From: a virus
Direction: 5' to 3' (one strand)
Length of the DNA stretch: 64,000 nucleotides
Virus record (IMG/VR): IMGVR_UViG_3300032241_002679
Location: 77,844 to 141,843 of that record
The position numbers and the translations under genes were made by a program. Of this stretch, positions 1 to 64,000 are shown piece after piece. How positions within the stretch are numbered: the first letter of the stretch is position 1; each line of letters begins with the position of its first letter. The notes under the pieces were generated by a model. The model was given only the letters and a program-made list of their open reading frames with translations, was not told the DNA's origin and searched no databases.

Positions 1-534
1 AGTCAAATACAGACAAGCGTACCGTTTAGTTCTCTACAGACAATGAATACAAATGTAAGTAGTGCTACTAATCCTCTAGAAACAAGAAACGCTGTTTCAT
101 CATCATTAAATAGTATTGGAAATGATTTAGGTTCTTTAGCAACTAACCCAATTGATGCAAATACTATTAAATTAAATTTTATTCAATCATTAATTGATAA
201 TTTAATTAAATGCATTGTAGATACAATCTTATCCCCAAAAATTGTATCACTTTTTTTATTAAATTATAAAATTATAAATGGACCAACAGCAACATTTACT
301 GATGTTATTGATTTTATGGAAAAAAATAAAAATTTATTATATAATGTTATAAAGGGTATTTCAGCTTCAATAATTAAAGTATTATTAAAATTTGCTTTAG
401 GGGAAATTGGAAAATTGGTTACTGCATCTGTGGGGAAAAAATCATTAGATAAAAATAATTTATATATAGCACAATTATTAACATTAGTTGGTGTTCCGCC
501 AAGTATTATACAATTAATAAATAAACTAGTATGA
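1..534 (+). CDS. Hypothetical virion-module protein, 5'-truncated by the window edge
   Basis: Frame is open from position 1 through the called ATG at 43; ATGA overlap with the next gene. Confidence 0.6.
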   Translation, partial: SQIQTSVPFSSLQTMNTNVSSATNPLETRNAVSSSLNSIGNDLGSLATNPIDANTIKLNFIQSLIDNLIKCIVDTILSPKIVSLFLLNYKIINGPTATFTDVIDFMEKNKNLLYNVIKGISASIIKVLLKFALGEIGKLVTASVGKKSLDKNNLYIAQLLTLVGVPPSIIQLINKLV

Positions 535-980
535 GTGATGTAAATACAGGAATGCAATCGCAAACTCCTACAAATAATTTTGATTTTAGTTCCATTAGTG
601 ATGTATTAAATGTCGTTAGTTCTTCATTTAGTATATCAGATACCCCTATAACACCTCTTCCACCACCACTTATATTAATTGGTGGTGTACTTAGAACTGG
701 GTTGAGTGCTGATGAAATAGCATCAAATATTATATCAAGACAATCAGAAGCTGGATTAATTGTTGGGGATGCATTTGCTGATGGAAAAAATTCATTAGAA
801 CAAATGGAATTGATAAGAATTCAAGAAATAATAAAGGCACTAATGCTTAATGCTAAAATAGAAGTTGTAATCCCACCAGGTGTTTCTGTTACATCCGTTG
901 GTATAGGTAATTTAGGGGCACCAGTATTATCATTAGGTTATACAACAACTATTGGTTCTGGATATGGTGTAATACGTTAA
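531..980 (+). CDS. Hypothetical protein of the baseplate region
   Basis: 149-aa ORF translationally coupled in a + strand operon ahead of the gp5-like gene. Confidence 0.55.
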   Translation: MSDVNTGMQSQTPTNNFDFSSISDVLNVVSSSFSISDTPITPLPPPLILIGGVLRTGLSADEIASNIISRQSEAGLIVGDAFADGKNSLEQMELIRIQEIIKALMLNAKIEVVIPPGVSVTSVGIGNLGAPVLSLGYTTTIGSGYGVIR

Positions 981-990
981 ATTTTTTAAT

Positions 991-1170
991 ATGACAGTAA
1001 ATTTTGAGGAAATGTCTAATAATGAAATACTCTTTCATATAAAACAATTAGAAGCTGATCATGAGGCTATAAAAATTAAAATGCTTAGGGATTATGATAA
1101 AATGATTGAATTAGAAAATGAATTTGATAAAGCAAATAAAATTTTATTAAAAAGATTAAAAGGCGAATAA
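991..1170 (+). CDS. Small coiled-coil protein, 59 aa, missing from the ORF track
   Basis: ATG991 reads MTVNFEEMSNNEILFHIKQLEADHEAIKIKML...KRLKGE, TAA at 1168-1170; fills the gap exactly. Confidence 0.7.
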   Translation: MTVNFEEMSNNEILFHIKQLEADHEAIKIKMLRDYDKMIELENEFDKANKILLKRLKGE

Positions 1171-1171
1171 C

Positions 1172-2149
1172 ATGGCTGGTGGAGAATATAAATATATATT
1201 TGGACAGAATAAATTAGTTCCTAATGAAGAAGCTCTTAAAAGGGTTCAAATTGGTATTGTGGCTAGCGTTGATGATCCAAATTCATTGGGGAGAATAAAA
1301 GCAGTTATCCAAGGACCAGCACAAAAAGGAGGTGATGACGGATTATCATTAGATGAATTAGCTTGGTGTTATCCAATGGTACCAAAATTTTTCTTATCAA
1401 CACCAAAAGTCGGTGAGGCTGTATTTATCTTTATTCTTAATGATAAAAAAACACATGCTGATAGATTATATCTCGGCCCAATAATTTCTCAGTTAAATAA
1501 GTTAGATTATGACTCAATTAATTCAACAGCCCTAAGCTCATTTAGTTTTGCTCTATTAAATCCAACATCTAATTTTGATACAATACCAGCATTAAAAGGT
1601 GTATTTCCATTAGTTGATGATATTTCAATCCAAGGTAGATATAACACAGATATTATACTGAGAGAAAATGAAATATTAATAAGAGCTGGTAAATTTGTTG
1701 AAAGTACGCCAACACAGACTAATCCATATAATTTTCAATTTAATAATACCACACAGGGTTATTTTCACATAAAAAATAATGTATACCTTGAAGCACAGAG
1801 TAAATCAGATACAAGAGCAAAGGGTAGTGTCGCTAATATTATAGCAAACAAAATAAATTTAATATCTCTTAATGGTACGCCACAATTTAATGTTTTACAA
1901 CAAGACGGACAAATAAATGATGATGAAATATTAAATATAATTCAAAAAGCCCATCCAGTTCCATTTGGTGATTTACTTGTAGAATATCTTAAACTATTTA
2001 AAAAAGCATTTTTAAACCACGTACATAATGCATATGGTCAAGCACCACCCACAGATCTCACAAGTGGAACTTTAAATGTCACTGATTTTAGAAATAAATC
2101 CGATGATTTAGAAGCTAGAATGTTATCCAAAAATATTAATATTAACTAA
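1172..2149 (+). CDS. Baseplate hub/spike protein (gp5/Vgr-like OB fold)
   Basis: N-terminal GIVASVDDPNSLGRIKA...PKVGEAVFI OB-fold motif; C-terminal HVH spike-tip motif. Confidence 0.75.
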   Translation: MAGGEYKYIFGQNKLVPNEEALKRVQIGIVASVDDPNSLGRIKAVIQGPAQKGGDDGLSLDELAWCYPMVPKFFLSTPKVGEAVFIFILNDKKTHADRLYLGPIISQLNKLDYDSINSTALSSFSFALLNPTSNFDTIPALKGVFPLVDDISIQGRYNTDIILRENEILIRAGKFVESTPTQTNPYNFQFNNTTQGYFHIKNNVYLEAQSKSDTRAKGSVANIIANKINLISLNGTPQFNVLQQDGQINDDEILNIIQKAHPVPFGDLLVEYLKLFKKAFLNHVHNAYGQAPPTDLTSGTLNVTDFRNKSDDLEARMLSKNININ

Positions 2150-2176
2150 TATTGTGATATTTATTATAAAAAGATA

Positions 2177-3592
2177 ATGGTATTAAGAACCTTTTTTGAT
2201 AAAACTAACACTATTGTTTATAATGATTACACCAATACTGGTAGAAACCCAATTGCTCAATTATTCTATGGTGGCTCAGATGGACTAAATACATATAGCC
2301 GTCTGTTATTTCATTTTGATGAATCTAGATTAATTAATTACTATACTGGTGGCACTTTTACAGATTTAAATAAAGTAAAACATATACTTAAATTAACAAA
2401 TACTAGTTCGTTTGATAAATCATTATTAAATACTTCATACGATGGTATATATAATAGAAGCTCATCATTTGATTTAATTGTTTTCCCAGTTAATCAAATC
2501 TGGGACGAAGGTGTTGGTTATGATTATACAAATGGTTCAAATTTAATAAATGGAGATTTGGCTGTTTCTACATTGCCATCTAACTGGTTTTATTCACAGA
2601 GTGGTATATATTGGGATAATGGTGGTGGTACTTTTTCAGGATCACCATCAGAAATGATCATAGCGACACAACATTTCGATGCTGGTAATGAAAATATGGA
2701 AGTTGATGTAACTGATTTTGTGAATGGTATATTAACTGGTAATACAAATTATGGAATGGGTATAGCATATTCTTATGCATTTGAACAAACAAGTACGCCA
2801 CAAATACAGTATGTAGGATTTTTTACAAGACATACTCAAACTGCTTATGAGCCATATATAGAAACAAGATATGAAAACTATATTCAAGACGATAGAAATA
2901 ACTTCTTTCTAGATAAGATTAACAAATTGTATTTATACGTTAATTTGGCTGGAAATCCGACCAATTTAGATACACTACCTACTGTTACAGTATATGATAA
3001 TTATGGTGGCATATTTTCAGCCTATACAAGCTCTGACGTAAATCATATAACTAAAGGCGTTTATAGTATAGATTTACTCATACCAACAAATACATCATTT
3101 AGCGATGGTATGCTATTAAATGATGTATGGGGTAATATTCTTATTAATGGTATATCAAGACCAGATATAAAACTTAGCTTTGAATTAATGGATAGTTGGA
3201 AATACTATAATCTAGGTAGTAGCGATTCATTACCAAAACAAGTAGCTGTAACCGTATCTGGAATATATGCAAATGAAAAAATTAAACGTGGTGATATTAG
3301 AAAAGTAATTGTATCAACAAGAATACCATATACCGTTAATCAGACCCAAGTAATAACTGGATTAAAATATAGACTATACGTAACAGAAGGACAAAATGAA
3401 TTAACTATTGTTGATTATGAACAAATAGAAATGACTAGCAATAGTAATTACTTTTTAATAGATACACAGAGTTTATTACCAAATACTTATTATGTAGATA
3501 TAAAAGTAGAATCTAATTTAGAAATTATTACATTAAGTAATGTATTAAATTTTGATATAACAAGTCAATCAACATGGAGAATTAGCCAATAA
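2177..3592 (+). CDS. Virion structural protein, beta-rich
   Basis: 471 aa, beta-rich, next to baseplate genes, preceded by ATATTTAT at 2157-2164. Confidence 0.55.
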   Translation: MVLRTFFDKTNTIVYNDYTNTGRNPIAQLFYGGSDGLNTYSRLLFHFDESRLINYYTGGTFTDLNKVKHILKLTNTSSFDKSLLNTSYDGIYNRSSSFDLIVFPVNQIWDEGVGYDYTNGSNLINGDLAVSTLPSNWFYSQSGIYWDNGGGTFSGSPSEMIIATQHFDAGNENMEVDVTDFVNGILTGNTNYGMGIAYSYAFEQTSTPQIQYVGFFTRHTQTAYEPYIETRYENYIQDDRNNFFLDKINKLYLYVNLAGNPTNLDTLPTVTVYDNYGGIFSAYTSSDVNHITKGVYSIDLLIPTNTSFSDGMLLNDVWGNILINGISRPDIKLSFELMDSWKYYNLGSSDSLPKQVAVTVSGIYANEKIKRGDIRKVIVSTRIPYTVNQTQVITGLKYRLYVTEGQNELTIVDYEQIEMTSNSNYFLIDTQSLLPNTYYVDIKVESNLEIITLSNVLNFDITSQSTWRISQ

Positions 3593-3957
3593 TGAAAACA
3601 TTTTTTAAAATATTATTATCCGATAGTAATAAAATATCTATGAAAAGATTCATAGGATTATTATGTCTTATTATGTTTATAGCCTATGGAATTGTTGGTC
3701 TATATAAACCATTTAACCAAAGTTTCTGGATATTCTATGTAAGTCTATGTACCATAACCATTTGGATCGCATTTAAATTTATGACATCCGATAAAATTCT
3801 TAAATATGATGTAATTGGTAAACTTACAAAATTTAATAATATTAAAAATGCTGTTGAAAATTTTACAGAAGAAGAAAATGAATTAGATGATAATATTCAA
3901 CCAAATAATACAGCCTCAGGATCTACTTCAAATACAACATCCGCTCCAATGGAATAA
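3592..3957 (+). CDS. Small two-TM membrane protein (holin-like candidate)
   Basis: Two hydrophobic helices after SMKRFIG; polar tail. Confidence 0.45.
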   Translation: MKTFFKILLSDSNKISMKRFIGLLCLIMFIAYGIVGLYKPFNQSFWIFYVSLCTITIWIAFKFMTSDKILKYDVIGKLTKFNNIKNAVENFTEEENELDDNIQPNNTASGSTSNTTSAPME

Positions 3958-4017
3958 TTTTTAAAAATTACTTGACTATTTAATAATTATTATTATATTT
4001 TATTTACGTTAACTCAA

Positions 4018-4075
4018 GTATTGGAACCCAGAATTAAATGTCTGTTGAGTCATTAAATGACAAAGGTTTTAGTAC
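4018..4075 (+). promoter_or_regulatory. Putative structured 5' leader RNA (three-way junction with two ATTAAATG hairpins)
   Basis: 4018-4028 pairs with 4065-4075; hairpins caga-ATTAAATG-tctg (4029-4044) and gtcATTAAATGac (4049-4061). Confidence 0.55.
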
Positions 4076-4106
4076 ATAATAACAAAAAAATTAAAAGTTA
4101 ATTATT

Positions 4107-4964
4107 ATGAAAAAAAACTATGTAAATGGTGCATTGGCACCAAGTGCTGTGATTTGTATTAACAAATCCAGACTAAAAATCTATCACAAAGAAAGTAATC
4201 CGACCTATTATCTAGAAAATGGTCAGGAATTCTCAATTGAACTTCACAATCCAACTCACAATACCGTTCTAGCTAAAATAGAGCTTAATGGTAAGCAGAT
4301 CTCACAGGGTGGTATAGTATTAAGGCCAGCAGAAAGAATCTTCCTAGAGCGTTATATAGACGTTCCTAATAAGTTTAAATTTGAGACATATAAGGTCTCA
4401 AATACTAAAGAAAATAGGGAAGCAATAAAGGAAAATGGGGATATTGTCGTTAGGTTTTATAATGAATCAACACCATATACCACATATACATATAATCCAA
4501 TCCTTACCAATGGTACATATTATAATAATAATTTACAATATTATTATAATAACCCTAACTTTACTACTGCATCACCTAAGTTTACGGTAACTACTACCAA
4601 TGGAATTGCTACTAGTGGTTCTTATAGTGCATTAAATGCATTAAACACTACCAATACCTTTAATTCATCTGGTACATTGAATATGACCACAATGGATGCT
4701 TTTGCTGGTAACGCTACAAGTAATTATACATCATCAATAGAGACTGGTCGTGTTGAAGGTGGAAGTGATTCAAATCAGAAATTTCAATTTGTAAACAAAA
4801 TGTTTGATAATTATCCGTTTTTTACTGTTGAATATAAATTACTACCATTTTCCAATAAAATTAATACTGTGGGGGATATTAATGTTAAAAGATATTGTCA
4901 CAATTGTGGGGCAAAATTAAAATCAGAATACAAATATTGTCCACACTGTTCTGTAAAAATATAA
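4107..4964 (+). CDS. Hypothetical protein with beta-sandwich-like N-terminus and C-terminal zinc ribbon
   Basis: CHNC...CPHC at the C-terminus; T/N/Y-rich linker; own promoter-like TTGACT at 3972 and own terminator. Confidence 0.7.
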   Translation: MKKNYVNGALAPSAVICINKSRLKIYHKESNPTYYLENGQEFSIELHNPTHNTVLAKIELNGKQISQGGIVLRPAERIFLERYIDVPNKFKFETYKVSNTKENREAIKENGDIVVRFYNESTPYTTYTYNPILTNGTYYNNNLQYYYNNPNFTTASPKFTVTTTNGIATSGSYSALNALNTTNTFNSSGTLNMTTMDAFAGNATSNYTSSIETGRVEGGSDSNQKFQFVNKMFDNYPFFTVEYKLLPFSNKINTVGDINVKRYCHNCGAKLKSEYKYCPHCSVKI

Positions 4965-4984
4965 ATAAATAATTGAGTTAACGT

Positions 4985-5013
4985 AAAAAGCTGAGATTTA
5001 CTCAGCTTTTTTT
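4985..5013. terminator. Bidirectional intrinsic terminator
   Basis: aaaaagctgag-attta-ctcagcttttttt between convergent genes. Confidence 0.8.
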
Positions 5014-5016
5014 AAT

Positions 5017-5415
5017 TTAAACGGTATATTTAATTTTGTCATCATCCGCAACATTTGTCTTTAATTCTGATTTTTGAAGTATTTTAATAGCGTTATCTAT
5101 AGATATTATTTTAAACATAGTAAAAGGAACAATACCATCCCATACTACCTCTTCTGCATAACCATATTTTGGCAATTTATTCGTCTTAAATAATATAGCA
5201 ACTTGTCTTTTTTCATTCTTTGGTAAAACAGCACCTTTATTATATATTCCCCATTTTGCTGAAACCGCCCATGTACTAAAACCATCCTTACCTAATGATT
5301 TTTTATCAATTATATTTTTACTATTTTCTAATGTAGTAAAATGTATAAACATATCATCACTTAAACTTTTTTTAATTAGTTCTTCTTTTAATATTTTTTT
5401 TATGAACAATTTCAT
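5017..5415 (-). CDS. Putative internal head protein, ART-like fold candidate
   Basis: Likely start MKLFIKKILKEE, 4 nt after ATATTTAT; FIHFTTLENSKNII motif. The ORF-track extension runs through the MCP terminator. Confidence 0.55.
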   Translation of the reverse strand: MKLFIKKILKEELIKKSLSDDMFIHFTTLENSKNIIDKKSLGKDGFSTWAVSAKWGIYNKGAVLPKNEKRQVAILFKTNKLPKYGYAEEVVWDGIVPFTMFKIISIDNAIKILQKSELKTNVADDDKIKYTV

Positions 5416-5441
5416 AATAATAAATATTGTCTTTAAAACAA

Positions 5442-5467
5442 AAAAGCCCCACATAAGTAGGGCTTTT
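5442..5467 (-). terminator. Intrinsic terminator of the capsid operon
   Basis: aaaagccc...gggctttt just downstream of the MCP stop. Confidence 0.75.
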
Positions 5468-5488
5468 AAGTTTATATTCTTGAATCGA

Positions 5489-7381
5489 TTATCTCAATTC
5501 AGCTACATTAAATGTAACCACACCATCAACTCTAACACCAGCATAGAATCTGTTATTAACAGATTTCTTAGCATAACGTGTCATGATACCTTTAACAGGA
5601 GCAAAGTTGAAAGGATTGTACATAGTTGGGGTTAATTGCAATGGCACATATGGCGCATAGATATAACCAGTATCCAACAATGATTTACCTTTATGACCTA
5701 CAATGACACTGTAAGCAGGAGAATAAGGGTCACGATACACTTGGTAACGACCACTCAATGTTCCAATTCTTTCAATACCCATGTTATATTGGTCTTGCTC
5801 AGGGTTAGCATCACTTACGTGGAAATATTCAAGATCATCGAATATTGCAGAAATTTCTGAAGATACTACGATGAAGTTTGCACCACCACGCAATGTTGAT
5901 TTATGAATTTGTGCGCTAAGTTGATTAATCTTAGTGATAAGAGTTTGGTTCCAGTCTTTTTGTGTATAAGGACTAGCAGCTGAAGAAGCTTTTCTCCAAC
6001 CATTATAATCCCAACGCAATTGCCAAGCACCAAGTTTACGTAAATCTCTAAGGATTTCACGGTCAATTTCAGCAGCAATTTGTTCAGACAACATAGCAGT
6101 CAATTCAGCTTCAGCGTCAATGTTATGGAAAGCACTAACGTCTTGAGCCAATTCAGGTGACCACGTTGCTCTTAATTTTCTTTCTTCAACAGCCACAACA
6201 ACTTCTTGAAGTGTGAAGGTAACTTCTCCAAGTTCTGTTTCAAGTTCCAAAGAACTATATTCAGCCCATGCAAAAGAGAAAATATTAGTATATGCTGATG
6301 CTGTAGAACCAGAAGCTCCTACATAACCATCATAAGTTGATGTACCGTTAACGGCAGCACCAGTAGCAGATGTACCAACTGGATGTCTAAGATCCATCTC
6401 AATATATATTACACCTTGTGGTGATGTTAATGAACCTTTATTTTGAACAATAGCCTTACCATATTGTTGAGTTACTACTCTGAAAGGAACTTCTTTATTA
6501 GCAGCAACAATAACGTTATTATCTTGGTCCAAAATGTTTGAAGAAGTAACACAGTGTAATGAAGCTAAGAAAGATTCAGTATCCATGTTATTACCATCTG
6601 GTCCTGTTAATACTTCAGTACCATTAGAACCACCAGCACCGCCACTAAATCCACTTAAACCGATAATTACACCTCTCAATGAACCATCAGTACTTGTAGG
6701 TAAAGAAGAAGCTGGAGCAGCTACATTAAGATTACCAGTTGAATCAAATGTATAAGCGTTTAATGAAACACCAGTACCTGCACCAGAAGTTTTAATAGTC
6801 AAAGTACCTTTAGAATTATCAAACAAGCCATCATTGTAGAAAATATCATACAAATTTTTAGCATAGAATTGAGTTAATGGTGTGTTATTTGTAGCTTTTA
6901 CTACTGCATAAGGTAATGCAGCATTTGTAGCAGAACCATTGTGTTCACCATTCAATCCAGTATGTGCTGAATATGTTGTACCATATACATCACTACTTGA
7001 AGTTGTGCTATAATCATTTCCTGCAACACCACCACCGTCAACACGGCTAGATGTCTGAGGTACGAAGTAGAACAATTTACCGATAGGCATGTTCATTGCT
7101 TGAACAGATACGATATCGTTAGCCAATAATTTAGAGAATACTCTTCTCACAATTGGGAATACAACTGTTTCGAAAGAACCTGATGAAGTAGCAGTTGTAG
7201 ACTCATTCAAAAGCGTTGATGCTTGGTTCTCATATAATTGGGCAATGTTTTCTTTTACATGACCTTTAAGGCCTTCCAAGAATCCCAAGCTATCCCATTT
7301 TGCTTGAGTTTCTTTACGGATTGCTTTCATATGGTTCAATCCGATGTTACCAACTTGTCCTGATGTTAATAAATGTGACAT
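5489..7381 (-). CDS. gp23: Major capsid protein (T4 gp23-like)
   Basis: VSVQAMNMPIGKLFY, RKLRATWSPELAQD..AFHNIDAEAEL..LSEQIAAEIDREI, YAPYVPL, GIMTRYA motifs. Confidence 0.97.
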   Translation of the reverse strand: MSHLLTSGQVGNIGLNHMKAIRKETQAKWDSLGFLEGLKGHVKENIAQLYENQASTLLNESTTATSSGSFETVVFPIVRRVFSKLLANDIVSVQAMNMPIGKLFYFVPQTSSRVDGGGVAGNDYSTTSSSDVYGTTYSAHTGLNGEHNGSATNAALPYAVVKATNNTPLTQFYAKNLYDIFYNDGLFDNSKGTLTIKTSGAGTGVSLNAYTFDSTGNLNVAAPASSLPTSTDGSLRGVIIGLSGFSGGAGGSNGTEVLTGPDGNNMDTESFLASLHCVTSSNILDQDNNVIVAANKEVPFRVVTQQYGKAIVQNKGSLTSPQGVIYIEMDLRHPVGTSATGAAVNGTSTYDGYVGASGSTASAYTNIFSFAWAEYSSLELETELGEVTFTLQEVVVAVEERKLRATWSPELAQDVSAFHNIDAEAELTAMLSEQIAAEIDREILRDLRKLGAWQLRWDYNGWRKASSAASPYTQKDWNQTLITKINQLSAQIHKSTLRGGANFIVVSSEISAIFDDLEYFHVSDANPEQDQYNMGIERIGTLSGRYQVYRDPYSPAYSVIVGHKGKSLLDTGYIYAPYVPLQLTPTMYNPFNFAPVKGIMTRYAKKSVNNRFYAGVRVDGVVTFNVAELR

Positions 7382-7401
7382 AGTGTTATTTGTTTTTTTT
7401 T

Positions 7402-8850
7402 TTAATACTTATCTTTATTTTCAACTCTCTTAATCAAATCTTTAATTCTTTGAGTTGAAGGGTCAACATATGCATTTGCTTCGTTTAATTGTTTTGAAGT
7501 GCTACTTGTGACCTCTTTTATTATTTTGTTCCCTAAAGCTTCATTTATTGGTTTTCTTGTACCCAATTCATTAGCAATAGTCTTGTATAATTTTTTAGAT
7601 TCTTTAAGGTTTGTTACTTCCTCATCAAATCTTTGAATTATTTTTTTCTTTTCATCCTTAGTAGTAGAGTGTTCCATAAACAATTTAGTTACGTAACTTA
7701 AATTGCTATTGAATACAACTGTTTCTACTAACATGCTTCTGAACTTCTTAAGAGCCTTTCTGAACTCTTCATTTTCGTTCTTAAGTTGTGTAGCTTCGTT
7801 CAACAATTTCTTGTATTTTACTTCGGCTTCAGAAACAATAGACTTTGTGGAACTTTTAGATTCTGTTTTAATTGCACCATATTCCTGACCGAATTTAGCA
7901 CCAGCGCCTTTTGGTTGCCCAATATCAGCACCAGCACCACCCTTGTGACGGGATTGAGCATTTCCGACTGGAATGGCTTCTTCAACAACATCTTCATCTT
8001 CCTGATCAACTTCAGTTATTGATTCATCTTCTTCATCTTCTTCAGCCTCTGTCATTGATTCATCTTCTTCAGTTTCTGTAATGTTGTCTTTAGGATTACC
8101 TTTTTTTGTGGGTTTCATTTCATCATGGTCGGCACCTTTCATATGTTCTTTGATTTCAGATTCGTCTTCCTCATCTTCTTCCTCATCTTCCTCTTCTTCT
8201 TCATCATCTTCATTAGGTTCCTCATCCATATCAATTTCATATGTTAGGCCTTCATCCTCATTATCCATGTCTTCCATTTCTTCCATGTCTTCTTCGCCAG
8301 ATGTCTCCATACCAAGGTCTCCCTTTTTGACGATGTACTCACCTGGTTCAGAAATGTTGAGATGAATTTCATCTCCCACGATTTCAATTTCATCATCACC
8401 ACTCAATTTCTTGTAGATAGCAATAACGTCATCATCTGATGCACCTGTCATGTCTAATTCATCCCCTCCAAACGCATCTGCGTCCATTCCTGCTTCTTGG
8501 TCTTCTGGACCAACTTCAGCTGAGGCTGGAATCTCGGTGTCATCATCACTGTCCATGGCTTCAGGTTCGTCATCAATTGTTACATCTCCTTTATCACCAA
8601 TTTCATCAGAAGGCTCATCACCATCTTTTTCAATTGGTTCATCAGTTTCAGTTTCATCTGATTCCATACCATCATCATCAACAGCTTCTTCTTCGTAATC
8701 ACTTTCTTCTTTAAGTGATTCTTTCACAACACCATCAATTTCTTCTTTCGCAACGGAACGAAGTATTTCTTTGGTATTGGCATTTAAAGCCTCTTGAATT
8801 TTTTTCAAATCCAAAATAGCTCCTTCTAAAATTTCTTTTTTTTCTGCCAT
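7402..8850 (-). CDS. Prohead scaffold/core protein (gp22-like position)
   Basis: Very acidic middle, coiled-coil C-terminus, many [ILV]xE sites, located between protease and MCP. Confidence 0.8.
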   Translation of the reverse strand: MAEKKEILEGAILDLKKIQEALNANTKEILRSVAKEEIDGVVKESLKEESDYEEEAVDDDGMESDETETDEPIEKDGDEPSDEIGDKGDVTIDDEPEAMDSDDDTEIPASAEVGPEDQEAGMDADAFGGDELDMTGASDDDVIAIYKKLSGDDEIEIVGDEIHLNISEPGEYIVKKGDLGMETSGEEDMEEMEDMDNEDEGLTYEIDMDEEPNEDDEEEEEDEEEDEEDESEIKEHMKGADHDEMKPTKKGNPKDNITETEEDESMTEAEEDEEDESITEVDQEDEDVVEEAIPVGNAQSRHKGGAGADIGQPKGAGAKFGQEYGAIKTESKSSTKSIVSEAEVKYKKLLNEATQLKNENEEFRKALKKFRSMLVETVVFNSNLSYVTKLFMEHSTTKDEKKKIIQRFDEEVTNLKESKKLYKTIANELGTRKPINEALGNKIIKEVTSSTSKQLNEANAYVDPSTQRIKDLIKRVENKDKY

Positions 8851-8984
8851 TGTATTTTTTTTTATTTTTCTATTATAATTTGTATTTGCAGTTGCAGATA
8901 CTTTTCAATAAAATAATGGGAATTATCCACTTACATAATAAATATGTCTTATTTATCAAAAAATCATTTTAAGATTAAAATATT

Positions 8985-10790
8985 TTAATCTATTAAAAAT
9001 CTATCGATACTTTCTATCAAACGTTCCTTTTTGATAATTCTGTTTTCTACGTATGGTTTTGATTCTTCACGATTTTTAAATACCCATGACCCTGGCGTAC
9101 TTGGAGCAGTAACAACATCCCAACAAATCAATTCAAAGTCATCTTGTACAATTAAATCACCCTTGACTTCTTTAAGACTACCAACACCCCTTGATGATAC
9201 ACCAATCATTATATTATGACGTAATAAATCTGCTACTAAATCTCCTTTAGTAGATACTATACCATAAGTCTGATATCCTTTAGTCATGAGGATTTCCATC
9301 TTACCCATTAGGGTATGATCCTCCCACCATGTTTCAATAATATTGTGTGAAATTCTATCCGCTGAAATAACGCTTGATTCTGGGTGGTCACAATTATGTG
9401 TCCATGCAGATGCGTTGTTATATCTCATAAGCCATGTGTTATTAGGTACAGAGACACAATAAACATTATCATTAATTTTTTCTAATTCTGCTTTTATAAA
9501 CCTATTATCTAATGATATACTTGAAGAATTTTTTTCGGATACTATATACAATGGTTTTGAATTAGAGGCTAATATCTTTCTTTTAATTTTTTTACTTATG
9601 ACTGAAACAGTTCCATTTTCATCCTCAACTTCATTTTCAACTTCATTATCAATAATGTACCTATCAGTTTGTATTCTAGTATTAATTGAAGCACCACTAC
9701 CTAATTTTAATATTATTTCATAGACATCATCAGCTAATTTTTTGGATGTTGTATAATACTCTCTGAGTAGTTCTCCCTTCAAATTATGCCTATTTCTTCC
9801 GTCACCCATTAACAACCATTCAAATAATATATTTAATATTTCAACACTCCAATTTTTAGCATAATTTGGAATATACTTTTCCCAAGAATTTCCTAAAACT
9901 TTTAAATGTTCATATAAATTTTTATCTGTTATAATGAATTGTCTATTATTTGATACCCTATATTTAAATGGTAATCTATTAAGTAGCTCTATTAATTTTT
10001 CTTGTTGAACTGATTTGGTCTGTGTTATAATAACATTATTTATAGTTTTACCGCCACGGCTACCAGAAGTATGCCCCTCAGCAATAAAAATACCTAAAAA
10101 TGCAGCCCAATCTTTTATATCTATTTTAATATCTGTATTTGGTAAAATGAAAAATTCTTCATTTTTACCATTCCAATTACCACCATAATGAATAGAGGAA
10201 TGAGATAATGTAGAATTTTTATTTTTCAATTTCTCATAAAATTCAATAGCTGTTAATTCATATGGTTTATTATACCTATCCCAAAGAATCATTTTATGGT
10301 TCTTTGTTAATTTCATATCTAAAGAACATTTTTTATTATATATGTGAACTAATTCGTCATTATATTTTTTTTCAATTGTATATGAAATTGGCTGTAATTC
10401 AATCTCATTTTTATTTACATTAAGTGTAAAAATTTTCTCACCAGCTACAACATCTGTTATATTTTTCCAGCCAGTACTTGTCAATATTTCTGTGTCTCTG
10501 GTAACACATTCACCGACAGCTCTTCTTTCTCTTATATTTTGTTGATAAATTTCATTCTGTTTTCTTAGAATATCTTCTGGATATATTCTACCGTTACGGT
10601 TTTTTACATTGTATTTTTGAAGAACGACATATACTATTAATTTGTCTGAAGTACTAGATTTTAAATCTATTTTTTCAAATTCACGTATAATATTTTTATT
10701 TCTTTCATCCAATGGTGAAATAAACCCTGCATCCCCTTCAATTAAAAATCCATAACCAGTTTCATTAGCCTTTAATATTTTTATATCCAT
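8985..10790 (-). CDS. gp21: Prohead protease (T4 gp21-like) with LAGLIDADG intein
   Basis: KNRNGRIYP, GE-[intein]-CDHP, GVSSRGVGSL, WDVVTAPSTPGS; start reassigned to MDIKILK downstream of ATATTTAT. Confidence 0.93.
   Translation of the reverse strand: MDIKILKANETGYGFLIEGDAGFISPLDERNKNIIREFEKIDLKSSTSDKLIVYVVLQKYNVKNRNGRIYPEDILRKQNEIYQQNIRERRAVGECVTRDTEILTSTGWKNITDVVAGEKIFTLNVNKNEIELQPISYTIEKKYNDELVHIYNKKCSLDMKLTKNHKMILWDRYNKPYELTAIEFYEKLKNKNSTLSHSSIHYGGNWNGKNEEFFILPNTDIKIDIKDWAAFLGIFIAEGHTSGSRGGKTINNVIITQTKSVQQEKLIELLNRLPFKYRVSNNRQFIITDKNLYEHLKVLGNSWEKYIPNYAKNWSVEILNILFEWLLMGDGRNRHNLKGELLREYYTTSKKLADDVYEIILKLGSGASINTRIQTDRYIIDNEVENEVEDENGTVSVISKKIKRKILASNSKPLYIVSEKNSSSISLDNRFIKAELEKINDNVYCVSVPNNTWLMRYNNASAWTHNCDHPESSVISADRISHNIIETWWEDHTLMGKMEILMTKGYQTYGIVSTKGDLVADLLRHNIMIGVSSRGVGSLKEVKGDLIVQDDFELICWDVVTAPSTPGSWVFKNREESKPYVENRIIKKERLIESIDRFLID
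9393..10508 (-). mobile_element. Intein, 372 aa, LAGLIDADG type, in prohead protease
   Basis: CVTRDTEIL...VYCVSV..WTHN/C; FLGIFIAEG and WLLMGDG motifs. Confidence 0.92.
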
Positions 10791-10826
10791 AGATAATTTT
10801 ATTATAATAAATATGCTAATGGACAT

Positions 10827-10855
10827 AAAAAAAACGCCAAATAGTTTTGGCGTTT
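10827..10855 (-). terminator. Intrinsic terminator
   Basis: aaacgccaaa-tag-tttggcgttt stem with an adjoining A tract. Confidence 0.75.
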
Positions 10856-10878
10856 AATTTTTAATTTTTATTTTATCT

Positions 10879-11322
10879 TTATTTTTTTCTTTTATGAAAT
10901 TCAAAAATTTTATTATTCTCAAAAGATTTACTAATGACATGATTAATTACTTCTTCAATCTTTGGTTTAATTATTTCTGAATTTATTGGTATTTCAGTAT
11001 CCATAAATAATGTTATTTCGCAATTTAAATAACTCTTTTTACCAAATTTTACACCTGATTTTCTTATGTCAAAATCAACAATTGTATAATCTTTCATAAA
11101 TGGTGTAAAGAGATTTTTTTTAATAAAATCATAGATATTTTGTCTAATACATTTATCAAAATTTTTGATGATTCTATTATAATTAATATTATCATTAATG
11201 AGGGGTTCAACCCATGAAGAAATATTAATATATAATGCTTTAGGGTTTTTATTGTTTACTGTTCCATAAACAATATTATAATTTTTAAAAACGTCTAACT
11301 TAAGTTCTTTTCCATATTTCAT
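10879..11322 (-). CDS. Hypothetical protein
   Basis: Likely start MKYGKEL; TTGACA-N17-TATACT lies over the called TTG start. Confidence 0.6.
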   Translation of the reverse strand: MKYGKELKLDVFKNYNIVYGTVNNKNPKALYINISSWVEPLINDNINYNRIIKNFDKCIRQNIYDFIKKNLFTPFMKDYTIVDFDIRKSGVKFGKKSYLNCEITLFMDTEIPINSEIIKPKIEEVINHVISKSFENNKIFEFHKRKK

Positions 11323-11373
11323 ACCTGGTATTTTTTCCAAGTATAGACAAAATTTTTGGTAGTGTCAAGGAAT

Positions 11374-11718
11374 TTATTTCATTTTTGCCCAATAAATAAT
11401 AATAAACCCCATTACAATTTGAATAAAAGTTATAATAGCAATAGTAGCAACCCATTTATTCTTTTGTTTATAAATTTCGTCTTTTGCTTCTTTCATTTGT
11501 ATTGGTGACCATACATCAGTCACTTTCTCAATCCATAATTTTTGGTCTATTACCAATCTTTCAGTATTTTTTAAATCAGATAGTGTTGAAGTCATTTCTT
11601 GAAAACGAGTATCTATTTCTTCTCTCATTTTCTCATAATTATCATTTAATCTTTCTAGTTCCTTTAATACTAATTTGCTGTAATCACCCCACGTTTCATT
11701 TTTTTCTGGCGTTGACAT
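11374..11718 (-). CDS. Coiled-coil protein with C-terminal TM helix
   Basis: Heptad pattern; WVATIAIITFIQIVMGFIIIYW. Confidence 0.6.
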   Translation of the reverse strand: MSTPEKNETWGDYSKLVLKELERLNDNYEKMREEIDTRFQEMTSTLSDLKNTERLVIDQKLWIEKVTDVWSPIQMKEAKDEIYKQKNKWVATIAIITFIQIVMGFIIIYWAKMK

Positions 11719-11719
11719 G

Positions 11720-11962
11720 TTAAGTAAATTTAAATCTATTTAATATTATTTGTATTTTAGAACAAATTTTTTCATAACATTTAAGCCTAATTTCTTTATC
11801 AGTATTCAGACTCGGATTTTCAGTTTCTAAAACTTTTTTTATTTCATTAATTACATTTTTATACTTTTCCTCTTCATCATGCTCAGTTTTTTCATACTGA
11901 CAAATTCTGTCTGATAACTCTTTTAATTTTAAAATATTTGTATTTGAGAAATTAGAAACCAT
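11720..11962 (-). CDS. Hypothetical protein
   Basis: 80-aa ORF tightly packed in the operon. Confidence 0.55.
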   Translation of the reverse strand: MVSNFSNTNILKLKELSDRICQYEKTEHDEEEKYKNVINEIKKVLETENPSLNTDKEIRLKCYEKICSKIQIILNRFKFT

Positions 11963-11976
11963 AGTATTATAATTTT

Positions 11977-12744
11977 TTAATTAATAAGATTATTTTTAAG
12001 ATCAATTAATTTTATTATTTTTTCAAGTAATTGATTTTCATTAATATTTTTATCTTTTAATAATTTTTCTTTTACTTTTATTAATTTATCCTTTGATTCT
12101 TCATTTGTATTTTCCAATAAATTATTTACCAATTCAAGACATTCATTAACGGTTTTATTATAATATTCTTTTTTAGAATTTAAATCAGAATTTAATAACA
12201 CTTTTAATAGTTCTTTATCCTCTAAATCTAAATCAGCATATTTTTCATTATATTTCTCAACCATTATCTTTGTTATAAGACTATTTGGTAAATCAATACT
12301 TTCATTAATTTTTGGTAATTCATTATTATTAATATAATTAATAATATTTTTAAGTTCATTAGTTATTTTGTCTACATTGTTAGCATTAGATTCCGTTAAT
12401 ATTAAATAAGATAATGATTCATGAAGTTTATTATCCTCAGTTTTATTTAATTTTTTATTCTCCAATAAATTTAATAATTTTTTATTTTCCTCTAAAATAT
12501 CATGAACTTTATATTTTTTTAAAATTTTAATATTTTCTGATACATATAGTGCAGCAGAATTAAAATCTTTCTCTATCTTAGTTTCAATATTATTATAGAC
12601 TAAAAACTGATCTTTTAATATTTCACTTTCTTTTATAGTCTTTAAATATTTTTTAAAAAGATTTTTGCTCTTCTTATCCTTTTTTATAATTCCGTCAATA
12701 AGAATATTATTGAAAATTGTCTTTATATTACCAAAATCTTGCAT
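11977..12744 (-). CDS. Putative prohead core protein
   Basis: Helical, directly after portal, several [IL]xE sites, ATATTTAT upstream. Confidence 0.5.
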   Translation of the reverse strand: MQDFGNIKTIFNNILIDGIIKKDKKSKNLFKKYLKTIKESEILKDQFLVYNNIETKIEKDFNSAALYVSENIKILKKYKVHDILEENKKLLNLLENKKLNKTEDNKLHESLSYLILTESNANNVDKITNELKNIINYINNNELPKINESIDLPNSLITKIMVEKYNEKYADLDLEDKELLKVLLNSDLNSKKEYYNKTVNECLELVNNLLENTNEESKDKLIKVKEKLLKDKNINENQLLEKIIKLIDLKNNLIN

Positions 12745-12790
12745 TTTAAATTATTTATATTTAATAAATATCATTATTAGATTAAAAGAA

Positions 12791-15700
12791 TTATTCACTC
12801 TCTAACATATCATCTATTTCCCTTATCATTGTATTTACACTCTCATTAATATGTACGTTTTTATCATAAATTTTAACCTTTTCAATTGGTTTAGGTTCAT
12901 TATCAACCATTTCAATTAACTTATTAACAAATAACCCCTTATATTTTTCAGTTCTTTCATTTAATTTTTTGGAGATTTTTTCTTTCTCCTCTTTAAGAAG
13001 GTTTTCGATTTTTTTAATATTTTCAGCCGTTGGTGGTGCTTCAGTCTCTGGTTTTTCTGCCCCAGCAGCTTCAGCAGCCCCAGCTTCAGGGCCACCAGCC
13101 TCAGCAGCTCCAGCTTCAGGACCACCAGCTCCAGCCGCTTCAGCTCCTTCGGTTTCTTCTGTACCCTCTGCTCCAAAATTTAAATCGGCTTCAGTAGTTC
13201 CACCACCACCAAATCCACCGCCTCCACCACTGAATCCGCCACTAGGTTCTTTTCCTTCTTCAGTACCTCCTGTACCCCCTTCAAGTGCTTTATTCATATC
13301 GCCATATATTCTATCAACCGTATCAAACATACCAGTATGTTTAATAACACTTGCAGAATTTGCGAGTTCCGCAGCAGCAGCTTTTTCCATACGCTGTTCT
13401 AATAGATCTTGTTTAATTTCATTATCAGGCCATCCAAATATTTCTCTTCTGGCTCTTGTCATACTCATTGCGCCAAAACCATTACCAGCATCACTAACAG
13501 CATCTTTATATAATGTAACTTTTAATTGCATATGTTCAACCTTAAGCATTTCTGCTTGTGTTGACGGATTATTTAATGTTATTGTGAAATTATCCAACTC
13601 ATCTTCAAATCCCAATAAATACAAATGAATAATTATAACCTTATTTAATTCTTGAAGCATCGATTGTTGAATTCTATTAATTGTTCTTGAGAAACGTATA
13701 TCTTGAAGTGCTAAATTTTTACCCTCACCAGTAGTTTCATCAAAGCCTAAAAATGGTTTAGGTACTCTCAATGCTGTGAATAATTTTTTCTGAAGATACT
13801 CAATATCTGCAATCTGATCCAAATTAGAATTTTTTACATAAATACCTGATTCTAAAGCAAATGTGTGGTTTTTATTAAATTTTTCCTCACCATCAACAGT
13901 AATTGTACCTGTATCTTGTGTGTCATCTAACCATTCAATATTAATTATTTTATGATTATATAATTCTATTTTATTTTCTTTTTCAATATAGTATTTCCAA
14001 GCCCTAACATTTTTATATCCTAATTCTTCAGCAGTTATTTTACACCATTGACGATAATTTTTAAAACCACGTTGTTTAAGCATTTTTTCTAAATGATTAT
14101 GCGTAAATTCATTTAGATTTGTTAATGCGCTTCGTATATTTGTATTATTACTTCTAAATTCATTAATAAAAGTTTCATTTGAATTTAAAACAGATAATGT
14201 TAGATCAGCTCTACCTAATTTATTATATTCCCCTAAAAACATATCATATAATTTATCACTAAATATTATATTCTGATTTTTAGAAAAAACACGTTTTTTA
14301 TACCCCTCTTTTTTCCATTGCTCTGAAGCAATTTTAGAAAATTTCTCTTTAAATTCTAATGTTGATTTAACATTACTAATTGCTTTTCCCCTTAATGAAA
14401 TTATATCATTTTTATTTGGGTTATCATCAAATGTTTTTTTAGCTTTATTTCTAGATTTTATTGAATTATTTTTAGAATTGTTTGCCCTAAATATTTTTTC
14501 TTCTTTGGTTAAATTACTAATATATTTATTTATTCCATTAGTTATTTTTTCTTTATTTAATTCTGGATTAGCCCAAATAGTTTCTTTTATAACTGATTGA
14601 TGATATCTCATATGATCACCACCGTTCATCCAAACTATATTATCTGGATTATTATTAAATCTATTATGATCCCTATGATGTCTAATTTTTTTATCACTGT
14701 CACTATATTTTTCATCGAAAATAAATTCCTTTATTAAACCAAATTTATCTAGTTTATCGGTAACTAATCGATGTGTAAATATCCATTCTTGTTTATTTGA
14801 ATCCCATGTTCTATGATATTCTCCGTTTGTGTTTGATTTAATTTTGGCTGTATCACTATAAAATGGCATTAAACTATCACCAATATTTAAATGTTGTGCT
14901 TCAACAAATCCGTTTGTTCTATGAACAAACTTATGATCTGGTGTGGCTATAACTTCCTTACCATTATCGAGTGTTATTTTTAATACTTGTGTATTTTTAC
15001 GTGTAATCCCAGCCCATGTAATTGGGCCTATAGTTGATTCACCAGTGTTAGGGTTGACAGAATACACCCACATATTCTTATTTCCATTATCCCATTCTTT
15101 AATAATTTCTTGTAATTCAAGGATTCTTCCGTCAAGTAATGGTATACGTGTATTCAAAGCAAGGCATGCACCTGGCAATGTATCAATGGGACTTGGCGCA
15201 TCTTCAGTTCTAACGGGAATAAAATAATCCTGATCGTTCGAATTTCTTAAGAATGAACCACTTACGGATACATTATTTTCATAATCTAATGATAAAGCTG
15301 CAAAATTATGTCTATCATTCTCCCCATTTGGACCAACTACGGTCATGCAATACACATCATCACCTCCAACTATTTCAATAGATTTAACTTTATGATTTTT
15401 ACTATGTGAATTAATGTAATCGGTTATTGTTTCAAAACCCTCTTCAATTAATAATCTTTCTATGACAGTACGCTCAATTTTACGTTGACGATGTAATCTT
15501 CTATTAGTATTTATCGAAATAATATGATTTAATTGCTCATCCTCATTTAAAAATTCTACTAAAGTTTTTCTATTTTTTATTTTTTTATTGATAATATTTT
15601 TTCTAATTAATTCCCAAATAATAGAATCAAATTTAATTTGCATTGCTTTAGACCTAACTTTTTTCTTTTCTGGATTAGACCAATCTTTTAACTGAGCATC

Positions 15701-17368
15701 TTTCCTTAGGATATTATGTTGAGTATGTAAATCAGAATGATTATATTCGATAAATGTACTAGCCCAATCTTGTTCTTTGGCTAATTCAATATTTCTAATA
15801 CGTTTTTTTTCAGATTTATTATATTCTATTAGTTTTGGCACAACTTTATTATATAATCCATTTTTCCATTTGGTTTTCATTAATTCTTTATGATAGTTTT
15901 GATGCTCATGCCAATTAGTCCATAAAAGATTTTCTGGGTTATTGTTTTTAGAATTAAAATCTATATGGTGAATGGTATTATTATTTTCTCCTAAATTACT
16001 AATTTCCTTTGCTACAAATCTATGCGTAAATTCATATTTTCCAGTTTTAGGATTAAATACTCTATAATACTTGCTAGCATTTGGTGTAGTGGTAAATGCT
16101 TTTTCATCACGATAAAAAGGCATTAAGGAATCATTTTCTTTTAATTCATCAGCTCTTTTATGAGAACCATCTCTCAATATAAACGGATGTTCTGGTGCTG
16201 TTGTTATATGTGTATTATCATCTAGCCATATTTTGATCATTTTTTCTGCTGTATAGTTTTTTCCACACCATTTAACTTTACCGCCAACAAGTTGGTGGGT
16301 TTTATCGTTAATTGAGTGAACCCAATTTTCTTTACCCTCATCATATTCTTTAGCTAGTTCTTCTATTGTAAGTGTCCTACCATCTAATAAGGGTATAGGT
16401 GTATTTTTCCATACGGGAAGTTGATTATATCTCAAATCAACTTGACCAGTTTGAGGATCAACCATTGGTGTACGTTTAAATCTATTTGCAATTTCATTTA
16501 CATATGACTCAACGTCTTTATCATCTATATTACCTACATATATTTTATATATCCTTCTTTCAGGTGCTCTAGTAACACGATAAACAAGCATGGCATCTTC
16601 AGACAATAAAAGTTGTTTCCAAATTCTACGTGCTTTTTCTAATAAACTTGTGCCATATGGCAATCTACGATCATCGCCAAATATTCTAAAATGTGCTATT
16701 TGCCAAGAATTAAATTCAACATCTCTACCACGCCAATAAAATTTAACTTTATCTGCTTTATAATCTTCATTCATTCTTTGTGTAAGAATATCATATAATG
16801 CGCCATCCCTACGTTCCATTTCATAATTAGGCATTTGTTTAGCGCCTACAATACCATTTTTTTCATCAATATGCAAGAAAACAAAATTATCGCCATATTT
16901 TACAGTATTTCTAGTCCACATTGGAAGTGAGGTATGAATATCTAATCTATTAAATAATAAATCTTCAATTATGCCTTTTACTCTTTTACTATCAGAATAA
17001 ACATTAACCATACGACCATTATTATTTAATGTCGTACTTTCTTCCATAAAAATATCTAAAGCTGCGGCTATTTCTGGATAAAATTCCATTGCCTCAAAGT
17101 CTGAATAAGAACCAATCCTTGTTGTTTCATAATTAACAGCTTGTTGAAAAAGACCATGTTCTACTTTTTTCCAAACTTGGCCTAAATATTTATTCTGTTG
17201 AGCTTGTAATTTTGCTATTTCATATTCTTTCTTATCAGTTGTTTTAAGAAGAACATCATTATTCATCTTATATCTCTGAGTCTGTTGTTGGGTCTGTTTA
17301 ATTTTAAAACCATCAGGGCCTAATATTTGCCCTAATTTTTGAAATATTGTTAAATTATTTTTTGCCAT
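12791..17368 (-). CDS. gp20: Portal protein (T4 gp20-like) with two inteins; about 687 aa mature
   Basis: EDAMLVYRVTRAPERRIYKIYVGN, DYFIPVR..IDTLPGA, LFTALRVPKPFL. Confidence 0.95.
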   Translation of the reverse strand: MAKNNLTIFQKLGQILGPDGFKIKQTQQQTQRYKMNNDVLLKTTDKKEYEIAKLQAQQNKYLGQVWKKVEHGLFQQAVNYETTRIGSYSDFEAMEFYPEIAAALDIFMEESTTLNNNGRMVNVYSDSKRVKGIIEDLLFNRLDIHTSLPMWTRNTVKYGDNFVFLHIDEKNGIVGAKQMPNYEMERRDGALYDILTQRMNEDYKADKVKFYWRGRDVEFNSWQIAHFRIFGDDRRLPYGTSLLEKARRIWKQLLLSEDAMLVYRVTRAPERRIYKIYVGNIDDKDVESYVNEIANRFKRTPMVDPQTGQVDLRYNQLPVWKNTPIPLLDGRTLTIEELAKEYDEGKENWVHSINDKTHQLVGGKVKWCGKNYTAEKMIKIWLDDNTHITTAPEHPFILRDGSHKRADELKENDSLMPFYRDEKAFTTTPNASKYYRVFNPKTGKYEFTHRFVAKEISNLGENNNTIHHIDFNSKNNNPENLLWTNWHEHQNYHKELMKTKWKNGLYNKVVPKLIEYNKSEKKRIRNIELAKEQDWASTFIEYNHSDLHTQHNILRKDAQLKDWSNPEKKKVRSKAMQIKFDSIIWELIRKNIINKKIKNRKTLVEFLNEDEQLNHIISINTNRRLHRQRKIERTVIERLLIEEGFETITDYINSHSKNHKVKSIEIVGGDDVYCMTVVGPNGENDRHNFAALSLDYENNVSVSGSFLRNSNDQDYFIPVRTEDAPSPIDTLPGACLALNTRIPLLDGRILELQEIIKEWDNGNKNMWVYSVNPNTGESTIGPITWAGITRKNTQVLKITLDNGKEVIATPDHKFVHRTNGFVEAQHLNIGDSLMPFYSDTAKIKSNTNGEYHRTWDSNKQEWIFTHRLVTDKLDKFGLIKEFIFDEKYSDSDKKIRHHRDHNRFNNNPDNIVWMNGGDHMRYHQSVIKETIWANPELNKEKITNGINKYISNLTKEEKIFRANNSKNNSIKSRNKAKKTFDDNPNKNDIISLRGKAISNVKSTLEFKEKFSKIASEQWKKEGYKKRVFSKNQNIIFSDKLYDMFLGEYNKLGRADLTLSVLNSNETFINEFRSNNTNIRSALTNLNEFTHNHLEKMLKQRGFKNYRQWCKITAEELGYKNVRAWKYYIEKENKIELYNHKIINIEWLDDTQDTGTITVDGEEKFNKNHTFALESGIYVKNSNLDQIADIEYLQKKLFTALRVPKPFLGFDETTGEGKNLALQDIRFSRTINRIQQSMLQELNKVIIIHLYLLGFEDELDNFTITLNNPSTQAEMLKVEHMQLKVTLYKDAVSDAGNGFGAMSMTRARREIFGWPDNEIKQDLLEQRMEKAAAAELANSASVIKHTGMFDTVDRIYGDMNKALEGGTGGTEEGKEPSGGFSGGGGGFGGGGTTEADLNFGAEGTEETEGAEAAGAGGPEAGAAEAGGPEAGAAEAAGAEKPETEAPPTAENIKKIENLLKEEKEKISKKLNERTEKYKGLFVNKLIEMVDNEPKPIEKVKIYDKNVHINESVNTMIREIDDMLESE
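13829..15166 (-). mobile_element. Portal intein 2, 446 aa, HNH
   Basis: PGA/CLALNTRIPLLDG...ATPDHKF...RHHRDHNRFNNNPDN...YVKN/S. Confidence 0.92.
15242..16417 (-). mobile_element. Portal intein 1, 392 aa, HNH, atypical Pro at position 1
   Basis: YNQL/PVWKNTPIPLLDG...TAPEHPF...IHHIDFNSKNNNPENL...VYCMTV...FLRN/S. Confidence 0.85.
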
Positions 17369-17410
17369 ATTTTTTTATATATTATAACGTTTTTATTTAA
17401 AAAATAAAGA

Positions 17411-17665
17411 CTATTCTATATAGCCACAAGCTACATATGCTGATCTTTCTATTATACCATTTACAACAGAAATATTATATACATAATTCACTGTCCAGTC
17501 TTGTCCCTGTGAATTAGCTGTTGCATTACAAAAATTATTTGTTACTTGTTGATTTAATAAAGAAGTAGCTCTTTTTTTAACATTAGCCTCTGGGCTCCAA
17601 GTATATAAATTACTATCAAAAGTTTTAAGAGTATATTTGCCTCTTTTTTGTGCTTTTTGTGCCAT
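17411..17665 (-). CDS. Hypothetical protein between terminase and portal
   Basis: 84-aa ORF co-oriented in the packaging module. Confidence 0.55.
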   Translation of the reverse strand: MAQKAQKRGKYTLKTFDSNLYTWSPEANVKKRATSLLNQQVTNNFCNATANSQGQDWTVNYVYNISVVNGIIERSAYVACGYIE

Positions 17666-17678
17666 ATTTTTTTAAATT

Positions 17679-20600
17679 TTATCTAGCGCCACTAAATAAC
17701 CACATATATTGTCCAGTTGGATCTTGCATATTTTTTGCTACAATTGGACTAAAATTTGGTCTTTCTGTCTGTTTTTTATATCTATTATTATTTGATACAA
17801 AACCATGTCCCTTCATTCTATCATTTATAATTTCATTAGGACTATTTGGACTAATCCAACTGCTTAACATTGCTTTTGTCTGTTTTTCAAGTCTTTCAAG
17901 ATTTTTAAAAGAATGTTCCAATACCCACAAACACATTGCCATTGCAAAAATTAAATCGTCATGATAACCATCCATATGGTCTGGCCTTCCATTTTTAAAT
18001 ACAAACGTTTTCATTTCTGAAATCATTCTAATTGATTTAATTTTTACTAAATTATTTCTGACTTTTTCTTCGAAGTTTGATATCATCTGTAGACGTATGC
18101 TACTTACTTGAAGGCCTGGTACTTTATTATCTTTTTTAAATGTTTCCATTTGTTTTTGCTTACTTGATAATATTTTACCATTTGGAGTATCGTAATGAAG
18201 TCTCTTGTAATCAAATTCCAATAATTTTAAAACAGTAGAGACACCCATACCACCAGTAATATCCACAATTGTATAGGCCTTATATAATTCACCATATTCC
18301 TCAACTAATTGAGCCAATAAGTCTGGCTGTATTTTACCTTGATATTCCATAACTTGTTCCATGGTTGTGAAGTCCAATATTACTATTGTTGATGAATCCT
18401 CACCATCTCCACGACTTACGTCAACCCCCATGATGTATTGATGCCCCTCTTCTGGCTTCTTCCAAATCCATATTTCATTCTCACTACCATCAATAAAAAG
18501 AGGGTCCTCGACATTAAATTTTTTCTGTTCTTCAATTATTTCTTCACTAATGACATTACCACCACTACCAATAAATGATACATCCAATTCCTGTGCGATC
18601 ATTTTAGCATCATTATTCATACCACGACACATCTCCTCATACCATGAAGATGTTGGTTTATACCCATTTAATATTTTATTATTATATGACTCAAATGTAA
18701 ATTCAAATTCCTCTATTATTTCATCACCCTTAATCCATTTTAAATCTTTATTATATCTCAGATCCTCATACCATTTCATTTCAATTATATTGAAATTATT
18801 TTTTTTAGCTTTAGACTGAGCATATGTCTCATAATATAACTTATCCATACCATTTGGTGTGGATATAAGGGTAGCTTTTCCTCCAGTATTATGGCTTATA
18901 ATACCATTACTAATAAAAGAATTGGTTTCTGGCACATGTAAATCATAGGTATAGTTTTCAGATTTTGAAATTTCAATAATTTCATCAACATAAAAATTTT
19001 TATTAATTTCTACTTTTCTATTTATATTATCTAATATTGGATGTTTTATTTTCTCATTAAGCTTATCAATTGCGTTATATGTTAAACGACTGTATTTTGA
19101 ATTCCAAAATCTTTCTAAAAATCTAACTTTATATTTTGGAATTTTATTATCTGATAGTACAGTTTCTATCTCTCTTTTTTTAACAAAAACAAATCGTTTA
19201 TTTTTAATTTTATTAATTAAAAATTTTTTCTTTTCTTGTTTTCTCTCCAATCTAAAACCGATCTCATCATAAAATTTTATTGCGTTATTTGAATATATGT
19301 ATAAATTATAAATTTCTGTTATATGTTCTTTATTTAATATAATTGAAGACTGGCTAGTTTTTTGATTTTCTTTTTTTATTCTAGAAATAATACCAAAATT
19401 TAACAATAATATTTGTAGTTTTTTAGCTAAATCATGCGATGTAGTTGAATACTTTACTTCTTTTACTGTTGAGCAACCATCCCCATCAAATAATCCCTGT
19501 AAAAATGATTTTATAACGTTCTTACTTGATTTCAAAATACAACTTGGTATTGTTTTATCTCTAGCATTATGTTTTTTAAACCCATAGTATTCTAGCCATG
19601 CAACTAATTTTTTTGAGCTTAAATAATAATGATATTCTCTAGACTTTTTAAACCCACGACCTAATTTTGAGCCATCGTTAATTAGAAAATCTTGTATCTT
19701 TTTATCACCATTAGTAATTACAATTCCACCTTTCTGAAAATTACCCTCAGCAACAAATAATCCTAATAAATAAGCAAAATCTAAATTATTATTTAAATTC
19801 GTTGGAATATTAATTTCCTTTTCGTTTATAGTTGGTTTATAATCAAAATCATATAAAAAATCGCCAAAATAGTTTTGATTATATTGTACTATTGGCATAT
19901 CGCCAACCTTAAGTTCATTAAATCTAACCCATTTATTAATTTCATTATCACTAATGTATATGGGATGTTTCCAACTACCTTCTAATTCAAGACCTAATTT
20001 TGTTTTAATTTTATAGGTTTCCCCGTATTCCGAAACAAATGTCTGGGTAACATCAGTAAGCTTTCCATACATATCACATACTTTATGCGGAGTTTCTAAA
20101 GTTGTAAAACCAATTTGTTTTTTTTCTTTAACCAATTCATCTAATTCTATTAACCCCTCCTTTGTTAAGATTAATGATTCTTTAGTTAAACAACCTAAAG
20201 CAGTCAGAGCAGCACCAAATACAATAGCCCCGTTATCAATATAGGCGGCTTCATCCATTACTAGATATGTCGGTGTAAAACCACGAAGAGCATCCTTTGA
20301 TGTAGCAACGGCTTTAATTCTACTACCATTTGGTAATCTAATTTCTTTTTTAGAATCAGTGATAAAAATTGTTTTTTCCTCATTACGACTATTGCCATAA
20401 TATTCTGGCCCCCATACCCAACGTGGAAGTTGTGATACAAAATCTTTAATTTTAGCTAAAAATTCAAAAGCTAGTTCTTGTTTATTGGCAATAATTAGAA
20501 CAGCTTCAGGATTTTCATCATCTGCAAATGCCGCTTTTATAGCGAGATATGCAGCGGTTGTTGTAGATACACCAGCTTGACGTGGTTTTGTAATTAAATT

Positions 20601-20771
20601 AAAACGTTCTTTTTCGTATGAAAAAATAATTTCTTTTTGTCTTGGAAATAGTTTAAAAGGTACAAATCCTTCTTGTGTTTTGTCAAATGTCTCTAAATAA
20701 GTCTCAATTGCATAAATTGGACTGGATAAACATTTGGCGTATTCTCTTATTATTTCCTCTCTAGTGAGCAT
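17679..20771 (-). CDS. gp17: Terminase large subunit (T4 gp17-like) with intein
   Basis: KPRQAGVST Walker A, LVMDEAA Walker B, ISTPNG motif III, GVDVSRGDGEDSS and HDDL nuclease motifs. Confidence 0.96.
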   Translation of the reverse strand: MLTREEIIREYAKCLSSPIYAIETYLETFDKTQEGFVPFKLFPRQKEIIFSYEKERFNLITKPRQAGVSTTTAAYLAIKAAFADDENPEAVLIIANKQELAFEFLAKIKDFVSQLPRWVWGPEYYGNSRNEEKTIFITDSKKEIRLPNGSRIKAVATSKDALRGFTPTYLVMDEAAYIDNGAIVFGAALTALGCLTKESLILTKEGLIELDELVKEKKQIGFTTLETPHKVCDMYGKLTDVTQTFVSEYGETYKIKTKLGLELEGSWKHPIYISDNEINKWVRFNELKVGDMPIVQYNQNYFGDFLYDFDYKPTINEKEINIPTNLNNNLDFAYLLGLFVAEGNFQKGGIVITNGDKKIQDFLINDGSKLGRGFKKSREYHYYLSSKKLVAWLEYYGFKKHNARDKTIPSCILKSSKNVIKSFLQGLFDGDGCSTVKEVKYSTTSHDLAKKLQILLLNFGIISRIKKENQKTSQSSIILNKEHITEIYNLYIYSNNAIKFYDEIGFRLERKQEKKKFLINKIKNKRFVFVKKREIETVLSDNKIPKYKVRFLERFWNSKYSRLTYNAIDKLNEKIKHPILDNINRKVEINKNFYVDEIIEISKSENYTYDLHVPETNSFISNGIISHNTGGKATLISTPNGMDKLYYETYAQSKAKKNNFNIIEMKWYEDLRYNKDLKWIKGDEIIEEFEFTFESYNNKILNGYKPTSSWYEEMCRGMNNDAKMIAQELDVSFIGSGGNVISEEIIEEQKKFNVEDPLFIDGSENEIWIWKKPEEGHQYIMGVDVSRGDGEDSSTIVILDFTTMEQVMEYQGKIQPDLLAQLVEEYGELYKAYTIVDITGGMGVSTVLKLLEFDYKRLHYDTPNGKILSSKQKQMETFKKDNKVPGLQVSSIRLQMISNFEEKVRNNLVKIKSIRMISEMKTFVFKNGRPDHMDGYHDDLIFAMAMCLWVLEHSFKNLERLEKQTKAMLSSWISPNSPNEIINDRMKGHGFVSNNNRYKKQTERPNFSPIVAKNMQDPTGQYMWLFSGAR
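18888..20192 (-). mobile_element. Intein, 435 aa, LAGLIDADG type, in terminase
   Basis: ALG/CLTKESLI...LLGLFVAEG...FLQGLFDGDG...TYDLHV..ISHN/T. Confidence 0.93.
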
Positions 20772-20822
20772 ATTTTTTTCTTTATAAATATGCTGTGAGC
20801 GAATTAAAACCTATTTTAATGT

Positions 20823-21839
20823 TTATTTAAAGTAATCACACCAAATATTCTTAGCTTGATCAGAAATATTAATAAGATTTTTTTTGTTTAATTTTTGTAA
20901 ATTAGTTATTTTAAAATAATTTGCAAATCTTAATTTATCCATAATATCATTGCTATCTGTTGCATCCGCTTTATAAAAATAATTTAACCAAGATATCTCT
21001 TTTGAGCCAATAACTGGAATATTTTGATTTACAAAATCTGCTGCTACAATATTAAATGTTTCATTAAAAGACACTTGTAAACCTAAATCCATTTGACGAA
21101 TAAGTAATATAAATTCATCATGATTTAACCAAGAATGCTCTATTAATTTATGTACTTTTTGATTTTCAAATAAAGCTTTTATGTTAATTAAAACTGAGTC
21201 ACCTCTTTCAATTCTACTAGAATTTATATGAAAATGAATTTCTTTATTAATTTTATTACCAAAATCTATAGCAGCTATAGCTTGAATTAATTGGTTTTTC
21301 ATTGGTCTAATAGCACCAAAACATCCAATGTCAATATGATTTTTTTCATTAAAAGAATAGCAATTTTTTTTATCAACTGGATAATAATTAGGCATATAAA
21401 CTACATGGTTAATTCCAATTTTATTCAAGTCATCTAACATTTTTTCTGAATTAACAGCAATCTTTATTTTATTGTAAGCCATTGAATTATATTTAAATAA
21501 CCAATCAATTGCAATACTCTCATTTGAAATAAATGGAATTTCGGAATGAAGTCTTATATACCATTTGACATTTGGGTGTAATGTATGTAGTATATCAAAT
21601 TTTTCAGGAACAACCCAAAGTGCCTCAATAATTACATCTGTCGGTTTATAATTATATACTTCCCTATCAATATCATTATTGTCATTAACTTGCACTAATT
21701 TAGATTCAATACCATTTTGATTTAACATATCATTGACAAATAATGCGCTATTATATAGTCCTGAAGAAAATACTTCTTCATTCGGCATATCATATACTCT
21801 TCTTTTTTTAAGTATAAATAAAATTTTATGTTCAGACAT
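20823..21839 (-). CDS. GT-B (GT4-like) glycosyltransferase
   Basis: FGAIRPMKNQ and QVSFNETFNIVAADF..IPVIGS donor-binding motifs. Confidence 0.75.
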   Translation of the reverse strand: MSEHKILFILKKRRVYDMPNEEVFSSGLYNSALFVNDMLNQNGIESKLVQVNDNNDIDREVYNYKPTDVIIEALWVVPEKFDILHTLHPNVKWYIRLHSEIPFISNESIAIDWLFKYNSMAYNKIKIAVNSEKMLDDLNKIGINHVVYMPNYYPVDKKNCYSFNEKNHIDIGCFGAIRPMKNQLIQAIAAIDFGNKINKEIHFHINSSRIERGDSVLINIKALFENQKVHKLIEHSWLNHDEFILLIRQMDLGLQVSFNETFNIVAADFVNQNIPVIGSKEISWLNYFYKADATDSNDIMDKLRFANYFKITNLQKLNKKNLINISDQAKNIWCDYFK

Positions 21840-21901
21840 AATGTAGTTTTTAAATAAATATAATGTCTAAACATAATTGTAATTAATAATTGGTTAATAA
21901 T

Positions 21902-21929
21902 AAAAAAAACCACTCATCTGAGTGGTTTT
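21902..21929 (-). terminator. Intrinsic terminator
   Basis: aaaaccactca-tc-tgagtggtttt with A tract. Confidence 0.7.
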
Positions 21930-21955
21930 ATATTTAAAAATAATTTATATTTTAA

Positions 21956-23146
21956 TTATAGAAATTCTTCTGAATCTTCTATGTTATCATTAGTTTCATT
22001 CATAGCATTATTAAATTCTTCATTCTGAATATCACGATTGACATCTTGAATAATTTCCTTCACAATATTTTTACCCTTTTTAGTACCAGCCATAATTTCT
22101 TTCATCTGACGATGAAATTCTTTAGCTGGCAATTTTGCTAATTCTGAATATACATGATGTTTAAGAGGAAAATCATCTGGATCAAAAGCATCTGTAAATT
22201 TACCCCAAATAGCTGGACCAAGTCTCATATCCCATGGCTCAGCAGCTAAAAAATCAGCCTTATTTGTTATATAATTAGCTAATTTTGGATCTTGTGGTAA
22301 ACCATGCGCTGATAATAATTCCATTACTCCTTTAACTATTTCATGTATTAACACTGGAAATACCATGGCTTGTGCATGTATAACAGCCTTTGGATTTTTT
22401 TTATTTGGATATTCAACCTTTACTACACCACCAGTAATACCATTATCTATTTTTGGAATGACATAATACATATAATCAGCAGCTGACATCATTTTATTAT
22501 ATCTATTAGGCAAACGAGGATCTAAATTTAACAATTCTTCATCAACCATATGAAACATATGATTACACTTTTTCGCAGCACCCTGTGTCATTGCATTTAG
22601 GAATCTTCTTTTATATACTTCTTCATTAGCGTTTGATATATCATCATGGCTATTAAATTCCATATTATCAACTTGTACTGGTCTTGGATTCTTTTTAGCG
22701 CCTTCAAGACTAATTTTAGGCGTTAATTCAGCTATAATTTCTACGACATCCTCACTCATATCATATTCTTCTCTTACCATCTTAATAGCTAATTCTTCTA
22801 AAGCTTTTTTATGTTTTTCTTCAGCCGCCATTGTTTCATATACTAATGGCATCATTTCTGAAACCAATTTTTGATTATCAATTTTATCAACATCAAAAGC
22901 TCTTTTATATCTATTTGCTACTTCACTAAAACGCTGGCCCATAATCTTTTCTTCAAAAGAACATTCATCACCCTCAGGTATAGCTGGATGTTTACCCAAA
23001 GAATGCGTTTGATTTTTTAAATCTTCTTCTAAAGCTGGATGCATCCTTTCACTTATATTTTCTGGATATAAAACATTTTCTTTCAATATTCTTTTAATAT
23101 TGACTTTGTTTAATGCTTTTTCCGCTAATTTTTTATAATCACTCAT
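21956..23146 (-). CDS. Probable virion (head) protein
   Basis: 396 aa; IKRILKE leader-like motif; last gene of the late operon starting at 29355. Confidence 0.55.
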   Translation of the reverse strand: MSDYKKLAEKALNKVNIKRILKENVLYPENISERMHPALEEDLKNQTHSLGKHPAIPEGDECSFEEKIMGQRFSEVANRYKRAFDVDKIDNQKLVSEMMPLVYETMAAEEKHKKALEELAIKMVREEYDMSEDVVEIIAELTPKISLEGAKKNPRPVQVDNMEFNSHDDISNANEEVYKRRFLNAMTQGAAKKCNHMFHMVDEELLNLDPRLPNRYNKMMSAADYMYYVIPKIDNGITGGVVKVEYPNKKNPKAVIHAQAMVFPVLIHEIVKGVMELLSAHGLPQDPKLANYITNKADFLAAEPWDMRLGPAIWGKFTDAFDPDDFPLKHHVYSELAKLPAKEFHRQMKEIMAGTKKGKNIVKEIIQDVNRDIQNEEFNNAMNETNDNIEDSEEFL

Positions 23147-23147
23147 A

Positions 23148-24227
23148 TTATTTTATGTCTTTTTTCTTAATTTTTTTTATAATACGAACATTTTCAGTCA
23201 CTGGAGCTGCTGGAGCTGGTGTAGTAGCTGGGGCCGTATTAGTTGGTGTAGCTGGTTTACTAGTTGGTTGTTTAGCTAAACCTCTAACTGTATTTATAAT
23301 ATCATTTAGTTTATCAGCAGGAACACCAACTTTTTTAATAAAATCAATAATGGCAAATTTTTGAGCATTAGGATTTTGTTTTATATTGTCAAATGTATTA
23401 GAGGGTAATGCTCTATCTATTAACCCCATCATATGTGTTACAGCTGAAGGTTCACTAGTTTGAGTAGTAGCCGCTGGTGCTGGTGCTGCTGGTGCTTCTT
23501 TTATATTTCTTTTACCGAATAAAGACTCATCAAGATATTTTTTGAATTCTTTTATGCCCATATATTTTTCATTCCCATCCATTTTAGCTTTTGCTAATTC
23601 TTCTATTGATTTAAATTTTTTTATTTTACCACTATTTAAATTTACAATAAAATGTTTACAACCCTTAAAAAATTCTGCCTTATTAATATCTTCTTTATCT
23701 TTATTTTCTTCCTTTTCTTCTTTATTTTTTTCTTTGGTTTCTTCTTTTTTAGATTTCTCTTCTTTTTCTGATTCTTCAATAGCTTTTTTAGCTACGTTTT
23801 CTTCAAATTCTTTTAAATCATAAATTATATTTTTACCATTTTCATCTCTCTCATCTAAAGAATAAACAGCGGTTACTTTTTTTCTTTCTGGTGTAATCGC
23901 CCTACATATTTGATATTGTTTACCATTAATAGTAAATGGCTGTGATATTTTATTAGTTTTTGCATCTTTAACCTCAGAAAGATACGTAAAATTAGATGGT
24001 TTTAAAACGCTTTTTAAATCTGTCTTAATTTCTTTTTCCTCTTTTTGTACCATAATTTGAGCATCTGTGCCTTTTAATTTGGCTGCAGTGTCTTTTAATT
24101 TATTTTGTGGTACAACAACAGTTGGATGTTTACCAGAAGAACCAGTAGTAGTGGTATTTGATGTATCATAACTAGTGATACCTTGACTTAACGCACCTTC
24201 TTTAATTTTATTTTTCTTGTTTTTCAT
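23148..24227 (-). CDS. Modular probable internal head protein
   Basis: Several [ILV]xE sites followed by Pro/Ala linkers. Confidence 0.5.
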   Translation of the reverse strand: MKNKKNKIKEGALSQGITSYDTSNTTTTGSSGKHPTVVVPQNKLKDTAAKLKGTDAQIMVQKEEKEIKTDLKSVLKPSNFTYLSEVKDAKTNKISQPFTINGKQYQICRAITPERKKVTAVYSLDERDENGKNIIYDLKEFEENVAKKAIEESEKEEKSKKEETKEKNKEEKEENKDKEDINKAEFFKGCKHFIVNLNSGKIKKFKSIEELAKAKMDGNEKYMGIKEFKKYLDESLFGKRNIKEAPAAPAPAATTQTSEPSAVTHMMGLIDRALPSNTFDNIKQNPNAQKFAIIDFIKKVGVPADKLNDIINTVRGLAKQPTSKPATPTNTAPATTPAPAAPVTENVRIIKKIKKKDIK

Positions 24228-24606
24228 TTTCTAATACTAAATCTTTTTCATACAGCTTATTTTGAACTTCTTCCAATGTCTCACCAAACTTAAAACATAG
24301 CCTATGTTCAGGATATGATTCATAGCTATCAGTATTTTCCCATGCTAAAGCAATCACTCCGTCTAATGCATCCCATACAGCAAACGTATCACTATTTTGA
24401 ACTACATCTAACTTTATTTCCGATTTTAATACTAAAGCTTTTTTAATAAATATATCATGTGGTGGTTCAGGACGAGTAGATGCTGGGAATGAATCCCAGT
24501 TTTCGCCATCAATATTTTTTGTTGTATCAGAAAAAAGAAATTCATAAATAAAATTTCCTTTATAATCTTTACCGACATAATTTACATATATTAAATATAG
24601 TTTCAT
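24208..24606 (-). CDS. Hypothetical protein
   Basis: 132-aa ORF with coupled overlaps on both sides. Confidence 0.6.
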   Translation of the reverse strand: MKLYLIYVNYVGKDYKGNFIYEFLFSDTTKNIDGENWDSFPASTRPEPPHDIFIKKALVLKSEIKLDVVQNSDTFAVWDALDGVIALAWENTDSYESYPEHRLCFKFGETLEEVQNKLYEKDLVLENEKQEK

Positions 24607-25124
24607 TACTTTTTAGCTTTAGGATCTGTTTTTATGCCTGGTGTTACGTTAGGTAAAAATGGTTTATCTTTTCTACTTGGTTCTTTTACAGGCTTTATGA
24701 AAGGCTCATTTGGGCTTTTCTTTGGTTTTACTTCTGGTTTTACCTCTGGTGTCATATTTTTTTGTTCAAATATACTATTTTTTTTTGAATTGTCAAAATT
24801 TTTACTTTCACCCATCATACCACCAATTCCGATTGAATCAATTTTTGGTGATGAATTTTGAACTAAATTTTCATGTCCTGTTCTATCCATTTGAGCTTCT
24901 AAAAAATGGCATACTTGGTCTATATCATCTTTTGCAATAGCAATATGATCTAACGCCCAATTACTATCAATTAATATTTCATCCAATTTATTTTGATCCA
25001 TTTGCATAATTTTAGCAGTAGCCTCATAAATTGTTTTTATATTATTAAAAAACATATAATTCTGTGGCCCATCTTCGTGGGTTTCAACCATTTCATGTAA
25101 TTTTTTCTTAATTATATTTTTCAT
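24606..25124 (-). CDS. Probable internal head protein (paralog of the next gene)
   Basis: MKNIIKKKLHE leader; QNYMFF..WALDHIA..IDQV.HFL module. Confidence 0.6.
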   Translation of the reverse strand: MKNIIKKKLHEMVETHEDGPQNYMFFNNIKTIYEATAKIMQMDQNKLDEILIDSNWALDHIAIAKDDIDQVCHFLEAQMDRTGHENLVQNSSPKIDSIGIGGMMGESKNFDNSKKNSIFEQKNMTPEVKPEVKPKKSPNEPFIKPVKEPSRKDKPFLPNVTPGIKTDPKAKK

Positions 25125-25129
25125 ATTTT

Positions 25130-25729
25130 TTAAACTATTTTAGATACAGGTTTACTTGACCACATTCTACATGACCAATATTTTGGTGTAGTACGATCTT
25201 TAGCCTGTGAACATTTATGTCTGGCTCTGAATGATTTTCTTCTTTCTGGATTATCTCTTTTAATTTCCATATTAGGATCGCCAAAATTTACTTTAACCAC
25301 ATTACCCTTTTTATTTTTAACATATACTTTAAACTTTTTAACATCACCCTTTGTTGGTTTACCCAATTTAACAGATTTACCCTTATATTCAGCTTCATTC
25401 ATTACAGATTCGACACTTCCATATTCATCCTCATAACCACCCTCTGTATTACCAATTTCTGGGGATAATTCTTCAACATCATCATAGCCTACATTCGCAT
25501 CTAAGAAATGATGTACTTGATCTATATTTTCTTTTGCTGATGCAATATGGTCAAGTGCCCAATTATGTCCATCTGATATTAATCTATCAACTTCAGATGG
25601 TTCTAATTTTAGAATTTCGTCAACAATTTCTTTAATTGTTTTTAAATCATTAAAGAACATATAATTTTGTTGTTCATGAGAATGTTCATTAATCATTTCG
25701 TGTAATTTTTTTGTGATTAAGTCTTTCAT
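25130..25729 (-). CDS. Probable internal head protein with basic C-terminal domain
   Basis: MKDLITKKLHE leader; VMNE/AEYKGKSVKLGKP..FKVYVKN..RRKSFRARHKC..YWSC domain. Confidence 0.65.
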   Translation of the reverse strand: MKDLITKKLHEMINEHSHEQQNYMFFNDLKTIKEIVDEILKLEPSEVDRLISDGHNWALDHIASAKENIDQVHHFLDANVGYDDVEELSPEIGNTEGGYEDEYGSVESVMNEAEYKGKSVKLGKPTKGDVKKFKVYVKNKKGNVVKVNFGDPNMEIKRDNPERRKSFRARHKCSQAKDRTTPKYWSCRMWSSKPVSKIV

Positions 25730-27249
25730 ATTCCTTTTTGTTTTATTTGTTTAAGAATGTTATAAATTTTTTTTAAATTTGGTAATGTTACAATATGATA
25801 AGCATTTAATTCTTTTAAACTAAAATTGGTGTTATCGTCATTTAATTTCGACCATATATCATACATTGTTTTAAACTGTGGATTTTTTTTAACGAAATCT
25901 TCAAATTTATCCACAGTAATATATCTAACGCCAGAAGGGGTAATTTTATCATGATCAATATTTCCTTCTTTATCCATTATATTTTCAGCTTCTTCATAAG
26001 CACGTTGAAGTTCTTCTAGTGTTTGTGTATTGTAAAATCCCATAATTTTATTATAAAGAAATTTAGACGGCTGAAAAGTAATTTCTTCTTGAAAAACTGG
26101 CAAAATAAGTTCTTCAAATTTTTCAAGTTTTAATTCTGCTAATTGCTTTCTTTTCAATTGCACCATATCTTCCGCTAAGGCTAAAATTGTTTTATCCAAA
26201 TTTTTTTTGAAGCTAATTTCATCCATTTTATCAACCCAATCAAGGAAAGCTTCGTTGTTGTGTTCCTCACCAGACTTTCTAAATTTATCTTGTTCCCTAT
26301 TCCAATCAAATTTATGTTCAAAAATATGTCCATAATTGTATTTAAAATTTTTCCATAAATCTTTTGGGAAAAAAGTAGAATAAATTATGCCTTCTCTAAA
26401 CTCGCCTTTGTCATTTACATGAAAAGCCTCATGTAATTTTTTTGCTATAAATTTTTTTATTTCTTTGTTCTCATTAGAACTTTTTTTCCCCCAACTTTTT
26501 CCCCTACCCTTTGTACCACAAGATGCTGGCGTAGGTCTACAAGCTGGATATTTTCTTTTTTCACCTTCTTGTCTACCACATGGCTTGCATTTTTTTCTTC
26601 CAGTTTTTGGATCTTTTTTGCATGTATTGCAATCCACCCAACCACTTGAACCACTGCCACCACGTCTAGCAAACCAACCATGTAATCCTTGTTTTTTTTC
26701 TTTCGAAAAATCAGTTTTTTTTGCTTCGTCTAATGGATTTTGTATGTTTACCCTTATTTTTTCAAAAAAATCTTCGATTTCAAAAAACTTTCCATTAATT
26801 TCATTAATTACATCATTTAATTGTTTATTTGTTAAATGGTTTTGTTTTGAAATTATTTCTTTATTATAATTATATTTATTATTTGCCATACTTTCAACAA
26901 TTTTTAGAGCTAATTTAGTTGCAGTATCTGTTTCTTTACTTGGAATTTGTATAAGTTTGAAATCTAGATTAAAATAAAAAAAATAATTTTCTCTTATTTT
27001 ATTTATAAGATAGGTAAATTCTATTACAGTATTTAAAATATCAAACGTTATTTTTTCATCATTAAAATAGTATTTAATGTTTTTATTGTAAGTTACATTT
27101 TGAAAAAAAACTTTGTTTTCACCTGAAGAATCTTTGAATTTTTTTAAAAATGGAATTCTCTTGATAAAAGTCTCAGGACTAATATCAATTTTTTGCAAAT
27201 CTTCATTTAAACTATGTTTTTGCATTTTTAACTTTGGGGGTTTTAACAT
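25726..27249 (-). CDS. Multi-module probable internal head polyprotein
   Basis: Modules separated by SLNE, PLDE and KKLHE; Cys-rich basic middle module; N-terminal module paralogous to 57715-58190. True start may be MQKHSLNE. Confidence 0.6.
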   Translation of the reverse strand: MLKPPKLKMQKHSLNEDLQKIDISPETFIKRIPFLKKFKDSSGENKVFFQNVTYNKNIKYYFNDEKITFDILNTVIEFTYLINKIRENYFFYFNLDFKLIQIPSKETDTATKLALKIVESMANNKYNYNKEIISKQNHLTNKQLNDVINEINGKFFEIEDFFEKIRVNIQNPLDEAKKTDFSKEKKQGLHGWFARRGGSGSSGWVDCNTCKKDPKTGRKKCKPCGRQEGEKRKYPACRPTPASCGTKGRGKSWGKKSSNENKEIKKFIAKKLHEAFHVNDKGEFREGIIYSTFFPKDLWKNFKYNYGHIFEHKFDWNREQDKFRKSGEEHNNEAFLDWVDKMDEISFKKNLDKTILALAEDMVQLKRKQLAELKLEKFEELILPVFQEEITFQPSKFLYNKIMGFYNTQTLEELQRAYEEAENIMDKEGNIDHDKITPSGVRYITVDKFEDFVKKNPQFKTMYDIWSKLNDDNTNFSLKELNAYHIVTLPNLKKIYNILKQIKQKGI

Positions 27250-27289
27250 TGAAATAATTTACATTTTTAGGTTCACCATTCTCTTATAG

Positions 27290-28302
27290 TTAGATTGCAT
27301 TTTCATCAACTCCTTTCCAAATTTTTCCTTGTCTGCATTTTACAACAGCACCACTAGCATAGGCTGAAGGCCATACATCATATTTTCTTTTAGCTATTCT
27401 TGTGCATCTATCATCCTTTTCATCTAATATATCATTGGAACCTTCTTGAAACATATTATTTTTTTTCGGATTTTCTAGAAATATATCTGTTTCTTTAATA
27501 TCTATTACTTTTGAATCAGATTCAATGTCTGGAATTACAATACCATTTTTTTCTAATTTTTTAAAAAAATTTTCTAAATCTTCTTCATTTACATAATCCT
27601 CTAAACATTCAAGAAAATATTTTCTATTTTCTGCTAAATCTTTTTCATCTACGGAATCGCTTTCATCTTCATATGTTACGAATCTAACTAATTGTTTTTT
27701 AGCTTCGCCACCATTATCATACATTTTAATTAATATTTTAGCATCCCTCTTTTTTAGAGACATTTCATTTAATGTTTGATCGGTAGTTTCATCTGAGGGT
27801 TCTTCATTATCACCATCTGGAATATTTGTAGTTTCTGTATCCCCATCATTATTCATATCATCATTATTACCATCCTTACCAGAAGATTTTATTTTTTTAA
27901 TAATATCTTTTTGATCTTTTGGATTCATTTCAGATGCATGGGTCGCTGAAATAACAGAATTAATAGCAAATTTTTCCAATTTAAAATCAGGTTGGCCCTG
28001 TTCATCAGAATATTTTCTTAATGATTGGCCTAATTTACCAGATAATTGCTCAATAAATTTTTTGGGATCACTTTCTTCATCAGCCTCTACACCAGCATCA
28101 AACGGTTCTTTTTCAAAAGGAGATTTATTTCCTGTGTCCTGTGTATTTTGGGAATCAACTCCGAAATCAATATCATCAGATGGTTCTTGTGGAGCTGGTT
28201 TCTCAGTGGCTTGTGGTTCTGGAGCTGGAGCTGGGGCAGGTTTGCTGCCCAGCTTCAACTTATATTTTGCTTCGTCTATCTTATCGAATAGACTTTTTTT
28301 TT
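27290..28302 (-). CDS. C-terminal extension reached by -1 slippage from the 28276-29355 gene
   Basis: No nearby ATG; the frame opens exactly at the A9 run and reads KSLFDKIDEAKYKLKLG; ends with a YDVWPSAYASGAVVKCR module. Confidence 0.65.
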
Positions 28303-29355
28303 AGAAGGAGCAAATTCTTCAATAATATTGTCCATTTCGTTTAATGATTTGGCAATACTTAATTTTCCTTTTTTTATTTGTTTAATTGGTTTTTTATCTT
28401 CCTCATACATATTTTGTACGGCTTGTTGAATTTCATCTAATTCTTCATCCATATTAAATTTATGCATATCAGTTGATATACCCCAACCTTCTTCTTGCAT
28501 CTTATCAGCACCTCTTGGAATTTCTTTAGAATCTTTATAACCAATAAGAGCGCCATCTTTATTAACTTTAAACCCATTAATTGCGTCATAAGTACCTATA
28601 ATTCTACCATTTGAAAGGTTTTTTACTTTATGAATCTCAGGAGTGAATGATTCATCAGCTTGATCACCAGCATGTTTTCCGCCTAAAGATGGTTCATTAT
28701 CAATTAATTCTTCTGGCATATAATCTTCATTCTTTTCAAAATTTTCTGGATCTCTATCTTGTGCATTAGCTGTTGCGTAATATACACCAATACCTTTTTT
28801 ATCACCATATTGGTCTTTCATTCTCTTCATAACTTCTTTGTTATATTCGTCCAGAGTCATACCACATTCGCTACACATTCCTTCATACATTGGAGCCCCA
28901 CAGCATTCACTCATAGGATGTTCTTCCATATTTCCCTCAGCAGCGAAGCCACTATTCATACTATCAAAACCAGCAATATCTTCTTTTAAAAGATTATCGT
29001 TTTTTAAAATATCTATATCACCAGTAATATTATAATTTTCATATAGACTATTAAATTTAAGATTTAATTGTTTTGTTGCTTTGGCATATGAGGAATAGGC
29101 GAAGTCTTTTTTATTTTTTAAACCACCAATATATGAAAAATCTTCAATAACTAAGTTTTTTTTGTTATCAGCTATTTTAATATAATATTCATGATTTTCT
29201 CTTACAATGCCATATACTTTACCATCAGGTCCAAGTTTAGTTAATTCAACAACACTAGTCTTTTTATTTTCAACTATGGGTTGAATACCCATAAGTTCTT
29301 TCATACGTTCTGTTATTTGATTTCCCTTTAATCCGATTGGGTTTATTTTATCCAT
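28276..29355 (-). CDS. Probable head protein, first gene of a late operon
   Basis: ATATTTAT upstream; RMKELMG, IVE and LKE sites; ends TCT AAA AAA AAA GTC TAT TCG ATA AGA TAG. Confidence 0.65.
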   Translation of the reverse strand: MDKINPIGLKGNQITERMKELMGIQPIVENKKTSVVELTKLGPDGKVYGIVRENHEYYIKIADNKKNLVIEDFSYIGGLKNKKDFAYSSYAKATKQLNLKFNSLYENYNITGDIDILKNDNLLKEDIAGFDSMNSGFAAEGNMEEHPMSECCGAPMYEGMCSECGMTLDEYNKEVMKRMKDQYGDKKGIGVYYATANAQDRDPENFEKNEDYMPEELIDNEPSLGGKHAGDQADESFTPEIHKVKNLSNGRIIGTYDAINGFKVNKDGALIGYKDSKEIPRGADKMQEEGWGISTDMHKFNMDEELDEIQQAVQNMYEEDKKPIKQIKKGKLSIAKSLNEMDNIIEEFAPSKKKVYSIR

Positions 29356-29398
29356 AATCTTTTATTTTAATATAAATATCTGTTTTTCTTATTAAAGT

Positions 29399-29644
29399 TT
29401 AGTAAACATATGGGCTTCCTGTTCTATTATCAATTGTTTCACCGAGTAAATAACACGCCCCTGTACCACCACTTATACTATTTATTTTAATTTTAATAGA
29501 TGAAGCTGGTGCCATATTTACAGTTACACCATTAATTACTACTGTAGTTGAAACACCACAATAAATTTCAGTATAACTATGTGCTGTAAAATTCGCTGAA
29601 TCTACTGGAACTATAAGCGAATGTATATCATTCATTAATGGCAT
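29399..29644 (-). CDS. Small beta-rich late protein
   Basis: 81 aa with ATATTTAT at 29660. Confidence 0.55.
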   Translation of the reverse strand: MPLMNDIHSLIVPVDSANFTAHSYTEIYCGVSTTVVINGVTVNMAPASSIKIKINSISGGTGACYLLGETIDNRTGSPYVY

Positions 29645-29678
29645 ATTCTAATTTTTATTATAAATATTCAATAAAAAT

Positions 29679-29706
29679 AAAAAAAGCATCTAAAAAGATG
29701 CTTTTT
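29679..29706 (-). terminator. Intrinsic terminator
   Basis: aaaaagcatct-aaaa-agatgcttttt. Confidence 0.7.
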
Positions 29707-29733
29707 GAAAAATAAGATGTTTATTTTTATAAG

Positions 29734-30477
29734 TTATTCGACTACATATCTGATTCCATCAACAACCAACCATTTAATTTCATTGATATTGACTTTTCTC
29801 ACATTTGATCCCCTACCATCGTCAATAATGTCCATATCAATAACATCGTAAAAACCATTAGTTGAGGAAAATTGTACTTTATAACCCCTTAGAATTCTTT
29901 CATCACCCTTTTCAATGGACAATACTGGATTTTCTTGGATTTGTTTAAAAGCTTCCTCGAGAGTCACTTTACCACTACTAATGTTTGTTAAAGCTTCTTG
30001 GATTTGTTTTTCTTTTGCAGTGTTAAAAGCTTTTTTAGTCAATTCCTTACCCTTTTTATCAAAGCATACTGAGAATACCCTAGTTGTATGAATGTCCGCC
30101 CATAGGTTCCTAATACCCTTTAATTTGATATCTCCTTCTCTTACAGTAGAGTCAGCCTCTAATTGACCTTTATTTTTAGCTTCGTCAATTTGTTTTTGTG
30201 TCCATAATTTATCCTCACGACCTACACTGACTTCTTCAGAATATTGATCCGCTGTTGTCAATAATTCAGATACATATTTGCTATCCAAATTAACTACTTG
30301 ATTTGATTCTAGGTGTCTGAACTGATAATTAGTAACAATATTTCCATTGTTATCTAAACCTGCGTTTTTGTTACCTAAGTAGACATAATGACTTTCTTCG
30401 CTGAATACATCGCCTACTTCCATTTCATTAATTTTAATGAGATTTTTCTTTGTTTGTTTTTCTGTTTGTGTGTTCAT
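29734..30477 (-). CDS. Hypothetical protein co-transcribed with vWA gene (SH3/WYL-like C-terminus)
   Basis: FSVCFDKKG ... RKVNINEIKWLVVDGIRY. Confidence 0.55.
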   Translation of the reverse strand: MNTQTEKQTKKNLIKINEMEVGDVFSEESHYVYLGNKNAGLDNNGNIVTNYQFRHLESNQVVNLDSKYVSELLTTADQYSEEVSVGREDKLWTQKQIDEAKNKGQLEADSTVREGDIKLKGIRNLWADIHTTRVFSVCFDKKGKELTKKAFNTAKEKQIQEALTNISSGKVTLEEAFKQIQENPVLSIEKGDERILRGYKVQFSSTNGFYDVIDMDIIDDGRGSNVRKVNINEIKWLVVDGIRYVVE

Positions 30478-30484
30478 ATATATA

Positions 30485-31210
30485 TTATTTTTTTTCTTCT
30501 ACTGTCTTAGTGTAAAAATCTTGAGTAACCTCTTCGCCCCTAGATACTGATTTAGAATACATCATTCTAGCTTTTTTTGTATTATCATAAGACATTTTAA
30601 TACTCGATGCTGTATTCATATGGGTTAGGGTATTTGATTCCTTTAAATTAAGTATATCAACAGCATACTTGACTTCTGACTTTGTACCCATAAATGTAAT
30701 TGTAAATCCTTCTTTTTCATATTGTTTAATCATATCGCCCAATATTTTTTGACCATTATATCCGCCATAAGTTCCTCTTGATGAATTTTCTTCACCATCT
30801 GTAAAAATATTAATAAGAACTTTATCAGATTCTGAATACTTTGTTTTTCGAGCAAGATGTATATATTCCAATGTCTCGCCAATTGCTTGATTTAATGGTG
30901 TTGAGCCACCAGTACCCATACCCCCGTATGTATCTGGAATAGTATTTAATATATCCAAGATTCTTTTAATTGATGACCCCTCAAATTCAACAACTGTCAC
31001 TGTATTATCAGTATCAGTATCTGTTTTTATATCTTTAAGAAGTTCATTAACGCCATCAATTGCATTTGAATACTTACTACCAGTCATGCTGCCAGATGCA
31101 TCAATAATGAATACATTATGTATTCGTGGTTTTTGACTGTTTAATGGAATGTTGACTGTAACTTTATTGTCAACTAAATTTGGATTGCGTTTTGCGCCCT
31201 TTACTCTCAT
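30485..31210 (-). CDS. von Willebrand factor A domain protein
   Basis: MIDAS motif IIDASGSM, GSTPLNQAI, IFTDGEENSS. Confidence 0.9.
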   Translation of the reverse strand: MRVKGAKRNPNLVDNKVTVNIPLNSQKPRIHNVFIIDASGSMTGSKYSNAIDGVNELLKDIKTDTDTDNTVTVVEFEGSSIKRILDILNTIPDTYGGMGTGGSTPLNQAIGETLEYIHLARKTKYSESDKVLINIFTDGEENSSRGTYGGYNGQKILGDMIKQYEKEGFTITFMGTKSEVKYAVDILNLKESNTLTHMNTASSIKMSYDNTKKARMMYSKSVSRGEEVTQDFYTKTVEEKK

Positions 31211-31250
31211 GTTTAAATTTTTAATGAAAAATATCTTATTTATGTATAAT

Positions 31251-31281
31251 CAAATATACATAATATATTCATAAAAGTCAA
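31251..31281 (-). promoter_or_regulatory. Host-type (Bacteroidota) promoter
   Basis: TTGACT-N17-TATATTTG matches the TAnnTTTG -7 element. Confidence 0.65.
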
Positions 31282-31286
31282 GTAAA

Positions 31287-32042
31287 TTATAAAGAAAAAA
31301 CACTGAAATTGTTATCAAAATCCAGCAAAATAGCGGTTCTATTTTCAACCCAATCGCCACTATTTAAATAGTGTGAGTTATTTATTATACGGTCAGCTGG
31401 CTGATGTATATGGCCACAAATAACGCCATAACAATTATTTTTTTGTGCCATTTTAATAGCATTGATTTCAAAATCATTTATATAGTTTGTAGCAGATTTA
31501 ACACCAGATTTAATATCCTTTGATATCGATTTATATGGTAATTTTTTCCATTCACGATATCTATTATACCATCTATTAATCCATAATGCTAAATCATAGC
31601 CAATACTTCCTATTTTAGCAAGCCATTTATACTTAGTTATAAAGACATCTATTACATCACCATGAAAAATATAATAATGTTTGGGGATCATTGTGTCATA
31701 ACTATCCCATACAAAATTTTCTAATCTATAATCTTCACAAATTTCAATATTTCCCAATTTAGAACCAATAAAATCTTTTAAAAAATCATCGTGATTTCCA
31801 CGAATCCAAACGACATTTGTTTTTTTTGAATATTTAAGAAGTTTTGCGATAACTTTAATGTGATGGTTTTTTAATTTTGAACCTCTTTTAATAGCCCAAC
31901 CATCAATAATATCACCATTTAATATTAATAAATCGGTTGAATGTGTTTCCAAAAATTGTAAAAATTCTTTAGCTTTTGAATCTTTAGTACCTAAATGTAA
32001 ATCAGATACAATAATAGCTTTATATTTATTTTTTATTTCCAA
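31287..32042 (-). CDS. LpxH-like metallophosphoesterase (UDP-2,3-diacylglucosamine hydrolase family)
   Basis: SDLHLG, GDIIDGW, GNHD, HGD, CGHIH, YLNSGDWVE. Confidence 0.85.
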   Translation of the reverse strand: MEIKNKYKAIIVSDLHLGTKDSKAKEFLQFLETHSTDLLILNGDIIDGWAIKRGSKLKNHHIKVIAKLLKYSKKTNVVWIRGNHDDFLKDFIGSKLGNIEICEDYRLENFVWDSYDTMIPKHYYIFHGDVIDVFITKYKWLAKIGSIGYDLALWINRWYNRYREWKKLPYKSISKDIKSGVKSATNYINDFEINAIKMAQKNNCYGVICGHIHQPADRIINNSHYLNSGDWVENRTAILLDFDNNFSVFSL

Positions 32043-32731
32043 TAATTATAATCTTTTTTAAACCAATCTTCATTATTTCTATTCCACCAACTTAAAAACA
32101 TTATTTTAATCATATACCATATACCTTTCTTTTTAAATCGTCTATCTGTAGTATAAACATAACGATTAATGATTTTAAATTTTCTTGGTTTAATCTTCGA
32201 ACTAATACGATAGTCCTCAGCAATTTTATCTTTTTCATCAAATCCTCCTAATTTATTAAATGTCTCTGTCTTAAATAACATAAAACCACCGACAGCAAAT
32301 GGACGAGTTATTGAAGTTATTTTTTGTATTGTATCAAATACACGATAAACCCAATTATAACCCTTACCAATTGTTCTAAATTTACATGTAATTAAATCAT
32401 AATCGCCATTAATTGCAGTAAATAAACAATTTTTAATTAAATATTTATCTGTAATAAAAATGTCCGCATCTAAAAACAAAACATAAGGTGTCTTAACTAA
32501 TTTAGCCCCATTATTACGAGCTACACTAGGTAAGCCACCTTTTATTATTTTAATTAATCTATGTGAACGTTGAACAAAATCATATAATGATTTAATTGAT
32601 AATATATCATCACTTGAATCGGCTATAATAATTTGACAATCCAGACGCTGTCTAAAAATAAGTTTCAAAACATTAATAATGTTTACCCCCTCATTTTTAC
32701 ATGGTATTACTATCGTTAAATCTTTATTCAT
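32033..32731 (-). CDS. GT2 glycosyltransferase
   Basis: IVIPCKNE, ARNNGA, FLDAD, GGFDEK..AED. Confidence 0.9.
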   Translation of the reverse strand: MNKDLTIVIPCKNEGVNIINVLKLIFRQRLDCQIIIADSSDDILSIKSLYDFVQRSHRLIKIIKGGLPSVARNNGAKLVKTPYVLFLDADIFITDKYLIKNCLFTAINGDYDLITCKFRTIGKGYNWVYRVFDTIQKITSITRPFAVGGFMLFKTETFNKLGGFDEKDKIAEDYRISSKIKPRKFKIINRYVYTTDRRFKKKGIWYMIKIMFLSWWNRNNEDWFKKDYNYWK

Positions 32732-32732
32732 T

Positions 32733-34679
32733 TTATTTTATTAATGATATTGTCCAGAAGTCACTTGCGTAGTCTGAACTACATAAATATGAAGCTGGTA
32801 TTTTAAAATAACCGCCTAATCCCCAATTAGTACCCCAAGAATTACGCATCATGAACATATCTTCTTCTTTAATATAACCGACAACAGCTATTGCATGACC
32901 ACCTACCATACTCTCAGTATTAATATCTGGCATTGGTACAATACCAGTCTGAGCAACTTCTTGACTCATAAAACTTTCAAAGACACTTATGCCACAACTA
33001 ATTGGAAATCCCTGTAATAAAGCATTAACTAATAATTGTTTATTTGTGTTATCGATAGATTTATATTGCAATGCCTCAAATTGTTTAGCTGAATTAATTG
33101 CTTCATCACTCGGTTTAATAGTAAATTGATTAATATTGTATGGCCATAAATCCTCAGATGAAACACCATTTTGAGCTATTACTTTAATTCCATCACGAAT
33201 AACGGCACCAGCATCACTATTAACAGTTCCTTCCATGAGTCTTTCAAAATAATAAATAAAAAGTCTTGATGGTTGAAATGGAGTTTGATTTAGTGTAGTA
33301 TGTTTATTTAACAAATCAAAATGTACCAAAAAAGCAAGTGAATTAGCTGTACAATTATGTACAAAAACACCAGACTCTAAGGCAAAATTATGGTACTTAT
33401 CAACTGTTAAGCAATAAACATCAATTTTTTTATCTAGTTTTTTTATATTAACTATTTTATGGTTATAATTTATTGCGGACTCCTCAAGTTCTTCTATTGA
33501 ATTAAAGAATTTTTCTATCGTTGTAAACTTGTAAAAATTATGTATACCACTACTTTCTTTTTTTTCTAACCAATTTTTTTCGTTAATTTCTTTGTTTTCA
33601 TCAATTAATTCTTTAGCCCATTTGACCAATAATTTCTTTGTCGTATTTTTTCCTAAATATGTTTTTCCTAAATTAATATATTTTTCTTTATTAAAATCAT
33701 TACTCAATAGATTGGCCATTACTTTTTTTCCATTGATAATTTGTCTTTCTTTAATTTCAGGATTTTTTAAAGTATTTTTTAATGTTTTATTAGCCTTATC
33801 TCTTGACTCTTTAGTATGGCCAATTAATAAATTATTTTTAATTTGTTCTAATCTTTTAGGTTCATTTTTTGCTTTTTCCCAAGCCATTTTGCCACCCTTA
33901 GAACAATTTTCTAAATTCCACTCTGGATTTTTTTCATATCTCTCTTGCATTATTTTTCTCGAATGTTCTCTTTGAGCATCAGTACCGTTCCAACTAGTAT
34001 TATGAAATATTTTATGTTCGTTTTCACCCATCCATTCTAAATTATCTGGTGTATTATCAAATTTATTAAAATTTTTATGGTGTGTAACTAAATATTTATC
34101 TGATTTTTCCTCTATCCTTTCTTTAACAATTTTTTTATAACCTAAATTTATTTTTTCGTTTATCGTAGTATGTACATATTTCCATTTATTTAAATTATTA
34201 TCAAAATATTGTTCATAACCAAGAGGACCGACTTTTAGATAGTTCGGCATTAAGGATTCATTTGGCATTATATCTATAACTCTTTTAAAGCTACCATCCC
34301 TCATCATAAATTCATGGTCAGGGGTACAAATAATTTTAGCCCCATTATCTAGAGTAACTTCAACGACTTCTTTATTTTTACCAGTTAAATTAGCCCTAGC
34401 TTTACCAGCAGTTAATGAACCATTTTCATCGGCTGAATATACATAAAAATCTTTTCCGTTTTCATAAAGTTCTTTAAGTGTTTTTATTGTCCCATCAAGT
34501 AATTTAATTTTAGTTTCACCAGCAAAACATGAACCTAATTGTCCTTGGTCATAAGGCGTTGGTAATACATACTTATCTGATAATAAAACTGTCTGTATTG
34601 GCTTTAAAAGCTCTACACTGAATTTAATGTCACGAGGATCTGGTTTTTGTGGTAACCAACCCAATTTTTTCTGTATCAT
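32733..34679 (-). CDS. Papain-like C1 cysteine peptidase with HNH intein
   Basis: DQGQLGS/C-TANS, GGHAIAVVGY, RNSWGTNWG. Confidence 0.92.
   Translation of the reverse strand: MIQKKLGWLPQKPDPRDIKFSVELLKPIQTVLLSDKYVLPTPYDQGQLGSCFAGETKIKLLDGTIKTLKELYENGKDFYVYSADENGSLTAGKARANLTGKNKEVVEVTLDNGAKIICTPDHEFMMRDGSFKRVIDIMPNESLMPNYLKVGPLGYEQYFDNNLNKWKYVHTTINEKINLGYKKIVKERIEEKSDKYLVTHHKNFNKFDNTPDNLEWMGENEHKIFHNTSWNGTDAQREHSRKIMQERYEKNPEWNLENCSKGGKMAWEKAKNEPKRLEQIKNNLLIGHTKESRDKANKTLKNTLKNPEIKERQIINGKKVMANLLSNDFNKEKYINLGKTYLGKNTTKKLLVKWAKELIDENKEINEKNWLEKKESSGIHNFYKFTTIEKFFNSIEELEESAINYNHKIVNIKKLDKKIDVYCLTVDKYHNFALESGVFVHNCTANSLAFLVHFDLLNKHTTLNQTPFQPSRLFIYYFERLMEGTVNSDAGAVIRDGIKVIAQNGVSSEDLWPYNINQFTIKPSDEAINSAKQFEALQYKSIDNTNKQLLVNALLQGFPISCGISVFESFMSQEVAQTGIVPMPDINTESMVGGHAIAVVGYIKEEDMFMMRNSWGTNWGLGGYFKIPASYLCSSDYASDFWTISLIK
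33354..34529 (-). mobile_element. Intein, 392 aa, HNH, at the catalytic Cys of the C1 peptidase
   Basis: CFAGETKIKLLDG...CTPDHEF...THHKNFNKFDNTPDNL...VFVHN/C. Confidence 0.93.
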
Positions 34680-34750
34680 AATTTATAGGTTTTTCTATAA
34701 ATATTTCAAATACGAATAAAATTGGGAATAATAATAATTTAACACTAAAT

Positions 34751-34776
34751 AAAAATGGCCCAAAAATGGGCCATTT
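34751..34776 (-). terminator. Intrinsic terminator
   Basis: aaatggccca-aaaa-tgggccattt. Confidence 0.7.
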
Positions 34777-34797
34777 AATAAAAACTTTGAATATTGT

Positions 34798-35766
34798 TTA
34801 GAATATCCTATTGAAAAAATTACCAGTGCCTAAAACTAATGTACTTTGACCTATTTCATAACCATTATTATATACCGAAATGTTATAATCTCCAGCTATT
34901 AAATTTTTCTGTGGTAAAGCAAATTGGATACGTTTTGTTTTTTTAGTCTCAATATTTACTGGTATCTTAGTGGTAAATGATTTATCACCATCCTCACGTG
35001 TTGTGAATGTACCAGAATTTAAAGTCTCATCAGTAACTACATCACCACTAGGGGTAGTCAAAACAATGTGTAGCTCAGTCTGTTTGTTTTCTATAATTCT
35101 ATTGTAGACATCAAATGAAATCAAAAATTCATCAATCTTTTTAGCTACATCACTTCTTTTTAATTTACCATTGTTCTTCTTGTGTACTGGAACAATAAGA
35201 ATATTATTTGCGACTAGAGTTGAGGCAACATCCACAGTTTTCTGTAATTGCTCATTAACTTGGTTACTCACATTAAGGCTAGAGTCTGATACTTCTTTTT
35301 CTTTAATCAAACGTCCATTATTCTCTTTTAAAGTGGCAACTTCAACGTGAAGAGCACCAACTTGATTATTCAATTCTTTAATTAAATCCTCAGCCTGTTT
35401 CTTTTCAGCATCAGTTAAGTTCTGTTTATTTAACAATGAACGAATTTCATTCTTTAACTTAGAAATTTTTGAATTTTTATTATTCAATGCAAGACTTAGC
35501 TTATCGTTAAGACTGTTAGCTGAATCCAATCTAATTAATGCGTTATCAAAATTTTTCTGTAGATCGGTCTTTTCGCTCTCAACTGTGACAATTTTTAATT
35601 CTTGCTTAACTGTCTGAATACGTTGACTAGTTATATAGTTATATGCGAAAATAAAAACAACTATGTTTAGCAATAATAGGGATATAATTATCCAATAGTT
35701 CTGAAAAAAATTCTTTTTGTTTCTCTGAAGTGTTTCCTGTGTAGGAGCGTTTTCTCTGTTTATCAT
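34798..35766 (-). CDS. Membrane-anchored coiled-coil protein, Bacteroidota-like
   Basis: N-terminal TM helix, long coiled coil, C-terminal beta domain. Confidence 0.6.
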   Translation of the reverse strand: MINRENAPTQETLQRNKKNFFQNYWIIISLLLLNIVVFIFAYNYITSQRIQTVKQELKIVTVESEKTDLQKNFDNALIRLDSANSLNDKLSLALNNKNSKISKLKNEIRSLLNKQNLTDAEKKQAEDLIKELNNQVGALHVEVATLKENNGRLIKEKEVSDSSLNVSNQVNEQLQKTVDVASTLVANNILIVPVHKKNNGKLKRSDVAKKIDEFLISFDVYNRIIENKQTELHIVLTTPSGDVVTDETLNSGTFTTREDGDKSFTTKIPVNIETKKTKRIQFALPQKNLIAGDYNISVYNNGYEIGQSTLVLGTGNFFNRIF

Positions 35767-35820
35767 ATCATATAAGTTTATGATACTATAACCAAATGTA
35801 TGCCAATTTTTTTTATGGGC

Positions 35821-36111
35821 CTAATTGGTCACATAATATAAATCCCATTTTTTTGAAAAATTTATAAATGTCTGGGCAACAAATTCATTTATAGAGTCCC
35901 AGTCCCCGAACATTTCCTCTTTCTCCCACCACCAACCTCTAATCTCAGCCAGTTCATTAATGTCATTAACAAACTCTAATTGTTTTTCATTCGGTAATGA
36001 TAACAATAATTCTGAATATTCAAGAATTGATACCACAGAACTTAAATCATGAGTATAGACCTCACATTCAATAATTGTATTATTTTTTTTGTTTCTTAAA
36101 AAATGTACCAT
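35821..36111 (-). CDS. Hypothetical protein
   Basis: 96-aa ORF. Confidence 0.55.
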   Translation of the reverse strand: MVHFLRNKKNNTIIECEVYTHDLSSVVSILEYSELLLSLPNEKQLEFVNDINELAEIRGWWWEKEEMFGDWDSINEFVAQTFINFSKKWDLYYVTN

Positions 36112-36122
36112 ATATAGTCAAT

Positions 36123-36554
36123 TTATTTCTTTCCAAAAACTACAATCATACTATCATGCATTCCAGCCTTATTCTCGACATATTCACCCTTCGTGTTCAT
36201 ACCTAAAAATTTTACTCTACCCCTAAGAAATCTAATTTCTTCAGCGTTTGGTTTAATGTAATCATGAAATAATTTGGTAGATGTACTTACTGGTAAAAGC
36301 ATGACGCATAATTTACCCCTCTTACTCATTTCAATATCCCTCTTTACAAAAGCTTCCTTCAATTGTCTTGAATACGGTGGATTAATATAATTTCTTTCGC
36401 CCCACTCTATTAATAACCCATCATTCTCTTCAGTTATTTCACCTAGGTTTAATGGACATGGATCGAAGTCAAAATTGAATTCTTTATTTAGCTCGTCATA
36501 TAAATAAGGTGGAGTTGCCCAATTATCACTATGCTTTAAATTTCTATTTTTCAA
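36123..36554 (-). CDS. Phage DNA N6-adenine methyltransferase (Dam-like)
   Basis: DNWATP..FDFDPC..YINPPYS..IRFLRGRVKF. Confidence 0.85.
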   Translation of the reverse strand: MKNRNLKHSDNWATPPYLYDELNKEFNFDFDPCPLNLGEITEENDGLLIEWGERNYINPPYSRQLKEAFVKRDIEMSKRGKLCVMLLPVSTSTKLFHDYIKPNAEEIRFLRGRVKFLGMNTKGEYVENKAGMHDSMIVVFGKK

Positions 36555-36608
36555 GTTTTTATTGTATTTTAATTAAGATATTGAATATTTATTAATAAAA
36601 TAATTTTA

Positions 36609-36729
36609 ATGGCAACAACAGCAAATTCACCCTATAAAGTCTCCTTTGGTAGAAGAAAAGGCGGCAAGGCTAAAAAATCATATAATAAACACGAATCTAA
36701 AAAAACAATATAGAGGCCAAGGTCGCTAA
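36609..36729 (+). CDS. Small basic late protein of YRGQGR type, frameshifted in an A7 run
   Basis: ATATTTAT at 36585; MATTANSPYKVSFGRRKGGKAKKSYNKHESKK; 0-frame TAG at 36711; the +1 frame gives QYRGQGR-stop. Confidence 0.55.
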
Positions 36730-37499
36730 TTACTTAATGGTGCTTTAATTGCTGGATGAGATTTATAATTATCTAATTTGAAATCATCTGGGTTTAAATG
36801 GTTATATAGTGATTGATCCCCTGATAATGATTTATAAAAAACATCTGTCTTACAATGTACTAATTTTGGTAATTCAAATGGCATCCTATTAGAATAGGGG
36901 ATATTATTACAATTCATCCACCAATTAATTATTCCTTCAGTAAATGGACTTAAATTTCCAAACTCATCTCTTTGTTTTTCCGTTAAAAACTCTCTACGTT
37001 CTTCCCAAGATAATTTACCAATTTGCTCCTTAGCTTGTTCAATATGATTTAGGTATAAATGAGTGTCACCTAAATTACCAATCAATTCATCAGGCACCAT
37101 ATTCACAATTTTTGCAATAATCTCTAACAGTAAACCATAAGATGCTATGTTAAACGGCAAACCGAGAAAAGTATCGATGCTTCTCATATTGAATATCAAA
37201 GAGATTGCTCTGTATTTTCCAGGATTAACTATTTTTTCATCCCTTGTGGTTGGTCTGGTATAAACTTGAAATCCGTAATGACAAGGCGGTAAAGTCATTT
37301 CTGTTAGGTCATTGACTGCCCACGCATTAACAATTAACCTACGAGAATCTGGATTTTCTTTTAATTGTTTAATCAAATCAGATATTTGGTCTATACCTTT
37401 GTTTCCAAATTCTTTATTGAACTCAGCATCGGTTTCTAACTTTTTTAAGAACTCTTCCTTCGTAAAAGGTGTCCCATCTTCGTGTGTGTATTTATTCAT
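36726..37499 (-). CDS. thyA: Thymidylate synthase, C-terminal fragment
   Basis: IDQI..PDSRRLIVNAW..LPPCH..RSID.FLGLPFNIASY..GDTHLY.NH..HPAIKAPLS. Confidence 0.92.
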   Translation of the reverse strand: MNKYTHEDGTPFTKEEFLKKLETDAEFNKEFGNKGIDQISDLIKQLKENPDSRRLIVNAWAVNDLTEMTLPPCHYGFQVYTRPTTRDEKIVNPGKYRAISLIFNMRSIDTFLGLPFNIASYGLLLEIIAKIVNMVPDELIGNLGDTHLYLNHIEQAKEQIGKLSWEERREFLTEKQRDEFGNLSPFTEGIINWWMNCNNIPYSNRMPFELPKLVHCKTDVFYKSLSGDQSLYNHLNPDDFKLDNYKSHPAIKAPLSN

Positions 37500-37503
37500 A
37501 ACT

Positions 37504-38196
37504 TTAATTTATATAATACCAATTTTTATACCTCTCTTTGAATTTTTCTGAACGAAATCTATTTAATAATCTATCTCGCATAGTACATTCATTTATATTG
37601 AAAAAATCCGCAGCTTCCTTTGCCGATTCAAATTCAACACCATCTATTGAACATCTTTTGTTTGACGTGGACGGTAATTTCTTTCCTTCATATTTTTTTT
37701 GTTTATCATTATTGGCCTTGGTTGATATATGATATCCATTAAACCGACCAGGTAACCAACCTTCTAATTTAATTCTTTCATCATTTGGGAAAGTTCTTAA
37801 ATTAGTCCCATTTAATTTATGATACCATTTGGTTCCAGTTAATCTTTCTTTAATTGAACTTATTTGGGTTTCAGATGGTTTAAATTTTTGCCAAACTTCT
37901 AACATTTGATGTTTAGCATATTCATATATTCGAGATGAAGGTCTATACCTTTTCTGATTGTCAGAAGAACGACACATTGACCAAAAAGAATATCGTAAAT
38001 CTGTATTATTGGGATACATTTCGTGTAATAACCAATGACATAGAAAATGCTCTCTTGCTGTTAGTTTTACTATGTTATCTGAATTATTAGTTCCATTCAT
38101 ACATTTTGGGATTATGTGATGTTTTTCTGAATATCCACCCAAATTTCTACTTTTTGCTCTTTCAATTATTTGATTGTAAATTTTTCTGTAGTTCAT
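37504..38196 (-). CDS. Free-standing HNH homing endonuclease (MobE-like)
   Basis: EKHHIIPKCMNG.N..DNIVKLTAREHFLCHWLL; C-terminal HTH (FESAKEAADFF). Confidence 0.88.
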   Translation of the reverse strand: MNYRKIYNQIIERAKSRNLGGYSEKHHIIPKCMNGTNNSDNIVKLTAREHFLCHWLLHEMYPNNTDLRYSFWSMCRSSDNQKRYRPSSRIYEYAKHQMLEVWQKFKPSETQISSIKERLTGTKWYHKLNGTNLRTFPNDERIKLEGWLPGRFNGYHISTKANNDKQKKYEGKKLPSTSNKRCSIDGVEFESAKEAADFFNINECTMRDRLLNRFRSEKFKERYKNWYYIN

Positions 38197-38247
38197 ATAT
38201 TCTCCATTGATTACCGTATATAAATATGGTAAAAAATAGAAAACATA

Positions 38248-38805
38248 CTATTTCGTTTGAACTTTTTTCAAATAATCTTCGTATAGTTCGTCTTTTGTTT
38301 TTCCACTCCAATTACGCCACTGGAATCCGTATATTTTTCCGAGATCACCCCACTTCTCGGCAAATACGTTATCAGTTTTGATTTTCTCGATGAATTCTTC
38401 TTTACTAAAAAACCCATCTATTTTAAAATCCCCCCATCCTTCAATTTTAGTCCCACTAACTTCCAATGGTTCACTACTTTTGATTTTAAAATCATATGGA
38501 TTAGAAGAAAACATTGCACTATCCAAATATTTCTTATAAGCATCACCATCCCAAATGTGACAATCGTTATCAACCAGATATTTTATGTTGGTATCGCCTC
38601 TCAAAAACCATAGTAATTCAGTAACGATTCCCTTAAAATGCATTTTCTTTGTAGTTAATAATGGAAATTTACCATCTTTAAATTTGTATCTAATAGACCT
38701 ACCAAAGACACTTAAAACTTTACCGTTTCGGGTGTTTTTCTCAACCCCATTTTCTAATATATCCTCTAAAAGGTCTATATATTGTTTGTCTAATCCATTT
38801 TTCAT
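38248..38805 (-). CDS. thyA: Thymidylate synthase, N-terminal fragment
   Basis: [38 protein letters not shown]. Confidence 0.92.
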
Positions 38806-39005
38806 AGTATAATAAATTTAAAATTAATGTTTTTATTTAAAACGGATTCTCTTTTTAAAAGGTTTTTTTCTTTTTCTTTATTAAACGTGTAGGTTGATTT
38901 TACCTCAATAACTTTATTTTCCGATTTAATATAAATGTCTGGATAATATCTGTGAGTTTTGTTTTCGTAAACATAATGAAACCCTCCAATCTCGTCAATT
39001 ATTAT
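38802..39005 (-). pseudogene. 5'-truncated PD-(D/E)XK homing-endonuclease remnant
   Basis: Start-less 67-codon frame ...KTHRYYPDIYIKSENKVIEVKSTYT...FKFIIL; its TGA overlaps the thyA ATG. Confidence 0.75.
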
Positions 39006-39015
39006 TTATTTTAGA

Positions 39016-39633
39016 TTATTTATCAACTACTTGATACATAAGCTTATTATCCTTTATTATTTCAATATAATAAACATTTCCAAAAGTCTTATAATATTTA
39101 ATTCCATCAATTATAACAATTTTAGCATCTTCTGGTAAATAAGATACTATTGCACCTACTGGAGGTTTAACTACTTCATAATTTCCATCACTTGTTTGGT
39201 CATAATAAATCCCAGAATAGTAATAATAAGGATAGCCGTTATAGAAAAATGCCCAATAACCATATGGTAAACCACCAACCAAAAATCCAAATGGTGGATA
39301 TATTAAACTATAATATGAATTATAATACAATCCATGGTAAAAAAAACAATTGGCGTTTGCAATACGAACACTTACGCCACGATGTGATATTACTCTCATC
39401 ATATGCCTGTTTACTACAACATCCCTGTTACCATAGTTGTGTTGTCCATTGTTATAAGTATGCTGACCATTATATCCGTTATTATAGGTACGTTGTGTAT
39501 TATTATAATGCGATGCTTCATAATGAGGCGCATTATAGTGTGGTGCACTATAATGCGATCCATTATTATTTCTCTGTGCATTTAAAGAACTAATTATTAA
39601 TAGAGCTAAAAATAAATTTACAATCTTTTTCAT
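39016..39633 (-). CDS. Secreted Tyr/His-rich protein (DUF6515-like, Bacteroidota type)
   Basis: Signal peptide MKKIVNLFLALLIISSLNAQ; YYYYSGIYY..YEVVKPPVGAIV..LP. Confidence 0.65.
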   Translation of the reverse strand: MKKIVNLFLALLIISSLNAQRNNNGSHYSAPHYNAPHYEASHYNNTQRTYNNGYNGQHTYNNGQHNYGNRDVVVNRHMMRVISHRGVSVRIANANCFFYHGLYYNSYYSLIYPPFGFLVGGLPYGYWAFFYNGYPYYYYSGIYYDQTSDGNYEVVKPPVGAIVSYLPEDAKIVIIDGIKYYKTFGNVYYIEIIKDNKLMYQVVDK

Positions 39634-39687
39634 AATCTTTTTCTTATAAATATACACAATATTTCAGCAACGTTGGTTAATCGGATG

Positions 39688-41475
39688 TTAAAAGGTCAAT
39701 GTTACTTTTACTGTATTAAAATATGTTATTGTTTTGTCCTTATGAATTACACTTAGTCTAAAGTAATGATAATGTGGACTAGTTGTCTTATTTATTCTTG
39801 CAGCATCAACAACTGTTGAATCTGCATTAGAGGCTAATGAGTTATCTTTAGTACATGAGAACAATCCTATCATTAGAATAATTGGTAATATTAAAAATAA
39901 TTTATTACGTCTCTTAAATGATATTCCAAGAATCAATAAACCAAATCCAGCAATTGCAACAGTAGCAGTTGTTGGGGTAAAGAAGAAATAATAAGGACCA
40001 TAATTAATGGTACTAGTTGATGTTCCCTTAGTTGCTTTAGTTGCAACTGTTTGATATCTTACCCAAGTACTATTATTAGAAGAAGAATCCATTACCCATA
40101 GGCTATCATTTCCTTCTTTGGTAGCAGCCCAAGTAAATTTAATTCTTCCAGTTGAATCATTAACACCAACTAATGTTGCAAGAGTTGTATCATTAACTGC
40201 TGGTGGTGGCGGTGGTGGTGTTGAACCACCATATGAAATTGCACCTAAATCTAATGTTGCTGGATTATGATATAAATCCTGAGTTCTCCATGATAATGCT
40301 ACTCCAGCATTTATGGCTGGGCTTCCAGCGACCAATTTACCAGTACTTGGATCTAATATACCAGTAGCACTTGCATTAGTTAGATTATTACTAAATACCA
40401 CTGGATCACTAGCTGCGTTATATACATCATTACCCATATCTTGTGAGCCAACATTTAAATTATTATAGACATAATACGTTGCACCCGCATGACCAAATAT
40501 AACTGCTGCTGCAGTAGTATATGTAAGAGGATCTAAATTTCCAAATTGGGTATTATTACATATGTAAGCATTAGCGGATGTTACCGAACCCCCAATATTA
40601 CTGCTACTTGCTCTAATATCGACAACACCATAACAAGTAGTATTCAATTTTAAATTATTATATACATATGTCGTACCCTTTCCATTTAATGAAATTGATT
40701 CAAGTCTTCCAACATATCCCCATAGTGAACCCTGCATAATTATTGAACTGACACTACCATACCCCCCAACTCTTATCATACCAATATCGTCTGTGGCGGA
40801 ACTATTTGTTCCACCTATAGTCCAATCATGGAAATTATAATTCCACATATTATAACCAAATATAAGACCATCTCCAGTTGTCATGTTCTGAATTTGTGCA
40901 TTATATATTTGTAGGCCAAAACTGGAAGAATGAAGTGTTGTTGTTGCATCCCATGTTCCGTATAGAATATGAGCACTATTACTCATTGAAAAATTTGCTA
41001 GTGTAAATTGATTAAACATTAATGTGCTACTATCAGATAAATTCCAAGTGCCACCCTGACTACCACTGAAATCAATTAAATCACCAGAATTAACTGTTTG
41101 AAAATATTGGATACTTGAATGGTCAGCAATATGACCAGATCCGATTTGAAATACATTACCATTGTAGGTAAAATTAAATCCGTATTGGAGACCAGATGTT
41201 CCATTACCCATTAAGTTAACATAACTCCATGGGCCAATGTTAACTGGGCCAGTACAAGTAACTTGACCACCCTGATTAACAATTGTAACATTGTTTATGT
41301 TCTGCAGTGTAATACTGGAATACGTACCAGCTTGAATAATTAGGACATCATTCGGGTTAATTCCCGTCATTGATGTCACCGAAACGGTCCCTGAACCATT
41401 ACCAACAACAATATTATTGGCGAATGAATTTAGGGATATAAATCCTAGTAAAATAGCAAAAATAAGTTTTTTCAC
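39688..41475 (-). CDS. Secreted beta-helix-like protein with C-terminal membrane hairpin
   Basis: GTG start, signal peptide, IQAGTY, YVYNN repeats, GSPAINAG..DLGA, Pro6 linker, TM-RR-TM-LFSC. Confidence 0.65.
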   Translation of the reverse strand: MKKLIFAILLGFISLNSFANNIVVGNGSGTVSVTSMTGINPNDVLIIQAGTYSSITLQNINNVTIVNQGGQVTCTGPVNIGPWSYVNLMGNGTSGLQYGFNFTYNGNVFQIGSGHIADHSSIQYFQTVNSGDLIDFSGSQGGTWNLSDSSTLMFNQFTLANFSMSNSAHILYGTWDATTTLHSSSFGLQIYNAQIQNMTTGDGLIFGYNMWNYNFHDWTIGGTNSSATDDIGMIRVGGYGSVSSIIMQGSLWGYVGRLESISLNGKGTTYVYNNLKLNTTCYGVVDIRASSSNIGGSVTSANAYICNNTQFGNLDPLTYTTAAAVIFGHAGATYYVYNNLNVGSQDMGNDVYNAASDPVVFSNNLTNASATGILDPSTGKLVAGSPAINAGVALSWRTQDLYHNPATLDLGAISYGGSTPPPPPPAVNDTTLATLVGVNDSTGRIKFTWAATKEGNDSLWVMDSSSNNSTWVRYQTVATKATKGTSTSTINYGPYYFFFTPTTATVAIAGFGLLILGISFKRRNKLFLILPIILMIGLFSCTKDNSLASNADSTVVDAARINKTTSPHYHYFRLSVIHKDKTITYFNTVKVTLTF

Positions 41476-41533
41476 AATATATTATATTTTATAATATAAA
41501 TATCATGAAAACTATGCCAAACTTTATAGAAAT

Positions 41534-42121
41534 TTAAATTTCCACTAAGTGATTTATATAATAATCGTTTAACTTGCTAATAATCACCCCAGTTTTATGT
41601 CCCGAAGCATGAATAAAATAACCATTCGTTAAATATACACCTACATGCCAACCAGTTTTTTTATTCGGAACTTTAAAGAATATAAGATTTCCACTCTTTA
41701 ATGAATCAATGTCATTATTTCCATAGACTTTAAATTGTTCCTTAGCTGTACGTGGTATTGTTAAATGGTACACACTATCATAAAGGATTTTTGTAAATCC
41801 AGAACAATCCACTCCCCTAGGACTAGCACCACCCCAGACATATCTAGCTCCAATCCATAATTTTACAAAATTATTTAATATACTATCATTAGTAATTGCT
41901 GAATCTAATGACATAGAATATTTTTTATATACCTTATTTTTAATAATAGAAACATTATTCTTAATTTTACGATGCTTAATTTTAAGAGAATAACGATGTT
42001 TATGGGCAATACGATGCCCAACATGTTTGGTAACATGTACGTGCACTTGTGGAGACTGAAACTGTGCACTTGATTTGGTTGAGGTAAAACAAATTACGAA
42101 TGCAATTGCAATCTTTTTCAT
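41534..42121 (-). CDS. NlpC/P60 peptidoglycan endopeptidase
   Basis: YVWGGASPRGVDCSGF..PRTA..HVGVY..FIHAS; signal peptide. Confidence 0.92.
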   Translation of the reverse strand: MKKIAIAFVICFTSTKSSAQFQSPQVHVHVTKHVGHRIAHKHRYSLKIKHRKIKNNVSIIKNKVYKKYSMSLDSAITNDSILNNFVKLWIGARYVWGGASPRGVDCSGFTKILYDSVYHLTIPRTAKEQFKVYGNNDIDSLKSGNLIFFKVPNKKTGWHVGVYLTNGYFIHASGHKTGVIISKLNDYYINHLVEI

Positions 42122-42162
42122 AATAATTTGTTTTTAATTTACGTTATTTAATTATATAAATA

Positions 42163-42600
42163 TCACAAAAATTCTTTTAAAACCATGTCTAAAGTTTTAA
42201 GGTTATTTTCGAATTGATTTTTATCAAATGGAACAGTATCATCTATTAATATAATATTCTTCATTAATTTAATGATTTTCATTCGTTTAGCTTTTTCTAA
42301 TGCGTTTTGTTCTTGATCTTTTAATATTACTGCTTCATTCAATATTTCTTGAACATTGACATTTTCCAATTTCTCATATTGATATTTTTTTATATGTGTA
42401 TTAAATACGACTCCTTGACTTTCAGCAATTTCTAATCTAGTATAATCATTCAGACTTACATTTGGATACTTATACTGTGTCCCTGATTTAAAAATAATAA
42501 TTAAATCATTTGTATTTGTATCATATATACTCGCTAATACATTGGATGAATCGTATAATGATTTTATTATATTTTCTTTTACTTGTTTTTTTAATATCAT
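42163..42600 (-). CDS. KTSC-domain protein
   Basis: SSNV....YD....L.I.FKSG.QY.Y.NV......AESQG..FN..IK. Confidence 0.85.
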   Translation of the reverse strand: MILKKQVKENIIKSLYDSSNVLASIYDTNTNDLIIIFKSGTQYKYPNVSLNDYTRLEIAESQGVVFNTHIKKYQYEKLENVNVQEILNEAVILKDQEQNALEKAKRMKIIKLMKNIILIDDTVPFDKNQFENNLKTLDMVLKEFL

Positions 42601-42839
42601 ATTGATGATTTTTGGTATACCTTATATAATTTTATTTTACTTAGTTCAAATATAGTACCAATTGTTATAAACATATTATCTTCATGTCTTATTTGATTAA
42701 TAATAAAAAAATTTTGTATTATTTTTAATGACCCGTCTTCAAAAATTTCTTTTTTTATACTATCAATTGTCGTATTTTTACTATTATCATATAATAATAT
42801 TTCTAATTTATTAAAGTTTATATCATAATCACTATTCAT
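42597..42839 (-). CDS. Hypothetical protein
   Basis: Coupled to the KTSC gene; TACATTTG promoter element at 42857-42864. Confidence 0.55.
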   Translation of the reverse strand: MNSDYDINFNKLEILLYDNSKNTTIDSIKKEIFEDGSLKIIQNFFIINQIRHEDNMFITIGTIFELSKIKLYKVYQKSSI

Positions 42840-42856
42840 ATTCTTTACATTTAAAA

Positions 42857-42919
42857 CAAATGTACAAATATTTATCTAATAAATCAAGTTGTTTATTTGA
42901 TGAATATAATGTAAATTTG
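42857..42919. promoter_or_regulatory. Divergent host-type promoters
   Basis: Minus: TTGATT-N17-TACATTTG; plus: TTGTTT-N17-TAAATTTG. Confidence 0.6.
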
Positions 42920-42932
42920 TAAAAAATTAAAA

Positions 42933-45900
42933 ATGAATAGAGAAATCCTTCCAAAAGTAAAGTTGATTATTAATCAAGCTAGTAAGGAAGCTAAATCATT
43001 TGATGATATTAAAATAAAACCTGAACATATAGTTTTATCTATGATATCTCATGATGATAATGAATGTATTAAAATATTAAAATCACTCAAAGTTGATATG
43101 GGTGATTTACATGATAAAATATCTGATTATTTAAGAAAAAATGATTTAACACCAAGAATTTCGCAGTATGGTAGAAATAAACTACCTTTGTCCGATGAAA
43201 CAAAAATAATATTTAAAAATGTTGATTCTGAGTGTGAAAAATTAAATGATGATGCTATTGATACTCATCATTTAATGCTGAGCATTCTTAAAATAAAAAC
43301 ACCAATTACAAAAATCTTATTTGATGCTGGTGTTAATTACAGGAGCTTTAAAAAAATAATTATGGACAACAGAAATGACATGCCAAAAGAAAACAATGTA
43401 AAAATGGAAAATGATTCAATGGATGATGATTTTCAAGAGCCTGAACGTTTTAAAAAGGTTAAAAAGAAAACTGATTCTAAAACGCCTATTCTTGATAATT
43501 TTTGTCGAGATATTAGTAAGGCTGTTGAAAAAGGCGCAATTGATCCAGTTGTAGGTAGGATCAAAGAAATAAAACGAATAAGCCAAATTCTATCCAGAAG
43601 GAAAAAAAATAATCCAGTATTGATTGGCGAACCTGGTGTCGGAAAGACAGCCATTGTTGAGGGATTGGCACAATTAATTAAAGATGGTAATGCACCACGT
43701 ACTATAGCTAATAAAAAAGTATATAGTCTTGATTTAGCTAGTATTGTTGCTGGCACTAAATATCGTGGACAATTTGAAGAAAGAATGAAAGCTGTTTTGG
43801 AAGAGTGTAAAGCGAATACAGATATTATTTTATTCATTGATGAATTGCATACTATTATTGGTGCTGGTAATGCCTCTGGTTCACTTGATGCAAGCAATAT
43901 TTTTAAACCAGCTCTTGCACGTGGAGAAATACAAATCATTGGCGCAACTACACTTGATGAATATCGTGAACATATTGAAAAGGATGGCGCACTTACAAGA
44001 AGATTTCAACAAGTATTAGTTGAGGAACCTTCTCTTGAAGAGACTAAAATAATTCTCACTAATATTAAAGAAAAATATGAAAAACATCATAAAGTAGTAT
44101 ATACTGATGAGGCTATTGATGAATGCGTGAAATTATCACATCGCTATATAATGGAACGCTCAATGCCAGATAAAGCTATTGATGTACTTGATGAAGCTGG
44201 AGCAGCTACAAATATAACTGTAGAAAAACCACAAATTATTAAGACATTAGAACAGAAAAAAATAGCACTCAATAATAAGAAAAAAGACGTAGTGCTTCAA
44301 CAGAATTATGAAGAAGCTGCTAAGATACGTGATGAAGAAAAAAAGATAGATAATCAACTCTTAAAGCATAATAAAGAATGGGCTGATAGCCTAGATAAAA
44401 AAATCACTACGGTTGGTGTGGAACAAATATCAGAAGTAGTCAGTATGATGACTGGTATACCTCTTACTAAAATTTCTACACAAGAAAGCAAACGCCTATT
44501 GAACCTTGATAAAGAACTGATGGGTAAAGTAATTGGACAGGACGATGCAGTTTCAAAAGTAGTTAAAGCTATTAAAAGAAATAGAGTCGGTATTAAAGAT
44601 AAAAATAAGCCCATTGGAAGCTTTATTTTTCTTGGCCCAACAGGTGTCGGTAAATGTTTTTTATCTGATACTAAGATAATTATAAGAAATAAAAAAACTA
44701 AATCAATCGAAGAAATTGATATTAATGAATTAAAAGATAGATTTGATGAGATACAAAAAAGAATTAAAAAAACTAATAATGTCTTATTGTTTGACAAGCA
44801 TGAATTAGAATCATTAAAGAAAATTACCAAAACAACCAAAATAAGCGATTACGAGGTTTTAACTGACGATGGTTTTGTTGATATTGAAGCATTGCATGAA
44901 ACAATACCATATGAGGTTTACCTTCTTAGGTTATCTGACGGAAAGGAACTTAAATGCGCTGATAATCATATTGTATTTTTAAATGATTATCAAGAAATAT
45001 TTGTGAAAGATTTGCAAATTGGTGATAACGTTATCGTGGAATCAAACGAAACCACAGGATTGGCTAGTGTGCTCGAAGTAAAAAATTTGGGCTATGAAGA
45101 AGCAATGTATGATTTGGAATTAGCAGAAGATTCAAACAGACGATATTATACCAATGGAATATTGTCACATAATACGTATTTGGCCAAATTATTGGCAGAA
45201 TTTGTCTTTGGAGATGTAGATGCTTTGGTTAAAATTGATATGAGTGAATATATGGAAAAACATTCTGTATCAAGACTAATTGGTTCTCCGCCAGGTTACG
45301 TTGGTTATGATCAAGGTGGCCAATTGACAGAAAAAGTACGTAGAAAACCACATTGTGTTATTCTTTTTGATGAAATTGAAAAGGCACATGAAGATGTATT
45401 CAATCTCTTATTACAATTATTGGATGAAGGTCAGTTGACAGATGGACTTGGAAGAAAAGTTAATTTTAAAAATTCATTAATTATACTTACGTCAAATTTA
45501 GGTGTTAAAGAAATTAATACTTTTGGTACATCAATAGGTTTCGAGACTACAGCTACCGTTGCTAGTGAAGAAGCTAGAGCTAGAGGAATAATTGAAAAAA
45601 CACTCAAGAAAAAATTCAGACCAGAATTCCTAAATCGTATAGATGAGAGTATCATTTTCAATGAATTAAAAGAAGATGATATACATAAAATCATATACAA
45701 AGAATTGGAAAAGTTGGAGAACAGACTTAATGAAGTTCATTTTAAACTTAAAATTAATAAAGCAGCCGTTGAATTCTTAGCGAAAGAGGGTTATAGTAAA
45801 GAATATGGTGCTAGACCATTGGGTAGAGCAATCCAGAAATATATCGAAGACCCAGTCGCTGACGAAATTCTGAGCGGAAGTATTACTGAGGGTGAAGTAA

Positions 45901-45974
45901 TAAAAATTAATTTCGATAAGAATAAAAATGAAGTTATAATCAAACCAGATAGGAATAATAAATCTGAAGACTAA
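42933..45974 (+). CDS. clpC: ClpC/ClpB-family AAA+ ATPase with mini-intein
   Basis: Clp-N domain, GEPGVGKT, FIDELH, UVR-like middle helix, GPTGVGK-[intein]-T, LFDEIEKAH, GARPL. Confidence 0.92.
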   Translation: MNREILPKVKLIINQASKEAKSFDDIKIKPEHIVLSMISHDDNECIKILKSLKVDMGDLHDKISDYLRKNDLTPRISQYGRNKLPLSDETKIIFKNVDSECEKLNDDAIDTHHLMLSILKIKTPITKILFDAGVNYRSFKKIIMDNRNDMPKENNVKMENDSMDDDFQEPERFKKVKKKTDSKTPILDNFCRDISKAVEKGAIDPVVGRIKEIKRISQILSRRKKNNPVLIGEPGVGKTAIVEGLAQLIKDGNAPRTIANKKVYSLDLASIVAGTKYRGQFEERMKAVLEECKANTDIILFIDELHTIIGAGNASGSLDASNIFKPALARGEIQIIGATTLDEYREHIEKDGALTRRFQQVLVEEPSLEETKIILTNIKEKYEKHHKVVYTDEAIDECVKLSHRYIMERSMPDKAIDVLDEAGAATNITVEKPQIIKTLEQKKIALNNKKKDVVLQQNYEEAAKIRDEEKKIDNQLLKHNKEWADSLDKKITTVGVEQISEVVSMMTGIPLTKISTQESKRLLNLDKELMGKVIGQDDAVSKVVKAIKRNRVGIKDKNKPIGSFIFLGPTGVGKCFLSDTKIIIRNKKTKSIEEIDINELKDRFDEIQKRIKKTNNVLLFDKHELESLKKITKTTKISDYEVLTDDGFVDIEALHETIPYEVYLLRLSDGKELKCADNHIVFLNDYQEIFVKDLQIGDNVIVESNETTGLASVLEVKNLGYEEAMYDLELAEDSNRRYYTNGILSHNTYLAKLLAEFVFGDVDALVKIDMSEYMEKHSVSRLIGSPPGYVGYDQGGQLTEKVRRKPHCVILFDEIEKAHEDVFNLLLQLLDEGQLTDGLGRKVNFKNSLIILTSNLGVKEINTFGTSIGFETTATVASEEARARGIIEKTLKKKFRPEFLNRIDESIIFNELKEDDIHKIIYKELEKLENRLNEVHFKLKINKAAVEFLAKEGYSKEYGARPLGRAIQKYIEDPVADEILSGSITEGEVIKINFDKNKNEVIIKPDRNNKSED
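44655..45173 (+). mobile_element. Mini-intein, 173 aa, in the second Walker A motif
   Basis: GK/CFLSDTKI...CADNHIV...MYDLEL...LSHN/T; no endonuclease. Confidence 0.92.
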
Positions 45975-45978
45975 TATT

Positions 45979-46002
45979 AAAACCCCACTTTTGTGGGGTT
46001 TT
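45979..46002 (+). terminator. Intrinsic terminator
   Basis: aaaaccccac-tttt-gtggggtttt. Confidence 0.8.
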
Positions 46003-46017
46003 CTTATATTTATAAGC

Positions 46018-46419
46018 ATGAAGAAATTTATAAAAAGTTTACTCAATGAAGGTCTCTTTCATAGAAATTCAAAAGAACAATTGAAGCTAATGGAGGAATT
46101 TATTAACTTTACTTGTAAAGAATTAAACATTGATCCAGTACCAGTAAATCTACAATTTAATCATGATGGACTAGTTACAACTGCAGCATATGGGGATAAA
46201 AAAGTATATGTATATGCTAAAGATCGTGCTATAGTAGATATTATGAGAAGTATAGCACATGAACTTACCCACTTAAAACAAGACCTAGAGGGTAGACTCA
46301 ATCCTAAAAATCATGAAAAAAATAATGCCGCTGGTTCAGATATTGAGAACGAAGCAAATTATAGGGCTGGGGAAATAATAAGAAAATTTGGAAAAATACA
46401 TCCTGAAATTTATCCATGA
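46018..46419 (+). CDS. HEXXH metallopeptidase-like protein with capsid-targeting-like leader
   Basis: MKKFIKSLLNE; RSIAHELTHLKQ..ENEAN; start 4 nt after ATATTTAT. Confidence 0.7.
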   Translation: MKKFIKSLLNEGLFHRNSKEQLKLMEEFINFTCKELNIDPVPVNLQFNHDGLVTTAAYGDKKVYVYAKDRAIVDIMRSIAHELTHLKQDLEGRLNPKNHEKNNAAGSDIENEANYRAGEIIRKFGKIHPEIYP

Positions 46420-46733
46420 TAAATAAAAATGAAATAGAAATTGTTAGAAGAGGCATCTCAAATATGGGGCCAGCCTATACACAAATAGTTAAACAATCCA
46501 GTGATAAAAAAATAATACAAATTGGAAAAGATGTGGTAGACCAATTAGCTGATCAAGCTACCTATGAACCCACAAAAAATGCTATTGGACAAGAAGCAAC
46601 TAATATTCTAATTAGTTGGTACCCAGAGTTTTTTAAGGAAAAAAGAGAATACTATAATAATAATAAATTAAGCGATATTTCAGAGAATAAAAAAACTATT
46701 AAAAAATTTTTAAGGGCTTTTCTTCTTAAGTAA
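46416..46733 (+). CDS. Hypothetical late protein
   Basis: Coupled ORF; C-terminal ISENKKTIKKFLR. Confidence 0.55.
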   Translation: MINKNEIEIVRRGISNMGPAYTQIVKQSSDKKIIQIGKDVVDQLADQATYEPTKNAIGQEATNILISWYPEFFKEKREYYNNNKLSDISENKKTIKKFLRAFLLK

Positions 46734-46991
46734 TTATGCCAATATATTCATGACTAAAACATATTCTTTTATTATCTGCATAATGATCATGATATATGTT
46801 TTTATGTGTAATGTCCTTTCTCAATTTTTTATTCTTGCTGGTCGGCTTCCATAACGGAGAATGTTCACGATAATATCCCATTCGTGGGTGGGAAGTTCTG
46901 GAGAAATATCTAAGACCCTGATCAATATGCATCTGAGCAATTGCATCTGAAAATCTAACACCAATACCCATACCTTGAAAATCTGGAAGAA
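46726..46991 (-). pseudogene. Displaced duplicate 3' half of the GNAT acetyltransferase gene
   Basis: LPDFQGMGIG..EYIG; 53 of 78 residues identical to the end of 47893-48315. Confidence 0.85.
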
Positions 46992-48161
46992 CTTTCCATT
47001 AAAACAAGATATTTATTAATAAATAAAATTTATGAAAACTAAAAATTTTATTGAGAAAGCTAAATTAAAACACGGAAATAAATATGACTATTCGTTAATT
47101 AAATACATTAATAATGAAACAGAAGTTGAAATAATATGTCCAATTCATGGTATTTTTAAACAAAAACCAAAAAAACATATTAATAGAGGTCAAAATTGCC
47201 CCAAATGTACAGGACATTTTATAGATAAAAGTTTTTTTATAGAAAAAGCTAATAAAATTCATAATAATTTTTATGATTATTCTTTGGTTGAATACAAAGA
47301 TAGCACAACTAAAATTAAAATTATATGTCCTATTCATGGAATATTTGAACAAACTCCAAATGCTCATTTATCTAATAAGAATTGTTATAAATGTACAGGT
47401 ACACCTAAGAAAACAACAGAAACATTTATTAACGAAGCAAATAATATACATAAAAATAAGTATGACTATTCATTAACTAATTATCAAAATAATAGTTTTA
47501 AAGTTTCTATTATTTGTAAAATACATGGAATTTTTAAACAAACACCAGCAGCACACTTAAGGGGTCAAGGATGTCCTATTTGTCGAGAGTCAAAGGGTGA
47601 AATTTTAATAAGAAATTTTTTAGAAAATAATCTAATAAAATTTAAACCTCAACATAGATTTAAAGATTGTAAACATAAACTTCCATTACCATTTGACTTT
47701 TATTTACCGACTTTAAATCTATGTATTGAATTTCATGGTCACCAACACTACTTATCATCACATAACTTTGGTGCGGTTAAAAATGAATTTGAATTAATAC
47801 AAATAAGAGATAAAATTAAAATAGAATATTGTATTAAAAATAATATTTCATTATTAATAATTCCTTATTATGAGAACGCATCAATTATTTTATCAAATTT
47901 CTTTAGTACCTATAAATTCAAAACTACCACATAAACGTTTATTATCGGTATAATGATTATTAAATACTTTTTCATGTTTTATGTCAGTACGAACTTTTTT
48001 ATGTTTTGATGTTGGTTTCCATAGTGGTGAGTTCTCTCTATAATTAATTAATCTGGGATGGGCTGTTCTAGAAAAGAATCTATAACCCTGATTAATATGA
48101 ATTTGTGCTATTGCGTCTGAAAATCTAGGACCAATACCCATACCTTGAAAATCTGGAAGAA
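46960..48161. repeat. 32-bp direct repeat, 1170 bp apart
   Basis: accaatacccataccttgaaaatctggaagaa at 46960-46991 and 48130-48161. Confidence 0.92.
47032..47934 (+). CDS. Homing endonuclease: zinc-binding repeats plus PD-(D/E)XK (Vsr-like) nuclease
   Basis: Three KYDYS..Y....IIC.IHG.F.Q.P..H....C..C repeats; LPFDFYLP..CIEFHGHQHY. Confidence 0.85.
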   Translation: MKTKNFIEKAKLKHGNKYDYSLIKYINNETEVEIICPIHGIFKQKPKKHINRGQNCPKCTGHFIDKSFFIEKANKIHNNFYDYSLVEYKDSTTKIKIICPIHGIFEQTPNAHLSNKNCYKCTGTPKKTTETFINEANNIHKNKYDYSLTNYQNNSFKVSIICKIHGIFKQTPAAHLRGQGCPICRESKGEILIRNFLENNLIKFKPQHRFKDCKHKLPLPFDFYLPTLNLCIEFHGHQHYLSSHNFGAVKNEFELIQIRDKIKIEYCIKNNISLLIIPYYENASIILSNFFSTYKFKTTT

Positions 48162-48378
48162 TGCAAATCCTATGACCACGCCATGCATTTTTCATATTTC
48201 CATTTGGCAATGCTAAACTAGCACCAAATGCCACTATTCTATTATTCCATAAACCAATATAACATCTCGATGCTTTATTCAAATCAGAACTTAAATAATG
48301 ATGACCTTTAAACATGTCCCAGATATGATGGCTTGTTCGAAATATTTCGATTTGTATTTTTGGCCTGACAAAAAAAAA
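47893..48378 (-). CDS. GNAT acetyltransferase domain reached by -1 slippage from the ABC-ATPase gene
   Basis: -1 frame opens at T9 and reads VRPKIQIEIFRTSHHIWDMFKGHHYL..LPDFQGMGIG. Confidence 0.8.
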   Translation of the reverse strand, partial: FFFVRPKIQIEIFRTSHHIWDMFKGHHYLSSDLNKASRCYIGLWNNRIVAFGASLALPNGNMKNAWRGHRICILPDFQGMGIGPRFSDAIAQIHINQGYRFFSRTAHPRLINYRENSPLWKPTSKHKKVRTDIKHEKVFNNHYTDNKRLCGSFEFIGTKEI

Positions 48379-48974
48379 CCATTAAAAAATTCACCACTAT
48401 CTGTGTCAATTACCCAATCTGGCTGAATCCAATCCAATATATCACGATGACATGTTGATAATACTATATTATTAATGTCATTATTTCTAATATATCTCGA
48501 AAGACTTACACTGGCCGCTTTAGCTACATCACGATCCACTACACTGGTGAATTCATCTATAATTGCATTTGAATTTAATTTACGAGATAAATCAGCCCTA
48601 AACTTCTCACCATTTGATAAGACATGATATGGTTTATACCACGAAGGTATACTATTCAATCCTACCGCCCCTAGCTTATTTATAGCCTCATCAGGGCTCT
48701 CAAAATGTGAAATGATAGATTTATTGTCATGCCATATAGGAACGGTCTCTTGGCCAAAATTCTTTATCATAGTACTCTTACCAGTACCACTACCTCCAAC
48801 TATTACGCCTATTTTAAATTCAGGAGGAATATTAGGAACACTCCATGGATAAAATTTAGAAGTGCCATCAAAAATACAGTCAAAAGCTTTTTCACTTGCT
48901 AATATAAATTCATCCCTATCAACTATACTAATTAAAGGCTTAGACTCCCTTGATAATTTTATTATTTCATTCAT
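48291..48974 (-). CDS. ABC-type ATPase, N-terminal part of an ABC-GNAT fusion
   Basis: GGSGTGKS, LSNGEKFRA, IIDEFTSVVDR, STCH. Confidence 0.88.
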   Translation of the reverse strand: MNEIIKLSRESKPLISIVDRDEFILASEKAFDCIFDGTSKFYPWSVPNIPPEFKIGVIVGGSGTGKSTMIKNFGQETVPIWHDNKSIISHFESPDEAINKLGAVGLNSIPSWYKPYHVLSNGEKFRADLSRKLNSNAIIDEFTSVVDRDVAKAASVSLSRYIRNNDINNIVLSTCHRDILDWIQPDWVIDTDSGEFFNGFFLSGQKYKSKYFEQAIISGTCLKVIII

Positions 48975-49080
48975 AAATGAAATATATAAAAAAATTAATA
49001 GGTGTAAAGTCTATAAAATAGAATAGCTAGAGGATAAATAAATACCCCCTAGCATACTATTTTATTAATTAAAATTTAAA

Positions 49081-49278
49081 TTATTTGCTAGCTAACTTGC
49101 TGATTTTTTCTTCCAATTTGTTTAATTTGGATTCCAAAATAGCTGTTTTGTCGCCTTTTTTAGCCTGTTCAGCAAGCCATTCTTTCTTTTTAACTTGAAT
49201 TGCTTCGCTTACAATGTTATCAATTAAATCAACCAAATCATTTTCAGAAATTCTAACGGTTTTTTTTGCGTTTGACAT
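49081..49278 (-). CDS. Small late protein with leader-like motif
   Basis: KKTVRISENDLVDLIDNIVSE; ATATTTAT at 49316. Confidence 0.6.
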   Translation of the reverse strand: MSNAKKTVRISENDLVDLIDNIVSEAIQVKKKEWLAEQAKKGDKTAILESKLNKLEEKISKLASK

Positions 49279-49360
49279 ATGCATATTTTTTTAAGTGAAT
49301 ATATTTATCTTGATTATAAATATACATTTTTTTTGAAAAAGATTAATTTTACTTAATTTT

Positions 49361-49870
49361 TTATTTTGCTAAATGATCTGCGCAATATGTACTGGCTGTT
49401 GAATTAGGCTTAATTTTAAATTCATAACCCATCCCCATTATATAACCAATAGCTTGACTCAAAGCTTTATTTGATTCCCAACGAGGATCAGGATTTATAT
49501 CAGCATGAACTTCCATCATAATTCCATAAGAATCTAATAATGGTGAAATTTCATAAGCAACTTCAATACTCTTAGTTACTTCCAATAACATCCTCTCATT
49601 AATGGTTTCCTTTTTCTTACCCTTAATACTTATATTGTAGTCTGAATATATCATCTTACCACCACGACCAACAATTGTACCGCCTCCCAAATCTTCCTTT
49701 ATAGTAATAAGAATAACAGTGGCAAATTTAAATCCTTTACCATTTCTCTGAGAATCAGTACCGACAGATACTCTAATCATGTGATTCATTTCTATTTCTT
49801 CAATAATTAAATTTTCCAAATATTCTAATAATGGAATTTTAATTTTTTCGCCAGCTCTTTTCCAAGTCAT
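49361..49870 (-). CDS. RNase H-like YkuK (DUF458) family protein
   Basis: VGTDSQ..RMLLEVTKSIEVA..EVHADINP..IKP.S.AS.YCAD. Confidence 0.8.
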   Translation of the reverse strand: MTWKRAGEKIKIPLLEYLENLIIEEIEMNHMIRVSVGTDSQRNGKGFKFATVILITIKEDLGGGTIVGRGGKMIYSDYNISIKGKKKETINERMLLEVTKSIEVAYEISPLLDSYGIMMEVHADINPDPRWESNKALSQAIGYIMGMGYEFKIKPNSTASTYCADHLAK

Positions 49871-49928
49871 AATAATTTTTTTTAAAAAACGTGTTATAAT
49901 AAAAAATCCCCAATTATGGGGACTAATT

Positions 49929-51329
49929 TTAAAAATTTGTTGTCGGTAATAATTCCTTCAACCTTTTATAATTTTTTTCCCCTATTTCATTCTTATTTAT
50001 CGCTAGACGAAATAACGACCCACCATTACTTCTGTCAAGATATTTAATTTCATCTGGTATTATTTCTATAGGATTACCAACTAAATTCAAAAATATAAGC
50101 TTATTAAGCTGACCAATTTCAATTGGTAAAATTTTTATACGATTATGTGATAATACTAACATTTCTAGATTCGTTAATTTACCAATGCTAGAATGCAACT
50201 CAATCATTTTAGCATTCGTTATTATTAATTGATCTAGTGATTTAAATTTACTAATGTCTGGCATTCTAGGAATATCCCTACTCATAAATCTAATCGTTGG
50301 AGTATCATCCTCAATTATTTCAAATAAACTCTCACAAAAACCAAATTTTATTAAGTAATCTAAATATAAATTATTTTCTATTTTAGACTTATTTTCCTTA
50401 GCCATTCGAATCAATTCATTATATAAAAAATTAGATATACCCTCACTCTCATTTATAACTGATTCAAAAATATTGGCATCGGTATTATTTTTATTTTTTA
50501 TTTGCCTACTCTCAAAATGAATTTGATAAATTTCATCAGACTCATTTGTAAAAAATTTATTGTTTATTATAATATACAATTTTGATTTTTCATTAAAAGG
50601 CGTTAGTCTATTAGTATAACTAGCAAACATGCCATTATTATTTCTAGACGTACACCAACTAACAAACTTTTCAAAAATTACACTCGCATCCAATGATAAT
50701 GGAATGAAAAGAGTAAATTTTCTATCCCTGACTGGTATCATTGCTTGACCAGAATTAACATATCTCTCAAGCAATGATTCTAACTCACTTGGATTACGCT
50801 CAATAAATGGATCAACTGCATCATATAATTGAGATAAAGATTTATACTGATTAATATCTGTCGGATCAGTTATATTAGCCAATATATAAGAAGAACTGCA
50901 TAATTTTTTAAATTTCTGCTTTCTCTTATTTGCCTCAAATAATGTAATATAATTACTTGCATGTGGCAAATCCTCATCAATAAATCTAATAGCCTGTGTT
51001 ATACCATCACCACCAGCCTTTAAATACCTACTGAATGTATTTAACATCCATTGTACGTAGGATTTATTTGGCGTTGGATCAGCCTCTATTATATTAGAAA
51101 ATACATCAAAACTAATACTGACATGCTTAATAGACTTAATAGGATTAATATCCTTATCATTCTTTATATAAACAATTGCCAAAATTTTTGATGTCTCTAT
51201 AATATTATATTCATATTTAAAATCCTCAAAATATTTTTTCTTGTCATTTAAATTTTTTTCATCAGTCTCAAAAACATCAAATTTTTTTGCTAAAAATGCT
51301 AGCCTATCAGTAGATTTTAATCCATCCAT
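49929..51329 (-). CDS. Phage protein with C-terminal leucine-rich repeats
   Basis: IGKLTNLEMLVLSHNRIKILPIEIGQLNKLIFLNLVGNPI; TATATTTG promoter element at 51343. Confidence 0.8.
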   Translation of the reverse strand: MDGLKSTDRLAFLAKKFDVFETDEKNLNDKKKYFEDFKYEYNIIETSKILAIVYIKNDKDINPIKSIKHVSISFDVFSNIIEADPTPNKSYVQWMLNTFSRYLKAGGDGITQAIRFIDEDLPHASNYITLFEANKRKQKFKKLCSSSYILANITDPTDINQYKSLSQLYDAVDPFIERNPSELESLLERYVNSGQAMIPVRDRKFTLFIPLSLDASVIFEKFVSWCTSRNNNGMFASYTNRLTPFNEKSKLYIIINNKFFTNESDEIYQIHFESRQIKNKNNTDANIFESVINESEGISNFLYNELIRMAKENKSKIENNLYLDYLIKFGFCESLFEIIEDDTPTIRFMSRDIPRMPDISKFKSLDQLIITNAKMIELHSSIGKLTNLEMLVLSHNRIKILPIEIGQLNKLIFLNLVGNPIEIIPDEIKYLDRSNGGSLFRLAINKNEIGEKNYKRLKELLPTTNF

Positions 51330-51379
51330 AGCAAAATTTTTACAAATATACTTAATTTATAAGAATTATCAAATTTTAT

Positions 51380-51721
51380 TTAATAAAATCTTTTGAAAAA
51401 ATCATCTTCCTCAAATTCCTCTAATTTTTTCTTCAAAATCCATATTAAATTGCTTAATTCATTTGGGTCATACCTAGAAATAATACTCAGTATTACTTTA
51501 TTCGCATTCTCACCATCCGTTAAACGATATTTTATTTCCTTAAAATATTTCCCATTATCAATGTCTATTAGCTCCTTTATTATCAAATTATATATTTCCC
51601 ATCTCGCCTCAGTCTCCTCATCCATTCCATTTATAACATTTTTTATTAATTTACTATATTCCTTGTCTAAAGTCGTATTTTTGCCCTGACTATCTTTAAG
51701 TATAAAATCGCAAAATTCCAT
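51380..51721 (-). CDS. Hypothetical protein, paralog of 51817-52140
   Basis: Shared W..YN..I.EL..KE..Y.LT..E..N.V motif. Confidence 0.6.
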   Translation of the reverse strand: MEFCDFILKDSQGKNTTLDKEYSKLIKNVINGMDEETEARWEIYNLIIKELIDIDNGKYFKEIKYRLTDGENANKVILSIISRYDPNELSNLIWILKKKLEEFEEDDFFKRFY

Positions 51722-51816
51722 TTACTTATATTTTAAATCTATGTTATATAGATAAATATCTTCATATTCTCAATCATGAATTGAAATTATAATTTTGACA
51801 AAAAAATAATGGATAA

Positions 51817-52140
51817 TTATAAAAAATTTTTAATCTTATGATAAAGTCTATCTAATTCTGGTGAACGATCCTTTACATCTTTAATAACTTCAATACAGAC
51901 ACGATTAGGGTCTTCATTATTTGTTAATTTATACTGTAATTCCTTTACCCTTAAATTGTCCTTTATTGAATGCTTAAGCTCTAAAATTACTTGATTATAT
52001 GTAAGCCAAGCTTGTTTATTTTTTATGTCCCCGTGTTCCAATACTTCAACAACTTTATCCTCATATACATGCTCCAAATGTGTTTCAAAATTTCCATACT
52101 GCTGTGTGAGGATTTGTCGTATCTTATTTCGAATATCCAT
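51817..52140 (-). CDS. Hypothetical protein, paralog of 51380-51721
   Basis: Same motif; MDIRNKIRQIL leader. Confidence 0.6.
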   Translation of the reverse strand: MDIRNKIRQILTQQYGNFETHLEHVYEDKVVEVLEHGDIKNKQAWLTYNQVILELKHSIKDNLRVKELQYKLTNNEDPNRVCIEVIKDVKDRSPELDRLYHKIKNFL

Positions 52141-52144
52141 GAGA

Positions 52145-52483
52145 TCAATTTATTGGGACATTTTTCGATAATTTATTATCCTTAATTTTACCAAACATCC
52201 AATCCTTTATCACTTGTTTCGTAAATTCATCACCTAGCTTATATTTCTTCTTGAAATATTCATATAATTCTTTAATAGTCGTCTCAGTATTATCTACCTT
52301 TATCTTGACCATCGGTTCTTCATAATACTCACCATCCTCACGAACAATCCCAAGCATTGGCTCATAATTAGAATTTAAATCAGCTACCAATTTCTCCACA
52401 AGAGTCTCATGCATATTATTTTCCATAATACTCCTTTTTAAAACTTGTAATTGTCTCTCATTTATAATAATTGTTCTTCCCAT
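52145..52483 (-). CDS. Late protein with leader-like motif
   Basis: MGRTIIINERQLQVLKRSIME; ATATTTAT 5 nt upstream. Confidence 0.6.
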   Translation of the reverse strand: MGRTIIINERQLQVLKRSIMENNMHETLVEKLVADLNSNYEPMLGIVREDGEYYEEPMVKIKVDNTETTIKELYEYFKKKYKLGDEFTKQVIKDWMFGKIKDNKLSKNVPIN

Positions 52484-52509
52484 AATCTATAAATATCTCG
52501 TTAAAAAAC

Positions 52510-52534
52510 AAAAGAGCTGAATTAACAGCTCTTT
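52510..52534 (-). terminator. Intrinsic terminator
   Basis: aaagagctg-aattaa-cagctcttt. Confidence 0.7.
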
Positions 52535-52536
52535 AT

Positions 52537-52851
52537 TTAATTTTTTAAATCATTTATAATTTTTTGAAGAGCTGGTTTTGACATTACTCCCTTTGTCCTT
52601 TCTACCATCTTTCCATCCTTAAAATATAATATCGTAGGAATACTACTGACCATATATTTAGTTTGGGACTCTGGATTAGAAGTAATATCCAATTTTCCAA
52701 TTATAATATCACTATTTTCTTTAGCCAATTGCTCAATAATCGGACCTATCATCTTACAAGGCCCACACCAATCAGCAAAAAAATCAATGATTACTGTCTT
52801 ATTTTCTTTTAAAATCTCATTAATGTTTTTGTCCGTAATTTCTAATGCCAT
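52537..52851 (-). CDS. trxA: Thioredoxin
   Basis: DFFADWCGPCK, SIPT.LYFKDG. Confidence 0.95.
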   Translation of the reverse strand: MALEITDKNINEILKENKTVIIDFFADWCGPCKMIGPIIEQLAKENSDIIIGKLDITSNPESQTKYMVSSIPTILYFKDGKMVERTKGVMSKPALQKIINDLKN

Positions 52852-52862
52852 ATCTCTTTTTT

Positions 52863-53171
52863 TTAATTAAATGAATTCTTATATATAGATGCCACTAACT
52901 TAACTGGCTCATAAAATACAATATACTTCTCTTCGTCAAAAAAATCAACTATATATTTTAAAGATGTCGCTCTATCTAAATTATATATATCATATAAATA
53001 TTTACTTATTTCATTAAATAATATTATATTACTGTTTGTTAAAGAATTATATTTTGCCTCAAGCCTAATAATATTACAAAAATTTCTATATGTACTAAAA
53101 TGACTATATTTGTAAAAATCAAATGATTTTTCACAAATAGAATAATAAATATAATTATCCAAATTAACCAT
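52863..53171 (-). CDS. Hypothetical protein
   Basis: 102-aa ORF upstream of trx. Confidence 0.45.
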   Translation of the reverse strand: MVNLDNYIYYSICEKSFDFYKYSHFSTYRNFCNIIRLEAKYNSLTNSNIILFNEISKYLYDIYNLDRATSLKYIVDFFDEEKYIVFYEPVKLVASIYKNSFN

Positions 53172-53188
53172 AATGATATTTATCTATA

Positions 53189-53431
53189 ATGTTATATCAA
53201 GAAGAAAAAATATTAATTTACAAATTCCTTTCAAGAAATTATCCCGTACTGAGAATTAAACATAATATGCGCTTTAAAAGAGCCATATCTGTTTATAATC
53301 AATATTATTTCTTGGGTGATAAAAACAATTCAAATGAATTATATTATCAATTATTAGATATACTAAAAATAGTTTTTAATACTCCTGATGATATAAATAA
53401 AGATATCCTAAAAACATTTCTACACCTATAA
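53189..53431 (+). CDS. Hypothetical late protein
   Basis: ATATTTAT at 53176. Confidence 0.55.
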   Translation: MLYQEEKILIYKFLSRNYPVLRIKHNMRFKRAISVYNQYYFLGDKNNSNELYYQLLDILKIVFNTPDDINKDILKTFLHL

Positions 53432-53451
53432 TAAATTTACTAAAAATTTTA

Positions 53452-53895
53452 TTAAATTTCAATATCAACATTTGGTAGAGGCTTGGTTTTTAATTTTTCA
53501 ACTATTTCAATCAAATCTTCATATATATCCTCAATATAACCCAAATCAATTAATTCATTATCTATTTCACTGGATAATAGATCCAATTTAGAGACATTAT
53601 CTGGCTGCTCATTAAAATTATATGAATTAGCTACATCATAATATTTGCCATTTCTTTTATTCATTATCTTAATAAAATTTTCTAGATCCTTTTTCTTATT
53701 GTTTAATATAGAAACATTCTCATAAATCTCATTAATAGATATTGACATAGCATAATTAAATGCTACTTTATATTTATTTTTAACGTCCTCTAAATCTTTA
53801 GATGCCGCTTTTAGCAAATCATCAATATAATTTGAATCATAACTTATATTATTTTCAAGTAATTTATACTGTCTCTCCGTTATTCTAACTTTCAT
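53452..53895 (-). CDS. Late helical protein with leader-like motif
   Basis: MKVRITERQYKLLE; ATATTTAT at 53908. Confidence 0.6.
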   Translation of the reverse strand: MKVRITERQYKLLENNISYDSNYIDDLLKAASKDLEDVKNKYKVAFNYAMSISINEIYENVSILNNKKKDLENFIKIMNKRNGKYYDVANSYNFNEQPDNVSKLDLLSSEIDNELIDLGYIEDIYEDLIEIVEKLKTKPLPNVDIEI

Positions 53896-53935
53896 GGTAT
53901 TTTTTTAATAAATATCATTTACAATCTTAAAAATA

Positions 53936-54484
53936 ATGAATATTCTTTTAAAAAAAATAATGTCTGAAAAAAAAATTAAACTAAAAATAGAGCTTATTCC
54001 AAAAACTTGCCACTTTAAAAACGCTAGACTTAAACTAAAACCATATCAATGGGATTATATTAGAAAATATTGCTATCATAAAGCAAATTATAAATGCGAA
54101 ATATGTGGCCTCACTGGAACAGAACAAGGCTTTAAAAATAATTTAGATTGTCATGAAATATGGGGTTTTAATAAAAAAACACTTACACAAAAACTAATTG
54201 GATTAATAGCATTATGCCCACTCTGCCATCAGACTAAACATTTCAAAAAAGCTAGCATGATGGGAAGACAGCATATAATATTTAAACATCTTGAAAAAAT
54301 TAATAATTGGAATCATAAACAAGTCGTACAGCATTTAGCCGAAGAATACTTAAAATGTGAAGAAAGATCTAAACATTATTGGAAATTAGACTTCAGCATA
54401 CTATTAAAAAAACCATATAATATTATCATTAAAAAAAATAAAAAATATAAATACAAAAAACAGAGTAAAAAAAATATGAATTAA
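53936..54484 (+). CDS. HNH-like nuclease
   Basis: W..IRK..Y.KANYKCEICG..LDCHEIW..LIALCPLCHQTKH; start may be MSEKK. Confidence 0.75.
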   Translation: MNILLKKIMSEKKIKLKIELIPKTCHFKNARLKLKPYQWDYIRKYCYHKANYKCEICGLTGTEQGFKNNLDCHEIWGFNKKTLTQKLIGLIALCPLCHQTKHFKKASMMGRQHIIFKHLEKINNWNHKQVVQHLAEEYLKCEERSKHYWKLDFSILLKKPYNIIIKKNKKYKYKKQSKKNMN

Positions 54485-54711
54485 TTACTATTATTATATA
54501 ATTCATTCTTCTTAAAAAGAAAATCACATAATATATATAAACCAAATGATTGATAAAAATTTATACGTGGTAAATGAAATAAATCTACCATTAACCAATT
54601 CCATAAATACATTACTGGTAAACCAAATATTAAAGCAAAAAATACAATCGCTAGACCTATACTAATAACTATGCCAATAGCCCTTCCAATCTTTTCAAAA
54701 TTTTTTTCCAT
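54481..54711 (-). CDS. Small membrane protein
   Basis: Hydrophobic helices, LWNWLM..FHLP.I.FYQ. Confidence 0.6.
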   Translation of the reverse strand: MEKNFEKIGRAIGIVISIGLAIVFFALIFGLPVMYLWNWLMVDLFHLPRINFYQSFGLYILCDFLFKKNELYNNSN

Positions 54712-54712
54712 A

Positions 54713-55048
54713 TTATAATTTTATTTCTTCATTAATTAATTCACATATTACTTTTTCTAATTCAACCTTTGTTTTTAAATCAATATGAGCTATAGCATTC
54801 ATACTCCTTAGACGATTTAAATTAACTACTGGCTCATTATCCTTCTTAATATTAGTTGGCTTTACTTCAACTTTATCATTTTTTAATTGCTTATATAAAT
54901 CCTCTATACTAATACTCAATAATCCACTCTTCATTCCCTTTAACTTAAATTCAATTCGCTGATCAGCTGTCAATGTAATTTGAATCTCACGATCATCATA
55001 CTTAACCGTGCTTTCCCTTAATAAATCTTTGTCAAGAATTGTTGCCAT
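54713..55048 (-). CDS. Hypothetical protein
   Basis: 111-aa ORF in an operon. Confidence 0.55.
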   Translation of the reverse strand: MATILDKDLLRESTVKYDDREIQITLTADQRIEFKLKGMKSGLLSISIEDLYKQLKNDKVEVKPTNIKKDNEPVVNLNRLRSMNAIAHIDLKTKVELEKVICELINEEIKL

Positions 55049-55241
55049 GTGTTATTTTTTTTAATGTTATGTCAGTGCGATATGGGTTATTTATTTCCAA
55101 TGGCTCTTGAATTGTAAGACTAATCTCAACAACACGACCATTACCATTACAAGTAAGACATGAAATGCTTTCTGACACTATATTTGTCAAAACTCCTGAG
55201 CCTAAACAAATAGGACAAATGACGATTTTCCGTTCACTCAT
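55032..55241 (-). CDS. Small DnaJ-type zinc-finger protein
   Basis: CPICLGSG and CLTCNGNG (CxxCxGxG twice). Confidence 0.7.
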   Translation of the reverse strand: MSERKIVICPICLGSGVLTNIVSESISCLTCNGNGRVVEISLTIQEPLEINNPYRTDITLKKITHGNNS

Positions 55242-56275
55242 AAAATAGTTTTAATTTCATCCAAAGTTATGTCTTTTTTTAATTCTAAAAAATCTTTTAT
55301 TTTGAATACTTGATCTAGACTTATATTTCCAATATTCTCAGCTAAATCCTTACGGCCTAATAATTCATACTTTAATTCTATACTTGGATTCTTAAATTCA
55401 CGAACATATTTAAACCTACTTGGCCTATTCTTTATTGCTGGACTGACCTTATCCAAATCATTCACTGTCATGAAAAATATCATCTTATTATAGTCATTAT
55501 ATACTCCATCAAAACAATTTAATAATACATCAAATGTAAATTTAATATTCTCACTAGGTATAATACACTTCCTGTCATTAAAATAATTATCAAAATCCTC
55601 AAATAATACTATGCTATTTGGCGGTATACCATTAAAAGCTTCTAATATCTCTACATTAGTATAATCAGGACTGAAATACATAGTATATATTGGTAATTCA
55701 TATTTCTGACTTATATACTTTATGAACCTAGATTTACCATTACCAGCTGGCCCATATAATAAAGCACTCGTCTTAGGTATCTCGCCATTTAATACCCTGA
55801 CAATATCGGACTCAATATCCTCATACAAATCTCTGTCATTAGCAATACTAAAATTAATACATTCCATCTTCCCAATCTCAATAGTGCCATATGGTGACAT
55901 AGCATATATGCTAACCGTCTTATCCCCTATACTTAACTCTCTTAAAAAATTTTTAACTTTATTAACATTCCATCTGAAAAAATATATATCCAATATCGAA
56001 TCCTTAGGTGTCCAACCAGCAGTAAAAAGCCTCTCTGTCTTATTAAACCAAATAAAAATATTATTGAACTTATATATAGCATTGAATATTGTCGGATCTT
56101 TCTTATCTAATACTAACTCTTGAGATAAAACAAATCTCCATTTACTCTCTTTGTTTAATGTCTTAAATAACCTAGTGCCTAAACTACGATTAATTCTTAT
56201 ATGACTTAAAATAATAAATTTTAATGATACTAACCCACCTAATATCCCACCTAATGATAGTAATAACGCTAACAT
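55238..56275 (-). CDS. Membrane-anchored AAA ATPase (BCS1-like)
   Basis: Likely start MLALLLSLGG (TM); LLYGPAGNGKS, LFEDFD, LLNCFDG, RPSRF; TAATTTTG at 56291. Confidence 0.8.
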   Translation of the reverse strand: MLALLLSLGGILGGLVSLKFIILSHIRINRSLGTRLFKTLNKESKWRFVLSQELVLDKKDPTIFNAIYKFNNIFIWFNKTERLFTAGWTPKDSILDIYFFRWNVNKVKNFLRELSIGDKTVSIYAMSPYGTIEIGKMECINFSIANDRDLYEDIESDIVRVLNGEIPKTSALLYGPAGNGKSRFIKYISQKYELPIYTMYFSPDYTNVEILEAFNGIPPNSIVLFEDFDNYFNDRKCIIPSENIKFTFDVLLNCFDGVYNDYNKMIFFMTVNDLDKVSPAIKNRPSRFKYVREFKNPSIELKYELLGRKDLAENIGNISLDQVFKIKDFLELKKDITLDEIKTIL

Positions 56276-56342
56276 ATTTAAAAATTTAGACAAAATTACA
56301 TATTTTATTACAAATAGCCAAATATTTATTAAATAAATTATT

Positions 56343-56879
56343 ATGAATTTAAAAAAATTTATACATAAAAAATTTAGAATTCTGACAGAAAATCTTATCG
56401 AAATGGTCGAGAATGCGCTGACCTTTAATGAACTTCCGTCATGTATAAAAGACAATTTTCATAAAAATATTACAATGAGCGTAGCTTTTGTTAAAAAAGA
56501 TGGAACCGTAAGACATATGGCATTTAGAAGAAATCTTAAATCATATGTAAAAAGCGATAGACCAAAAACTGATGCACAAAAAAATATACTGATTAATAAT
56601 AATTTACTTAATGTCTATGATACAAATCTATATATCAAAGCATTACAAGAGACACAGGATCAAACTGCTGCCGCTAAAGTAAGTTATAGAAATATTAAAT
56701 TGGATACAGTATTAGCTATACTCTGCAATGGCCAAATACATGATTTTAGAGATCGTAATAAAATAATGGATATTTATGGTGAAACGGTATATAATCAATT
56801 GACAAAAAATATGATACACGCACTTAATAAAGATACTGAGAATACTAATTTAAATTTACCAGAAAATCCAGAAATATGA
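56343..56879 (+). CDS. SH3/WYL-like beta-barrel protein with leader
   Basis: MNLKKFIHKKFRILTE; VAFVKKDGTVRHM..VYD..YRNIKLD. Confidence 0.6.
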   Translation: MNLKKFIHKKFRILTENLIEMVENALTFNELPSCIKDNFHKNITMSVAFVKKDGTVRHMAFRRNLKSYVKSDRPKTDAQKNILINNNLLNVYDTNLYIKALQETQDQTAAAKVSYRNIKLDTVLAILCNGQIHDFRDRNKIMDIYGETVYNQLTKNMIHALNKDTENTNLNLPENPEI

Positions 56880-57718
56880 TATTCATTAAAAATGCTATAA
56901 TAGAAAATACCATTAACCATACAGTATCTCATATGGATGAAATATCCAATATATATGAAACAGCTATTAAAAATATGGATGCTGAAATAAAAATACCTAA
57001 TAATGTTCTCAATAGCTTTAAAATTAAAAATGAACTTAATCCAGAAATTTGGCATAATAATAAAATTAATTCAGAAATTAAAAATAAACTAATTAAAATA
57101 GCTAAAGACTTCTTTAAAAATCTAGAATTACCAAATAATATAAAAATAAAAGATATCCTCTTTGTAGGTAGCCTAGCTAATTATAATTGGTCTAAATATA
57201 GCGACATAGACTTACATATTCTAATCGATTTCTCAAAATTTGAGGATAAAGATATTATTAAAAAATTCTTCGATAGTAATAAAAATATGTTTAACCTTAA
57301 ACATAATATCAAAGTTAAAGGACATGATTTAGAATTATATGTACAAGATACTAAAGAAAAATTATCAGCATCAGCTATATATAGCTTAATGCATGATAAA
57401 TGGATTCTCATGCCTAAAGAAGTCGATTTTAAATTGGATAAATCTTTAATTAAAATAAAAATAACTAAAATATTTGATAAACTTAAAATCATAAAAAAAA
57501 ATTATGATAAAAAAAATTATCAAAAAACAATTGATTATATAGATGACCTTAAAGACTATATAAAAAAAATGAGACAAAGCGGACTAGAAAAAGGCGGTGA
57601 ATTTAGTATAGAAAATATAATATTCAAAATACTTCGTAGAACTGATATTATGGAATATCTAGATACATTCAAAAATAAAGCCTATGATAACATGGTATCA
57701 ATTAAAGAACAATTATGA
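56876..57718 (+). CDS. Pol-beta-superfamily nucleotidyltransferase
   Basis: GSLANYNWSKYSDIDLHILID, ELYVQD, GEFSIENIIFKILRR. Confidence 0.82.
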   Translation: MIFIKNAIIENTINHTVSHMDEISNIYETAIKNMDAEIKIPNNVLNSFKIKNELNPEIWHNNKINSEIKNKLIKIAKDFFKNLELPNNIKIKDILFVGSLANYNWSKYSDIDLHILIDFSKFEDKDIIKKFFDSNKNMFNLKHNIKVKGHDLELYVQDTKEKLSASAIYSLMHDKWILMPKEVDFKLDKSLIKIKITKIFDKLKIIKKNYDKKNYQKTIDYIDDLKDYIKKMRQSGLEKGGEFSIENIIFKILRRTDIMEYLDTFKNKAYDNMVSIKEQL

Positions 57719-59172
57719 CATTCACAAACTTACCCTCAGATTATTTCCTAAAACGTATACCATTCCTTAAATCATTTGATGATTTTTCTGACCAAAAACA
57801 TATTTTTTTTACAAAAAAATCATATAATAAAAATGTCAGTGTAATGAATGGTAGTAATCTATTTAAATTTAAAATGTTAAATATATCAATAGAATTCTAT
57901 TATTATACCTATAGACCTAATAAAAATAATCAACTATTTAATATTATACTTAGTACTAAATTCTATCCAACGTTTGATAGAGATACTGATGATATTACTA
58001 AAAATGTCTTAATACAGACATTCAGACTCATTGAACAAAAATTATCCTATAGTCAAGAACTTATTTCTAAGACAGATAGTTTACCTGATAATGAAATGGA
58101 TAGAATTATTAATGAAGTTAATAAAAAATTCTTCGAATTAGAGGAATATGTAAATGACAAAATGAAACTAAATAACCCCCTAGATGAGACCAAAACTTTT
58201 ATTAAAAATAAATTAAAAACTTTATTAGAGACATATAAAGCACCTAAATTCGATGATGAATTAAAAGCTATTTCAAATCCATTCCAAAGACATATAAAAC
58301 CATTATCAAAAGAAGAATTAAATAAAATAAAAATTATTAATACGGAGGCTAAACAAATCGCAATAGCTTATCGTAACGCCTTTGAAAATAATCTTAATAA
58401 ATTTAGAGCCAATTATAGAGGCAGAATAATCGAAGGAATTATACCAGACTCATTCAAAAATGATAAAAATAATATAAATTATTTCGATGATCCGACAATT
58501 GGCGATGGCGGCATGCAAATGAAATTAAATAAAGAGGGAGAATTAATCGCAACTAATGTTAAAGCAAGCCCAAAAATGGCTGATAATCCTGAATTATCAT
58601 CAGCCACAGATGCTGGCTCCTATTATGACTATCAAGGCGCTATTAGATACTTCAGAATTAATGTCGGAATAGAGGGAAAATATAATGAAAATAAAAAATA
58701 TTCCGTATTCATTACCCCAGATATGGATGCTGAAATAAAAACTAGAGTCGCCTTTAATAAAGAAATTATTTCATTCCTAAACCCATCACAATCATATATG
58801 GACGATACAGCAAAAGAAAAAGCTAATACAATGGAACTATTCCCATTCCTAAACGCAGTGAGAAGTAATGCTGAAGAAATATTATCTGATTTATATAAAA
58901 CTACTATATCACTGAAAGCTAATCCAGTATGGATCGAATTTAGAAATAAATACCAAAAAATAGCTCCAAATACCGTATTCAATTCAAAAGACCTGAATGC
59001 TGAAATATCTGATTTAGTTCAGAAATATAAAATCAAAAATTTATTTAAACAAAAAAAAGATACGCCAATTAGTATGAATCCAGATGAATTGGCTGACTTC
59101 GAAAAAAAAGAAAAAGAAAAAGCCGATAGATTGGCAAAATTTAAAGCTAGAAAAAAAATATTAAAACAATAG
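57715..59172 (+). CDS. Modular probable internal head protein
   Basis: N-terminal module paralogous to 25726-27249; NPLDE/TKTFIKNKLKTLLE internal leader. Confidence 0.6.
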   Translation: MTFTNLPSDYFLKRIPFLKSFDDFSDQKHIFFTKKSYNKNVSVMNGSNLFKFKMLNISIEFYYYTYRPNKNNQLFNIILSTKFYPTFDRDTDDITKNVLIQTFRLIEQKLSYSQELISKTDSLPDNEMDRIINEVNKKFFELEEYVNDKMKLNNPLDETKTFIKNKLKTLLETYKAPKFDDELKAISNPFQRHIKPLSKEELNKIKIINTEAKQIAIAYRNAFENNLNKFRANYRGRIIEGIIPDSFKNDKNNINYFDDPTIGDGGMQMKLNKEGELIATNVKASPKMADNPELSSATDAGSYYDYQGAIRYFRINVGIEGKYNENKKYSVFITPDMDAEIKTRVAFNKEIISFLNPSQSYMDDTAKEKANTMELFPFLNAVRSNAEEILSDLYKTTISLKANPVWIEFRNKYQKIAPNTVFNSKDLNAEISDLVQKYKIKNLFKQKKDTPISMNPDELADFEKKEKEKADRLAKFKARKKILKQ

Positions 59173-60312
59173 CGTACTTTCAAATATATTAGACTTCTTG
59201 GGAATAAATTTATCATTTAATTTATAATCCATTAAATTAAAATCATTCAATTTATTGTTGACCTCATTATATAATGACTCAGGAGCATCCTCATTCTTAT
59301 ATCCCCTGAACTGATTTATATATAATTCGTTATTTCTAATTTTTAATTCTAATGTATAGCCATTTATATGATAAATACCACTAAAACCACCTTCAATATA
59401 ATTTACATACGTAGCGACACAATGCTTCTGCTTAAATCCCTCACTCATTAAATCCTTATTAGTCTTTAATATTCTATAATCACTTGATTCAGCAAATTTT
59501 AAAAATATCGGATGTATATTCAAATCCCTTAATTCCTCACAACTTATTAATATATCATTAATCTCAGCACTCCAATTGTCATGCTCCATCTTCAGCCTCT
59601 TAGAACCCCATTTACAATTTATCTTACGATCCAATATCTTAGCTAATCTACATGTATCACTGAAATAATTATCCTTAACTAACTCAGACTTAAAACTCTC
59701 TAAATTAATTAAATTTGACTTAATATATGTCCATCGCTTAAATATATCATCATCATCATTCTTGAGACTTAAACCATTTATTATTTCCTTACAGACTGGT
59801 AATGGCAATTTTAAAAAATACTTAATAGAATCATTATAATTATATAACTTATATCTCACAAATGTATTAAATGATTTATTATTCAATATACTATGCTCAA
59901 ATATAAACCTAATCCAACTAAACTTCTTAATTAAATAATTAATTACGTAATTATCAAAATTTAACTTATCATAACCATAACCATAAAATTGAAAAATAAA
60001 ACTATTCAATATTCTCATCGTCAATGGCCTAATTAACTTATTTCCTGTATAATAAAACTTACCATTCTTATACCTAATACTGGAACTTATCTTCTCATTA
60101 CTATATCTCTTATTCGTAATGCTAATACCATATTTCTTCTTATATATTACAAATGCAAAATCATCACCATCCTCATATAAAACTAACCTATTATTTATTA
60201 TATCAAGATTATTGTTTAAAAATAAAACCCTAGCTCTATGCGGATTCTCAGCATAAACCTTCATTATCTTGTCAAAATTAGATGACTTAGTCTCAGCAAT
60301 TAATTTATGCAT
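59161..60312 (-). CDS. PcfJ-like domain protein
   Basis: EHDNW..L..EGFKQKHCVATY..TLEL..QFRGYKN; likely start MHKLIAE after TATTTTTG. Confidence 0.7.
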   Translation of the reverse strand: MHKLIAETKSSNFDKIMKVYAENPHRARVLFLNNNLDIINNRLVLYEDGDDFAFVIYKKKYGISITNKRYSNEKISSSIRYKNGKFYYTGNKLIRPLTMRILNSFIFQFYGYGYDKLNFDNYVINYLIKKFSWIRFIFEHSILNNKSFNTFVRYKLYNYNDSIKYFLKLPLPVCKEIINGLSLKNDDDDIFKRWTYIKSNLINLESFKSELVKDNYFSDTCRLAKILDRKINCKWGSKRLKMEHDNWSAEINDILISCEELRDLNIHPIFLKFAESSDYRILKTNKDLMSEGFKQKHCVATYVNYIEGGFSGIYHINGYTLELKIRNNELYINQFRGYKNEDAPESLYNEVNNKLNDFNLMDYKLNDKFIPKKSNIFESTLLF

Positions 60313-60363
60313 CTCTATCAATTTTTGACAAAAATACATAAAAAATATATAAAAACTAAATAA

Positions 60364-60837
60364 TTATTTACTTAAATTAGCATAATAATTTATATAACGC
60401 TTTAAACACCTAGACTTAATCTCTATCCACTTCTTCATATTAACCTTAATATCCATCGAAATACTTAACTTTAAACCCTCACTCCATGCCATAAATTCTT
60501 CCTCAAGACTACTTACTATATATGAATTCCTTCTCATATATTTCTTATTATTCTTGATTAACTTAATCTCCTCAGCATAAGCTATCACTGGAAACCTCTT
60601 CTCAAAATTATCCCAATTTTTCCTCAATTCATGATGACCTAACTCATGTAACATCAAATATACTTGATTCTCAATAGTCTCCTTAGCTTGAATATGCAAT
60701 ATACTGGGATTATATAAATTATTTCTGTCCCAACTAATAAATGAATAATCATCCTCAAAAGATATATCTATAAAACCCTCAGACTCAGCATACTGCCTTA
60801 ATTTCTCCAATGCCTTCTTATAACTATATCTCGCCAT
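60364..60837 (-). CDS. HEXXH metallopeptidase-like protein
   Basis: LMLHELGHHEL..EEEFMAWSEG; ATATTTAT 4 nt upstream. Confidence 0.7.
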   Translation of the reverse strand: MARYSYKKALEKLRQYAESEGFIDISFEDDYSFISWDRNNLYNPSILHIQAKETIENQVYLMLHELGHHELRKNWDNFEKRFPVIAYAEEIKLIKNNKKYMRRNSYIVSSLEEEFMAWSEGLKLSISMDIKVNMKKWIEIKSRCLKRYINYYANLSK

Positions 60838-60917
60838 ATCTATAAATATAAGAATTCTTACATTTATATGTCAATTCTTTAATAATTATTAATATTTATA
60901 TTCATAAAAATGAATAT

Positions 60918-61325
60918 ATGAATTTAAAAGATTTTAATTATTGGCATGATAAAATTGGCATTATTACAGAGAATGATCTTAAACTCGTCTCCAAAAAAAG
61001 AATGATTAATAATCTATATAAATTATTAAAAAAAAATAAAATAGAAAAAATTTATAATGATGAATATTGGAATGGCATTAGAGAATTAGAAAAAACCCTT
61101 AAAGAATTTGGCGTTGATTACGAATTACAATCAGCTGACTACTATCACCTAACAGATTCTAACTCACAATTGCCAAATGGTAAACAATATGTCTATGATA
61201 TTACTTTCACTGATAATGACCAAAAAAATCATCACATAGACCTCATCGTAAATTGCGCCTTTGTCGGAAAAACTGGTACCATGGAAGATGATAAATATGA
61301 ATTGACCTATTATTTCGCAGCATAA
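60918..61325 (+). CDS. Hypothetical late protein
   Basis: ATATTTAT at 60892; IITE site. Confidence 0.55.
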   Translation: MNLKDFNYWHDKIGIITENDLKLVSKKRMINNLYKLLKKNKIEKIYNDEYWNGIRELEKTLKEFGVDYELQSADYYHLTDSNSQLPNGKQYVYDITFTDNDQKNHHIDLIVNCAFVGKTGTMEDDKYELTYYFAA

Positions 61326-61345
61326 TTAAAAAAATATAAATTTAA

Positions 61346-62560
61346 TTAAACTTTATCCAACTTAAACATATACTCCTTAGAAAAATTATCATACCCACTA
61401 TTTCGAACTATTTCCTTAACCTTATCAACAGTATACCTATTTAACAAATAATTTAAAAACTCATTTATACTACCACCACTATTCCTTAATTCAAAAAAAT
61501 AATCCATATCCTCAATACTCAAATATCCACCATACTTATAACCATTAAAATATATTCCCCTCAAATCTTCCAATTTATCCGCACCATCAACAGCTTCCCA
61601 CTTATCATACTTTTCAGTATCATAATTATAACCCAAACGATATAACCCCCACATACTAGCAAAATCCTTTTTCACCCCAAATCTTTTTCCATGTACCTTA
61701 TATTCATAAAACTGCTTTAAATTACTAACACCAACTTTGCGCATCATTCGTGTTAATATCTCCACAACCTCTCTAAACTTCCCACCCTTGCCCATCTTAA
61801 AATGATTATGAATATCAGCCATTATTCCTTCCAAACTATGATTGTTATACATCATGCTACTCATTATATTATGAATCGAATATAAATCAGCTTCCAATTC
61901 ATGCTTAGCAATAAACTTACCAACATCTCTTTTAAACAATTCATAATCATCCAAATATTTCTCATTATAAAACATTAAAGCCAATATGCCCTCATATCTA
62001 TCATTTAATGAAGAAACATGCCCATCAACATCTTCACCCCCGCCAATCTTATCATTAATCTTGTTTTTGCCCATAAACATATCCTTGTCATTGGCATATA
62101 CATTTATTTCAACTCCCTTGGATTTCCCCAATTTTAATACCTCATATAATCCCCTTTCAAAATTTTCATTTTTTTCATCATACAATATATCCACCCTTTT
62201 AATGTATTTGGTTACTTGAGAAATAACAGCCTTGTCAGATAATAAACGGTCCTCAAATTCATCTTTGTGACTTCCTCCCCAATAATTAACAGGCTTGGAA
62301 CTATAATTATAATTTAACTTCAAGCCATTAAACACAATCCCGACAACATTTGTCCTGCCACCATGAAACCCTTGTTTTACACTGCCACTACGACTTAATG
62401 ATAAAAAAAATACCTTTTTATCAAATTCATCCGATGTGCCGCCTAATGACGTGGATAAATTAATCTTGTCACTTTTTAATATGTCCAATAAATTCCTGAG
62501 ATACGTAAAATGATACTCCTCAGGTTGCAAAATCTCATTTAAAACCGACATTATCTTCAT
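61346..62560 (-). CDS. Probable virion-packaged ART-like protein
   Basis: MKIMSVLNE leader; YHFT..LDILKSD..FLSLSRS..DEFEDRL; start reassigned from 62644. Confidence 0.55.
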   Translation of the reverse strand: MKIMSVLNEILQPEEYHFTYLRNLLDILKSDKINLSTSLGGTSDEFDKKVFFLSLSRSGSVKQGFHGGRTNVVGIVFNGLKLNYNYSSKPVNYWGGSHKDEFEDRLLSDKAVISQVTKYIKRVDILYDEKNENFERGLYEVLKLGKSKGVEINVYANDKDMFMGKNKINDKIGGGEDVDGHVSSLNDRYEGILALMFYNEKYLDDYELFKRDVGKFIAKHELEADLYSIHNIMSSMMYNNHSLEGIMADIHNHFKMGKGGKFREVVEILTRMMRKVGVSNLKQFYEYKVHGKRFGVKKDFASMWGLYRLGYNYDTEKYDKWEAVDGADKLEDLRGIYFNGYKYGGYLSIEDMDYFFELRNSGGSINEFLNYLLNRYTVDKVKEIVRNSGYDNFSKEYMFKLDKV

Positions 62561-62584
62561 AACTAATAAATATACAATACCCCT

Positions 62585-62822
62585 CCAAAAAATTTTACCC
62601 AAAAATTTTAAAAAAAATTTTTTGAAAAATACCCCACCCCTCATATTTTTTTTGAAAAATTTGGCGGAAAAATAAAATTGTTACCCACTCATATTTTTTA
62701 TAAAAATTTCCAAAAATTTTTTGTTTATAGGATCGTCCCCCTTATATGGGCAACCGCCAGGGGGGTATGTAAGGGGGGTAACGTAGGGAGGGGTATATAG
62801 GGAGGGGTATATAGGGAGGGGT
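62585..62822. repeat. Non-coding phased A/T tracts followed by a G-rich tandem repeat
   Basis: Repeated AAAAATTTT; about 2.8 copies of tagggaggggtata at 62784-62822; G6 tracts at 62760 and 62773. Confidence 0.85.
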
Positions 62823-62886
62823 CATATAAGTTAATTATAGCCTATTTAAGACAATATATTTATAAAGTAATATAAACGTATGGGCA

Positions 62887-62917
62887 AAATTATAGCCCTG
62901 TAAAAGGGCTATAATTT
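62887..62917 (-). terminator. Hairpin/terminator after the 62934 gene
   Basis: aaattatagccct-gtaaa-agggctataattt. Confidence 0.65.
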
Positions 62918-62933
62918 AGTTTAAAATGATTGG

Positions 62934-63509
62934 TTAAATTGTAACCTCGTCAATAACATAACGCTTGCCGTTTATGTTTATCTTTAAAATATTGTCAAGG
63001 TAAACCTTGCGCCAAATAATTTCCTTATCTGTTCCCTGATTCTCCGCTTTGTGTACCACTGGGAGAAAAGGCGCTATTTCATTTTTTGAAATTTCCTTGC
63101 CATTGTGGTAATATTTAACTCTTGGGCGTAATTTTTCGTTACTTGTTGGCGCATACTGCACAACGTCCTTATCTTTAAATTTGCCTATAAAAATATTATT
63201 TTCGCCAAAATCTAATGGCATTGTATTTTTACCTTGCTGGTATTCCGTTGCTTCCTTGTTTTCCTTAGCAAGTTGATTAACTACTCGTTTTGAATATTCC
63301 ACGTTTAAGCATACATTCACATAGGATAGTTTTTTTGCGCCAATGTAAGGATTCGGTGCTTTTGTGTCCCTATGCTTTACTACACATTTTGGCTCTGTTA
63401 ACTGCCATATAGAAGCAAAGATATTTGAGTTCTCAGCGAATTGTAGTGAGTATAACATTTTACTCAATTCTTTGCGGCTAATTACTTGGGGTGCATTGTT
63501 AGATTTCAT
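62934..63509 (-). CDS. Hypothetical early-type protein
   Basis: 191 aa; C-terminal WRKVYLDNILKININGKRY. Confidence 0.65.
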   Translation of the reverse strand: MKSNNAPQVISRKELSKMLYSLQFAENSNIFASIWQLTEPKCVVKHRDTKAPNPYIGAKKLSYVNVCLNVEYSKRVVNQLAKENKEATEYQQGKNTMPLDFGENNIFIGKFKDKDVVQYAPTSNEKLRPRVKYYHNGKEISKNEIAPFLPVVHKAENQGTDKEIIWRKVYLDNILKININGKRYVIDEVTI

Positions 63510-63577
63510 AATATTTAAAATTTAGACTGTAAAATTAATTTTAATTTTGATACAATCCAAATTTTTGAATAAAAAAG

Positions 63578-63597
63578 TTATTAACATTTGTGGATAA
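63578..63597. promoter_or_regulatory. Inverted pair of DnaA-box-like sites
   Basis: TTATTAACA (63578-63586) and TGTGGATAA (63589-63597, a perfect TTATCCACA on the minus strand). Confidence 0.6.
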
Positions 63598-63743
63598 CTT
63601 TATTTTTGTATATAAAATACTTGGCCTATTTTTGTATTCGCAATTAGGCAAGACGTTTAAAAAACGGTAGGTATACTCCGACCTATACAATATTTTTTTT
63701 ATATCTTTAAAAAAATAAGGCCTGAAATTTCAGGCCATATTAT

Positions 63744-63971
63744 TCAATAAATTATCTTTTTATTTGCGTTCCAGTTGCCGTATTTTTCGGCAAAGGGATT
63801 TCCGCCAATAGTTTTTTGATACAATTTAATTACAGTCCCATGCGGCACGTCTAAAATATTGTAAGTTCCACCACCATCGAAGATTGAATAATTATCACCA
63901 TAAACAGGGATATTTTTGGCAATTTTCTCATTCAATTCTTTTTTACTTTTTGCTTTAATGTAGAGCTCCAT
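63744..63971 (-). CDS. Hypothetical early-type protein
   Basis: 75 aa; shares an upstream motif with the 62934 gene; palindrome ggcctgaaatttcaggcc downstream. Confidence 0.6.
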   Translation of the reverse strand: MELYIKAKSKKELNEKIAKNIPVYGDNYSIFDGGGTYNILDVPHGTVIKLYQKTIGGNPFAEKYGNWNANKKIIY

Positions 63972-64000
63972 GTGTTTAAATTTTAGAGTGTAAAAATAAT

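Follow-up and report, generated by a model that had tools for sequence, protein, structure and literature searches.

The window, by which we mean the whole 64,000-nt stretch of DNA analysed, is the final 64 kb of a 141.8-kb IMG/VR viral contig (28% G+C; CheckV completeness of about 40%). It contains a plus-strand gene at 4107-4964 that encodes a protein of 285 amino acids, and a T4-type gp23 capsid gene on the minus strand at 5489-7381. Upstream of the former lies a promoter at 3972-3999, made up of a -35 box TTGACT (3972-3977), a 16-nt spacer and a -10 box TATATT (3994-3999); the initial annotation had called this element promoter-like, and its sigma-70-type score of 10/12 agrees. From the promoter spacing, transcription is predicted to start at A4006, 7 nt past the -10 box. 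The sequence TTTACGTTAACTCAA at 4003-4017 has its exact reverse complement at 4973-4987, and the perfect 15-bp repeat described at the outset is thus present at exactly the coordinates given for it; at 95% identity the inverted repeat spans 20 nt (4003-4022 / 4968-4987, with one mismatch). Between the two arms lie a leader of about 100 nt and a single ORF, that of the gene at 4107-4964. The 3' arm is found 8 nt past the stop codon, and its last bases overlap the start of an intrinsic terminator (4985-5017, a hairpin at 4985-5011 followed by a U tract, recognised by a terminator scan and by folding), which is the placement between stop codon and terminator that had been proposed. In the predicted transcript, 4006-4017 of the 5' arm pairs with 4973-4984 of the 3' arm to give a helix that we call the clamp, and the terminator begins one base after the last clamp pair. 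The leader comprises a three-way junction (4018-4075) and an A-rich translation initiation region (4076-4106) that has no Shine-Dalgarno sequence and carries a AAAAGTTAA at 4093-4101, conserved in the alignment.

Taken by itself, the repeat in this single window is only marginally beyond chance and constitutes weak evidence, because exact inverted repeats of 15 bp or more, within 3 kb, arise at a mean of 1.96 per 64 kb in 100 first-order Markov simulations of the window, and at 0.1 per 64 kb when the arm is required to hold at least 5 G/C. The window has three further exact inverted-repeat pairs of this class, all of them pure A/T, and the arm motif does not occur a second time anywhere in the 141.8-kb contig. 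The reality of the repeat rests on the complementarity kept in homologous loci.

The protein is predicted to consist of a beta-sandwich, a low-complexity linker, an invariant IETGRVE motif and a C-terminal zinc ribbon, the last being the sole Pfam match, just below the gathering cut-offs. In the AlphaFold model (pLDDT 64.7), the beta-sandwich is formed by residues ~10-125 and 210-250, the linker is disordered and rich in N, S and T, and the zinc ribbon lies at the C-terminus. That no function could be assigned to the enclosed protein was noted at the outset and holds after sequence and structure searches: Pfam, PHROGs, Foldseek (PDB, BFVD), VIA-align wide and the ESM Atlas gave no function, and the matches went no further than an Ig/MSP-like beta-sandwich of generic type, a zinc ribbon and viral proteins that are themselves uncharacterised, with no specific structural match. 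No exact record of the window's own protein was found. The family is nevertheless large, with more than 600 homologues, mostly on jumbo-phage contigs of 200-370 kb, and it sits in a conserved gene order in which three plus-strand genes precede the gene and convergent minus-strand genes, including the capsid gene, follow it. A blastn search of the region against GenBank phages returned no match. The nearest cultured relatives of the capsid protein are Flavobacterium phages, and further members of the gene family are present in Prevotella Lak phages and huge phages of 460-735 kb; these affiliations fit Bacteroidota-type hosts.

Conservation of the paired ends

The comparison covered 116 non-redundant homologous loci of uncultured jumbo phages, gathered by way of contigs that encode homologues, related-locus searches and GenBank phage records. 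Helices were sought between a 5' zone at -125 to -80 from the ATG and a 3' zone made up of the first 45 nt past the stop codon. About 100 of the 116 loci keep 10-15 bp of complementarity at the same two places. The best helix scores 25.8 on average in cognate zones, against 16.9 in non-cognate zones and 14.6 with shuffled 3' zones, and 91 of the 116 loci lie above the 99th percentile of shuffles. The count of about 100 intact clamps follows from inspection of the 25 low scorers. Nine of these have a clamp that lies just outside the search zone or contains one mismatch, seven have the 3' arm displaced by an insertion, three have a local 5' hairpin that replaces the clamp, and in about six no clear clamp was found, it being absent or partial. 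In the homologues, the 5' arm begins at the predicted first transcribed base and is directly preceded by a promoter (TTGACa or TTTACA, a spacer of 17 +/-1, and TATATT or TATAAT). Their 3' arm lies 5-20 nt past the first base of the stop codon, a range that comes from the earlier locus sets before enlargement, and runs up to the terminator.

The arm sequences themselves are specific to clades. At these two places the closest loci have ACGTTAACTC and its complement, loci with a protein identity of about 40% have the unlike pair GAAACCTTGTT / AACAAGGTTTC, and further clades have arms that are again unrelated, namely ACCTTGTGATT, ATCGTGATTGA, GAGCCTCGCTC and TCTCACTTTGTT. A repeat search independently recovered the flanking repeat in nine clade representatives, with the arms TTGAAACCTTGTT, TTAACCTTGTGATT, GACCTTGTGGTT, GAGCCTCGCTCT, TCTCACTTTGTT, ATCGTGATTGA, TGTATGATTAACATT and GTTATGGTTAAC.

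Within the TTAAC-type clade (51 loci, anchored on the central TT|AA), 11 consecutive positions are 90-100% paired. The limits of the helix are sharp: pairing falls to 25% one base further towards the leader, and on the promoter side it drops to 50-70%, the level expected of A/T-rich sequence. Several pair types occur at 6 of the 11 positions; one position, for instance, is A-U in 26 loci, G-C in 15 and U-A in 6, and another is C-G in 36, U-A in 5, A-U in 4 and G-C in 4. Compensatory change is therefore found in nature both within this clade, at these 6 positions, and between clades, in at least five unrelated arm pairs. The flanks of homologous genes had been chosen beforehand as the place where the proposed pairing could fail, and they keep their complementarity through compensatory as well as wholesale changes of sequence. 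The mismatches interior to the clamp, read on the sense strand, are G·U in 10 cases and A·C in 2 (binomial p = 0.039); under a stricter flank rule they number 6 and 1 (p = 0.13), with one of the six outside the clamp, and the bias towards G·U is a trend, not proof. Counts restricted to interior mismatches were adopted because a more lenient extension of the helices was overwhelmed by fortuitous A/T pairs in the flanks that hold promoter and terminator.

Folding of whole transcripts gives the same picture. In the minimum-energy fold of 4006-5013 (RNAfold), 4006-4017 pairs with 4973-4984, with core pair probabilities of 0.99-1.0, and the arm duplex alone amounts to -16.9 kcal/mol. For whole transcripts of two clades, the clamp appears in both the minimum-energy and the centroid fold; in the second transcript (L093, of the CCTTG clade) it likewise adjoins the terminator. 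The fold leaves no unpaired base between the clamp and helix P1 of the leader, nor between the clamp and the terminator hairpin, and the predicted result is a rod of three stacked helices (terminator stem, clamp and P1) that grips both mRNA ends, with the stop and start codons lying near one shared junction, at distances of about 10 and 30 nt respectively. The idea that a monocistronic mRNA pairs its 5' end with its 3' end and loops out some 950 nt is thus supported by complementarity kept in about 100 of the 116 loci, and the arm pairing is best described as a putative selected RNA structure that would close the whole message into a loop. Circularisation had also been raised; in the covalent sense it is unlikely, as the 5' end is placed against the foot of the terminator stem and not against a free 3' end.

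One feature of the arms calls for separate mention. The central TTAAC of the largest clade is nearly invariant, and its GTTAAC core is palindromic and kept in both arms. Simple selection for a helix does not explain this constancy, which hints at an additional, sequence-specific partner.

A structured leader

The leader folds into a three-way junction at 4018-4075, composed of P1 (4018-4028 / 4065-4075), P2 (4029-4032 / 4041-4044) and P3 (4049-4053 / 4057-4061), and its junction nucleotides are conserved across clades with the consensus CGA, UUUAGAG and AAAG. Over 66 aligned leaders, RNAalifold finds compensatory changes at 14 of the 17 pairs, and pair counts put pairing in the three helices at 95-96%. 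On every measure, all 500 shuffles stay below the observed values, and sliding the partners by 1-3 columns cuts pairing to 28-44%. A local pairing of ACTCAA (4012-4017) with TTGAGT (4045-4050) was considered as well and is without covariation support, because clades without AACTC in the 5' arm still show an unchanged GAGTT junction motif.

A covariance model of the leader has a single site in the 141.8-kb contig, at the gene 4107-4964 (E 1.8e-12). In a second set of loci it recovers 25 further leaders, always immediately upstream of the gene and including those of two loci that lack the clamp (L139 and L146) and of two huge-phage GenBank records. Since the model matches only at this gene, clamp-less loci included, the leader is gene-specific and more widely kept than the clamp. 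A scan of 3800-5200 against Rfam with E up to 10 gave no match on the leader; the few weak rows, none of which attains its gathering score, map to the terminator region, to the coding region or to the gene upstream. The leader, with its strong covariation, is a new, previously undescribed family of putative cis-regulatory RNAs of huge phages.

The long leader is also exceptional within the window, as most other genes there have the phage promoter motif ATATTTAT 10-25 nt before the ATG and hence short leaders. Shine-Dalgarno sequences were found in none of the window's genes.

Loci that depart from the common arrangement

In the seven loci with a displaced 3' arm, the 3' end of the gene is interrupted by an insertion of 870-1200 bp. 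This insert contains a homing endonuclease gene on the reverse strand (GIY-YIG or LAGLIDADG), and it also supplies replacement codons for the last part of the zinc ribbon together with a new terminator, while downstream of it the original C-terminal codons, 3' arm and terminator are still present. The mRNA predicted for these seven loci cannot form the clamp, which is why we consider the clamp useful but dispensable.

Three loci (L168, L169 and L172) have no 3' partner and instead have a local hairpin, ACUAGAGGUUUCUAGU, in the first nucleotides after the promoter. Because the long-range helix is here replaced by a local one, this clade points to the paired 5' terminus itself as the probable selected property.

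In the GC-richer L153-type clade, the helix consists of 6 + 12 bp with an internal loop and no terminator was found after the 3' arm, for which reason the clamp does not stand at the 3' end of the transcript. Among the homologues of Lak megaphages, in which TAG is read as sense, no convincing clamp was found; their flanks are extremely A/T-rich.

Possible functions of the clamp and leader

On balance, the most likely role, and the one towards which we lean, is that of an RNA-level clamp that would protect and stabilise the finished mRNA. The first 10-15 nucleotides of the message would pair with the segment just past the stop codon and directly before the terminator hairpin, thereby burying the 5' end at a helix-helix junction and turning the coding region into one closed loop. 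Such a clamp would presumably form only after the full-length message has been made. It could then shield the 5' end from 5'-end-dependent decay (entry of the pyrophosphohydrolase, RNase E/G or J type) and reinforce the 3' end, and the finished mRNA of a probably abundant phage protein would thereby be stabilised. mRNA decay that depends on the 5' end is classically hindered by pairing of that terminus, and it is this barrier, taken together with the local-hairpin variant and the precedent of the hbs mRNA discussed below, that favours stabilisation. The closeness of the stop and start codons may in addition favour re-initiation.

Autoregulation by the encoded protein, through the leader junction and the zinc ribbon, is a reasonable guess from the features of the locus. 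Combined with the above, it leads to a bolder reading, tentative and on the unlikely side, in which clamp and leader make up a modular closed-loop device of huge Bacteroidota-type phages that would hide the mRNA ends, return ribosomes to the start and use the junction as the operator for zinc-ribbon autoregulation. If true, this device would be a bacterial-virus counterpart of the circularisation of eukaryotic mRNAs, achieved by RNA alone.

Among the rival explanations, a purely translational closed loop could coexist with stabilisation. Clamp and P1 would bring the stop codon and the A-rich start region together, so that ribosomes re-initiate on the same mRNA and the yield rises. The geometry suits this, the 3' arm lying 5-20 nt past the stop codon and P1 exiting about 30 nt before the AUG, as do the leader of about 100 nt, against promoter motifs 10-25 nt from the ATG for other genes in the window, and the lack of Shine-Dalgarno sequences in this type of host, in which capture of the start site may be limiting. 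The local-hairpin clade, however, keeps a paired 5' end and loses the proximity of stop and start. End protection is favoured for that reason, and re-initiation as the principal role is distinctly unlikely.

It is also improbable that the clamp is an RNase III-type processing stalk, whose paired flanks would be cut to release a defined mRNA with paired ends. The duplex does flank a whole gene in the way seen in rRNA precursors, it is stacked on two helices in the fold into a quasi-continuous stem of more than 30 bp, and in the L153-type clade, where the helix has 6 + 12 bp and a terminator is missing, the unit could be excised from a longer transcript. Yet RNase III usually needs a duplex of roughly 20 bp, and the helix of most clades is shorter, at 10-15 bp, with sharp limits; the unit, moreover, has a promoter and a terminator of its own and as a monocistronic unit would need no processing.

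There is a similarly small chance of a three-partner switch, in which the 5' arm would alternate between the 3' arm and a look-alike of it near the start codon (AGUUAA, or AUAAGG in the CCUUG clade), and translation would be blocked until the full-length transcript has been made. A motif 8-10 nt before the AUG resembles the core of the 3' arm in the two largest clades (AGTTAA against AGTTAAC, and ATAAGG against ACAAGG), it becomes AAATTAA in a clade whose arm has lost TTAAC, and other genes of these phages are without such motifs; a switch could, further, explain the near-invariant TTAAC core. Against this, the helix is 86% paired through conservation alone, with a change on both sides at one pair (pair counts), it would amount to only 5-7 weak base pairs, and a matching motif near the start codon is missing from the GAGCCTCGCTC clade. 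The resemblance between arm and start site is thus suggestive in three clades and absent in one, with almost no covariation.

The least likely rival is a DNA-level element, in which the arms would be recombinase sites, with the promoter outside an invertible cassette, or sites for a regulator of the palindromic GTTAAC; the inverted repeat, the position of the promoter outside it and the palindromic core kept in both arms of the largest clade would suit such an element, but it is very improbable in view of the non-palindromic arms of several other clades, helix limits that coincide with the predicted transcript start and terminator, mismatches that favour G·U on the sense strand, and a clade that uses a local RNA hairpin instead. 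Of the features of known invertons, flanking inverted repeats are present; no recombinase family was matched in the seven ORFs around the site, and no inverted orientation occurs in any locus whose flanks were read at the contig level, the promoter always adjoining the leader. The initial annotation had offered an ON/OFF switch by DNA inversion as the alternative to pairing of the RNA ends; the former found no support, and the latter stands. RNA pairing, as opposed to an invertible DNA cassette, is supported by the limits of the helix, the G·U trend, the local-hairpin clade and the continuity of the helix with a leader whose RNA structure is itself firmly supported.

Relation to known systems

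To our knowledge, pairing between the ends of a bacterial or phage mRNA has come from only a handful of studies of single genes (hbs, icaR and hok). A search of full-text literature returned hbs and icaR; it gave no account of this element and none of structured huge-phage leaders. As read from comparative sequence, the element described here is a widely conserved new form of 5'-3' UTR pairing coupled to a new leader RNA. Natural covariation across about 100 phage lineages, whose arms include at least five unrelated sequences, backs the end pairing, which involves the very first nucleotides of the predicted transcript and is joined to a structured leader that had not been described. It offers a clean natural experiment on the protection of mRNA ends in hosts that lack Shine-Dalgarno sequences, and it is a candidate compact module for stabilising or insulating expression constructs. 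The leader, for its part, would add a new cis-regulatory RNA family to the huge phages, whose gene regulation is little charted.

In the hok mRNA of plasmid R1 (fbi/tac, from the Gerdes laboratory), the 3' end of the full-length message reportedly pairs with the extreme 5' end, a fold-back that is said to be backed by phylogenetic covariation and to yield a compact, stable molecule. The pairing of a 3' end with the extreme, here predicted, 5' end is common to both. The hok message is, however, reportedly a toxin mRNA that stays inert until its 3' end is trimmed and that comes with an antisense RNA and an overlapping reading frame; no such traits were noticed at the phage locus, and in place of a small toxin ORF, the phage gene has a 285-aa protein with a beta-sandwich and a zinc ribbon, encoded beside the capsid gene. 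The RNase III stems of rRNA and of phage T7 are another parallel, in that the sequences flanking a whole functional RNA pair with each other. Those stems have at least 20 bp and are cut, whereas the clamp has 10-15 bp in most clades and belongs to a unit equipped with a promoter and a terminator of its own.

The closest known case is the hbs mRNA of B. subtilis, in which a 14-bp interaction of the 5' UTR with the 3' UTR, just upstream of the terminator, has been proven experimentally; it restricts cleavage by RNase Y and stabilises the transcript (Braun, Durand and Condon 2017, PMC5737220). The phage transcripts have the same arrangement, a stretch of the 5' UTR being complementary to one in the 3' UTR of the same mRNA, the latter just before the terminator. 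The difference lies in the 5' partner, which in hbs is inside the leader, downstream of two hairpins and overlapping the RNase Y site (PMC5737220), whereas here the very 5' end is predicted to pair, stacked on the terminator and on a three-way junction. The element is, moreover, from phages and of unrelated sequence, and it rests on natural covariation where hbs rests on mutagenesis. In icaR of S. aureus, the 3' UTR likewise pairs with the 5' UTR of the same mRNA (Ruiz de los Mozos et al. 2013, PMC3868564). There, a motif of the 3' UTR masks the Shine-Dalgarno region, prevents translation and gives rise to an RNase III site (PMC3868564). Unlike in icaR, the 3' arm does not pair with the ribosome binding site in the fold of the phage transcript; it pairs with nucleotides 1-12, which precede the start codon by some 85-100 nt, and the initiation region is left unobstructed.

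Variation in the clamp and its leader

The pairing of the two ends of the mRNA, here called the clamp, takes several forms among the homologous loci of the clamp gene in other phage contigs. In one clade (loci L168, L169 and L172) the 3' partner is absent, and a local hairpin, ACUAGAGGUUUCUAGU, is located about 100 nt before the ATG, where transcription is predicted to start; it precedes the same kind of leader, the three-way junction that stands before the gene. Loci L012 and L019 carry an additional hairpin of about 35-40 nt (TTCAG...CTGAA) between the 5' clamp arm and the leader stem P1, and since it is inserted between the two, coaxial contact of the clamp with P1 is not obligatory. In L179 (LR756500) a 12-bp clamp is formed by TCTCACTTTGTT and AACAAAGTGAGA. 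A second complementarity of 8 bp in the same locus, TGTTAAGG / CCTTAACA, crosses this clamp in pseudoknot order and may be due to chance; the two pairings together occupy 282-301 and 1213-1241.

Mobile genes in and beside the clamp gene

The coding end for the zinc ribbon of the clamp gene is interrupted by homing endonuclease genes in seven loci, namely L013 (2383-3352), L019, L020, L023, L034, L065 and L085. These reverse-strand genes encode GIY-YIG or LAGLIDADG proteins of 260-356 aa, and the same insertion site has been used by at least two endonuclease families. Each insert supplies the clamp gene with a replacement C-terminus and terminator. The former end of the gene, with its last codons, 3' arm and terminator, persists as a remnant 870-1200 bp downstream.

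Directly 3' of the clamp-gene terminator, one phage carries an IS605 OrfB/TnpB-type gene of 435 aa (L010:3990-5297 and L011:1374-2681), and mobile genes seem to have a hot spot in the convergent intergenic site after the clamp gene. The small reverse-strand gene between the clamp unit and the capsid gene of the window (5017-5454) has no Pfam match; in the corresponding interval of L009, a 132-aa gene (4426-4824, reverse strand), matched to it by position, gives a weak match to ART-PolyVal, an ADP-ribosyltransferase.

Protein conservation, genetic code and promoters

Within the protein encoded at 4107-4964, the motif (S)IETGRVExGSxSxQ (residues ~211-224) is invariant across the family, including clades at 40% identity, and the structure model places it on a strand predicted to complete the N-terminal beta-sandwich. 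The Lak phage homologues (L174-L176 and L180) contain in-frame TAG codons and reach the expected open frame length only when TAG is read as sense, consistent with the alternative code on record for Lak phages.

Elsewhere in the window, the motif ATATTTAT lies 10-25 nt upstream of many start codons, among them those of the ORFs at 46018, 47032, 39633, 29355, 21839 and 20771, and Shine-Dalgarno sequences are absent. The motif probably represents a promoter of the phage itself, of late type, with very short leaders.

Follow-up and report, generated by a model that had tools for sequence, protein, structure and literature searches.

A gap of 149 nt, separating the open reading frames (ORFs) 3592–3957, coding for a small membrane protein, and 4107–4964, coding for a protein of 285 aa, raises two questions: whether the RNA leader encoded there is a functional structure, and what such a structure could do for the gene that follows it. 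The gap belongs to the window, i.e., the whole 64,000-nt stretch of DNA analysed, which forms the final 64 kb of an IMG/VR virus record that is 141.8 kb long and has an estimated completeness of 40%. The window is AT-rich and encodes a T4-type major head protein; as judged from this capsid protein, the closest cultured relatives are phages of Flavobacterium, with a similar score obtained for an uncultured phage of 484 kb. A 613-aa ORF at 8985–10826 (− strand), coding for a protein of the head-morphogenesis region, appears to bear an intein: a Cys-led insert (…GECVTRDTEILT…) with the end …THN followed by C. Between the capsid gene and this ORF, positions 7402–8850 (− strand) encode an extremely acidic (D/E-rich) protein of 482 aa, probably a scaffold or internal head protein.

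The leader and its transcription unit

The 285-aa gene looks like a stand-alone mRNA unit with its own promoter and terminator, both predicted; an ORF convergent to it is situated downstream. The features of the unit are the following:

3972–4001, + strand: sigma-70-like promoter found by scanning, with a −35 box TTGACT (3972–3977) and a −10 box TATATT/TATTTT (3994–4001)
near 4003–4008, + strand: predicted transcript start, inferred from the promoter
4003–4017, + strand: 5′ arm of the clamp P0, TTTACGTTAACTCAA, exact reverse complement of 4973–4987
4018–4028, + strand: 5′ strand of P1 (RNAfold, covariation)
4029–4044, + strand: hairpin P2 (4029–4032 with 4041–4044), loop 4033–4040, AUUAAAUG
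4045–4048, + strand: junction J2/3, UUGA (in the family U-(U/A/G)-G-A; A4048 invariant)
4049–4061, + strand: hairpin P3 (4049–4053 with 4057–4061), loop UAA
4062–4064, + strand: junction J3/1, AAA (in the family AAA or GAA; A4063 invariant)
4065–4075, + strand: 3′ strand of P1 (RNAfold, covariation)
4076–4106, + strand: A-rich linker ACAUAAUAACAAAAAAAUUAAAAGUUAAUUAUU, conserved in sequence, with no Shine–Dalgarno sequence
4107–4964, + strand: putatively regulated gene, 285 aa, Ig-like beta-sandwich plus C-terminal CxxC...CxxC zinc ribbon
4973–4987, + strand: 3′ arm of P0, TTGAGTTAACGTAAA; it begins 9 nt past the stop codon and borders on the terminator
4985–5019, + strand: intrinsic terminator (4985–5011 plus U run), AAAAAGCUGAG-AUUUA-CUCAGCUUUUU plus U run

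In homologous loci, TTGACA/TTTACA-N16–17-TATATTTAT is likewise found upstream of the leader, and the terminator comes after the 3′ arm of the clamp. The other genes of this phage possess short A-rich leaders lacking a Shine–Dalgarno sequence. A ATATTTAT motif, which looks like a phage late-promoter element, occurs 15–25 nt upstream of many starts, e.g., 2177, 20771 (−), and 21839 (−); further starts of this type are 29355 (−), 39633 (−), and 46018. In the relatives, TATATTTAT doubles as the −10 box of the leader promoter.

A preliminary description of the locus featured a structured 5′ leader in which an 11-bp closing stem encloses two hairpins, and all the pairings described there are present in the sequence. 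The closing stem P1 comprises 11 bp including three G·U pairs (U4021·G4072, G4023·U4070, and G4024·U4069); its 5′ strand is followed directly by P2, then by the 4-nt J2/3 (U-N-G-A), P3, the 3-nt J3/1 (R-A-A), and the 3′ strand of P1. RNAfold returns the fold composed of P1, P2, and P3 as the minimum free energy (MFE) structure and as the centroid alike. The evidence from the folding of the single sequence is weak (z = −2.4 for the 64 nt and −1.6 for the 108-nt leader); it is the comparison with homologous loci that brings the signal far above chance. A 13-codon upstream ORF (MSVESLNDKGFST) lies inside the junction (4038–4079), with its ATG in the loop L2; it is probably meaningless since L2 is not conserved in the relatives. 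The segment 5271–5283, falling inside the convergent ORF 5017–5454, represents the exact reverse complement, over 13 nt, of the 3′ strand of P1 (4065–4077, GGTTTTAGTACAT), a match dismissed as chance-level in an AT-rich 64-kb window.

The AlphaFold model of the encoded protein (mean pLDDT 75.6) features a beta-sandwich formed by residues 13–120 together with 210–247 and joined to the zinc ribbon by a disordered N/T/Y-rich linker. The protein family numbers at least 600 relatives (E ≤ 0.001), encoded by metagenomic contigs whose length reaches 367 kb. Foldseek returned nothing below E 0.05, and the best Z obtained with VIA-align was 6.8, with only generic Ig-like or MSP-like matches; Pfam, PHROGs, and fold searches revealed only the zinc ribbon and a generic Ig-like sandwich. 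A recognizable RNA-binding fold is absent from the model, and the neighboring genes differ between the clades and offer no functional clue. In type B homologues (L001, L004, and L005), the zinc ribbon is followed by an extra C-terminal domain of ~45–60 aa (…IHYT…YLM.TYNDTLDNFLKR…), which is absent from the protein of the window and from L002.

Covariation and distribution of the three-way junction

Homologous loci were gathered from viral (35) and metagenomic (80) sequences and yielded 79 distinct pairs of upstream and downstream flanks. The primary test for covariation used 48 leaders from the clade of the window, aligned by MAFFT from their sequences only. In this alignment, 94.2% of the cells pair vs. 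35–47% in the slid controls, and double-sided changes are found at 19 of the 21 pairs; the number of compensatory cells (161) was reached in none of 500 shuffles and compares with at most 25 in the slid controls. In P1, double-sided changes affect 9 of the 11 pairs (all 11 in the alignment of 77 leaders described below). All five family pairs of P2 covary around a loop whose sequence is not conserved. In P3, all five pairs covary as well and 98% of the cells pair, with variants including GUUG/CAAC, GUCAU/AUGAC, GCUG/CAGC, AUCG/CGAU, and GUUGG/CCAAC.

The covariance model built from the alignment of 48 leaders also finds the sequence-divergent type B leaders. Among 77 distinct leaders aligned with this model, 94.8% of the cells are paired, all 21 pairs covary, and 394 compensatory cells are counted vs. 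at most 101 in the controls; since this alignment was fitted to the model, the unfitted test on 48 leaders is regarded as the primary evidence. A mixed MAFFT alignment of 69 leaders gave no structure in RNAalifold because the type B leaders were misaligned in it by four columns, hence the use of the clade-specific alignment and the covariance model. The preliminary description had named a lack of covariation among homologous leaders as an outcome that would refute a structured leader; the covariation is strong instead, and the structure is borne out by the retention of P1–P3 through compensatory change. Overall, the leader is almost certainly a functional cis-acting RNA structure, whose predicted three-way junction is kept by compensatory mutations in the sequences of about 80 related phages.

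Apart from the covarying helices, the family is hallmarked by nearly fixed positions. Four wobbles are near-invariant in the 48 leaders (U·G in 46/46, G·U in 47/47, G·U in 42/48, and U·G in 42/47), and so are the unpaired junction bases, i.e., U-(U/A/G)-G-A in J2/3 (UUGA in 37 leaders, UAGA in 30, and UGGA in 5) and (A/G)-A-A in J3/1. A fixed G·U would read A·C on the opposite strand; therefore, the element works as a + strand RNA. The loops L2 and L3 differ in length and sequence among the relatives, and kissing between them was not detected, their complementarity (1.99) not exceeding that of mismatched pairs (2.13).

This variability bears on the octamer ATTAAATG, which was initially described as being carried by both hairpins. 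Both copies are indeed present; still, the second one (4052–4059) mostly belongs to the stem of P3 and not to its loop. The argument for a protein-binding RNA drawn from tandem identical loops fails, since the twin ATTAAATG is specific to the window and L2 and L3 of the relatives vary freely. As these loops are variable and lack mutual complementarity, the twin octamer is best regarded as an accident of this genome. Its candidacy as a functional motif was rejected: it is a common octamer in the window, occurring 29 times vs. 17.6 expected, and is not conserved in the relatives. A possible conformational switch involving ACTCAA (4012–4017) had been suggested, too. This hexamer is complementary both to TTGAGT (4045–4050) and to the distal 4973–4978, as described, but the local switch lacks conservation: UUAGAG stands at the junction of relatives that share the AACTCAA flank. 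The local pairing, be it an alternative fold or a J2/3 pseudoknot, was discarded because it displays no covariation and would break P3, which covaries.

The junction is always found upstream of the same beta-sandwich/zinc-ribbon gene. The covariance model has one match in the 141.8-kb record of the window and one per locus in 80 loci; genome-wide searches gave one match each in records of 636, 462, and 254 kb, and no match at E ≤ 0.1 in the type B records of 257 and 266 kb. Huge phages carry the junction upstream of a homologue as well, namely LR756504 (E 2e-9), LR756500 (E 2e-7), and LR756508 (E 5e-5). According to tblastn, the gene is present in the Prevotella Lak megaphages (540–550 kb) and in uncultured huge phages of 460–636 kb. 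The Lak leaders match the model weakly (E 0.5–1.4); the single-sequence folds of Lak-A1 and Lak-B4 display the same junction, and the differences between the two are compensatory. Thus, by predicted fold only, the junction reaches the gut Lak megaphages. The zinc-ribbon gene with the junction leader was observed in the Lak loci L118, L119, and L122 and in the LR7565xx/LR745206 loci L120, L121, L123, and L124. The possession of the gene and the leader in common with the Lak and the 460–636 kb phages ties the phage of the window to a Bacteroidota-associated huge-phage group.

The element had not been recognized as a described motif at the outset, and the searches carried out since agree with this: the leader matches no Rfam family. 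Scanning positions 3000–6000 of the window with cmscan against Rfam 15 (E up to 10) gave no match within 4003–4106, the scan of 15 homologous loci (E up to 5) gave none at any leader, and no DNA-level match was found in the phage collection. The IMG/VR catalogue contains 8,495 unnamed structured-RNA candidates (PMC10690425). The junction apparently represents an undescribed RNA family, absent from Rfam 15, which may be among these candidates.

The end-to-end clamp

The preliminary description coupled the leader to a long-range clamp, a suggestion which gained support from the finding that the clamp itself covaries among the homologous loci. In the window, the helix P0 is a perfect 15-mer, or 19/20 bp (with one G·A mismatch) when 4003–4022 is paired with 4968–4987. 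On its own, a 15-mer inverted repeat is unremarkable in AT-rich DNA. The clamp is present in two large clades, where the first 12–18 nt of the predicted transcript pair with the 3′ UTR. Its placement is canonical in 62 of the 79 distinct loci: the 5′ arm begins within a few bases of the −10 box, and the 3′ arm begins 10–16 nt away from the stop codon, as counted from the first base of the latter, and lies before the terminator. Shifted or bulged versions were encountered in L037, L055, L076, L091, and L116. The true 5′/3′ pairs score at least 11 in 61/79 loci vs. 14/79 with the 3′ flank reversed. Since the 3′ arm resides between the stop codon and the terminator, the pairing would turn the whole coding region into a closed loop. 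This start of the 3′ arm is, judging from the usual footprint of ribosomes, just beyond a terminating ribosome, suggesting that the clamp coexists with translation.

The sequence of the clamp is replaced on both arms together, so that complementarity is kept and sequence is not. The forms documented include ACGUUAAC, GCGUUAAC, GUGUUAAC, UAGUUAAC, UGAUUAAC, and CGUAAUUAAU, along with the unrelated forms GAAACCUUGUU or GACCUUGUG of the other clade; the entire helix is swapped between the clades (ACGUUAACUC to GAAACCUUGUU). Watson–Crick swaps were found at seven core positions, one of which features CG in 21, GC in 8, UA in 5, and AU in 5 cases. A symmetric scoring of G·U and A·C mismatches in the clamp was uninformative (82 vs. 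83), the signal being swamped by extension into the AT-rich flanks. When the count was redone on helices defined by Watson–Crick pairs, G·U exceeded A·C in the type A core by 15 to 2, counts that are not phylogenetically independent; this excess favors an RNA helix over a DNA repeat. Partition-function folds of 13 full-length mRNAs gave the clamp a pair probability of 1.00.

The conserved core of the clamp spans ~12 bp, and its extension into P1 (4018–4022) was rejected as not conserved. The clamp is not a general feature of the transcription units of this phage either: of the 25 terminators predicted in this genome, only that of the 285-aa gene has such a partner, and the other 24 lack it. 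In the type C leaders, the Lak phages, and LR7565xx, the junction is kept and no convincing clamp was found. Since these distant members retain the junction without a clear clamp, the two elements may have separable functions. In some relatives, P1 is set apart from the 5′ clamp arm by an insertion of 25–40 nt (L037, 1370–1405; L055, about 800–845), which in L037 is a small extra hairpin; the insertions indicate that the junction and the clamp tolerate separation.

Possible modes of action

The reading tentatively preferred, as a real possibility falling short of a probable one, is a two-part mechanism with the junction serving as an operator for a trans-acting factor and the clamp as a protection of the complete mRNA. 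The junction, residing ~30 nt upstream of the start codon, would control the initiation of translation by binding this factor, most probably the encoded zinc-ribbon protein, resulting in autogenous repression. The 5′/3′ helix, in turn, would bury the 5′ end beside the terminator hairpin, protect complete transcripts from 5′-end-dependent decay, hold the start and stop codons close to each other, and thus protect or mark the full-length mRNA. As the leader is exclusive to the gene and co-inherited with it, a feature of autogenous operators, the product of this gene becomes the leading candidate for the factor, and autoregulation by the zinc-ribbon protein is plausible. A plain stabilizer would not need invariant junction bases, and a protein operator would have no obvious need for the clamp.

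One of the rival readings, considered unlikely, is a three-state translational switch, in which the 5′ arm acts as an anti-RBS (the off state, enclosing the junction) until it is captured by the 3′ UTR arm (the on state), so that only complete transcripts are translated and the junction tunes the balance. It amounts to a closed-loop checkpoint of mRNA completeness, likewise of low probability: a 3′-UTR decoy of the RBS, transcribed last, would capture the silencing 5′ anti-RBS, open the start site, and seal both mRNA ends by the terminator, with the junction as a sensor of a protein or a ligand. In keeping with this, the MFE fold of the leader in the window pairs GUUAACU (4008–4014) with AGUUAAU (4096–4102), 4 nt before the AUG; this 7-bp pairing occurs in the leader MFE only, and its support across the loci is weak. 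Of the duplexes possible between 5′ flank and RBS region, the best one is GUUAACU:AAGUUAA for the majority of the type A loci and CCUUGUU:AAUAAGG, i.e., the Shine–Dalgarno sequence, for type B; in L109, matching elements were recognized by eye (UAAUUA for the arm, GUAAUUA for the RBS). Since the 5′ arm is complementary to the pre-start element, the 3′ arm resembles the RBS element: AGUUAA is common to the 3′ arms of type A and the RBS region, the mean longest common substring being 6.4 vs. 4.9 for type-swapped pairs. This exact-match support is, however, absent in type B, and the duplexes are weak (mean −5.9 kcal/mol vs. −4.8 for shuffles) and represent about three independent sequence types with no compensation within type A (L059, L087). 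In the ensembles of truncated RNAs, they pair at 0–0.6 per nt (~0.01 in the window), the accessibility of the RBS is nearly equal in truncated and full-length RNA, and the clades without the clamp still keep the junction. A ligand-independent stabilizer or translation enhancer, in which the junction and the clamp block 5′-end-dependent RNases and present the A-rich SD-less linker, seems about as improbable as the switch. The 5′ stem-loops of ompA and T4 gene 32 are known to block such RNases; in all the clades studied here, the 5′ end is either base-paired or no more than ~8 nt away from P1, the clamp dominates thermodynamically, and the genes of the phage have A-rich leaders without Shine–Dalgarno sequences. 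A precedent exists in hbs (PMC5737220). At the same time, the invariant junction bases and the fixed G·U pairs persist though the proteins are only 30–40% identical, which argues for specific recognition and not for generic stability, and only one gene in the genome bears the element.

A role of the junction as an aptamer for a small molecule or an ion, the stability of P1 setting the access of the ribosome, has a still lower probability. The location in the 5′ UTR, the covarying helices around a few invariant junction nucleotides, and the conserved wobbles are aptamer-like; against a riboswitch speak its occurrence as one copy per genome tied to one gene family of non-metabolic appearance, the presence of only ~7 conserved unpaired bases, the lack of an evident expression platform (neither a terminator nor an occluded RBS comes after P1), and the lack of an Rfam match and of a loop–loop tertiary contact. 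RNase III processing stems are known from the flanks of rRNA and from the early mRNAs of T7, and the 5′/3′ helix could, by analogy, excise a monocistronic mRNA from longer transcripts. This is very unlikely, even though the helix brackets the entire cistron, tolerates G·U pairs, and lies downstream of late genes of the same orientation, no terminator being present upstream of 3972. A processing stem for RNase III is expected to comprise some two turns of nearly perfect double-stranded RNA (at least 20 bp), so the conserved core of ~12 bp is short; in the window, the clamp reaches 15 perfect or 19/20 bp, and stacking on P1 or on the terminator could lengthen the helix. Moreover, the unit possesses both a terminator and a conserved promoter of its own, the latter situated right at the 5′ arm. 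The least likely rival, with hardly any probability left to it, is a repeat acting at the level of DNA, i.e., site-specific inversion, a mobile cassette, or operator sites. A joint change of both arms could also be produced by recombination between repeats, and the type A arms contain the palindrome GTTAAC. The type B arms are, however, not palindromic; in the examined flanks of the 79 distinct loci, the −10 box is upstream of the leader and none looks inverted; the conserved promoter and terminator are outside the repeats; G·U prevails over A·C in the helix core (15 vs. 2); and the adjoining junction features invariant G·U pairs, which would be A·C on the other strand.

The pairing of 4003–4017 with 4973–4987, located between the predicted start and the terminator, has the layout of a 5′/3′-UTR interaction. 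In Bacillus subtilis hbs, such pairing protects or regulates the mRNA: a long-range helix of ~14 bp connecting 5′ UTR to 3′ UTR, beside a structured leader, modulates the access of RNases and links stability to translation (PMC5737220). In contrast to hbs, the predicted phage helix covaries across dozens of lineages, uses the very 5′ end, abuts the terminator, and is accompanied by the conserved three-way junction. Several functional 3′ UTRs, that of hbs included, are not conserved among close relatives (PMC7821165). Documented 5′/3′-UTR pairings are also those of icaR and RNAIII from Staphylococcus aureus, where the 3′ UTR likewise pairs with the 5′ UTR of its own mRNA and thereby controls translation; in icaR, the 3′ UTR carries an anti-RBS and represses, with cleavage by RNase III (PMC7821165). 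In the phage, by contrast, the candidate anti-RBS is located at the 5′ end, and the most that the 3′ UTR would do is to lift the repression. The hok/sok system features a small toxin ORF, an overlapping antisense RNA, and 3′ processing; its mRNA folds back by pairing of its outermost 5′ nucleotides with the 3′ end (fbi-tac), the 5′ pairings being mutually exclusive. The closure of a full-length mRNA by end-to-end pairing is the sole feature shared with this system, which was rejected as a model since the phage gene (285 aa, structural-looking) is not a small toxin ORF.

Autogenous operators include the pseudoknot of T4 gene 32, T4 gene 43, regA, and the leader of the ribosomal protein S15, the S15 sites using a three-way junction plus a G·U/G-C motif. 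Like them, the phage leader is structured, precedes one gene exclusively, and is conserved together with this gene; it differs by the lack of a sequence or model match and by a protein without a known RNA-binding fold. Purine-type aptamers combine a pocket of J1/2, J2/3, and J3/1 with L2–L3 loop–loop pairing. The closing P1, the two hairpins, and the conserved junction bases in a 5′ UTR are similar to those of a purine riboswitch, an assignment rejected in view of the J1/2 of 0 nt and the absence of L2–L3 kissing, of an Rfam match, and of an expression platform. The type III hammerhead core comprises CUGANGA (stems I/II), GAAA (stems II/III), and an unpaired cleavage nucleotide. The three helices, the J2/3 context of the window (CUGUUGAG, loosely like CUGANGA), and the J3/1 AAA (like GAAA) recall it; still, G5 and A6 are missing from the family consensus CUUUAGAG or CUUUUGAG, P1 passes into P2 without an unpaired nucleotide that could serve as the cleavage site, and none of the hammerhead models matches at E ≤ 10. 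The gp32 and GP20 leader motifs of phages have been discussed as well (PMC10690425).

Structured leaders and 5′/3′-UTR pairings are each known already, and the junction family is unannotated in Rfam 15. We know of no other end-to-end pairing of a bacterial or phage mRNA with extensive compensatory evolution reaching beyond a single species. Conservation of the junction extends over a very deep huge-phage clade, comprising freshwater/marine jumbo phages, phages of 460–636 kb and, by fold, the Lak megaphages of the gut, which are not culturable so far; the junction singles out one of the core genes of these phages as specially regulated. If the checkpoint reading were true, the clamp would represent a phylogenetically proven device of 5′–3′ communication in translation of the prokaryotic type. 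The short RNAs, the clear compensatory mutants, and the candidate protein partner offer a route to testing closed-loop mRNAs in prokaryotes with respect to both stability and translation.

What the first reader, a model, noticed from the sequence alone, without database searches (positions are those of the whole stretch)
5017..62560. Genome-wide capsid-targeting-like leaders put diverse enzymes in line for packaging
Seen: unrelated late genes share a basic amphipathic leader ending in a hydrophobic-x-E site: MKLFIKKILKE (5415), MKNIIKKKLHE (25124), MKDLITKKLHE (25729), MKKFIKSLLNE (46018), MNLKKFIHKKFRILTE (56343), MKIMSVLNE (62560). A second type reads KVRITERQYKLLE (53895), RTIIINERQL..IME (52483), TVRISENDL..IVSE (49278). 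Established: T4 internal proteins carry a short N-terminal capsid-targeting sequence removed by gp21 after Glu in [IL]-x-E. Inference: promoter plus leader works as a portable address tag that loads cargo (metallopeptidase, ART-like proteins, SH3-like protein) into the head for injection as host-takeover or anti-defence effectors.
Basis: partly seen in the sequence, partly recalled or inferred. Interest (0 to 1): 0.8.

Follow-up and report, generated by a model that had tools for sequence, protein, structure and literature searches.

The report
Capsid-address leader peptides, jumbo phage
An uncultured T4-like jumbo phage starts about ten unrelated proteins with short leader peptides that end where its head protease should cut; thousands of proteins in related phages carry the same leaders, so they are probably tags that load changeable enzymes into the virus head, as in phage T4, though nobody has shown this at the bench.

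Summary
All nine N-termini are at the stated coordinates. The core motif MKx[LIF]IKKxLxE heads 5 proteins of the 142-kb contig, against 0.002 expected.

The window belongs to a roughly 325-kb, AT-rich, T4-superfamily phage known only from metagenomes. It has a gp21-type (Peptidase_S77) head protease. Its major capsid protein carries LLNE|S exactly where T4 gp23 and gp24 are cut.

In related phages:
- The type 1 leader (MKxLIKKILKE) heads at least 93 proteins falling into at least 65 unrelated cargo groups.

Similarity stops at an invariant Glu. Homologous cargos carry different leaders or none. The slot just downstream of the capsid gene holds a leader gene with a different cargo from phage to phage.

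Cargos include ADP-ribosyltransferase-fold, ArdC-like, zincin, NUDIX, GNAT, Acb1-like and peptidoglycan-binding proteins.

Packaging and cleavage are inferred, not shown, and no cultured relative exists. "Genome-wide" overstates the case: complete genomes hold 1-3 exact copies of a type. This is a new variant of the T4 capsid-targeting principle. The scan had already noted T4-style leaders in other T4-like phages.

The parts
5017..5415 (-). Type 1 leader gene (MKLFIKKILKE|E, leader codons 5383-5415) with a 121-residue cargo of unknown fold. It lies in the variable slot just downstream of the capsid gene.
   Evidence: matrix score 28. Homologues keep leaders MNQIKKILRE and MKSLIKRLLRE. Relatives hold other cargos at this slot.
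5420..5427 (-). ATATTTAT promoter-like motif 4 nt before the ATG of the 5415 gene.
5442..5467 (-). Terminator hairpin between the capsid gene and the leader gene cassette.
24606..25124 (-). Type 1 leader gene (MKNIIKKKLHE|MVE|T) with a 'YMFF' domain cargo; paralogue of the next gene.
   Evidence: Relatives carry the same domain behind the 22-residue leader.
25130..25729 (-). Type 1-like leader gene (MKDLITKKLHE|MINE|H). Cargo is the YMFF domain plus a C-terminal domain widespread in marine phages.
46018..46419 (+). Type 1 leader gene (MKKFIKSLLNE|G) with an HExxH (HELTH) cargo, read as a zincin-type metallopeptidase from the motif alone. It lies just downstream of the ClpB-like gene, a second variable slot.
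   Evidence: score 16.3; homologue in L017 starts MKSLIRKILKE, while homologues of about 700 residues have no leader.. Pfam gave no hit above cut-off.
46006..46013 (+). ATATTTAT motif 4 nt before the ATG. A terminator hairpin lies at 45979-46002 just upstream.
56343..56879 (+). Variant leader (MNLKKFIHKKFRILTE|NLIEMVE|N) on a cargo with a weak WYL_2/SH3-like hit.
   Evidence: E 0.008, below cut-off. Homologues carry at least five other leader types or none.
61346..62560 (-). Short leader (MKIMSVLNE|I) on a 404-residue protein whose N-terminal domain has an ADP-ribosyltransferase fold (Tpt1/KptA- and DarT-like).
   Evidence: family alignment; pLDDT 86; residues 1-8 below 50; Foldseek probability 1.0, E 5e-4.
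53452..53895 (-). Leader variant MKVRITERQYKLLE|NN, of the 'MKIIITESQY' class.
52145..52483 (-). Diverged long leader MGRTIIINERQLQVLKRSIME|NN.
   Evidence: below noise on the canonical matrix; homologue in L110 starts MRKKLVITENQLKMLTSVLSE|N.
49081..49284 (-). Diverged long leader M(HM)SNAKKTVRISENDLVDLIDNIVSE|A on a 67-residue protein.
   Evidence: score 6.3 against an internal maximum of -4.6. L110 homologue.
8985..10790 (-). gp21-type prohead protease (Peptidase_S77) interrupted by a LAGLIDADG intein; the presumed enzyme that removes the leaders.
   Evidence: 57.5 bits; cut-off 27; the spliced form aligns with T4 gp21 and keeps GE.[DN]HP and GVSSRG.GSL.
7402..8850 (-). Candidate scaffold (gp22 position). 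It has a hyperacidic centre and coiled ends, with 4.4 hydrophobic-x-E sites per 100 residues against 1.8 in the proteome. It is the proposed docking partner of the basic leaders.
   Evidence: The position between protease and capsid gene matches T4. No family hit.
5489..7381 (-). gp23-type major capsid protein. The predicted maturation site LLNE|S (codons 7202-7213) aligns with the T4 gp23 LTE|A and gp24 LRE|S sites.

Best explanation
The leaders are lineage-specific counterparts of the T4 capsid-targeting sequence.

Proposed mechanism:
1. A short N-terminal amphipathic helix docks the newly made protein onto the assembling prohead core. The helix is basic in type 1 and heptad-like in the 22-residue type 2. 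The likely partner is the hyperacidic scaffold encoded at 7402-8850.
2. After shell assembly, the gp21-type protease (8985-10790, once its intein has spliced out) cuts after the invariant Glu of the [LI]-x-E end.
3. The freed cargo stays in the head and leaves with the DNA at infection.

Shown here:
- The motif exists and is under protein-level selection.
- It sits at the N-terminus.
- Similarity stops sharply at Glu.
- It is portable across more than 150 unrelated cargos.
- Leader types are specific to lineages.
- The genomes have a T4-type head module.
- The capsid protein has a matching cleavage site.

Inferred: docking, cleavage, packaging, injection and late timing.
For: 1. T4-type head genes are present: capsid protein, portal, large terminase and a Peptidase_S77 protease over its Pfam cut-off with gp21 motifs kept.

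2. The capsid site ENQASxL[LI]xE|[STAGQ] is invariant in 20 relatives and aligns with the T4 gp23 and gp24 cut sites. The leaders end in the same [LI]-x-E.

3. The terminal Glu was left free in the DNA pattern for type 2, yet is E in 123 of 123 proteins. In independently fetched type 1 leaders it is E in 9 of 9. In T4, Asp at this place blocks processing (PMC9026906).

4. In type 1, positions the pattern left free are conserved: position 8 is I/L/V in 86 of 93 and position 10 is K/R in 77 of 93. Conservation ends one residue after the Glu. Synonymous codons vary, for example Leu9 as TTA 60, CTT 20, CTA 9.

5. 211 leader proteins form 154 cargo clusters. The type 2 profile finds 8,720 cluster representatives, almost all matching at residue 1.

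6. One cargo family carries several leaders or none. In the 62560 family, three homologues start with Met exactly at the residue after the Glu. The 56343 family has at least five leader types.

7. In at least 8 of 20 relatives the slot after the capsid gene holds a leader gene with a different cargo.

8. Cargo domains match what is known or proposed to travel with DNA: ART-PolyVal, an ART fold (T4 Alt is a packaged ART), ArdC N-domain, SprT-like, Acb1, NUDIX and GNAT. LysM, PG_binding_1 and OmpA domains occur without any signal peptide.

9. Type 1 and type 2 are nearly exclusive between genomes, as expected if the partner is phage-encoded.

10. The TATTTAT motif precedes the terminase, protease and fibre genes, 46 of 93 type 1 genes and 78 of 110 type 2 genes, against 2% of random positions.
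Against: - There is no proteomic, N-terminal or expression evidence. No cultured phage carries these leaders.
- The leaders share nothing with T4's MKTYQEFIAE beyond the M-K start, the hydrophobic spacing and the [LI]-x-E end.
- In the window, the residue after the first Glu is Met or Leu in three cases (25124, 25729 and the contig's ArdC-like protein). These differ from the small or polar residues at the capsid site, although a second x-E site follows within three residues in the two paralogues.
- Some proteins carry a second, internal copy of the type 2 leader, so the motif is not strictly an N-terminal signal.
- The TATTTAT motif also precedes homing-endonuclease and secreted-protein genes, so it does not prove late timing.
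- The leaderless homologues could be wrong gene starts.
Confidence: 0.6

Rival explanations
1. The leaders are docking helices for a phage-encoded partner other than the prohead core, and they are not cut off. Candidates are a tail or baseplate part, the ClpB-like unfoldase encoded at 42933-45974, or a replication or assembly compartment.
For: Lineage-specific leader types fit any phage-encoded partner. Internal copies occur in fusion proteins. A variable leader-gene slot lies next to the ClpB-like gene. Peptidoglycan-binding cargos would also suit an external virion part.
Against: This does not explain the invariant Glu, never Asp, at the exact end of similarity. It does not explain the match to the capsid protein's own cleavage site. 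It does not explain homologues that begin exactly after the Glu. Cargos are mostly enzymes that act on cytoplasmic substrates.
Confidence: 0.2
2. The shared start is an mRNA-level feature. On this view an A-rich, unstructured opening of near-leaderless messages drives translation initiation in a host without Shine-Dalgarno sites, and the peptide has no function.
For: The promoter motif lies only 4-7 nt before the ATG of many type 1 genes. The codons are A/T-rich. Lys at position 2 is common in this proteome (29 of 153).
Against: Synonymous codons vary freely while the residues stay fixed, for example Leu9 TTA/CTT/CTA and Ile5 ATT/ATA/ATC. Substitutions are conservative at the protein level (I/L/V, K/R). 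Type 2 genes have the motif 14-17 nt upstream and G/C-containing codons. Internal copies exist. Most genes in the genome lack the motif.
Confidence: 0.05
3. The proteins are one divergent superfamily that kept an ancestral N-terminal helix, so the similarity reflects common descent and not a portable tag.
For: Some members are true paralogues, such as 25124 and 25729, and there are clusters of up to 8.
Against: There are 154 BLAST clusters, 121 of them singletons. The Pfam folds behind the leader are unrelated: ART, NUDIX, GNAT, kinase, zincin, LysM, OmpA. The same cargo occurs behind different leaders or none.
Confidence: 0.05
4. The leader is a recognition sequence for a modifying or processing enzyme other than the head protease, in the manner of RiPP leader peptides or the radical-SAM tag that an earlier report of this scan found in RB43-like phages.
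For: A conserved leader with a hypervariable body is the RiPP pattern. Tandem arrays of leader genes occur.
Against: Cargos have a median length of 126-159 residues and are often folded enzymes, with low Cys content. No maturase-like gene recurred among the neighbours; the recurrent neighbours are the capsid gene, the 471-residue protein at 2177-3592, ClpB-like and KTSC proteins and endonucleases. The neighbour screen was limited to homologues of this contig's genes.
Confidence: 0.04

Closest known systems
Phage T4 capsid-targeting sequence (CTS) of internal proteins IPI, IPII, IPIII and of Alt, removed by the gp21 prohead protease (Mullaney and Black 1996, as reviewed in PMC9026906; also PMC3012670)
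   Same: - A short N-terminal tag (10 residues in T4; 9-22 here) starts with M-K, has amphipathic hydrophobic spacing and ends in [L/I]-x-E.
- The cargos behind the tag are unrelated, fast-evolving proteins, including an ADP-ribosyltransferase.
- The phage has a homologous protease, and its capsid protein is predicted to be cut at the aligned site.
- Tagged genes lie in variable slots.
   Different: - There is no sequence similarity to MKTYQEFIAE.
- The type 1 tag is strongly basic.
- A 22-residue type and several further types exist, and they are lineage-specific.
- The scale is far larger: 8,720 clusters for one type.
- Cargos on average are slightly acidic rather than basic DNA-binding proteins.
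- Nothing has been tested experimentally.
N-terminal propeptides of head and ejection proteins of giant phages phiKZ, 201phi2-1 and SPN3US, cut after Glu by diverged gp21 homologues (PMC9026906, PMC5694885, PMC7411985)
   Same: These are jumbo phages that pack many different proteins. Cleavage follows Glu after a short motif. Propeptides can hold several redundant sites, as in the window's KLHE-MVE and ILTE-NLIE-MVE.
   Different: No shared, recognisable leader sequence is described for those phages, as far as I know. Their motif is S/A/G-x-E (my own recollection, not checked here), not [LI]-x-E. Their head genes are much more distant from T4 than those of this phage.
Polyvalent proteins of phages and conjugative elements (Iyer, Burroughs, Anand, de Souza and Aravind 2017; from my own knowledge, not read here) and ArdC, which is transferred with conjugative DNA
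   Same: The domain repertoire overlaps: ART-PolyVal, ArdC N-domain, zincin/SprT-like metallopeptidase. These are proposed to enter the recipient cell with the DNA and to counter defence.
   Different: In polyvalent proteins the domains are fused into one giant protein. Here each is a small separate gene behind its own leader.

Membership tests
T4-type capsid-targeting sequence (CTS) system | The phage encodes a gp21-type (Peptidase_S77) prohead protease within a T4-type head gene module. | tested here: met
   Pfam PF03420 at 57.5 bits (cut-off 27), phrog_207, and gp21 motifs kept after removing the intein. The gene order portal, small proteins, protease, scaffold, capsid matches T4.
T4-type capsid-targeting sequence (CTS) system | The tag is at the extreme N-terminus and ends in [L/I]-x-Glu. 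| tested here: met
   (about 120 of 123 N-terminal; E in 123 of 123; position -2 is I, V or M)..
T4-type capsid-targeting sequence (CTS) system | Sequence similarity to the T4 CTS MKTYQEFIAE. | tested here: not met
   T4 ipII and ipIII start with this peptide. The leaders here share only M-K, the hydrophobic spacing and the [LI]-x-E end.
T4-type capsid-targeting sequence (CTS) system | One conserved tag on otherwise unrelated, variable proteins. | tested here: met
   154 cargo clusters among 211 proteins. Pfam domains are diverse.
T4-type capsid-targeting sequence (CTS) system | The tag is removed by the prohead protease. | not testable with these tools
   Indirect only: the capsid site aligns with T4, and three homologues start right after the Glu.
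T4-type capsid-targeting sequence (CTS) system | The tagged proteins are present inside mature heads and are ejected. | not testable with these tools
   No cultured member exists, and no proteome is available.
T4-type capsid-targeting sequence (CTS) system | Expression together with the head genes (late). | tested here: inconclusive
   The TATTTAT motif is shared with the terminase, protease and fibre genes, but also with endonuclease and secreted-protein genes. There is no timing data.
ADP-ribosyltransferase fold (for the protein at 61346-62560) | ART-type fold of the N-terminal domain. | tested here: met
   AF2 model with pLDDT 86. Foldseek top hits are Tpt1/KptA and DarT, probability 1.0, E 5e-4, TM 0.66 on the target.
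ADP-ribosyltransferase fold (for the protein at 61346-62560) | Catalytic residues in place. | tested here: inconclusive
   Conserved YH.T, LS.SR and E.E.R motifs are seen in 23 homologues. They were not mapped onto the active site.
Sec, Tat or lipoprotein signal peptide | A hydrophobic core of 10 or more residues after a basic start. | tested here: not met
   The leaders are charged throughout. Only 2 of 98 type 1 and 7 of 113 type 2 proteins have any membrane-like segment.
RiPP precursor peptides | A short core peptide and a dedicated maturase gene nearby. | tested here: not met
   Cargos have a median of 126-159 residues and include folded enzyme domains. No recurrent maturase was seen among the neighbours, in a screen limited to homologues of this contig's genes.

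The most novel reading that the evidence does not exclude
A whole clade of roughly 300-kb T4-like phages, probably of Bacteroidota, uses several interchangeable, lineage-specific address peptides to load a hypervariable arsenal into the capsid for delivery with the DNA. The types seen are an 11-residue basic type, a 22-residue RLTESDL type found on 8,720 protein clusters, and at least three more. The arsenal includes ADP-ribosyltransferases, ArdC-like, Acb1-like, NUDIX and peptidoglycan-binding proteins. If so, the leader alone would be a sequence handle that picks out thousands of injected host-takeover and anti-defence effectors from metagenomes.
Probability: 0.5. Interest if true: 0.75.

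Novelty: new variant of a known kind. Interest (0 to 1): 0.62.

Why it matters
If the leaders are capsid address tags, they mark the proteins a phage delivers together with its DNA. That is the first wave of host takeover and counter-defence, and it is otherwise very hard to recognise from sequence. One profile of 22 residues already collects 8,720 distinct protein clusters, most with no known domain. This would be a large, ready-made catalogue of candidate effectors from uncultured jumbo phages.

The finding would also show that the T4 capsid-targeting principle is old and general within the T4 superfamily, and that its 'dialect' changes with lineage. That makes the co-evolution of tag and scaffold testable. 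It would also offer new tags for packaging foreign proteins into phage heads.

Tried and rejected
- Near-identity DNA search against cultured phages found nothing.
- tblastn of the 5415 protein and of a type 2 leader protein against 50,697 phage records gave no true match. No cultured phage, and so no virion proteome, can be used.
- AlphaFold2 of the 5415 protein with 3 sequences gave pLDDT 36. I therefore did not test whether it is ART-like and make no claim.
- Sequence searches of the Protein Data Bank with the 46018 protein and the ArdC-like protein gave nothing useful.
- The protein Atlas could not read new sequences.
I could not check whether the 'leaderless' homologues hide an upstream leader, nor fetch the 324,674-bp contig that carries identical proteins.
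- I considered the upstream 'WGFF' peptide similarity between 5454 and 45991. It is simply the translation of terminator hairpins.
- I considered MKKLKKYKLKE (contig position -31065, score 5.1) as a sixth leader.
- A link between the leaders and the ClpB-like gene was considered but rests only on adjacency.

Full report
**What the window is**

The 64-kb window is the last part of a 141,843-bp IMG/VR viral contig, estimated 40% complete. G+C is about 28%. Proteins identical to two of its products lie on a 324,674-bp contig elsewhere, so the genome is about 325 kb.

On the minus strand lies a T4-type head module:
- large terminase (17679-20771);
- portal (12791-17368);
- four small proteins;
- a Peptidase_S77 prohead protease interrupted by a LAGLIDADG intein (8985-10790);
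- a 482-residue hyperacidic protein in the gp22 position (7402-8850);
- a gp23-type capsid protein (5489-7381).

With the intein removed, the protease aligns with T4 gp21 and keeps the GE.[DN]HP and GVSSRG.GSL motifs. The nearest cultured capsid proteins are about 38% identical, from Flavobacterium phage immuto. No cultured phage is close at the DNA level.

All nine quoted N-termini are there.

Type 1:
- The tight form MKx[FILVM][ILV][KT][KS]x[L]xE heads five proteins of the contig. No independent internal site exists in about 45,000 residues, and composition predicts 0.002.
- The pattern was chosen after seeing the data, so I tested it on other DNA.
- In 93 non-redundant full ORFs the positions left free are conserved. 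Position 8 is I/L/V in 86 and position 10 is K/R in 77. Similarity ends one residue after the Glu.
- Synonymous codons vary (Leu9 TTA 60, CTT 20, CTA 9; Ile5 ATT 55, ATA 28, ATC 10), so selection acts on the peptide.
- A matrix from these leaders scores the contig's five N-termini at 7.9-28. Only 8 of 40,216 internal 11-mers exceed 5.

The loose feature 'hydrophobic-x-E near the start' is hardly enriched (26% against 18%). The two weakest members (56343 and 62560) stand only because their homologues begin with canonical leaders.

**The second type**

- It is N-terminal in about 120 of 123 non-redundant cases.
- The final Glu was not part of the search pattern, yet is E in 123 of 123.
- Its second half (IVKRVIxE) resembles the type 1 core (LIKKILKE).
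- A profile of 100 such starts finds 8,720 representatives at E of 0.001 or better (1,370 at 1e-10 or better) among 1.84 billion cluster representatives, almost all matching from residue 1.
- Some proteins hold two copies, as leader-cargo-leader-cargo.

In the window only 49278/49284 scores above noise on this matrix. 52483 and 53895 match recurring variants (MRKKLVITENQLKMLTSVLSE, MKIIITESQYKRLIE).

**Which phages carry the leaders**

The contigs that carry either leader are fragments of genomes of 290-350 kb.
- 13 of 49 hold a Peptidase_S77 gene.
- 27 of 50 and 15 of 31 hold a capsid protein match; the full-length matches are 57-85% identical to the window's.
- 5 of 6 near-complete type 2 genomes have that capsid protein.
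- Complete genomes hold only 1-3 exact copies of a type.
- The two types are almost exclusive between genomes. Type 2 occurs in 1 of 21 genomes found through type 1, and type 1 in 1 of 5 complete type 2 genomes.

**Link to the head protease**

Aligned with T4 gp23 and gp24, the window's capsid protein has LLNE|S exactly where T4 is cut, at LTE|A and LRE|S. The T4 cut positions are from my own knowledge and agree with the L/I-x-E rule in PMC9026906. In 20 relatives this site reads ENQASxL[LI][NTS]E followed by S, T, A, G or Q, with the Glu invariant. The leaders end the same way:
- type 1: [IL]-L-[KR]-E, then E, S, N, T, Q, G or A;
- type 2: V-I-x-E, then Q, S, N, E, D or G.

In T4 the CTS is the first 10 residues. 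Residues 4 and 7 serve targeting and residues 8 and 10 serve processing. Asp in place of the final Glu blocks processing (PMC9026906). T4 ipII and ipIII do begin MKTYQEFIAE.

**Portability**

- 98 type 1 proteins form 65 BLAST clusters. With 113 type 2 proteins added, the total is 154 clusters, 121 of them singletons.
- The 'YMFF' domain of 25124 and 25729 carries type 1 here and the 22-residue leader in L063, L089, L113 and L200. The C-terminal domain of 25729 occurs behind type 1, short and ITESQY-type leaders. It also occurs without any of them in Pelagibacter, Roseobacter and other phages.
- In the 62560 family, 23 homologues have very different N-termini that all end in [LI]-x-E in one alignment column. 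Three homologues start with Met exactly at the next residue.
- The 56343 family occurs behind at least five leader types, including ELxRMxxLAGLINE and MRKxDKKxNM...QLxE, or none.
- In at least 8 of 20 relatives the gene just downstream of the capsid gene has a type 1 leader and a different cargo. The window's 5415 gene sits in that slot. A second slot follows the ClpB-like gene, where 46018 sits.
- 5415 and 46018 are each a self-contained unit of terminator hairpin, ATATTTAT, 4 nt and ATG.
- TATTTAT lies within 40 nt of the start in 46 of 93 type 1 genes (mostly 4-7 nt) and 78 of 110 type 2 genes (mostly 14-17 nt), against 2% of random positions. It also precedes the terminase, protease, 255-residue and fibre-like genes, as well as endonuclease and secreted-protein genes.

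**Cargo**

- Type 1 cargos in relatives include ART-PolyVal (L117, E 1.7e-12), ArdC N-domain, SprT-like, NUDIX, GNAT, AAA_33, Acb1, 2H phosphoesterase, protein kinase and DHH.
- The contig's fifth leader protein, outside the window, has weak ArdC-N and zincin hits below the cut-offs.
- 62560 folds with pLDDT 86, its first 8 residues disordered. Its N-terminal domain matches Tpt1/KptA and DarT (probability 1.0, E 5e-4).
- 46018 has an HExxH motif.
- 56343 has a weak WYL_2 hit below the cut-off.
- 5415 could not be assigned.
- Type 2 cargos with a domain are mostly peptidoglycan binders: LysM in 4, PG_binding_1 in 3, OmpA in 2. They have no signal peptide and rarely a membrane segment. This makes sense for proteins that reach the cell wall through the tail, but that is an inference.

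**Mechanism and rivals**

The best reading is a lineage-specific capsid-targeting sequence cut by the S77 protease (confidence 0.6). The 482-residue scaffold candidate is extremely acidic and rich in hydrophobic-x-E sites (4.4 against 1.8 per 100). The leaders are amphipathic, with hydrophobic moments of 0.73 and 0.63, though only the consensus type 2 leader clearly beats its shuffles (about 1% of shuffles reach it, against about 4% for the type 1 consensus and 6-17% for the window's own leaders). A charge-assisted helix-to-scaffold contact is plausible but untested.

The rivals are:
- docking to another phage partner without cleavage (0.2);
- an mRNA-level start signal (0.05);
- common descent (0.05);
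- a tag for another enzyme (0.04), the caution raised by an earlier report of this scan on RB43.

The invariant Glu at the edge of similarity, the match to the capsid site, the homologues that begin after the Glu, and the synonymous variation argue against these rivals. None of them is excluded by experiment.

**What is known, and novelty**

The principle of a conserved CTS on diverse, fast-changing internal proteins is established for T-even phages (PMC3012670, PMC9026906). Full-text searches for these motifs found no phage paper. Searches for capsid targeting in jumbo phages found only the T4, phiKZ and SPN3US work. Pfam has no model for the leaders.

Earlier reports of this scan describe T4-style leaders in other marine T4-like phages. 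First-reader notes on related genomes mention the same promoter-leader cassettes. So this is a new variant of a known kind. It is notable for its scale, its several lineage-specific leader types and its cargo list.

Noticed in passing
window 5420-5427, 46006-46013, and upstream of 62560 and 52483 (motif ends 5 nt before the ATG): The ATATTTAT promoter-like motif ends only 4-7 nt before the start codon of many type 1 leader genes, here and in relatives. If it is a -10-type element, these messages would be leaderless or nearly so. Type 2 genes keep 14-17 nt.
   Followed up: partly
proteins P0004, P0005, P0006, P0011, P0012, P0016, P0021, P0023, P0093: Some metagenomic proteins carry two copies of the 22-residue leader, as leader-cargo-leader-cargo. 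The internal copy is often preceded by a hydrophobic-x-E site (IFE|NKKVVRLTESDL). They look like fusions of neighbouring leader genes, or small polyproteins.
   Followed up: partly
homologues of window 56343-56879 (P0179, P0185-P0188, P0196-P0203): Two further recurring N-terminal leaders...EELKRMxQLAGLINE|N and MRKxDKKxNMxKANxLAExxYLxxKxQLxE|E, sit on the same cargo in other phages. Neither occurs on this contig.
   Followed up: partly
(genomes G000-G093): Type 1 and type 2 leaders are almost mutually exclusive between genomes of the clade. This suggests co-evolution with a phage-encoded partner. It was not controlled for phylogeny.
   Followed up: partly
window 8985-10790, 12791-17368, 17679-20771, 42933-45974: The protease, portal, large terminase and a ClpB/ClpC-like AAA+ protein (1,013 residues) all carry inteins or endonuclease inserts. 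The head protease must splice before it can work.
   Followed up: partly
relatives G005:C1:185578-185971 and 152644-155029; G026:C1:85580-87965 and 118514-118907; G035:C1:41832-42225 and 72774-75159: Small ORFs of 78-145 residues match separate pieces of the major capsid protein (residues 20-92, 387-447, 557-618), far from the real capsid gene. Their origin is unexplained.
   Followed up: no
window 25726-27249 and 57715-59172; relative L008:4812-5318: Two large proteins share an N-terminal 'KRIPFLK' motif. A relative carries that motif right behind a type 1 leader (MKKLIKKLLRENLESNNNIKDILIKRIPFL). The 507-residue protein has HSLNE|D near its start, so further cargo proteins may exist.
   Followed up: no
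window 7402-8850: The protein in the scaffold position has an acidic tract of about 200 residues (runs of D and E) between coiled ends, and no hit in Pfam or PHROGs.
   Followed up: partly
proteins P0001 and P0178: Proteins identical to two window products are recorded on a 324,674-bp contig, so a near-complete copy of this genome exists in another assembly.
   Followed up: no

Follow-up and report, generated by a model that had tools for sequence, protein, structure and literature searches.

A phage thymidylate synthase gene divided by a free-standing HNH endonuclease gene carries conserved new ends that resemble a split small domain

Introduction

For a long time, free-standing homing endonucleases were believed to occur only in intergenic DNA, except where an intron or an intein sheltered them. 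In the group I intron of T4 td, which carries I-TevI, as well as in the thyA introns of Bacillus phages, a hairpin delays the translation of the endonuclease. WHO-like endonuclease cassettes are said (Coughlan et al., in 2020) to carry a replacement for the end of the gene. The 'genes-in-pieces' nrdA of Aeromonas phage Aeh1 was reportedly also the subject of work by Friedrich et al. in 2007. In this phage, the genes are arranged as nrdA-a, mobE and nrdA-b, and the tails of the split NrdA are essential for the enzyme, yet the heterodimer can form without them (Crona et al. 2011, PMC3045599). Aeh1 NrdA is one exception to intergenic confinement, in that tails derived from the insertion rescue the split enzyme; its authors expected assembly tails of this kind to be peculiar to each case and difficult to detect by similarity, and asked whether the phenomenon is general (PMC3045599). 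Dassa et al. (2009, PMC2677866) described fractured phage or metagenomic genes whose two parts carry split inteins and enclose an endonuclease gene.

Here, we describe a locus in a 64,000-nucleotide stretch of DNA from a large environmental phage (positions 77,844 to 141,843 of IMG/VR record IMGVR_UViG_3300032241_002679; hereafter, the window), in which thymidylate synthase would be made from two genes because a selfish endonuclease gene sits in the middle of thyA. A full-text literature search for split, fragmented or two-subunit thymidylate synthase found no paper. The closest precedent is the mobE-split NrdA of Aeh1. In both cases, a Mob-type free-standing HNH gene, with neither intron nor intein, lies between the halves of an essential nucleotide-metabolism gene that is contiguous in relatives, and the halves, by all appearances translated separately, have new C- and N-terminal tails, one basic and the other acidic, that are missing from unsplit homologues. 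An RNA hairpin, which in Aeh1 limits the expression of the endonuclease, is also found at the present locus. In contrast to Aeh1, the enzyme here is ThyA, and the role of the tails is a predicted one. Moreover, the locus is one of a large natural family that shares a single, strongly conserved tail pair; this pair recurs over hundreds of phage lineages and is re-used at two or three break sites with three endonuclease families. The pair can be traced to the small domain of the enzyme itself, to part of which the N-terminal tail (the head) is homologous, and an apparent fused revertant exists. Since the tail pair is conserved and traceable, how the halves meet and where such tails originate become directly testable.

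Results and Discussion

The two halves of thyA are intact

The locus consists of three ORFs of the window, thyA-N, the HNH gene and thyA-C, all on the minus strand, as seen in the ORF list and on checking the sequence at their coordinates (Table 1). Both thyA halves matched PF00303 above the Pfam cut-off of 24.3 bits; the last 40 profile positions were unaligned owing to an insertion, and the C-terminal motif is present. The ORFs and the profile positions covered by each half bear out the initial annotation, which had placed the break between QWRNW and IDQI, and the two spacers are indeed the only non-coding DNA flanking the HNH gene, with the lengths that it had given. The 6-nt word directly before the ATG of thyA-C, AAAGTT, repeats a word at the end of the tail. 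No terminator-like site was found inside the region. The first small domain is complete within thyA-N, and thyA-C has the DSRR, catalytic PPCH, RSxD, PFNIASY and GDTHLY motifs. The catalytic and substrate-binding residues of ThyA, including the Tyr of YGxQWR, are complete across the two ORFs and are invariant or nearly so in 15 split loci. As the Asn of PFNIASY is kept, a dCMP-specific hydroxymethylase was rejected; translational bypass was also rejected, the gap being 748 nt long and holding a complete ORF.

Table 1. Features of the split thyA locus, in coordinates of the window
Feature	Position	Strand	Description	Basis
thyA-N	38248-38805	minus	185 aa; thymidylate synthase residues 1-166, 19-aa tail and stop codon	PF00303 positions 1-108, 127 bits; alignment of split loci
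Native small-domain helices B and C	38338-38409	minus	thyA-N residues 133-156; segment copied by the head	
C-terminal tail	38251-38307	minus	thyA-N residues 167-185, core LYEDYLKK; without counterpart in unsplit relatives	
51-nt spacer	38197-38247		between thyA-N and HNH	
RNA hairpin	38195-38248	minus	in the 51-nt spacer, covers the HNH start region; conserved	
HNH	37504-38196	minus	230 aa; free-standing Mob-type homing endonuclease	
4-nt spacer	37500-37503	minus	HNH stop to thyA-C start	
thyA-C	36726-37499	minus	257 aa; head and thymidylate synthase from IDQI to the C-terminus	PF00303 positions 105-224, 159.9 bits; alignment of split loci
N-terminal head	37395-37499	minus	thyA-C residues 1-35: HEDGTPF, then diverged copy of small-domain helices B and C	

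One could suppose that thyA was inactivated by the insertion and that its fragments are decaying pseudogenes. Such decay is seen in relatives, as a stump in locus L146 and as remnants with a broken HNH gene in L190, and the catalytic motifs are altered in L188 and L219. However, both ORFs of the window are intact with every catalytic motif, the thyA bodies are under purifying selection across 15 loci, and the 141.8-kb record, at a completeness of only about 40%, yielded neither another thyA nor a thyX. We consider the decay of this gene highly improbable.

Among the contigs of four DNA runs, those of the probable source run match positions 37063-38900 without differences, and no contig bridged the halves in the manner of an endonuclease-free or fused form of this phage. 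The remaining contig pieces and 'joints' in these runs are short matches to thyA of other organisms, with a likeness of 85%.

The interruption is a free-standing endonuclease gene

In a profile search, the HNH ORF was assigned to phrog_655, a homing endonuclease family (E 1.6e-44). Its product is 32.6% identical to T-even free-standing HNH genes, one of which is annotated as mobB, and 73-75% identical to its counterparts at this position in further split loci. The Pfam HNH model gave no reported match to the ORF, a match of the protein to PF20987 (C-terminal I-TevI-like DNA-binding module) was, at 22.5 bits, under the cut-off of 27, and a search against PDB sequences gave no match at E up to 1. 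The hairpin that precedes the gene has a folding energy of -19 kcal/mol (z -4.81), none of 200 shuffles being as stable, and its DNA is nearly invariant in 12 loci. Probably, it acts as a translational brake on the endonuclease.

Both halves of thyA are separately startable as well as intact, in agreement with the initial annotation, which saw a free-standing HNH gene and no intron. Its argument that 51 and 4 nt leave too little room for an intron core was incomplete, as the codons of the tail and head could themselves be intron, in which case about 217 nt lie outside the HNH ORF. A group I intron, or else a degenerate split intein, would give a single-chain mature enzyme, and there are precedents: group I introns with an endonuclease gene interrupt T4 td and further phage thyA genes, and inteins are known from this gene family, L261 having an intein-like insert at the catalytic Cys. 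Against this, an Rfam covariance scan of positions 36000-39500, run up to E 10, recovered neither a group I intron nor any other RNA family beyond two chance snoRNA matches with E above 3, and the DNA between the halves is wholly different among loci. What excludes an intron is that purifying selection acts on the tail and head as peptides, that loci without any endonuclease exist, and that both peptides are kept in frame in a fused form (see below). As to an intein, the residue after the head is Ile, and not Cys, Ser or Thr, the tail starts with S, N or G, with no conserved nucleophile, and tail and head together amount to 54 aa, far too short for a HINT fold of about 130 aa. A spliced, single-chain product is thus scarcely credible. 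As in T4 td, a phage gene for thymidylate synthase is interrupted by that of a homing endonuclease, and a hairpin would delay translation of the latter. The present locus differs in the insertion site, in that no ribozyme core is detected with Rfam, in flanks that are translated and selected as peptides, and, as we propose, in an enzyme that stays as two chains. Similarly, the proposed bringing together of the halves by short appended sequences recalls the split inteins of Dassa et al., but intein nucleophiles and HINT-sized domains are missing here, and the association would be non-covalent.

The head copies small-domain helices, and the tail is less clearly related

In thymidylate synthase of the Lactobacillus casei type, the small domain is a native insertion that follows the IWD motif and precedes DLG..YG. 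It is laid out as helix A, a loop, and helices B and C, and it is helices B and C that the head copies. The resemblance of the start of thyA-C to a segment inside the N-fragment, pointed out in the initial annotation, was confirmed by BLASTP of thyA-N against thyA-C, with 11/24 identities and 20/24 positives (E 2e-4), and by hhalign with 15-sequence profiles, with a probability of 93.5% over 26 columns (E 2.3e-7). These alignments identify the head as a genuine, though diverged, copy of the helix pair.

The initial annotation saw the end of the tail, ELYEDYLKK, as loosely like DAYKKYLDS. A weak likeness of the tail to helix A, the first of the small domain, does exist: in a BLOSUM scan, the best ungapped match of the tail lay at helix A in 8 of 17 split loci. 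However, the shuffle p ranged from 0.002 to 0.2 per locus and was 0.087 for the window, the best match of which lies elsewhere. As the likeness is not significant alone, we do not rest the claim of a duplicated small domain on the tail. Across 15 split loci, seven tail residues (L174, Y175, D177, Y178, L179, K180 and K181) never vary, and in the proposed reading the tail would be one amphipathic helix around its core. The tail is mildly basic (pI 8.0-9.2) and the head acidic (pI 5.2-6.0). In a predicted structure of the fused form described below, tail and head together reproduce the pattern of the native L. casei-type small domain. In contrast to the native domain, the second copy at the split locus occupies a different loop, and its parts belong to two chains.

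The new ends are widespread, under purifying selection, and in the predicted interface

The tail and head are missing from about 70 distinct unsplit relatives, which have a single copy of the helices and then, at the break point, a hypervariable loop of 7-110 aa. The presence of the segment in unsplit homologues, which would count against the initial annotation, was encountered once, in a rare fused form that resembles a re-fusion. A pattern scan of IMG/VR contigs found the tail in 16 and the head in 18; the same tail and head occur in 68 metagenome contigs, and the same pair in 554 protein clusters of aquatic phages, the best 120 of which all have PF00303. The ends are not a local duplication in this phage, as had been claimed, but an imported and highly conserved two-part module common to hundreds of phage thyA genes.

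Across 15 split loci, pN and pS were 0.095 and 0.46 for the tail, and 0.098 and 0.64 for the head. The resulting pN/pS of 0.15-0.20, at a large synonymous divergence, compares with 0.16 for the catalytic core. Purifying selection on the tail and head peptides is as strong as on the catalytic core.

Prediction of the complex of both fragments, which the initial annotation had recommended, gave an ipSAE of 0.85 in three runs, as compared with 0.09 for the best control; the mark applied is reached by 58/80 solved complexes and by 2/110 mismatched pairs. The runs agreed in at least 97% of contacts, with a partner pLDDT of at least 87. The predicted interface is very large (about 270 contacts) and includes tail residues 171-183 and head residues 4-21 (4-5, 11-12, 14, 17-18 and 21), the contacts listed being those of the N/C interface overall and not of tail-to-head pairs specifically. 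The predictor's recall of ThyA folds already solved may account for much of this result. The earlier claim that the ends act as a functional module gains from both lines, the peptides being under selection and the predicted complex placing the ends in the N/C interface.

As the N/C interface is so large outside the ends, the halves might assemble without any clasp. The tail and head would then be passive baggage, flanking DNA that is co-converted with the endonuclease and that the surface loop can accommodate, and assembly would proceed through the ordinary ThyA core interface alone. The lower pS near the junction (0.46-0.64, as compared with 0.71-0.78 in the bodies) is expected of co-converted flanks, and the tails of Aeh1 NrdA are dispensable for heterodimer formation (PMC3045599). 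However, the low pN/pS at a pS near 0.5-0.6 indicates long-term purifying selection on the peptides, and the neighbouring loop is hypervariable in unsplit genes. Moreover, the module is retained in loci without an endonuclease (L094 and L095), and another thyA subfamily has it again at a second site. Passive carriage is, in our judgement, rather unlikely.

A rare fused form looks like a re-fusion

One protein cluster, as compared with 554 split ones, has the tail and head joined in frame within a 380-aa protein (P0006; loci L226 and L230). The existence of this form means that the segment may have pre-existed as an in-frame insertion, as if an old second small domain had had its internal loop invaded by endonucleases later on. 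In line with such a history, the DNA between the halves is bracketed by the same 6-nt word, the fused form being an exact join, and breaks are common in the homologous loop of the native small domain. On the other hand, the fused form is so rare, keeps the start methionine of the head at the join, and has the G variant of YGxQWR, which occurs in 13 of 17 split forms and in 1 of 73 unsplit forms, as would fit a re-fusion; the module also lies at a different site in a thyA without a small domain (L166). We therefore regard the old second domain as quite improbable, and the fused form looks, by its sequence, like a re-fusion of a split form by deletion.

The AF2 model of P0006 had a pLDDT of 88.9, but only 62-85 in the module. 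Its tail and head helices (143-156, 167-176 and 178-184) mirror those of the native small domain (84-94, 107-116 and 118-124). In the alignment behind the model, some heads were probably matched to the first copy of the helices, so the confidence in the module may be understated or biased.

Proposed assembly, mobility and origin of the module

Taking these lines together, we consider it fairly probable that the enzyme has two chains and that a portable split small domain, moving along with the endonuclease cassette, keeps them together or in position. One transcript would give two thymidylate synthase polypeptides, with neither RNA nor protein splicing. The cassette would sit in a hypervariable surface loop between the QWRNW motif and IDQI, and carry the codons for the basic tail of the N-half and the acidic head of the C-half; tail and head would rebuild, across the break, a second three-helix unit like the small domain, which would hold or position the halves and thereby keep the cost of the insertion to the host low. 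The narrower idea that the pair is a natural portable split-domain clasp, that is, a three-helix domain cut in a loop, the halves of which re-associate, has in our view an even chance of being correct. On that same even footing, the clasp would let several endonuclease families colonise different surface loops of this essential enzyme with neither intron nor intein, giving thymidylate synthases of two, three or more pieces. Were this true, selfish insertions would have a third way, at the level of protein, of offsetting the harm that they cause, and the pair would be a ready-made complementation tag, a compact natural split-protein tag. For annotation, the family explains hundreds of 'short' thymidylate synthase calls in metagenomes.

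The moving unit would comprise the tail, stop codon, regulatory hairpin, endonuclease or other ORFs, start codon and head, transferred among diverse phage thyA genes by homing and recombination, with the flanking conserved exon codons as homology arms. The split state is polyphyletic: it required 10 changes on the tree of C-bodies (at least 6 forced) and 9 on that of N-bodies (at least 5 forced), and an AU test rejected a single split clade marginally (p 0.033). This polyphyly lends indirect support to the homing of a Mob-type HNH cassette, although recombination of the gene bodies could mimic cassette mobility. The module is also portable between sites. At a second break site, directly before the catalytic PPCH, the same module flanks a GIY-YIG cassette, both in E. 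coli-type thyA without a small domain (L166 and L208) and in phage-type thyA (L203), and in L196 it is found at both break sites within one thyA. As the thyA of L166 lacks any small domain, a transfer was required there.

Some thyA genes are interrupted within the native small domain itself; a protein search found 78 clusters of their 'piece 2' products, several of which start with the H-x-x-G-x-P lead-in of the head. Among the loci collected here, only L179 has a break inside this domain. Most likely, a break of this kind gave rise to the module, which later moved to other loops, a direction that we infer from these shared features.

As in WHO-like cassettes, the endonuclease appears to travel with a piece of its target gene, and the target would stay functional. 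There, the piece is said to replace the end of the gene within one chain; here, two small-domain halves lie on two chains. Between the thyA halves of relatives, we found HNH-A, HNH-B or GIY-YIG/NUMOD3 enzymes, or, in the two loci named above, no endonuclease. Relatives of the locus also have endonucleases behind thyA-C whose last part repeats the thyA C-terminus.

Organization of the split thyA locus

The thyA gene of the window is divided by a free-standing homing endonuclease gene, as the initial annotation had stated, and the coordinates and description given there were confirmed by ORF calls and by Pfam and PHROGs searches. All three ORFs are arranged in tandem on the minus strand, and the endonuclease ORF is flanked by spacers of 51 nt and 4 nt, the latter separating the HNH stop from the thyA-C start. 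The full set of ThyA catalytic motifs was found in alignments across thyA-N and thyA-C. The Pfam match of thyA-C stops at profile position 224 because of a ~45-aa insertion ahead of the C-terminal strand, which is common to the window, the related locus L174 and Flavobacterium phage immuto. The closest cultured-phage relatives of the HNH ORF are T-even free-standing HNH genes (32.6% identity), one of them annotated as mobB. Neither a second thyA nor any thyX was found in the 141.8-kb source record, an IMG/VR virus of ~29% G+C with an estimated completeness of 40%, and a full-text search of the literature returned no description of a split thymidylate synthase.

Features of the window locus and breaks at other sites in related thyA loci
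Feature	Location	Strand	Description
thyA-N	38248-38805	minus	ORF, 185 aa; Pfam thymidylate synthase profile positions 1-108, 127 bits
Hairpin over HNH start codon region	38195-38248	minus	-19 kcal/mol, z -4.81, 0/200 shuffles as stable
Homing endonuclease ORF	37504-38196	minus	230 aa; phrog_655, E 1.6e-44 (PHROGs)
thyA-C	36726-37499	minus	ORF, 257 aa; Pfam thymidylate synthase profile positions 105-224, 159.9 bits
Insertion in thyA-C	36870-37015		thyA-C residues ~163-205
Dam-like methyltransferase	36123-36554	minus	phage-type DNA N6-adenine methyltransferase (PF05869, 75 bits), just downstream of thyA-C
Second-site break	L166/L208		E. coli-type thyA without small domain
Second-site break	L203		phage-type thyA
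Both sites broken	L196		three-piece gene; middle piece with head at one end, tail at other

The DNA of the 51-nt spacer is nearly invariant in 12 loci, being conserved beyond the coding sequence, and the hairpin covers the region of the HNH start codon. No terminator-like site was found inside the split thyA region. Hairpins limit the translation of the endonuclease in the case of mobE and I-TevI (PMC2988022, PMC3045599), and the spacer hairpin fits the pattern described for them; it is probably a translational brake on the HNH endonuclease.

A conserved pair of end peptides

The 19-residue tail of thyA-N (residues 167-185, core LYEDYLKK) and the 35-residue head of thyA-C (residues 1-35; HEDGTPF, then TKEEFL...) were both found widely in other phages by tblastn and pattern scans: in 16 and 18 contigs of IMG/VR, 68 contigs in metagenomes, and 554 clusters in a collection of 5.8 billion proteins, PF00303 being present in all of the best 120 of the 554. 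The gene bodies of 15 split loci share just 50-70% identity, whereas their ends are nearly invariant. This invariance reflects more than recent transfer, because synonymous sites have diverged widely (pS 0.46 in the tail, 0.64 in the head) and non-synonymous sites little (pN 0.095 and 0.098). The pN/pS of both peptides (0.15-0.20) equals that of the catalytic core (0.16). Judged by these sequence comparisons, both peptides are translated and subject to purifying selection, and they form a shared module rather than a local creation of this phage. The window locus is one member of a wider split-thyA family.

The initial annotation had proposed a two-chain enzyme with ends resembling a duplicated small domain. 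This holds for the head: its residues 12-35 align to N-half residues 133-156 with 11/24 identical and 20/24 similar (BLASTP of the window ORFs, E 2e-4), and profiles from 15 split loci match it to the small-domain helix pair (hhalign probability 93.5%, E 2.3e-7). The tail resembles the first small-domain helix weakly: its best ungapped match lies there in 8/17 loci, with shuffle p of 0.002-0.2 per locus, and in the window p is 0.087 with the best match elsewhere. Overall, the proposal is borne out in the duplicated head and the intron-free split, and has to be amended for the tail and for ends that are shared across many phages. Softer, independent support comes from an AF2 model (pLDDT 88.9) of the protein cluster P0006, in which tail and head are joined in frame. 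The native small domain forms helices 84-94, 107-116 and 118-124 in it, and the tail and head form helices 143-156, 167-176 and 178-184 (pLDDT 62-85), repeating the A / loop / B-C pattern.

Predicted assembly of the halves

When the complex of the two halves was predicted with alignments of split relatives, ipSAE was 0.85 in three runs, compared with 0.09 for the best control; 58 of 80 solved complexes attained this ipSAE mark, as did 2 of 110 mismatched pairs. Contacts were at least 97% concordant between runs, partner pLDDT was 87 or higher, and the confident interface included tail residues 171, 174-175, 177-179 and 181-183 and head residues 4-5, 11-12, 14, 17-18 and 21. Since numerous structures of the fold to which the halves belong have been solved, the score may largely reflect memorization of them by the predictor, and the predicted complex points to likeness, not to binding.

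The nearest known parallel is nrdA of phage Aeh1, split by mobE, in which insertion-derived tails are essential for activity, a mechanism its authors proposed as possibly general (Crona et al. 2011, PMC3045599); how such split enzymes assemble was described as structurally unsettled in a 2010 review of T4-like mobile elements (PMC2988022). The split thyA is an arrangement of this kind in a different enzyme, and the mildly basic tail (pI 8.0-9.2) and acidic head (pI 5.2-6.0) resemble the Aeh1 NrdA tails. Unlike in Aeh1, one conserved tail pair is common to hundreds of lineages, serves at several break sites, accompanies several families of endonuclease, and can be traced back to the small domain of the enzyme itself. 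Clasp-mediated assembly, enzyme activity and homing are putative functions of the split locus.

Break sites and mobility of the module

The nearest cultured relative of the split ThyA is the contiguous 423-aa ThyA of immuto. In this protein and all of ~70 distinct contiguous relatives from IMG/VR, a single small-domain helix pair is followed by YGxQWRxW, a hypervariable loop of 7 to ~110 residues, and IDQI; therefore, the break site is a loop that tolerates almost anything. In some unsplit thyA genes, this loop holds in frame a ~110-aa domain with the motif VKWSDLHSF (L090:3998-5449, L099, L166:1048-1788); related sequence forms separate small ORFs between HNH and piece 3 in L179 (minus strand). 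In unsplit L060 and L075, the loop holds a copy of the TRDEKIV.PG.Y segment that follows the catalytic cysteine in the window C-half (37215-37260), L031 and L240, which is another intragenic segment transfer within thyA.

The tree of C-half bodies required 10 changes of split state, of which well-supported branches force 6 or more, and that of N-half bodies 9, of which 5 or more are forced; a tree confined to a single clade of split genes was worse by 123 log-likelihood units (AU p 0.033). The window N-body is closest to unsplit L087, and its C-body to other unsplit genes, L045 and L054. By these trees, the module appears to move relative to the thyA gene. The G-for-Q variant of YGxQWR occurs in 13/17 split versus 1/73 unsplit genes, the window retaining Q. 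The intervening DNA carries a window-type HNH (73-75% identity) in some loci, and in others a second HNH (36% identity) with a 55-aa ORF, GIY-YIG/NUMOD3 enzymes, or extra small ORFs; L094 and L095 keep the split without any endonuclease.

A GIY-YIG cassette is flanked by the same module at a second site, which immediately precedes the catalytic PPCH. A third class of breaks, represented by L179 and 78 clusters of 58-77-aa "piece 2" proteins, lies inside the native small domain, one chain ending with native helix A and the next starting with native helices B-C. Several of these proteins begin with the head's H-x-x-G-x-P lead-in, and in some helix C is intermediate between the native and head forms, which suggests, as partial support, that the module began as a native small-domain break and was later carried with an endonuclease to other loops.

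The ~70 contiguous IMG/VR relatives carry neither tail nor head. The initial annotation had held that a duplicated segment in unsplit homologs would count against its reading; such a segment was found only in a rare fused form, one cluster of four contigs (including L226 and L230), in which the tail is joined directly to the head's methionine and both peptides stay in frame. The word AAAGTT closes the conserved tail segment in split loci and is repeated immediately ahead of the ATG of the head, and the fused gene, which has the G variant, is an exact join at this word. We consider re-fusion by deletion the likelier origin of this form, and an ancestral state the less likely one; with either origin, the form demonstrates that a folded enzyme can accommodate tail and head next to each other.

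An intron was rejected, as no Rfam ribozyme matched the window locus, tail and head evolve in the manner of protein, the split persists in loci lacking an endonuclease, and the fused form is in frame. An intein was rejected because the residues at the would-be splice junctions are unable to do intein chemistry. Elsewhere, in L261 (2869 onward), a split-type thyA-C with head continues as a 555-aa frame that leaves ThyA right after the catalytic PPC and resembles an intein placed at the catalytic cysteine.

Variant and residual forms

ORFs directly behind thyA-C, endonuclease or small, terminate with a duplicate of the final ~12 ThyA residues (..YQSHP.IKAPLSN) in L042:4777-5454, L173:9403-10266 and L030:1034-1405; this layout is that of a cassette carrying a replacement gene end. 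A 44-aa stump of an N-half end with tail (L146:2617-2748) precedes an intact unsplit thyA by 1.2 kb and resembles the residue of a former split copy. Changed catalytic motifs in the split C-halves of L188:3328-4137 and L219 (DSRR to DDRG, LPPCH to LRPCH) suggest decay or altered function. Free-standing ~100-aa proteins without a catalytic core (P0181, P0184, P0190, L041:292-663) combine a small-domain-like part (helix A, loop, helices B-C) with a piece like the second variable insert of phage ThyA, and may be remnants or accessory proteins.
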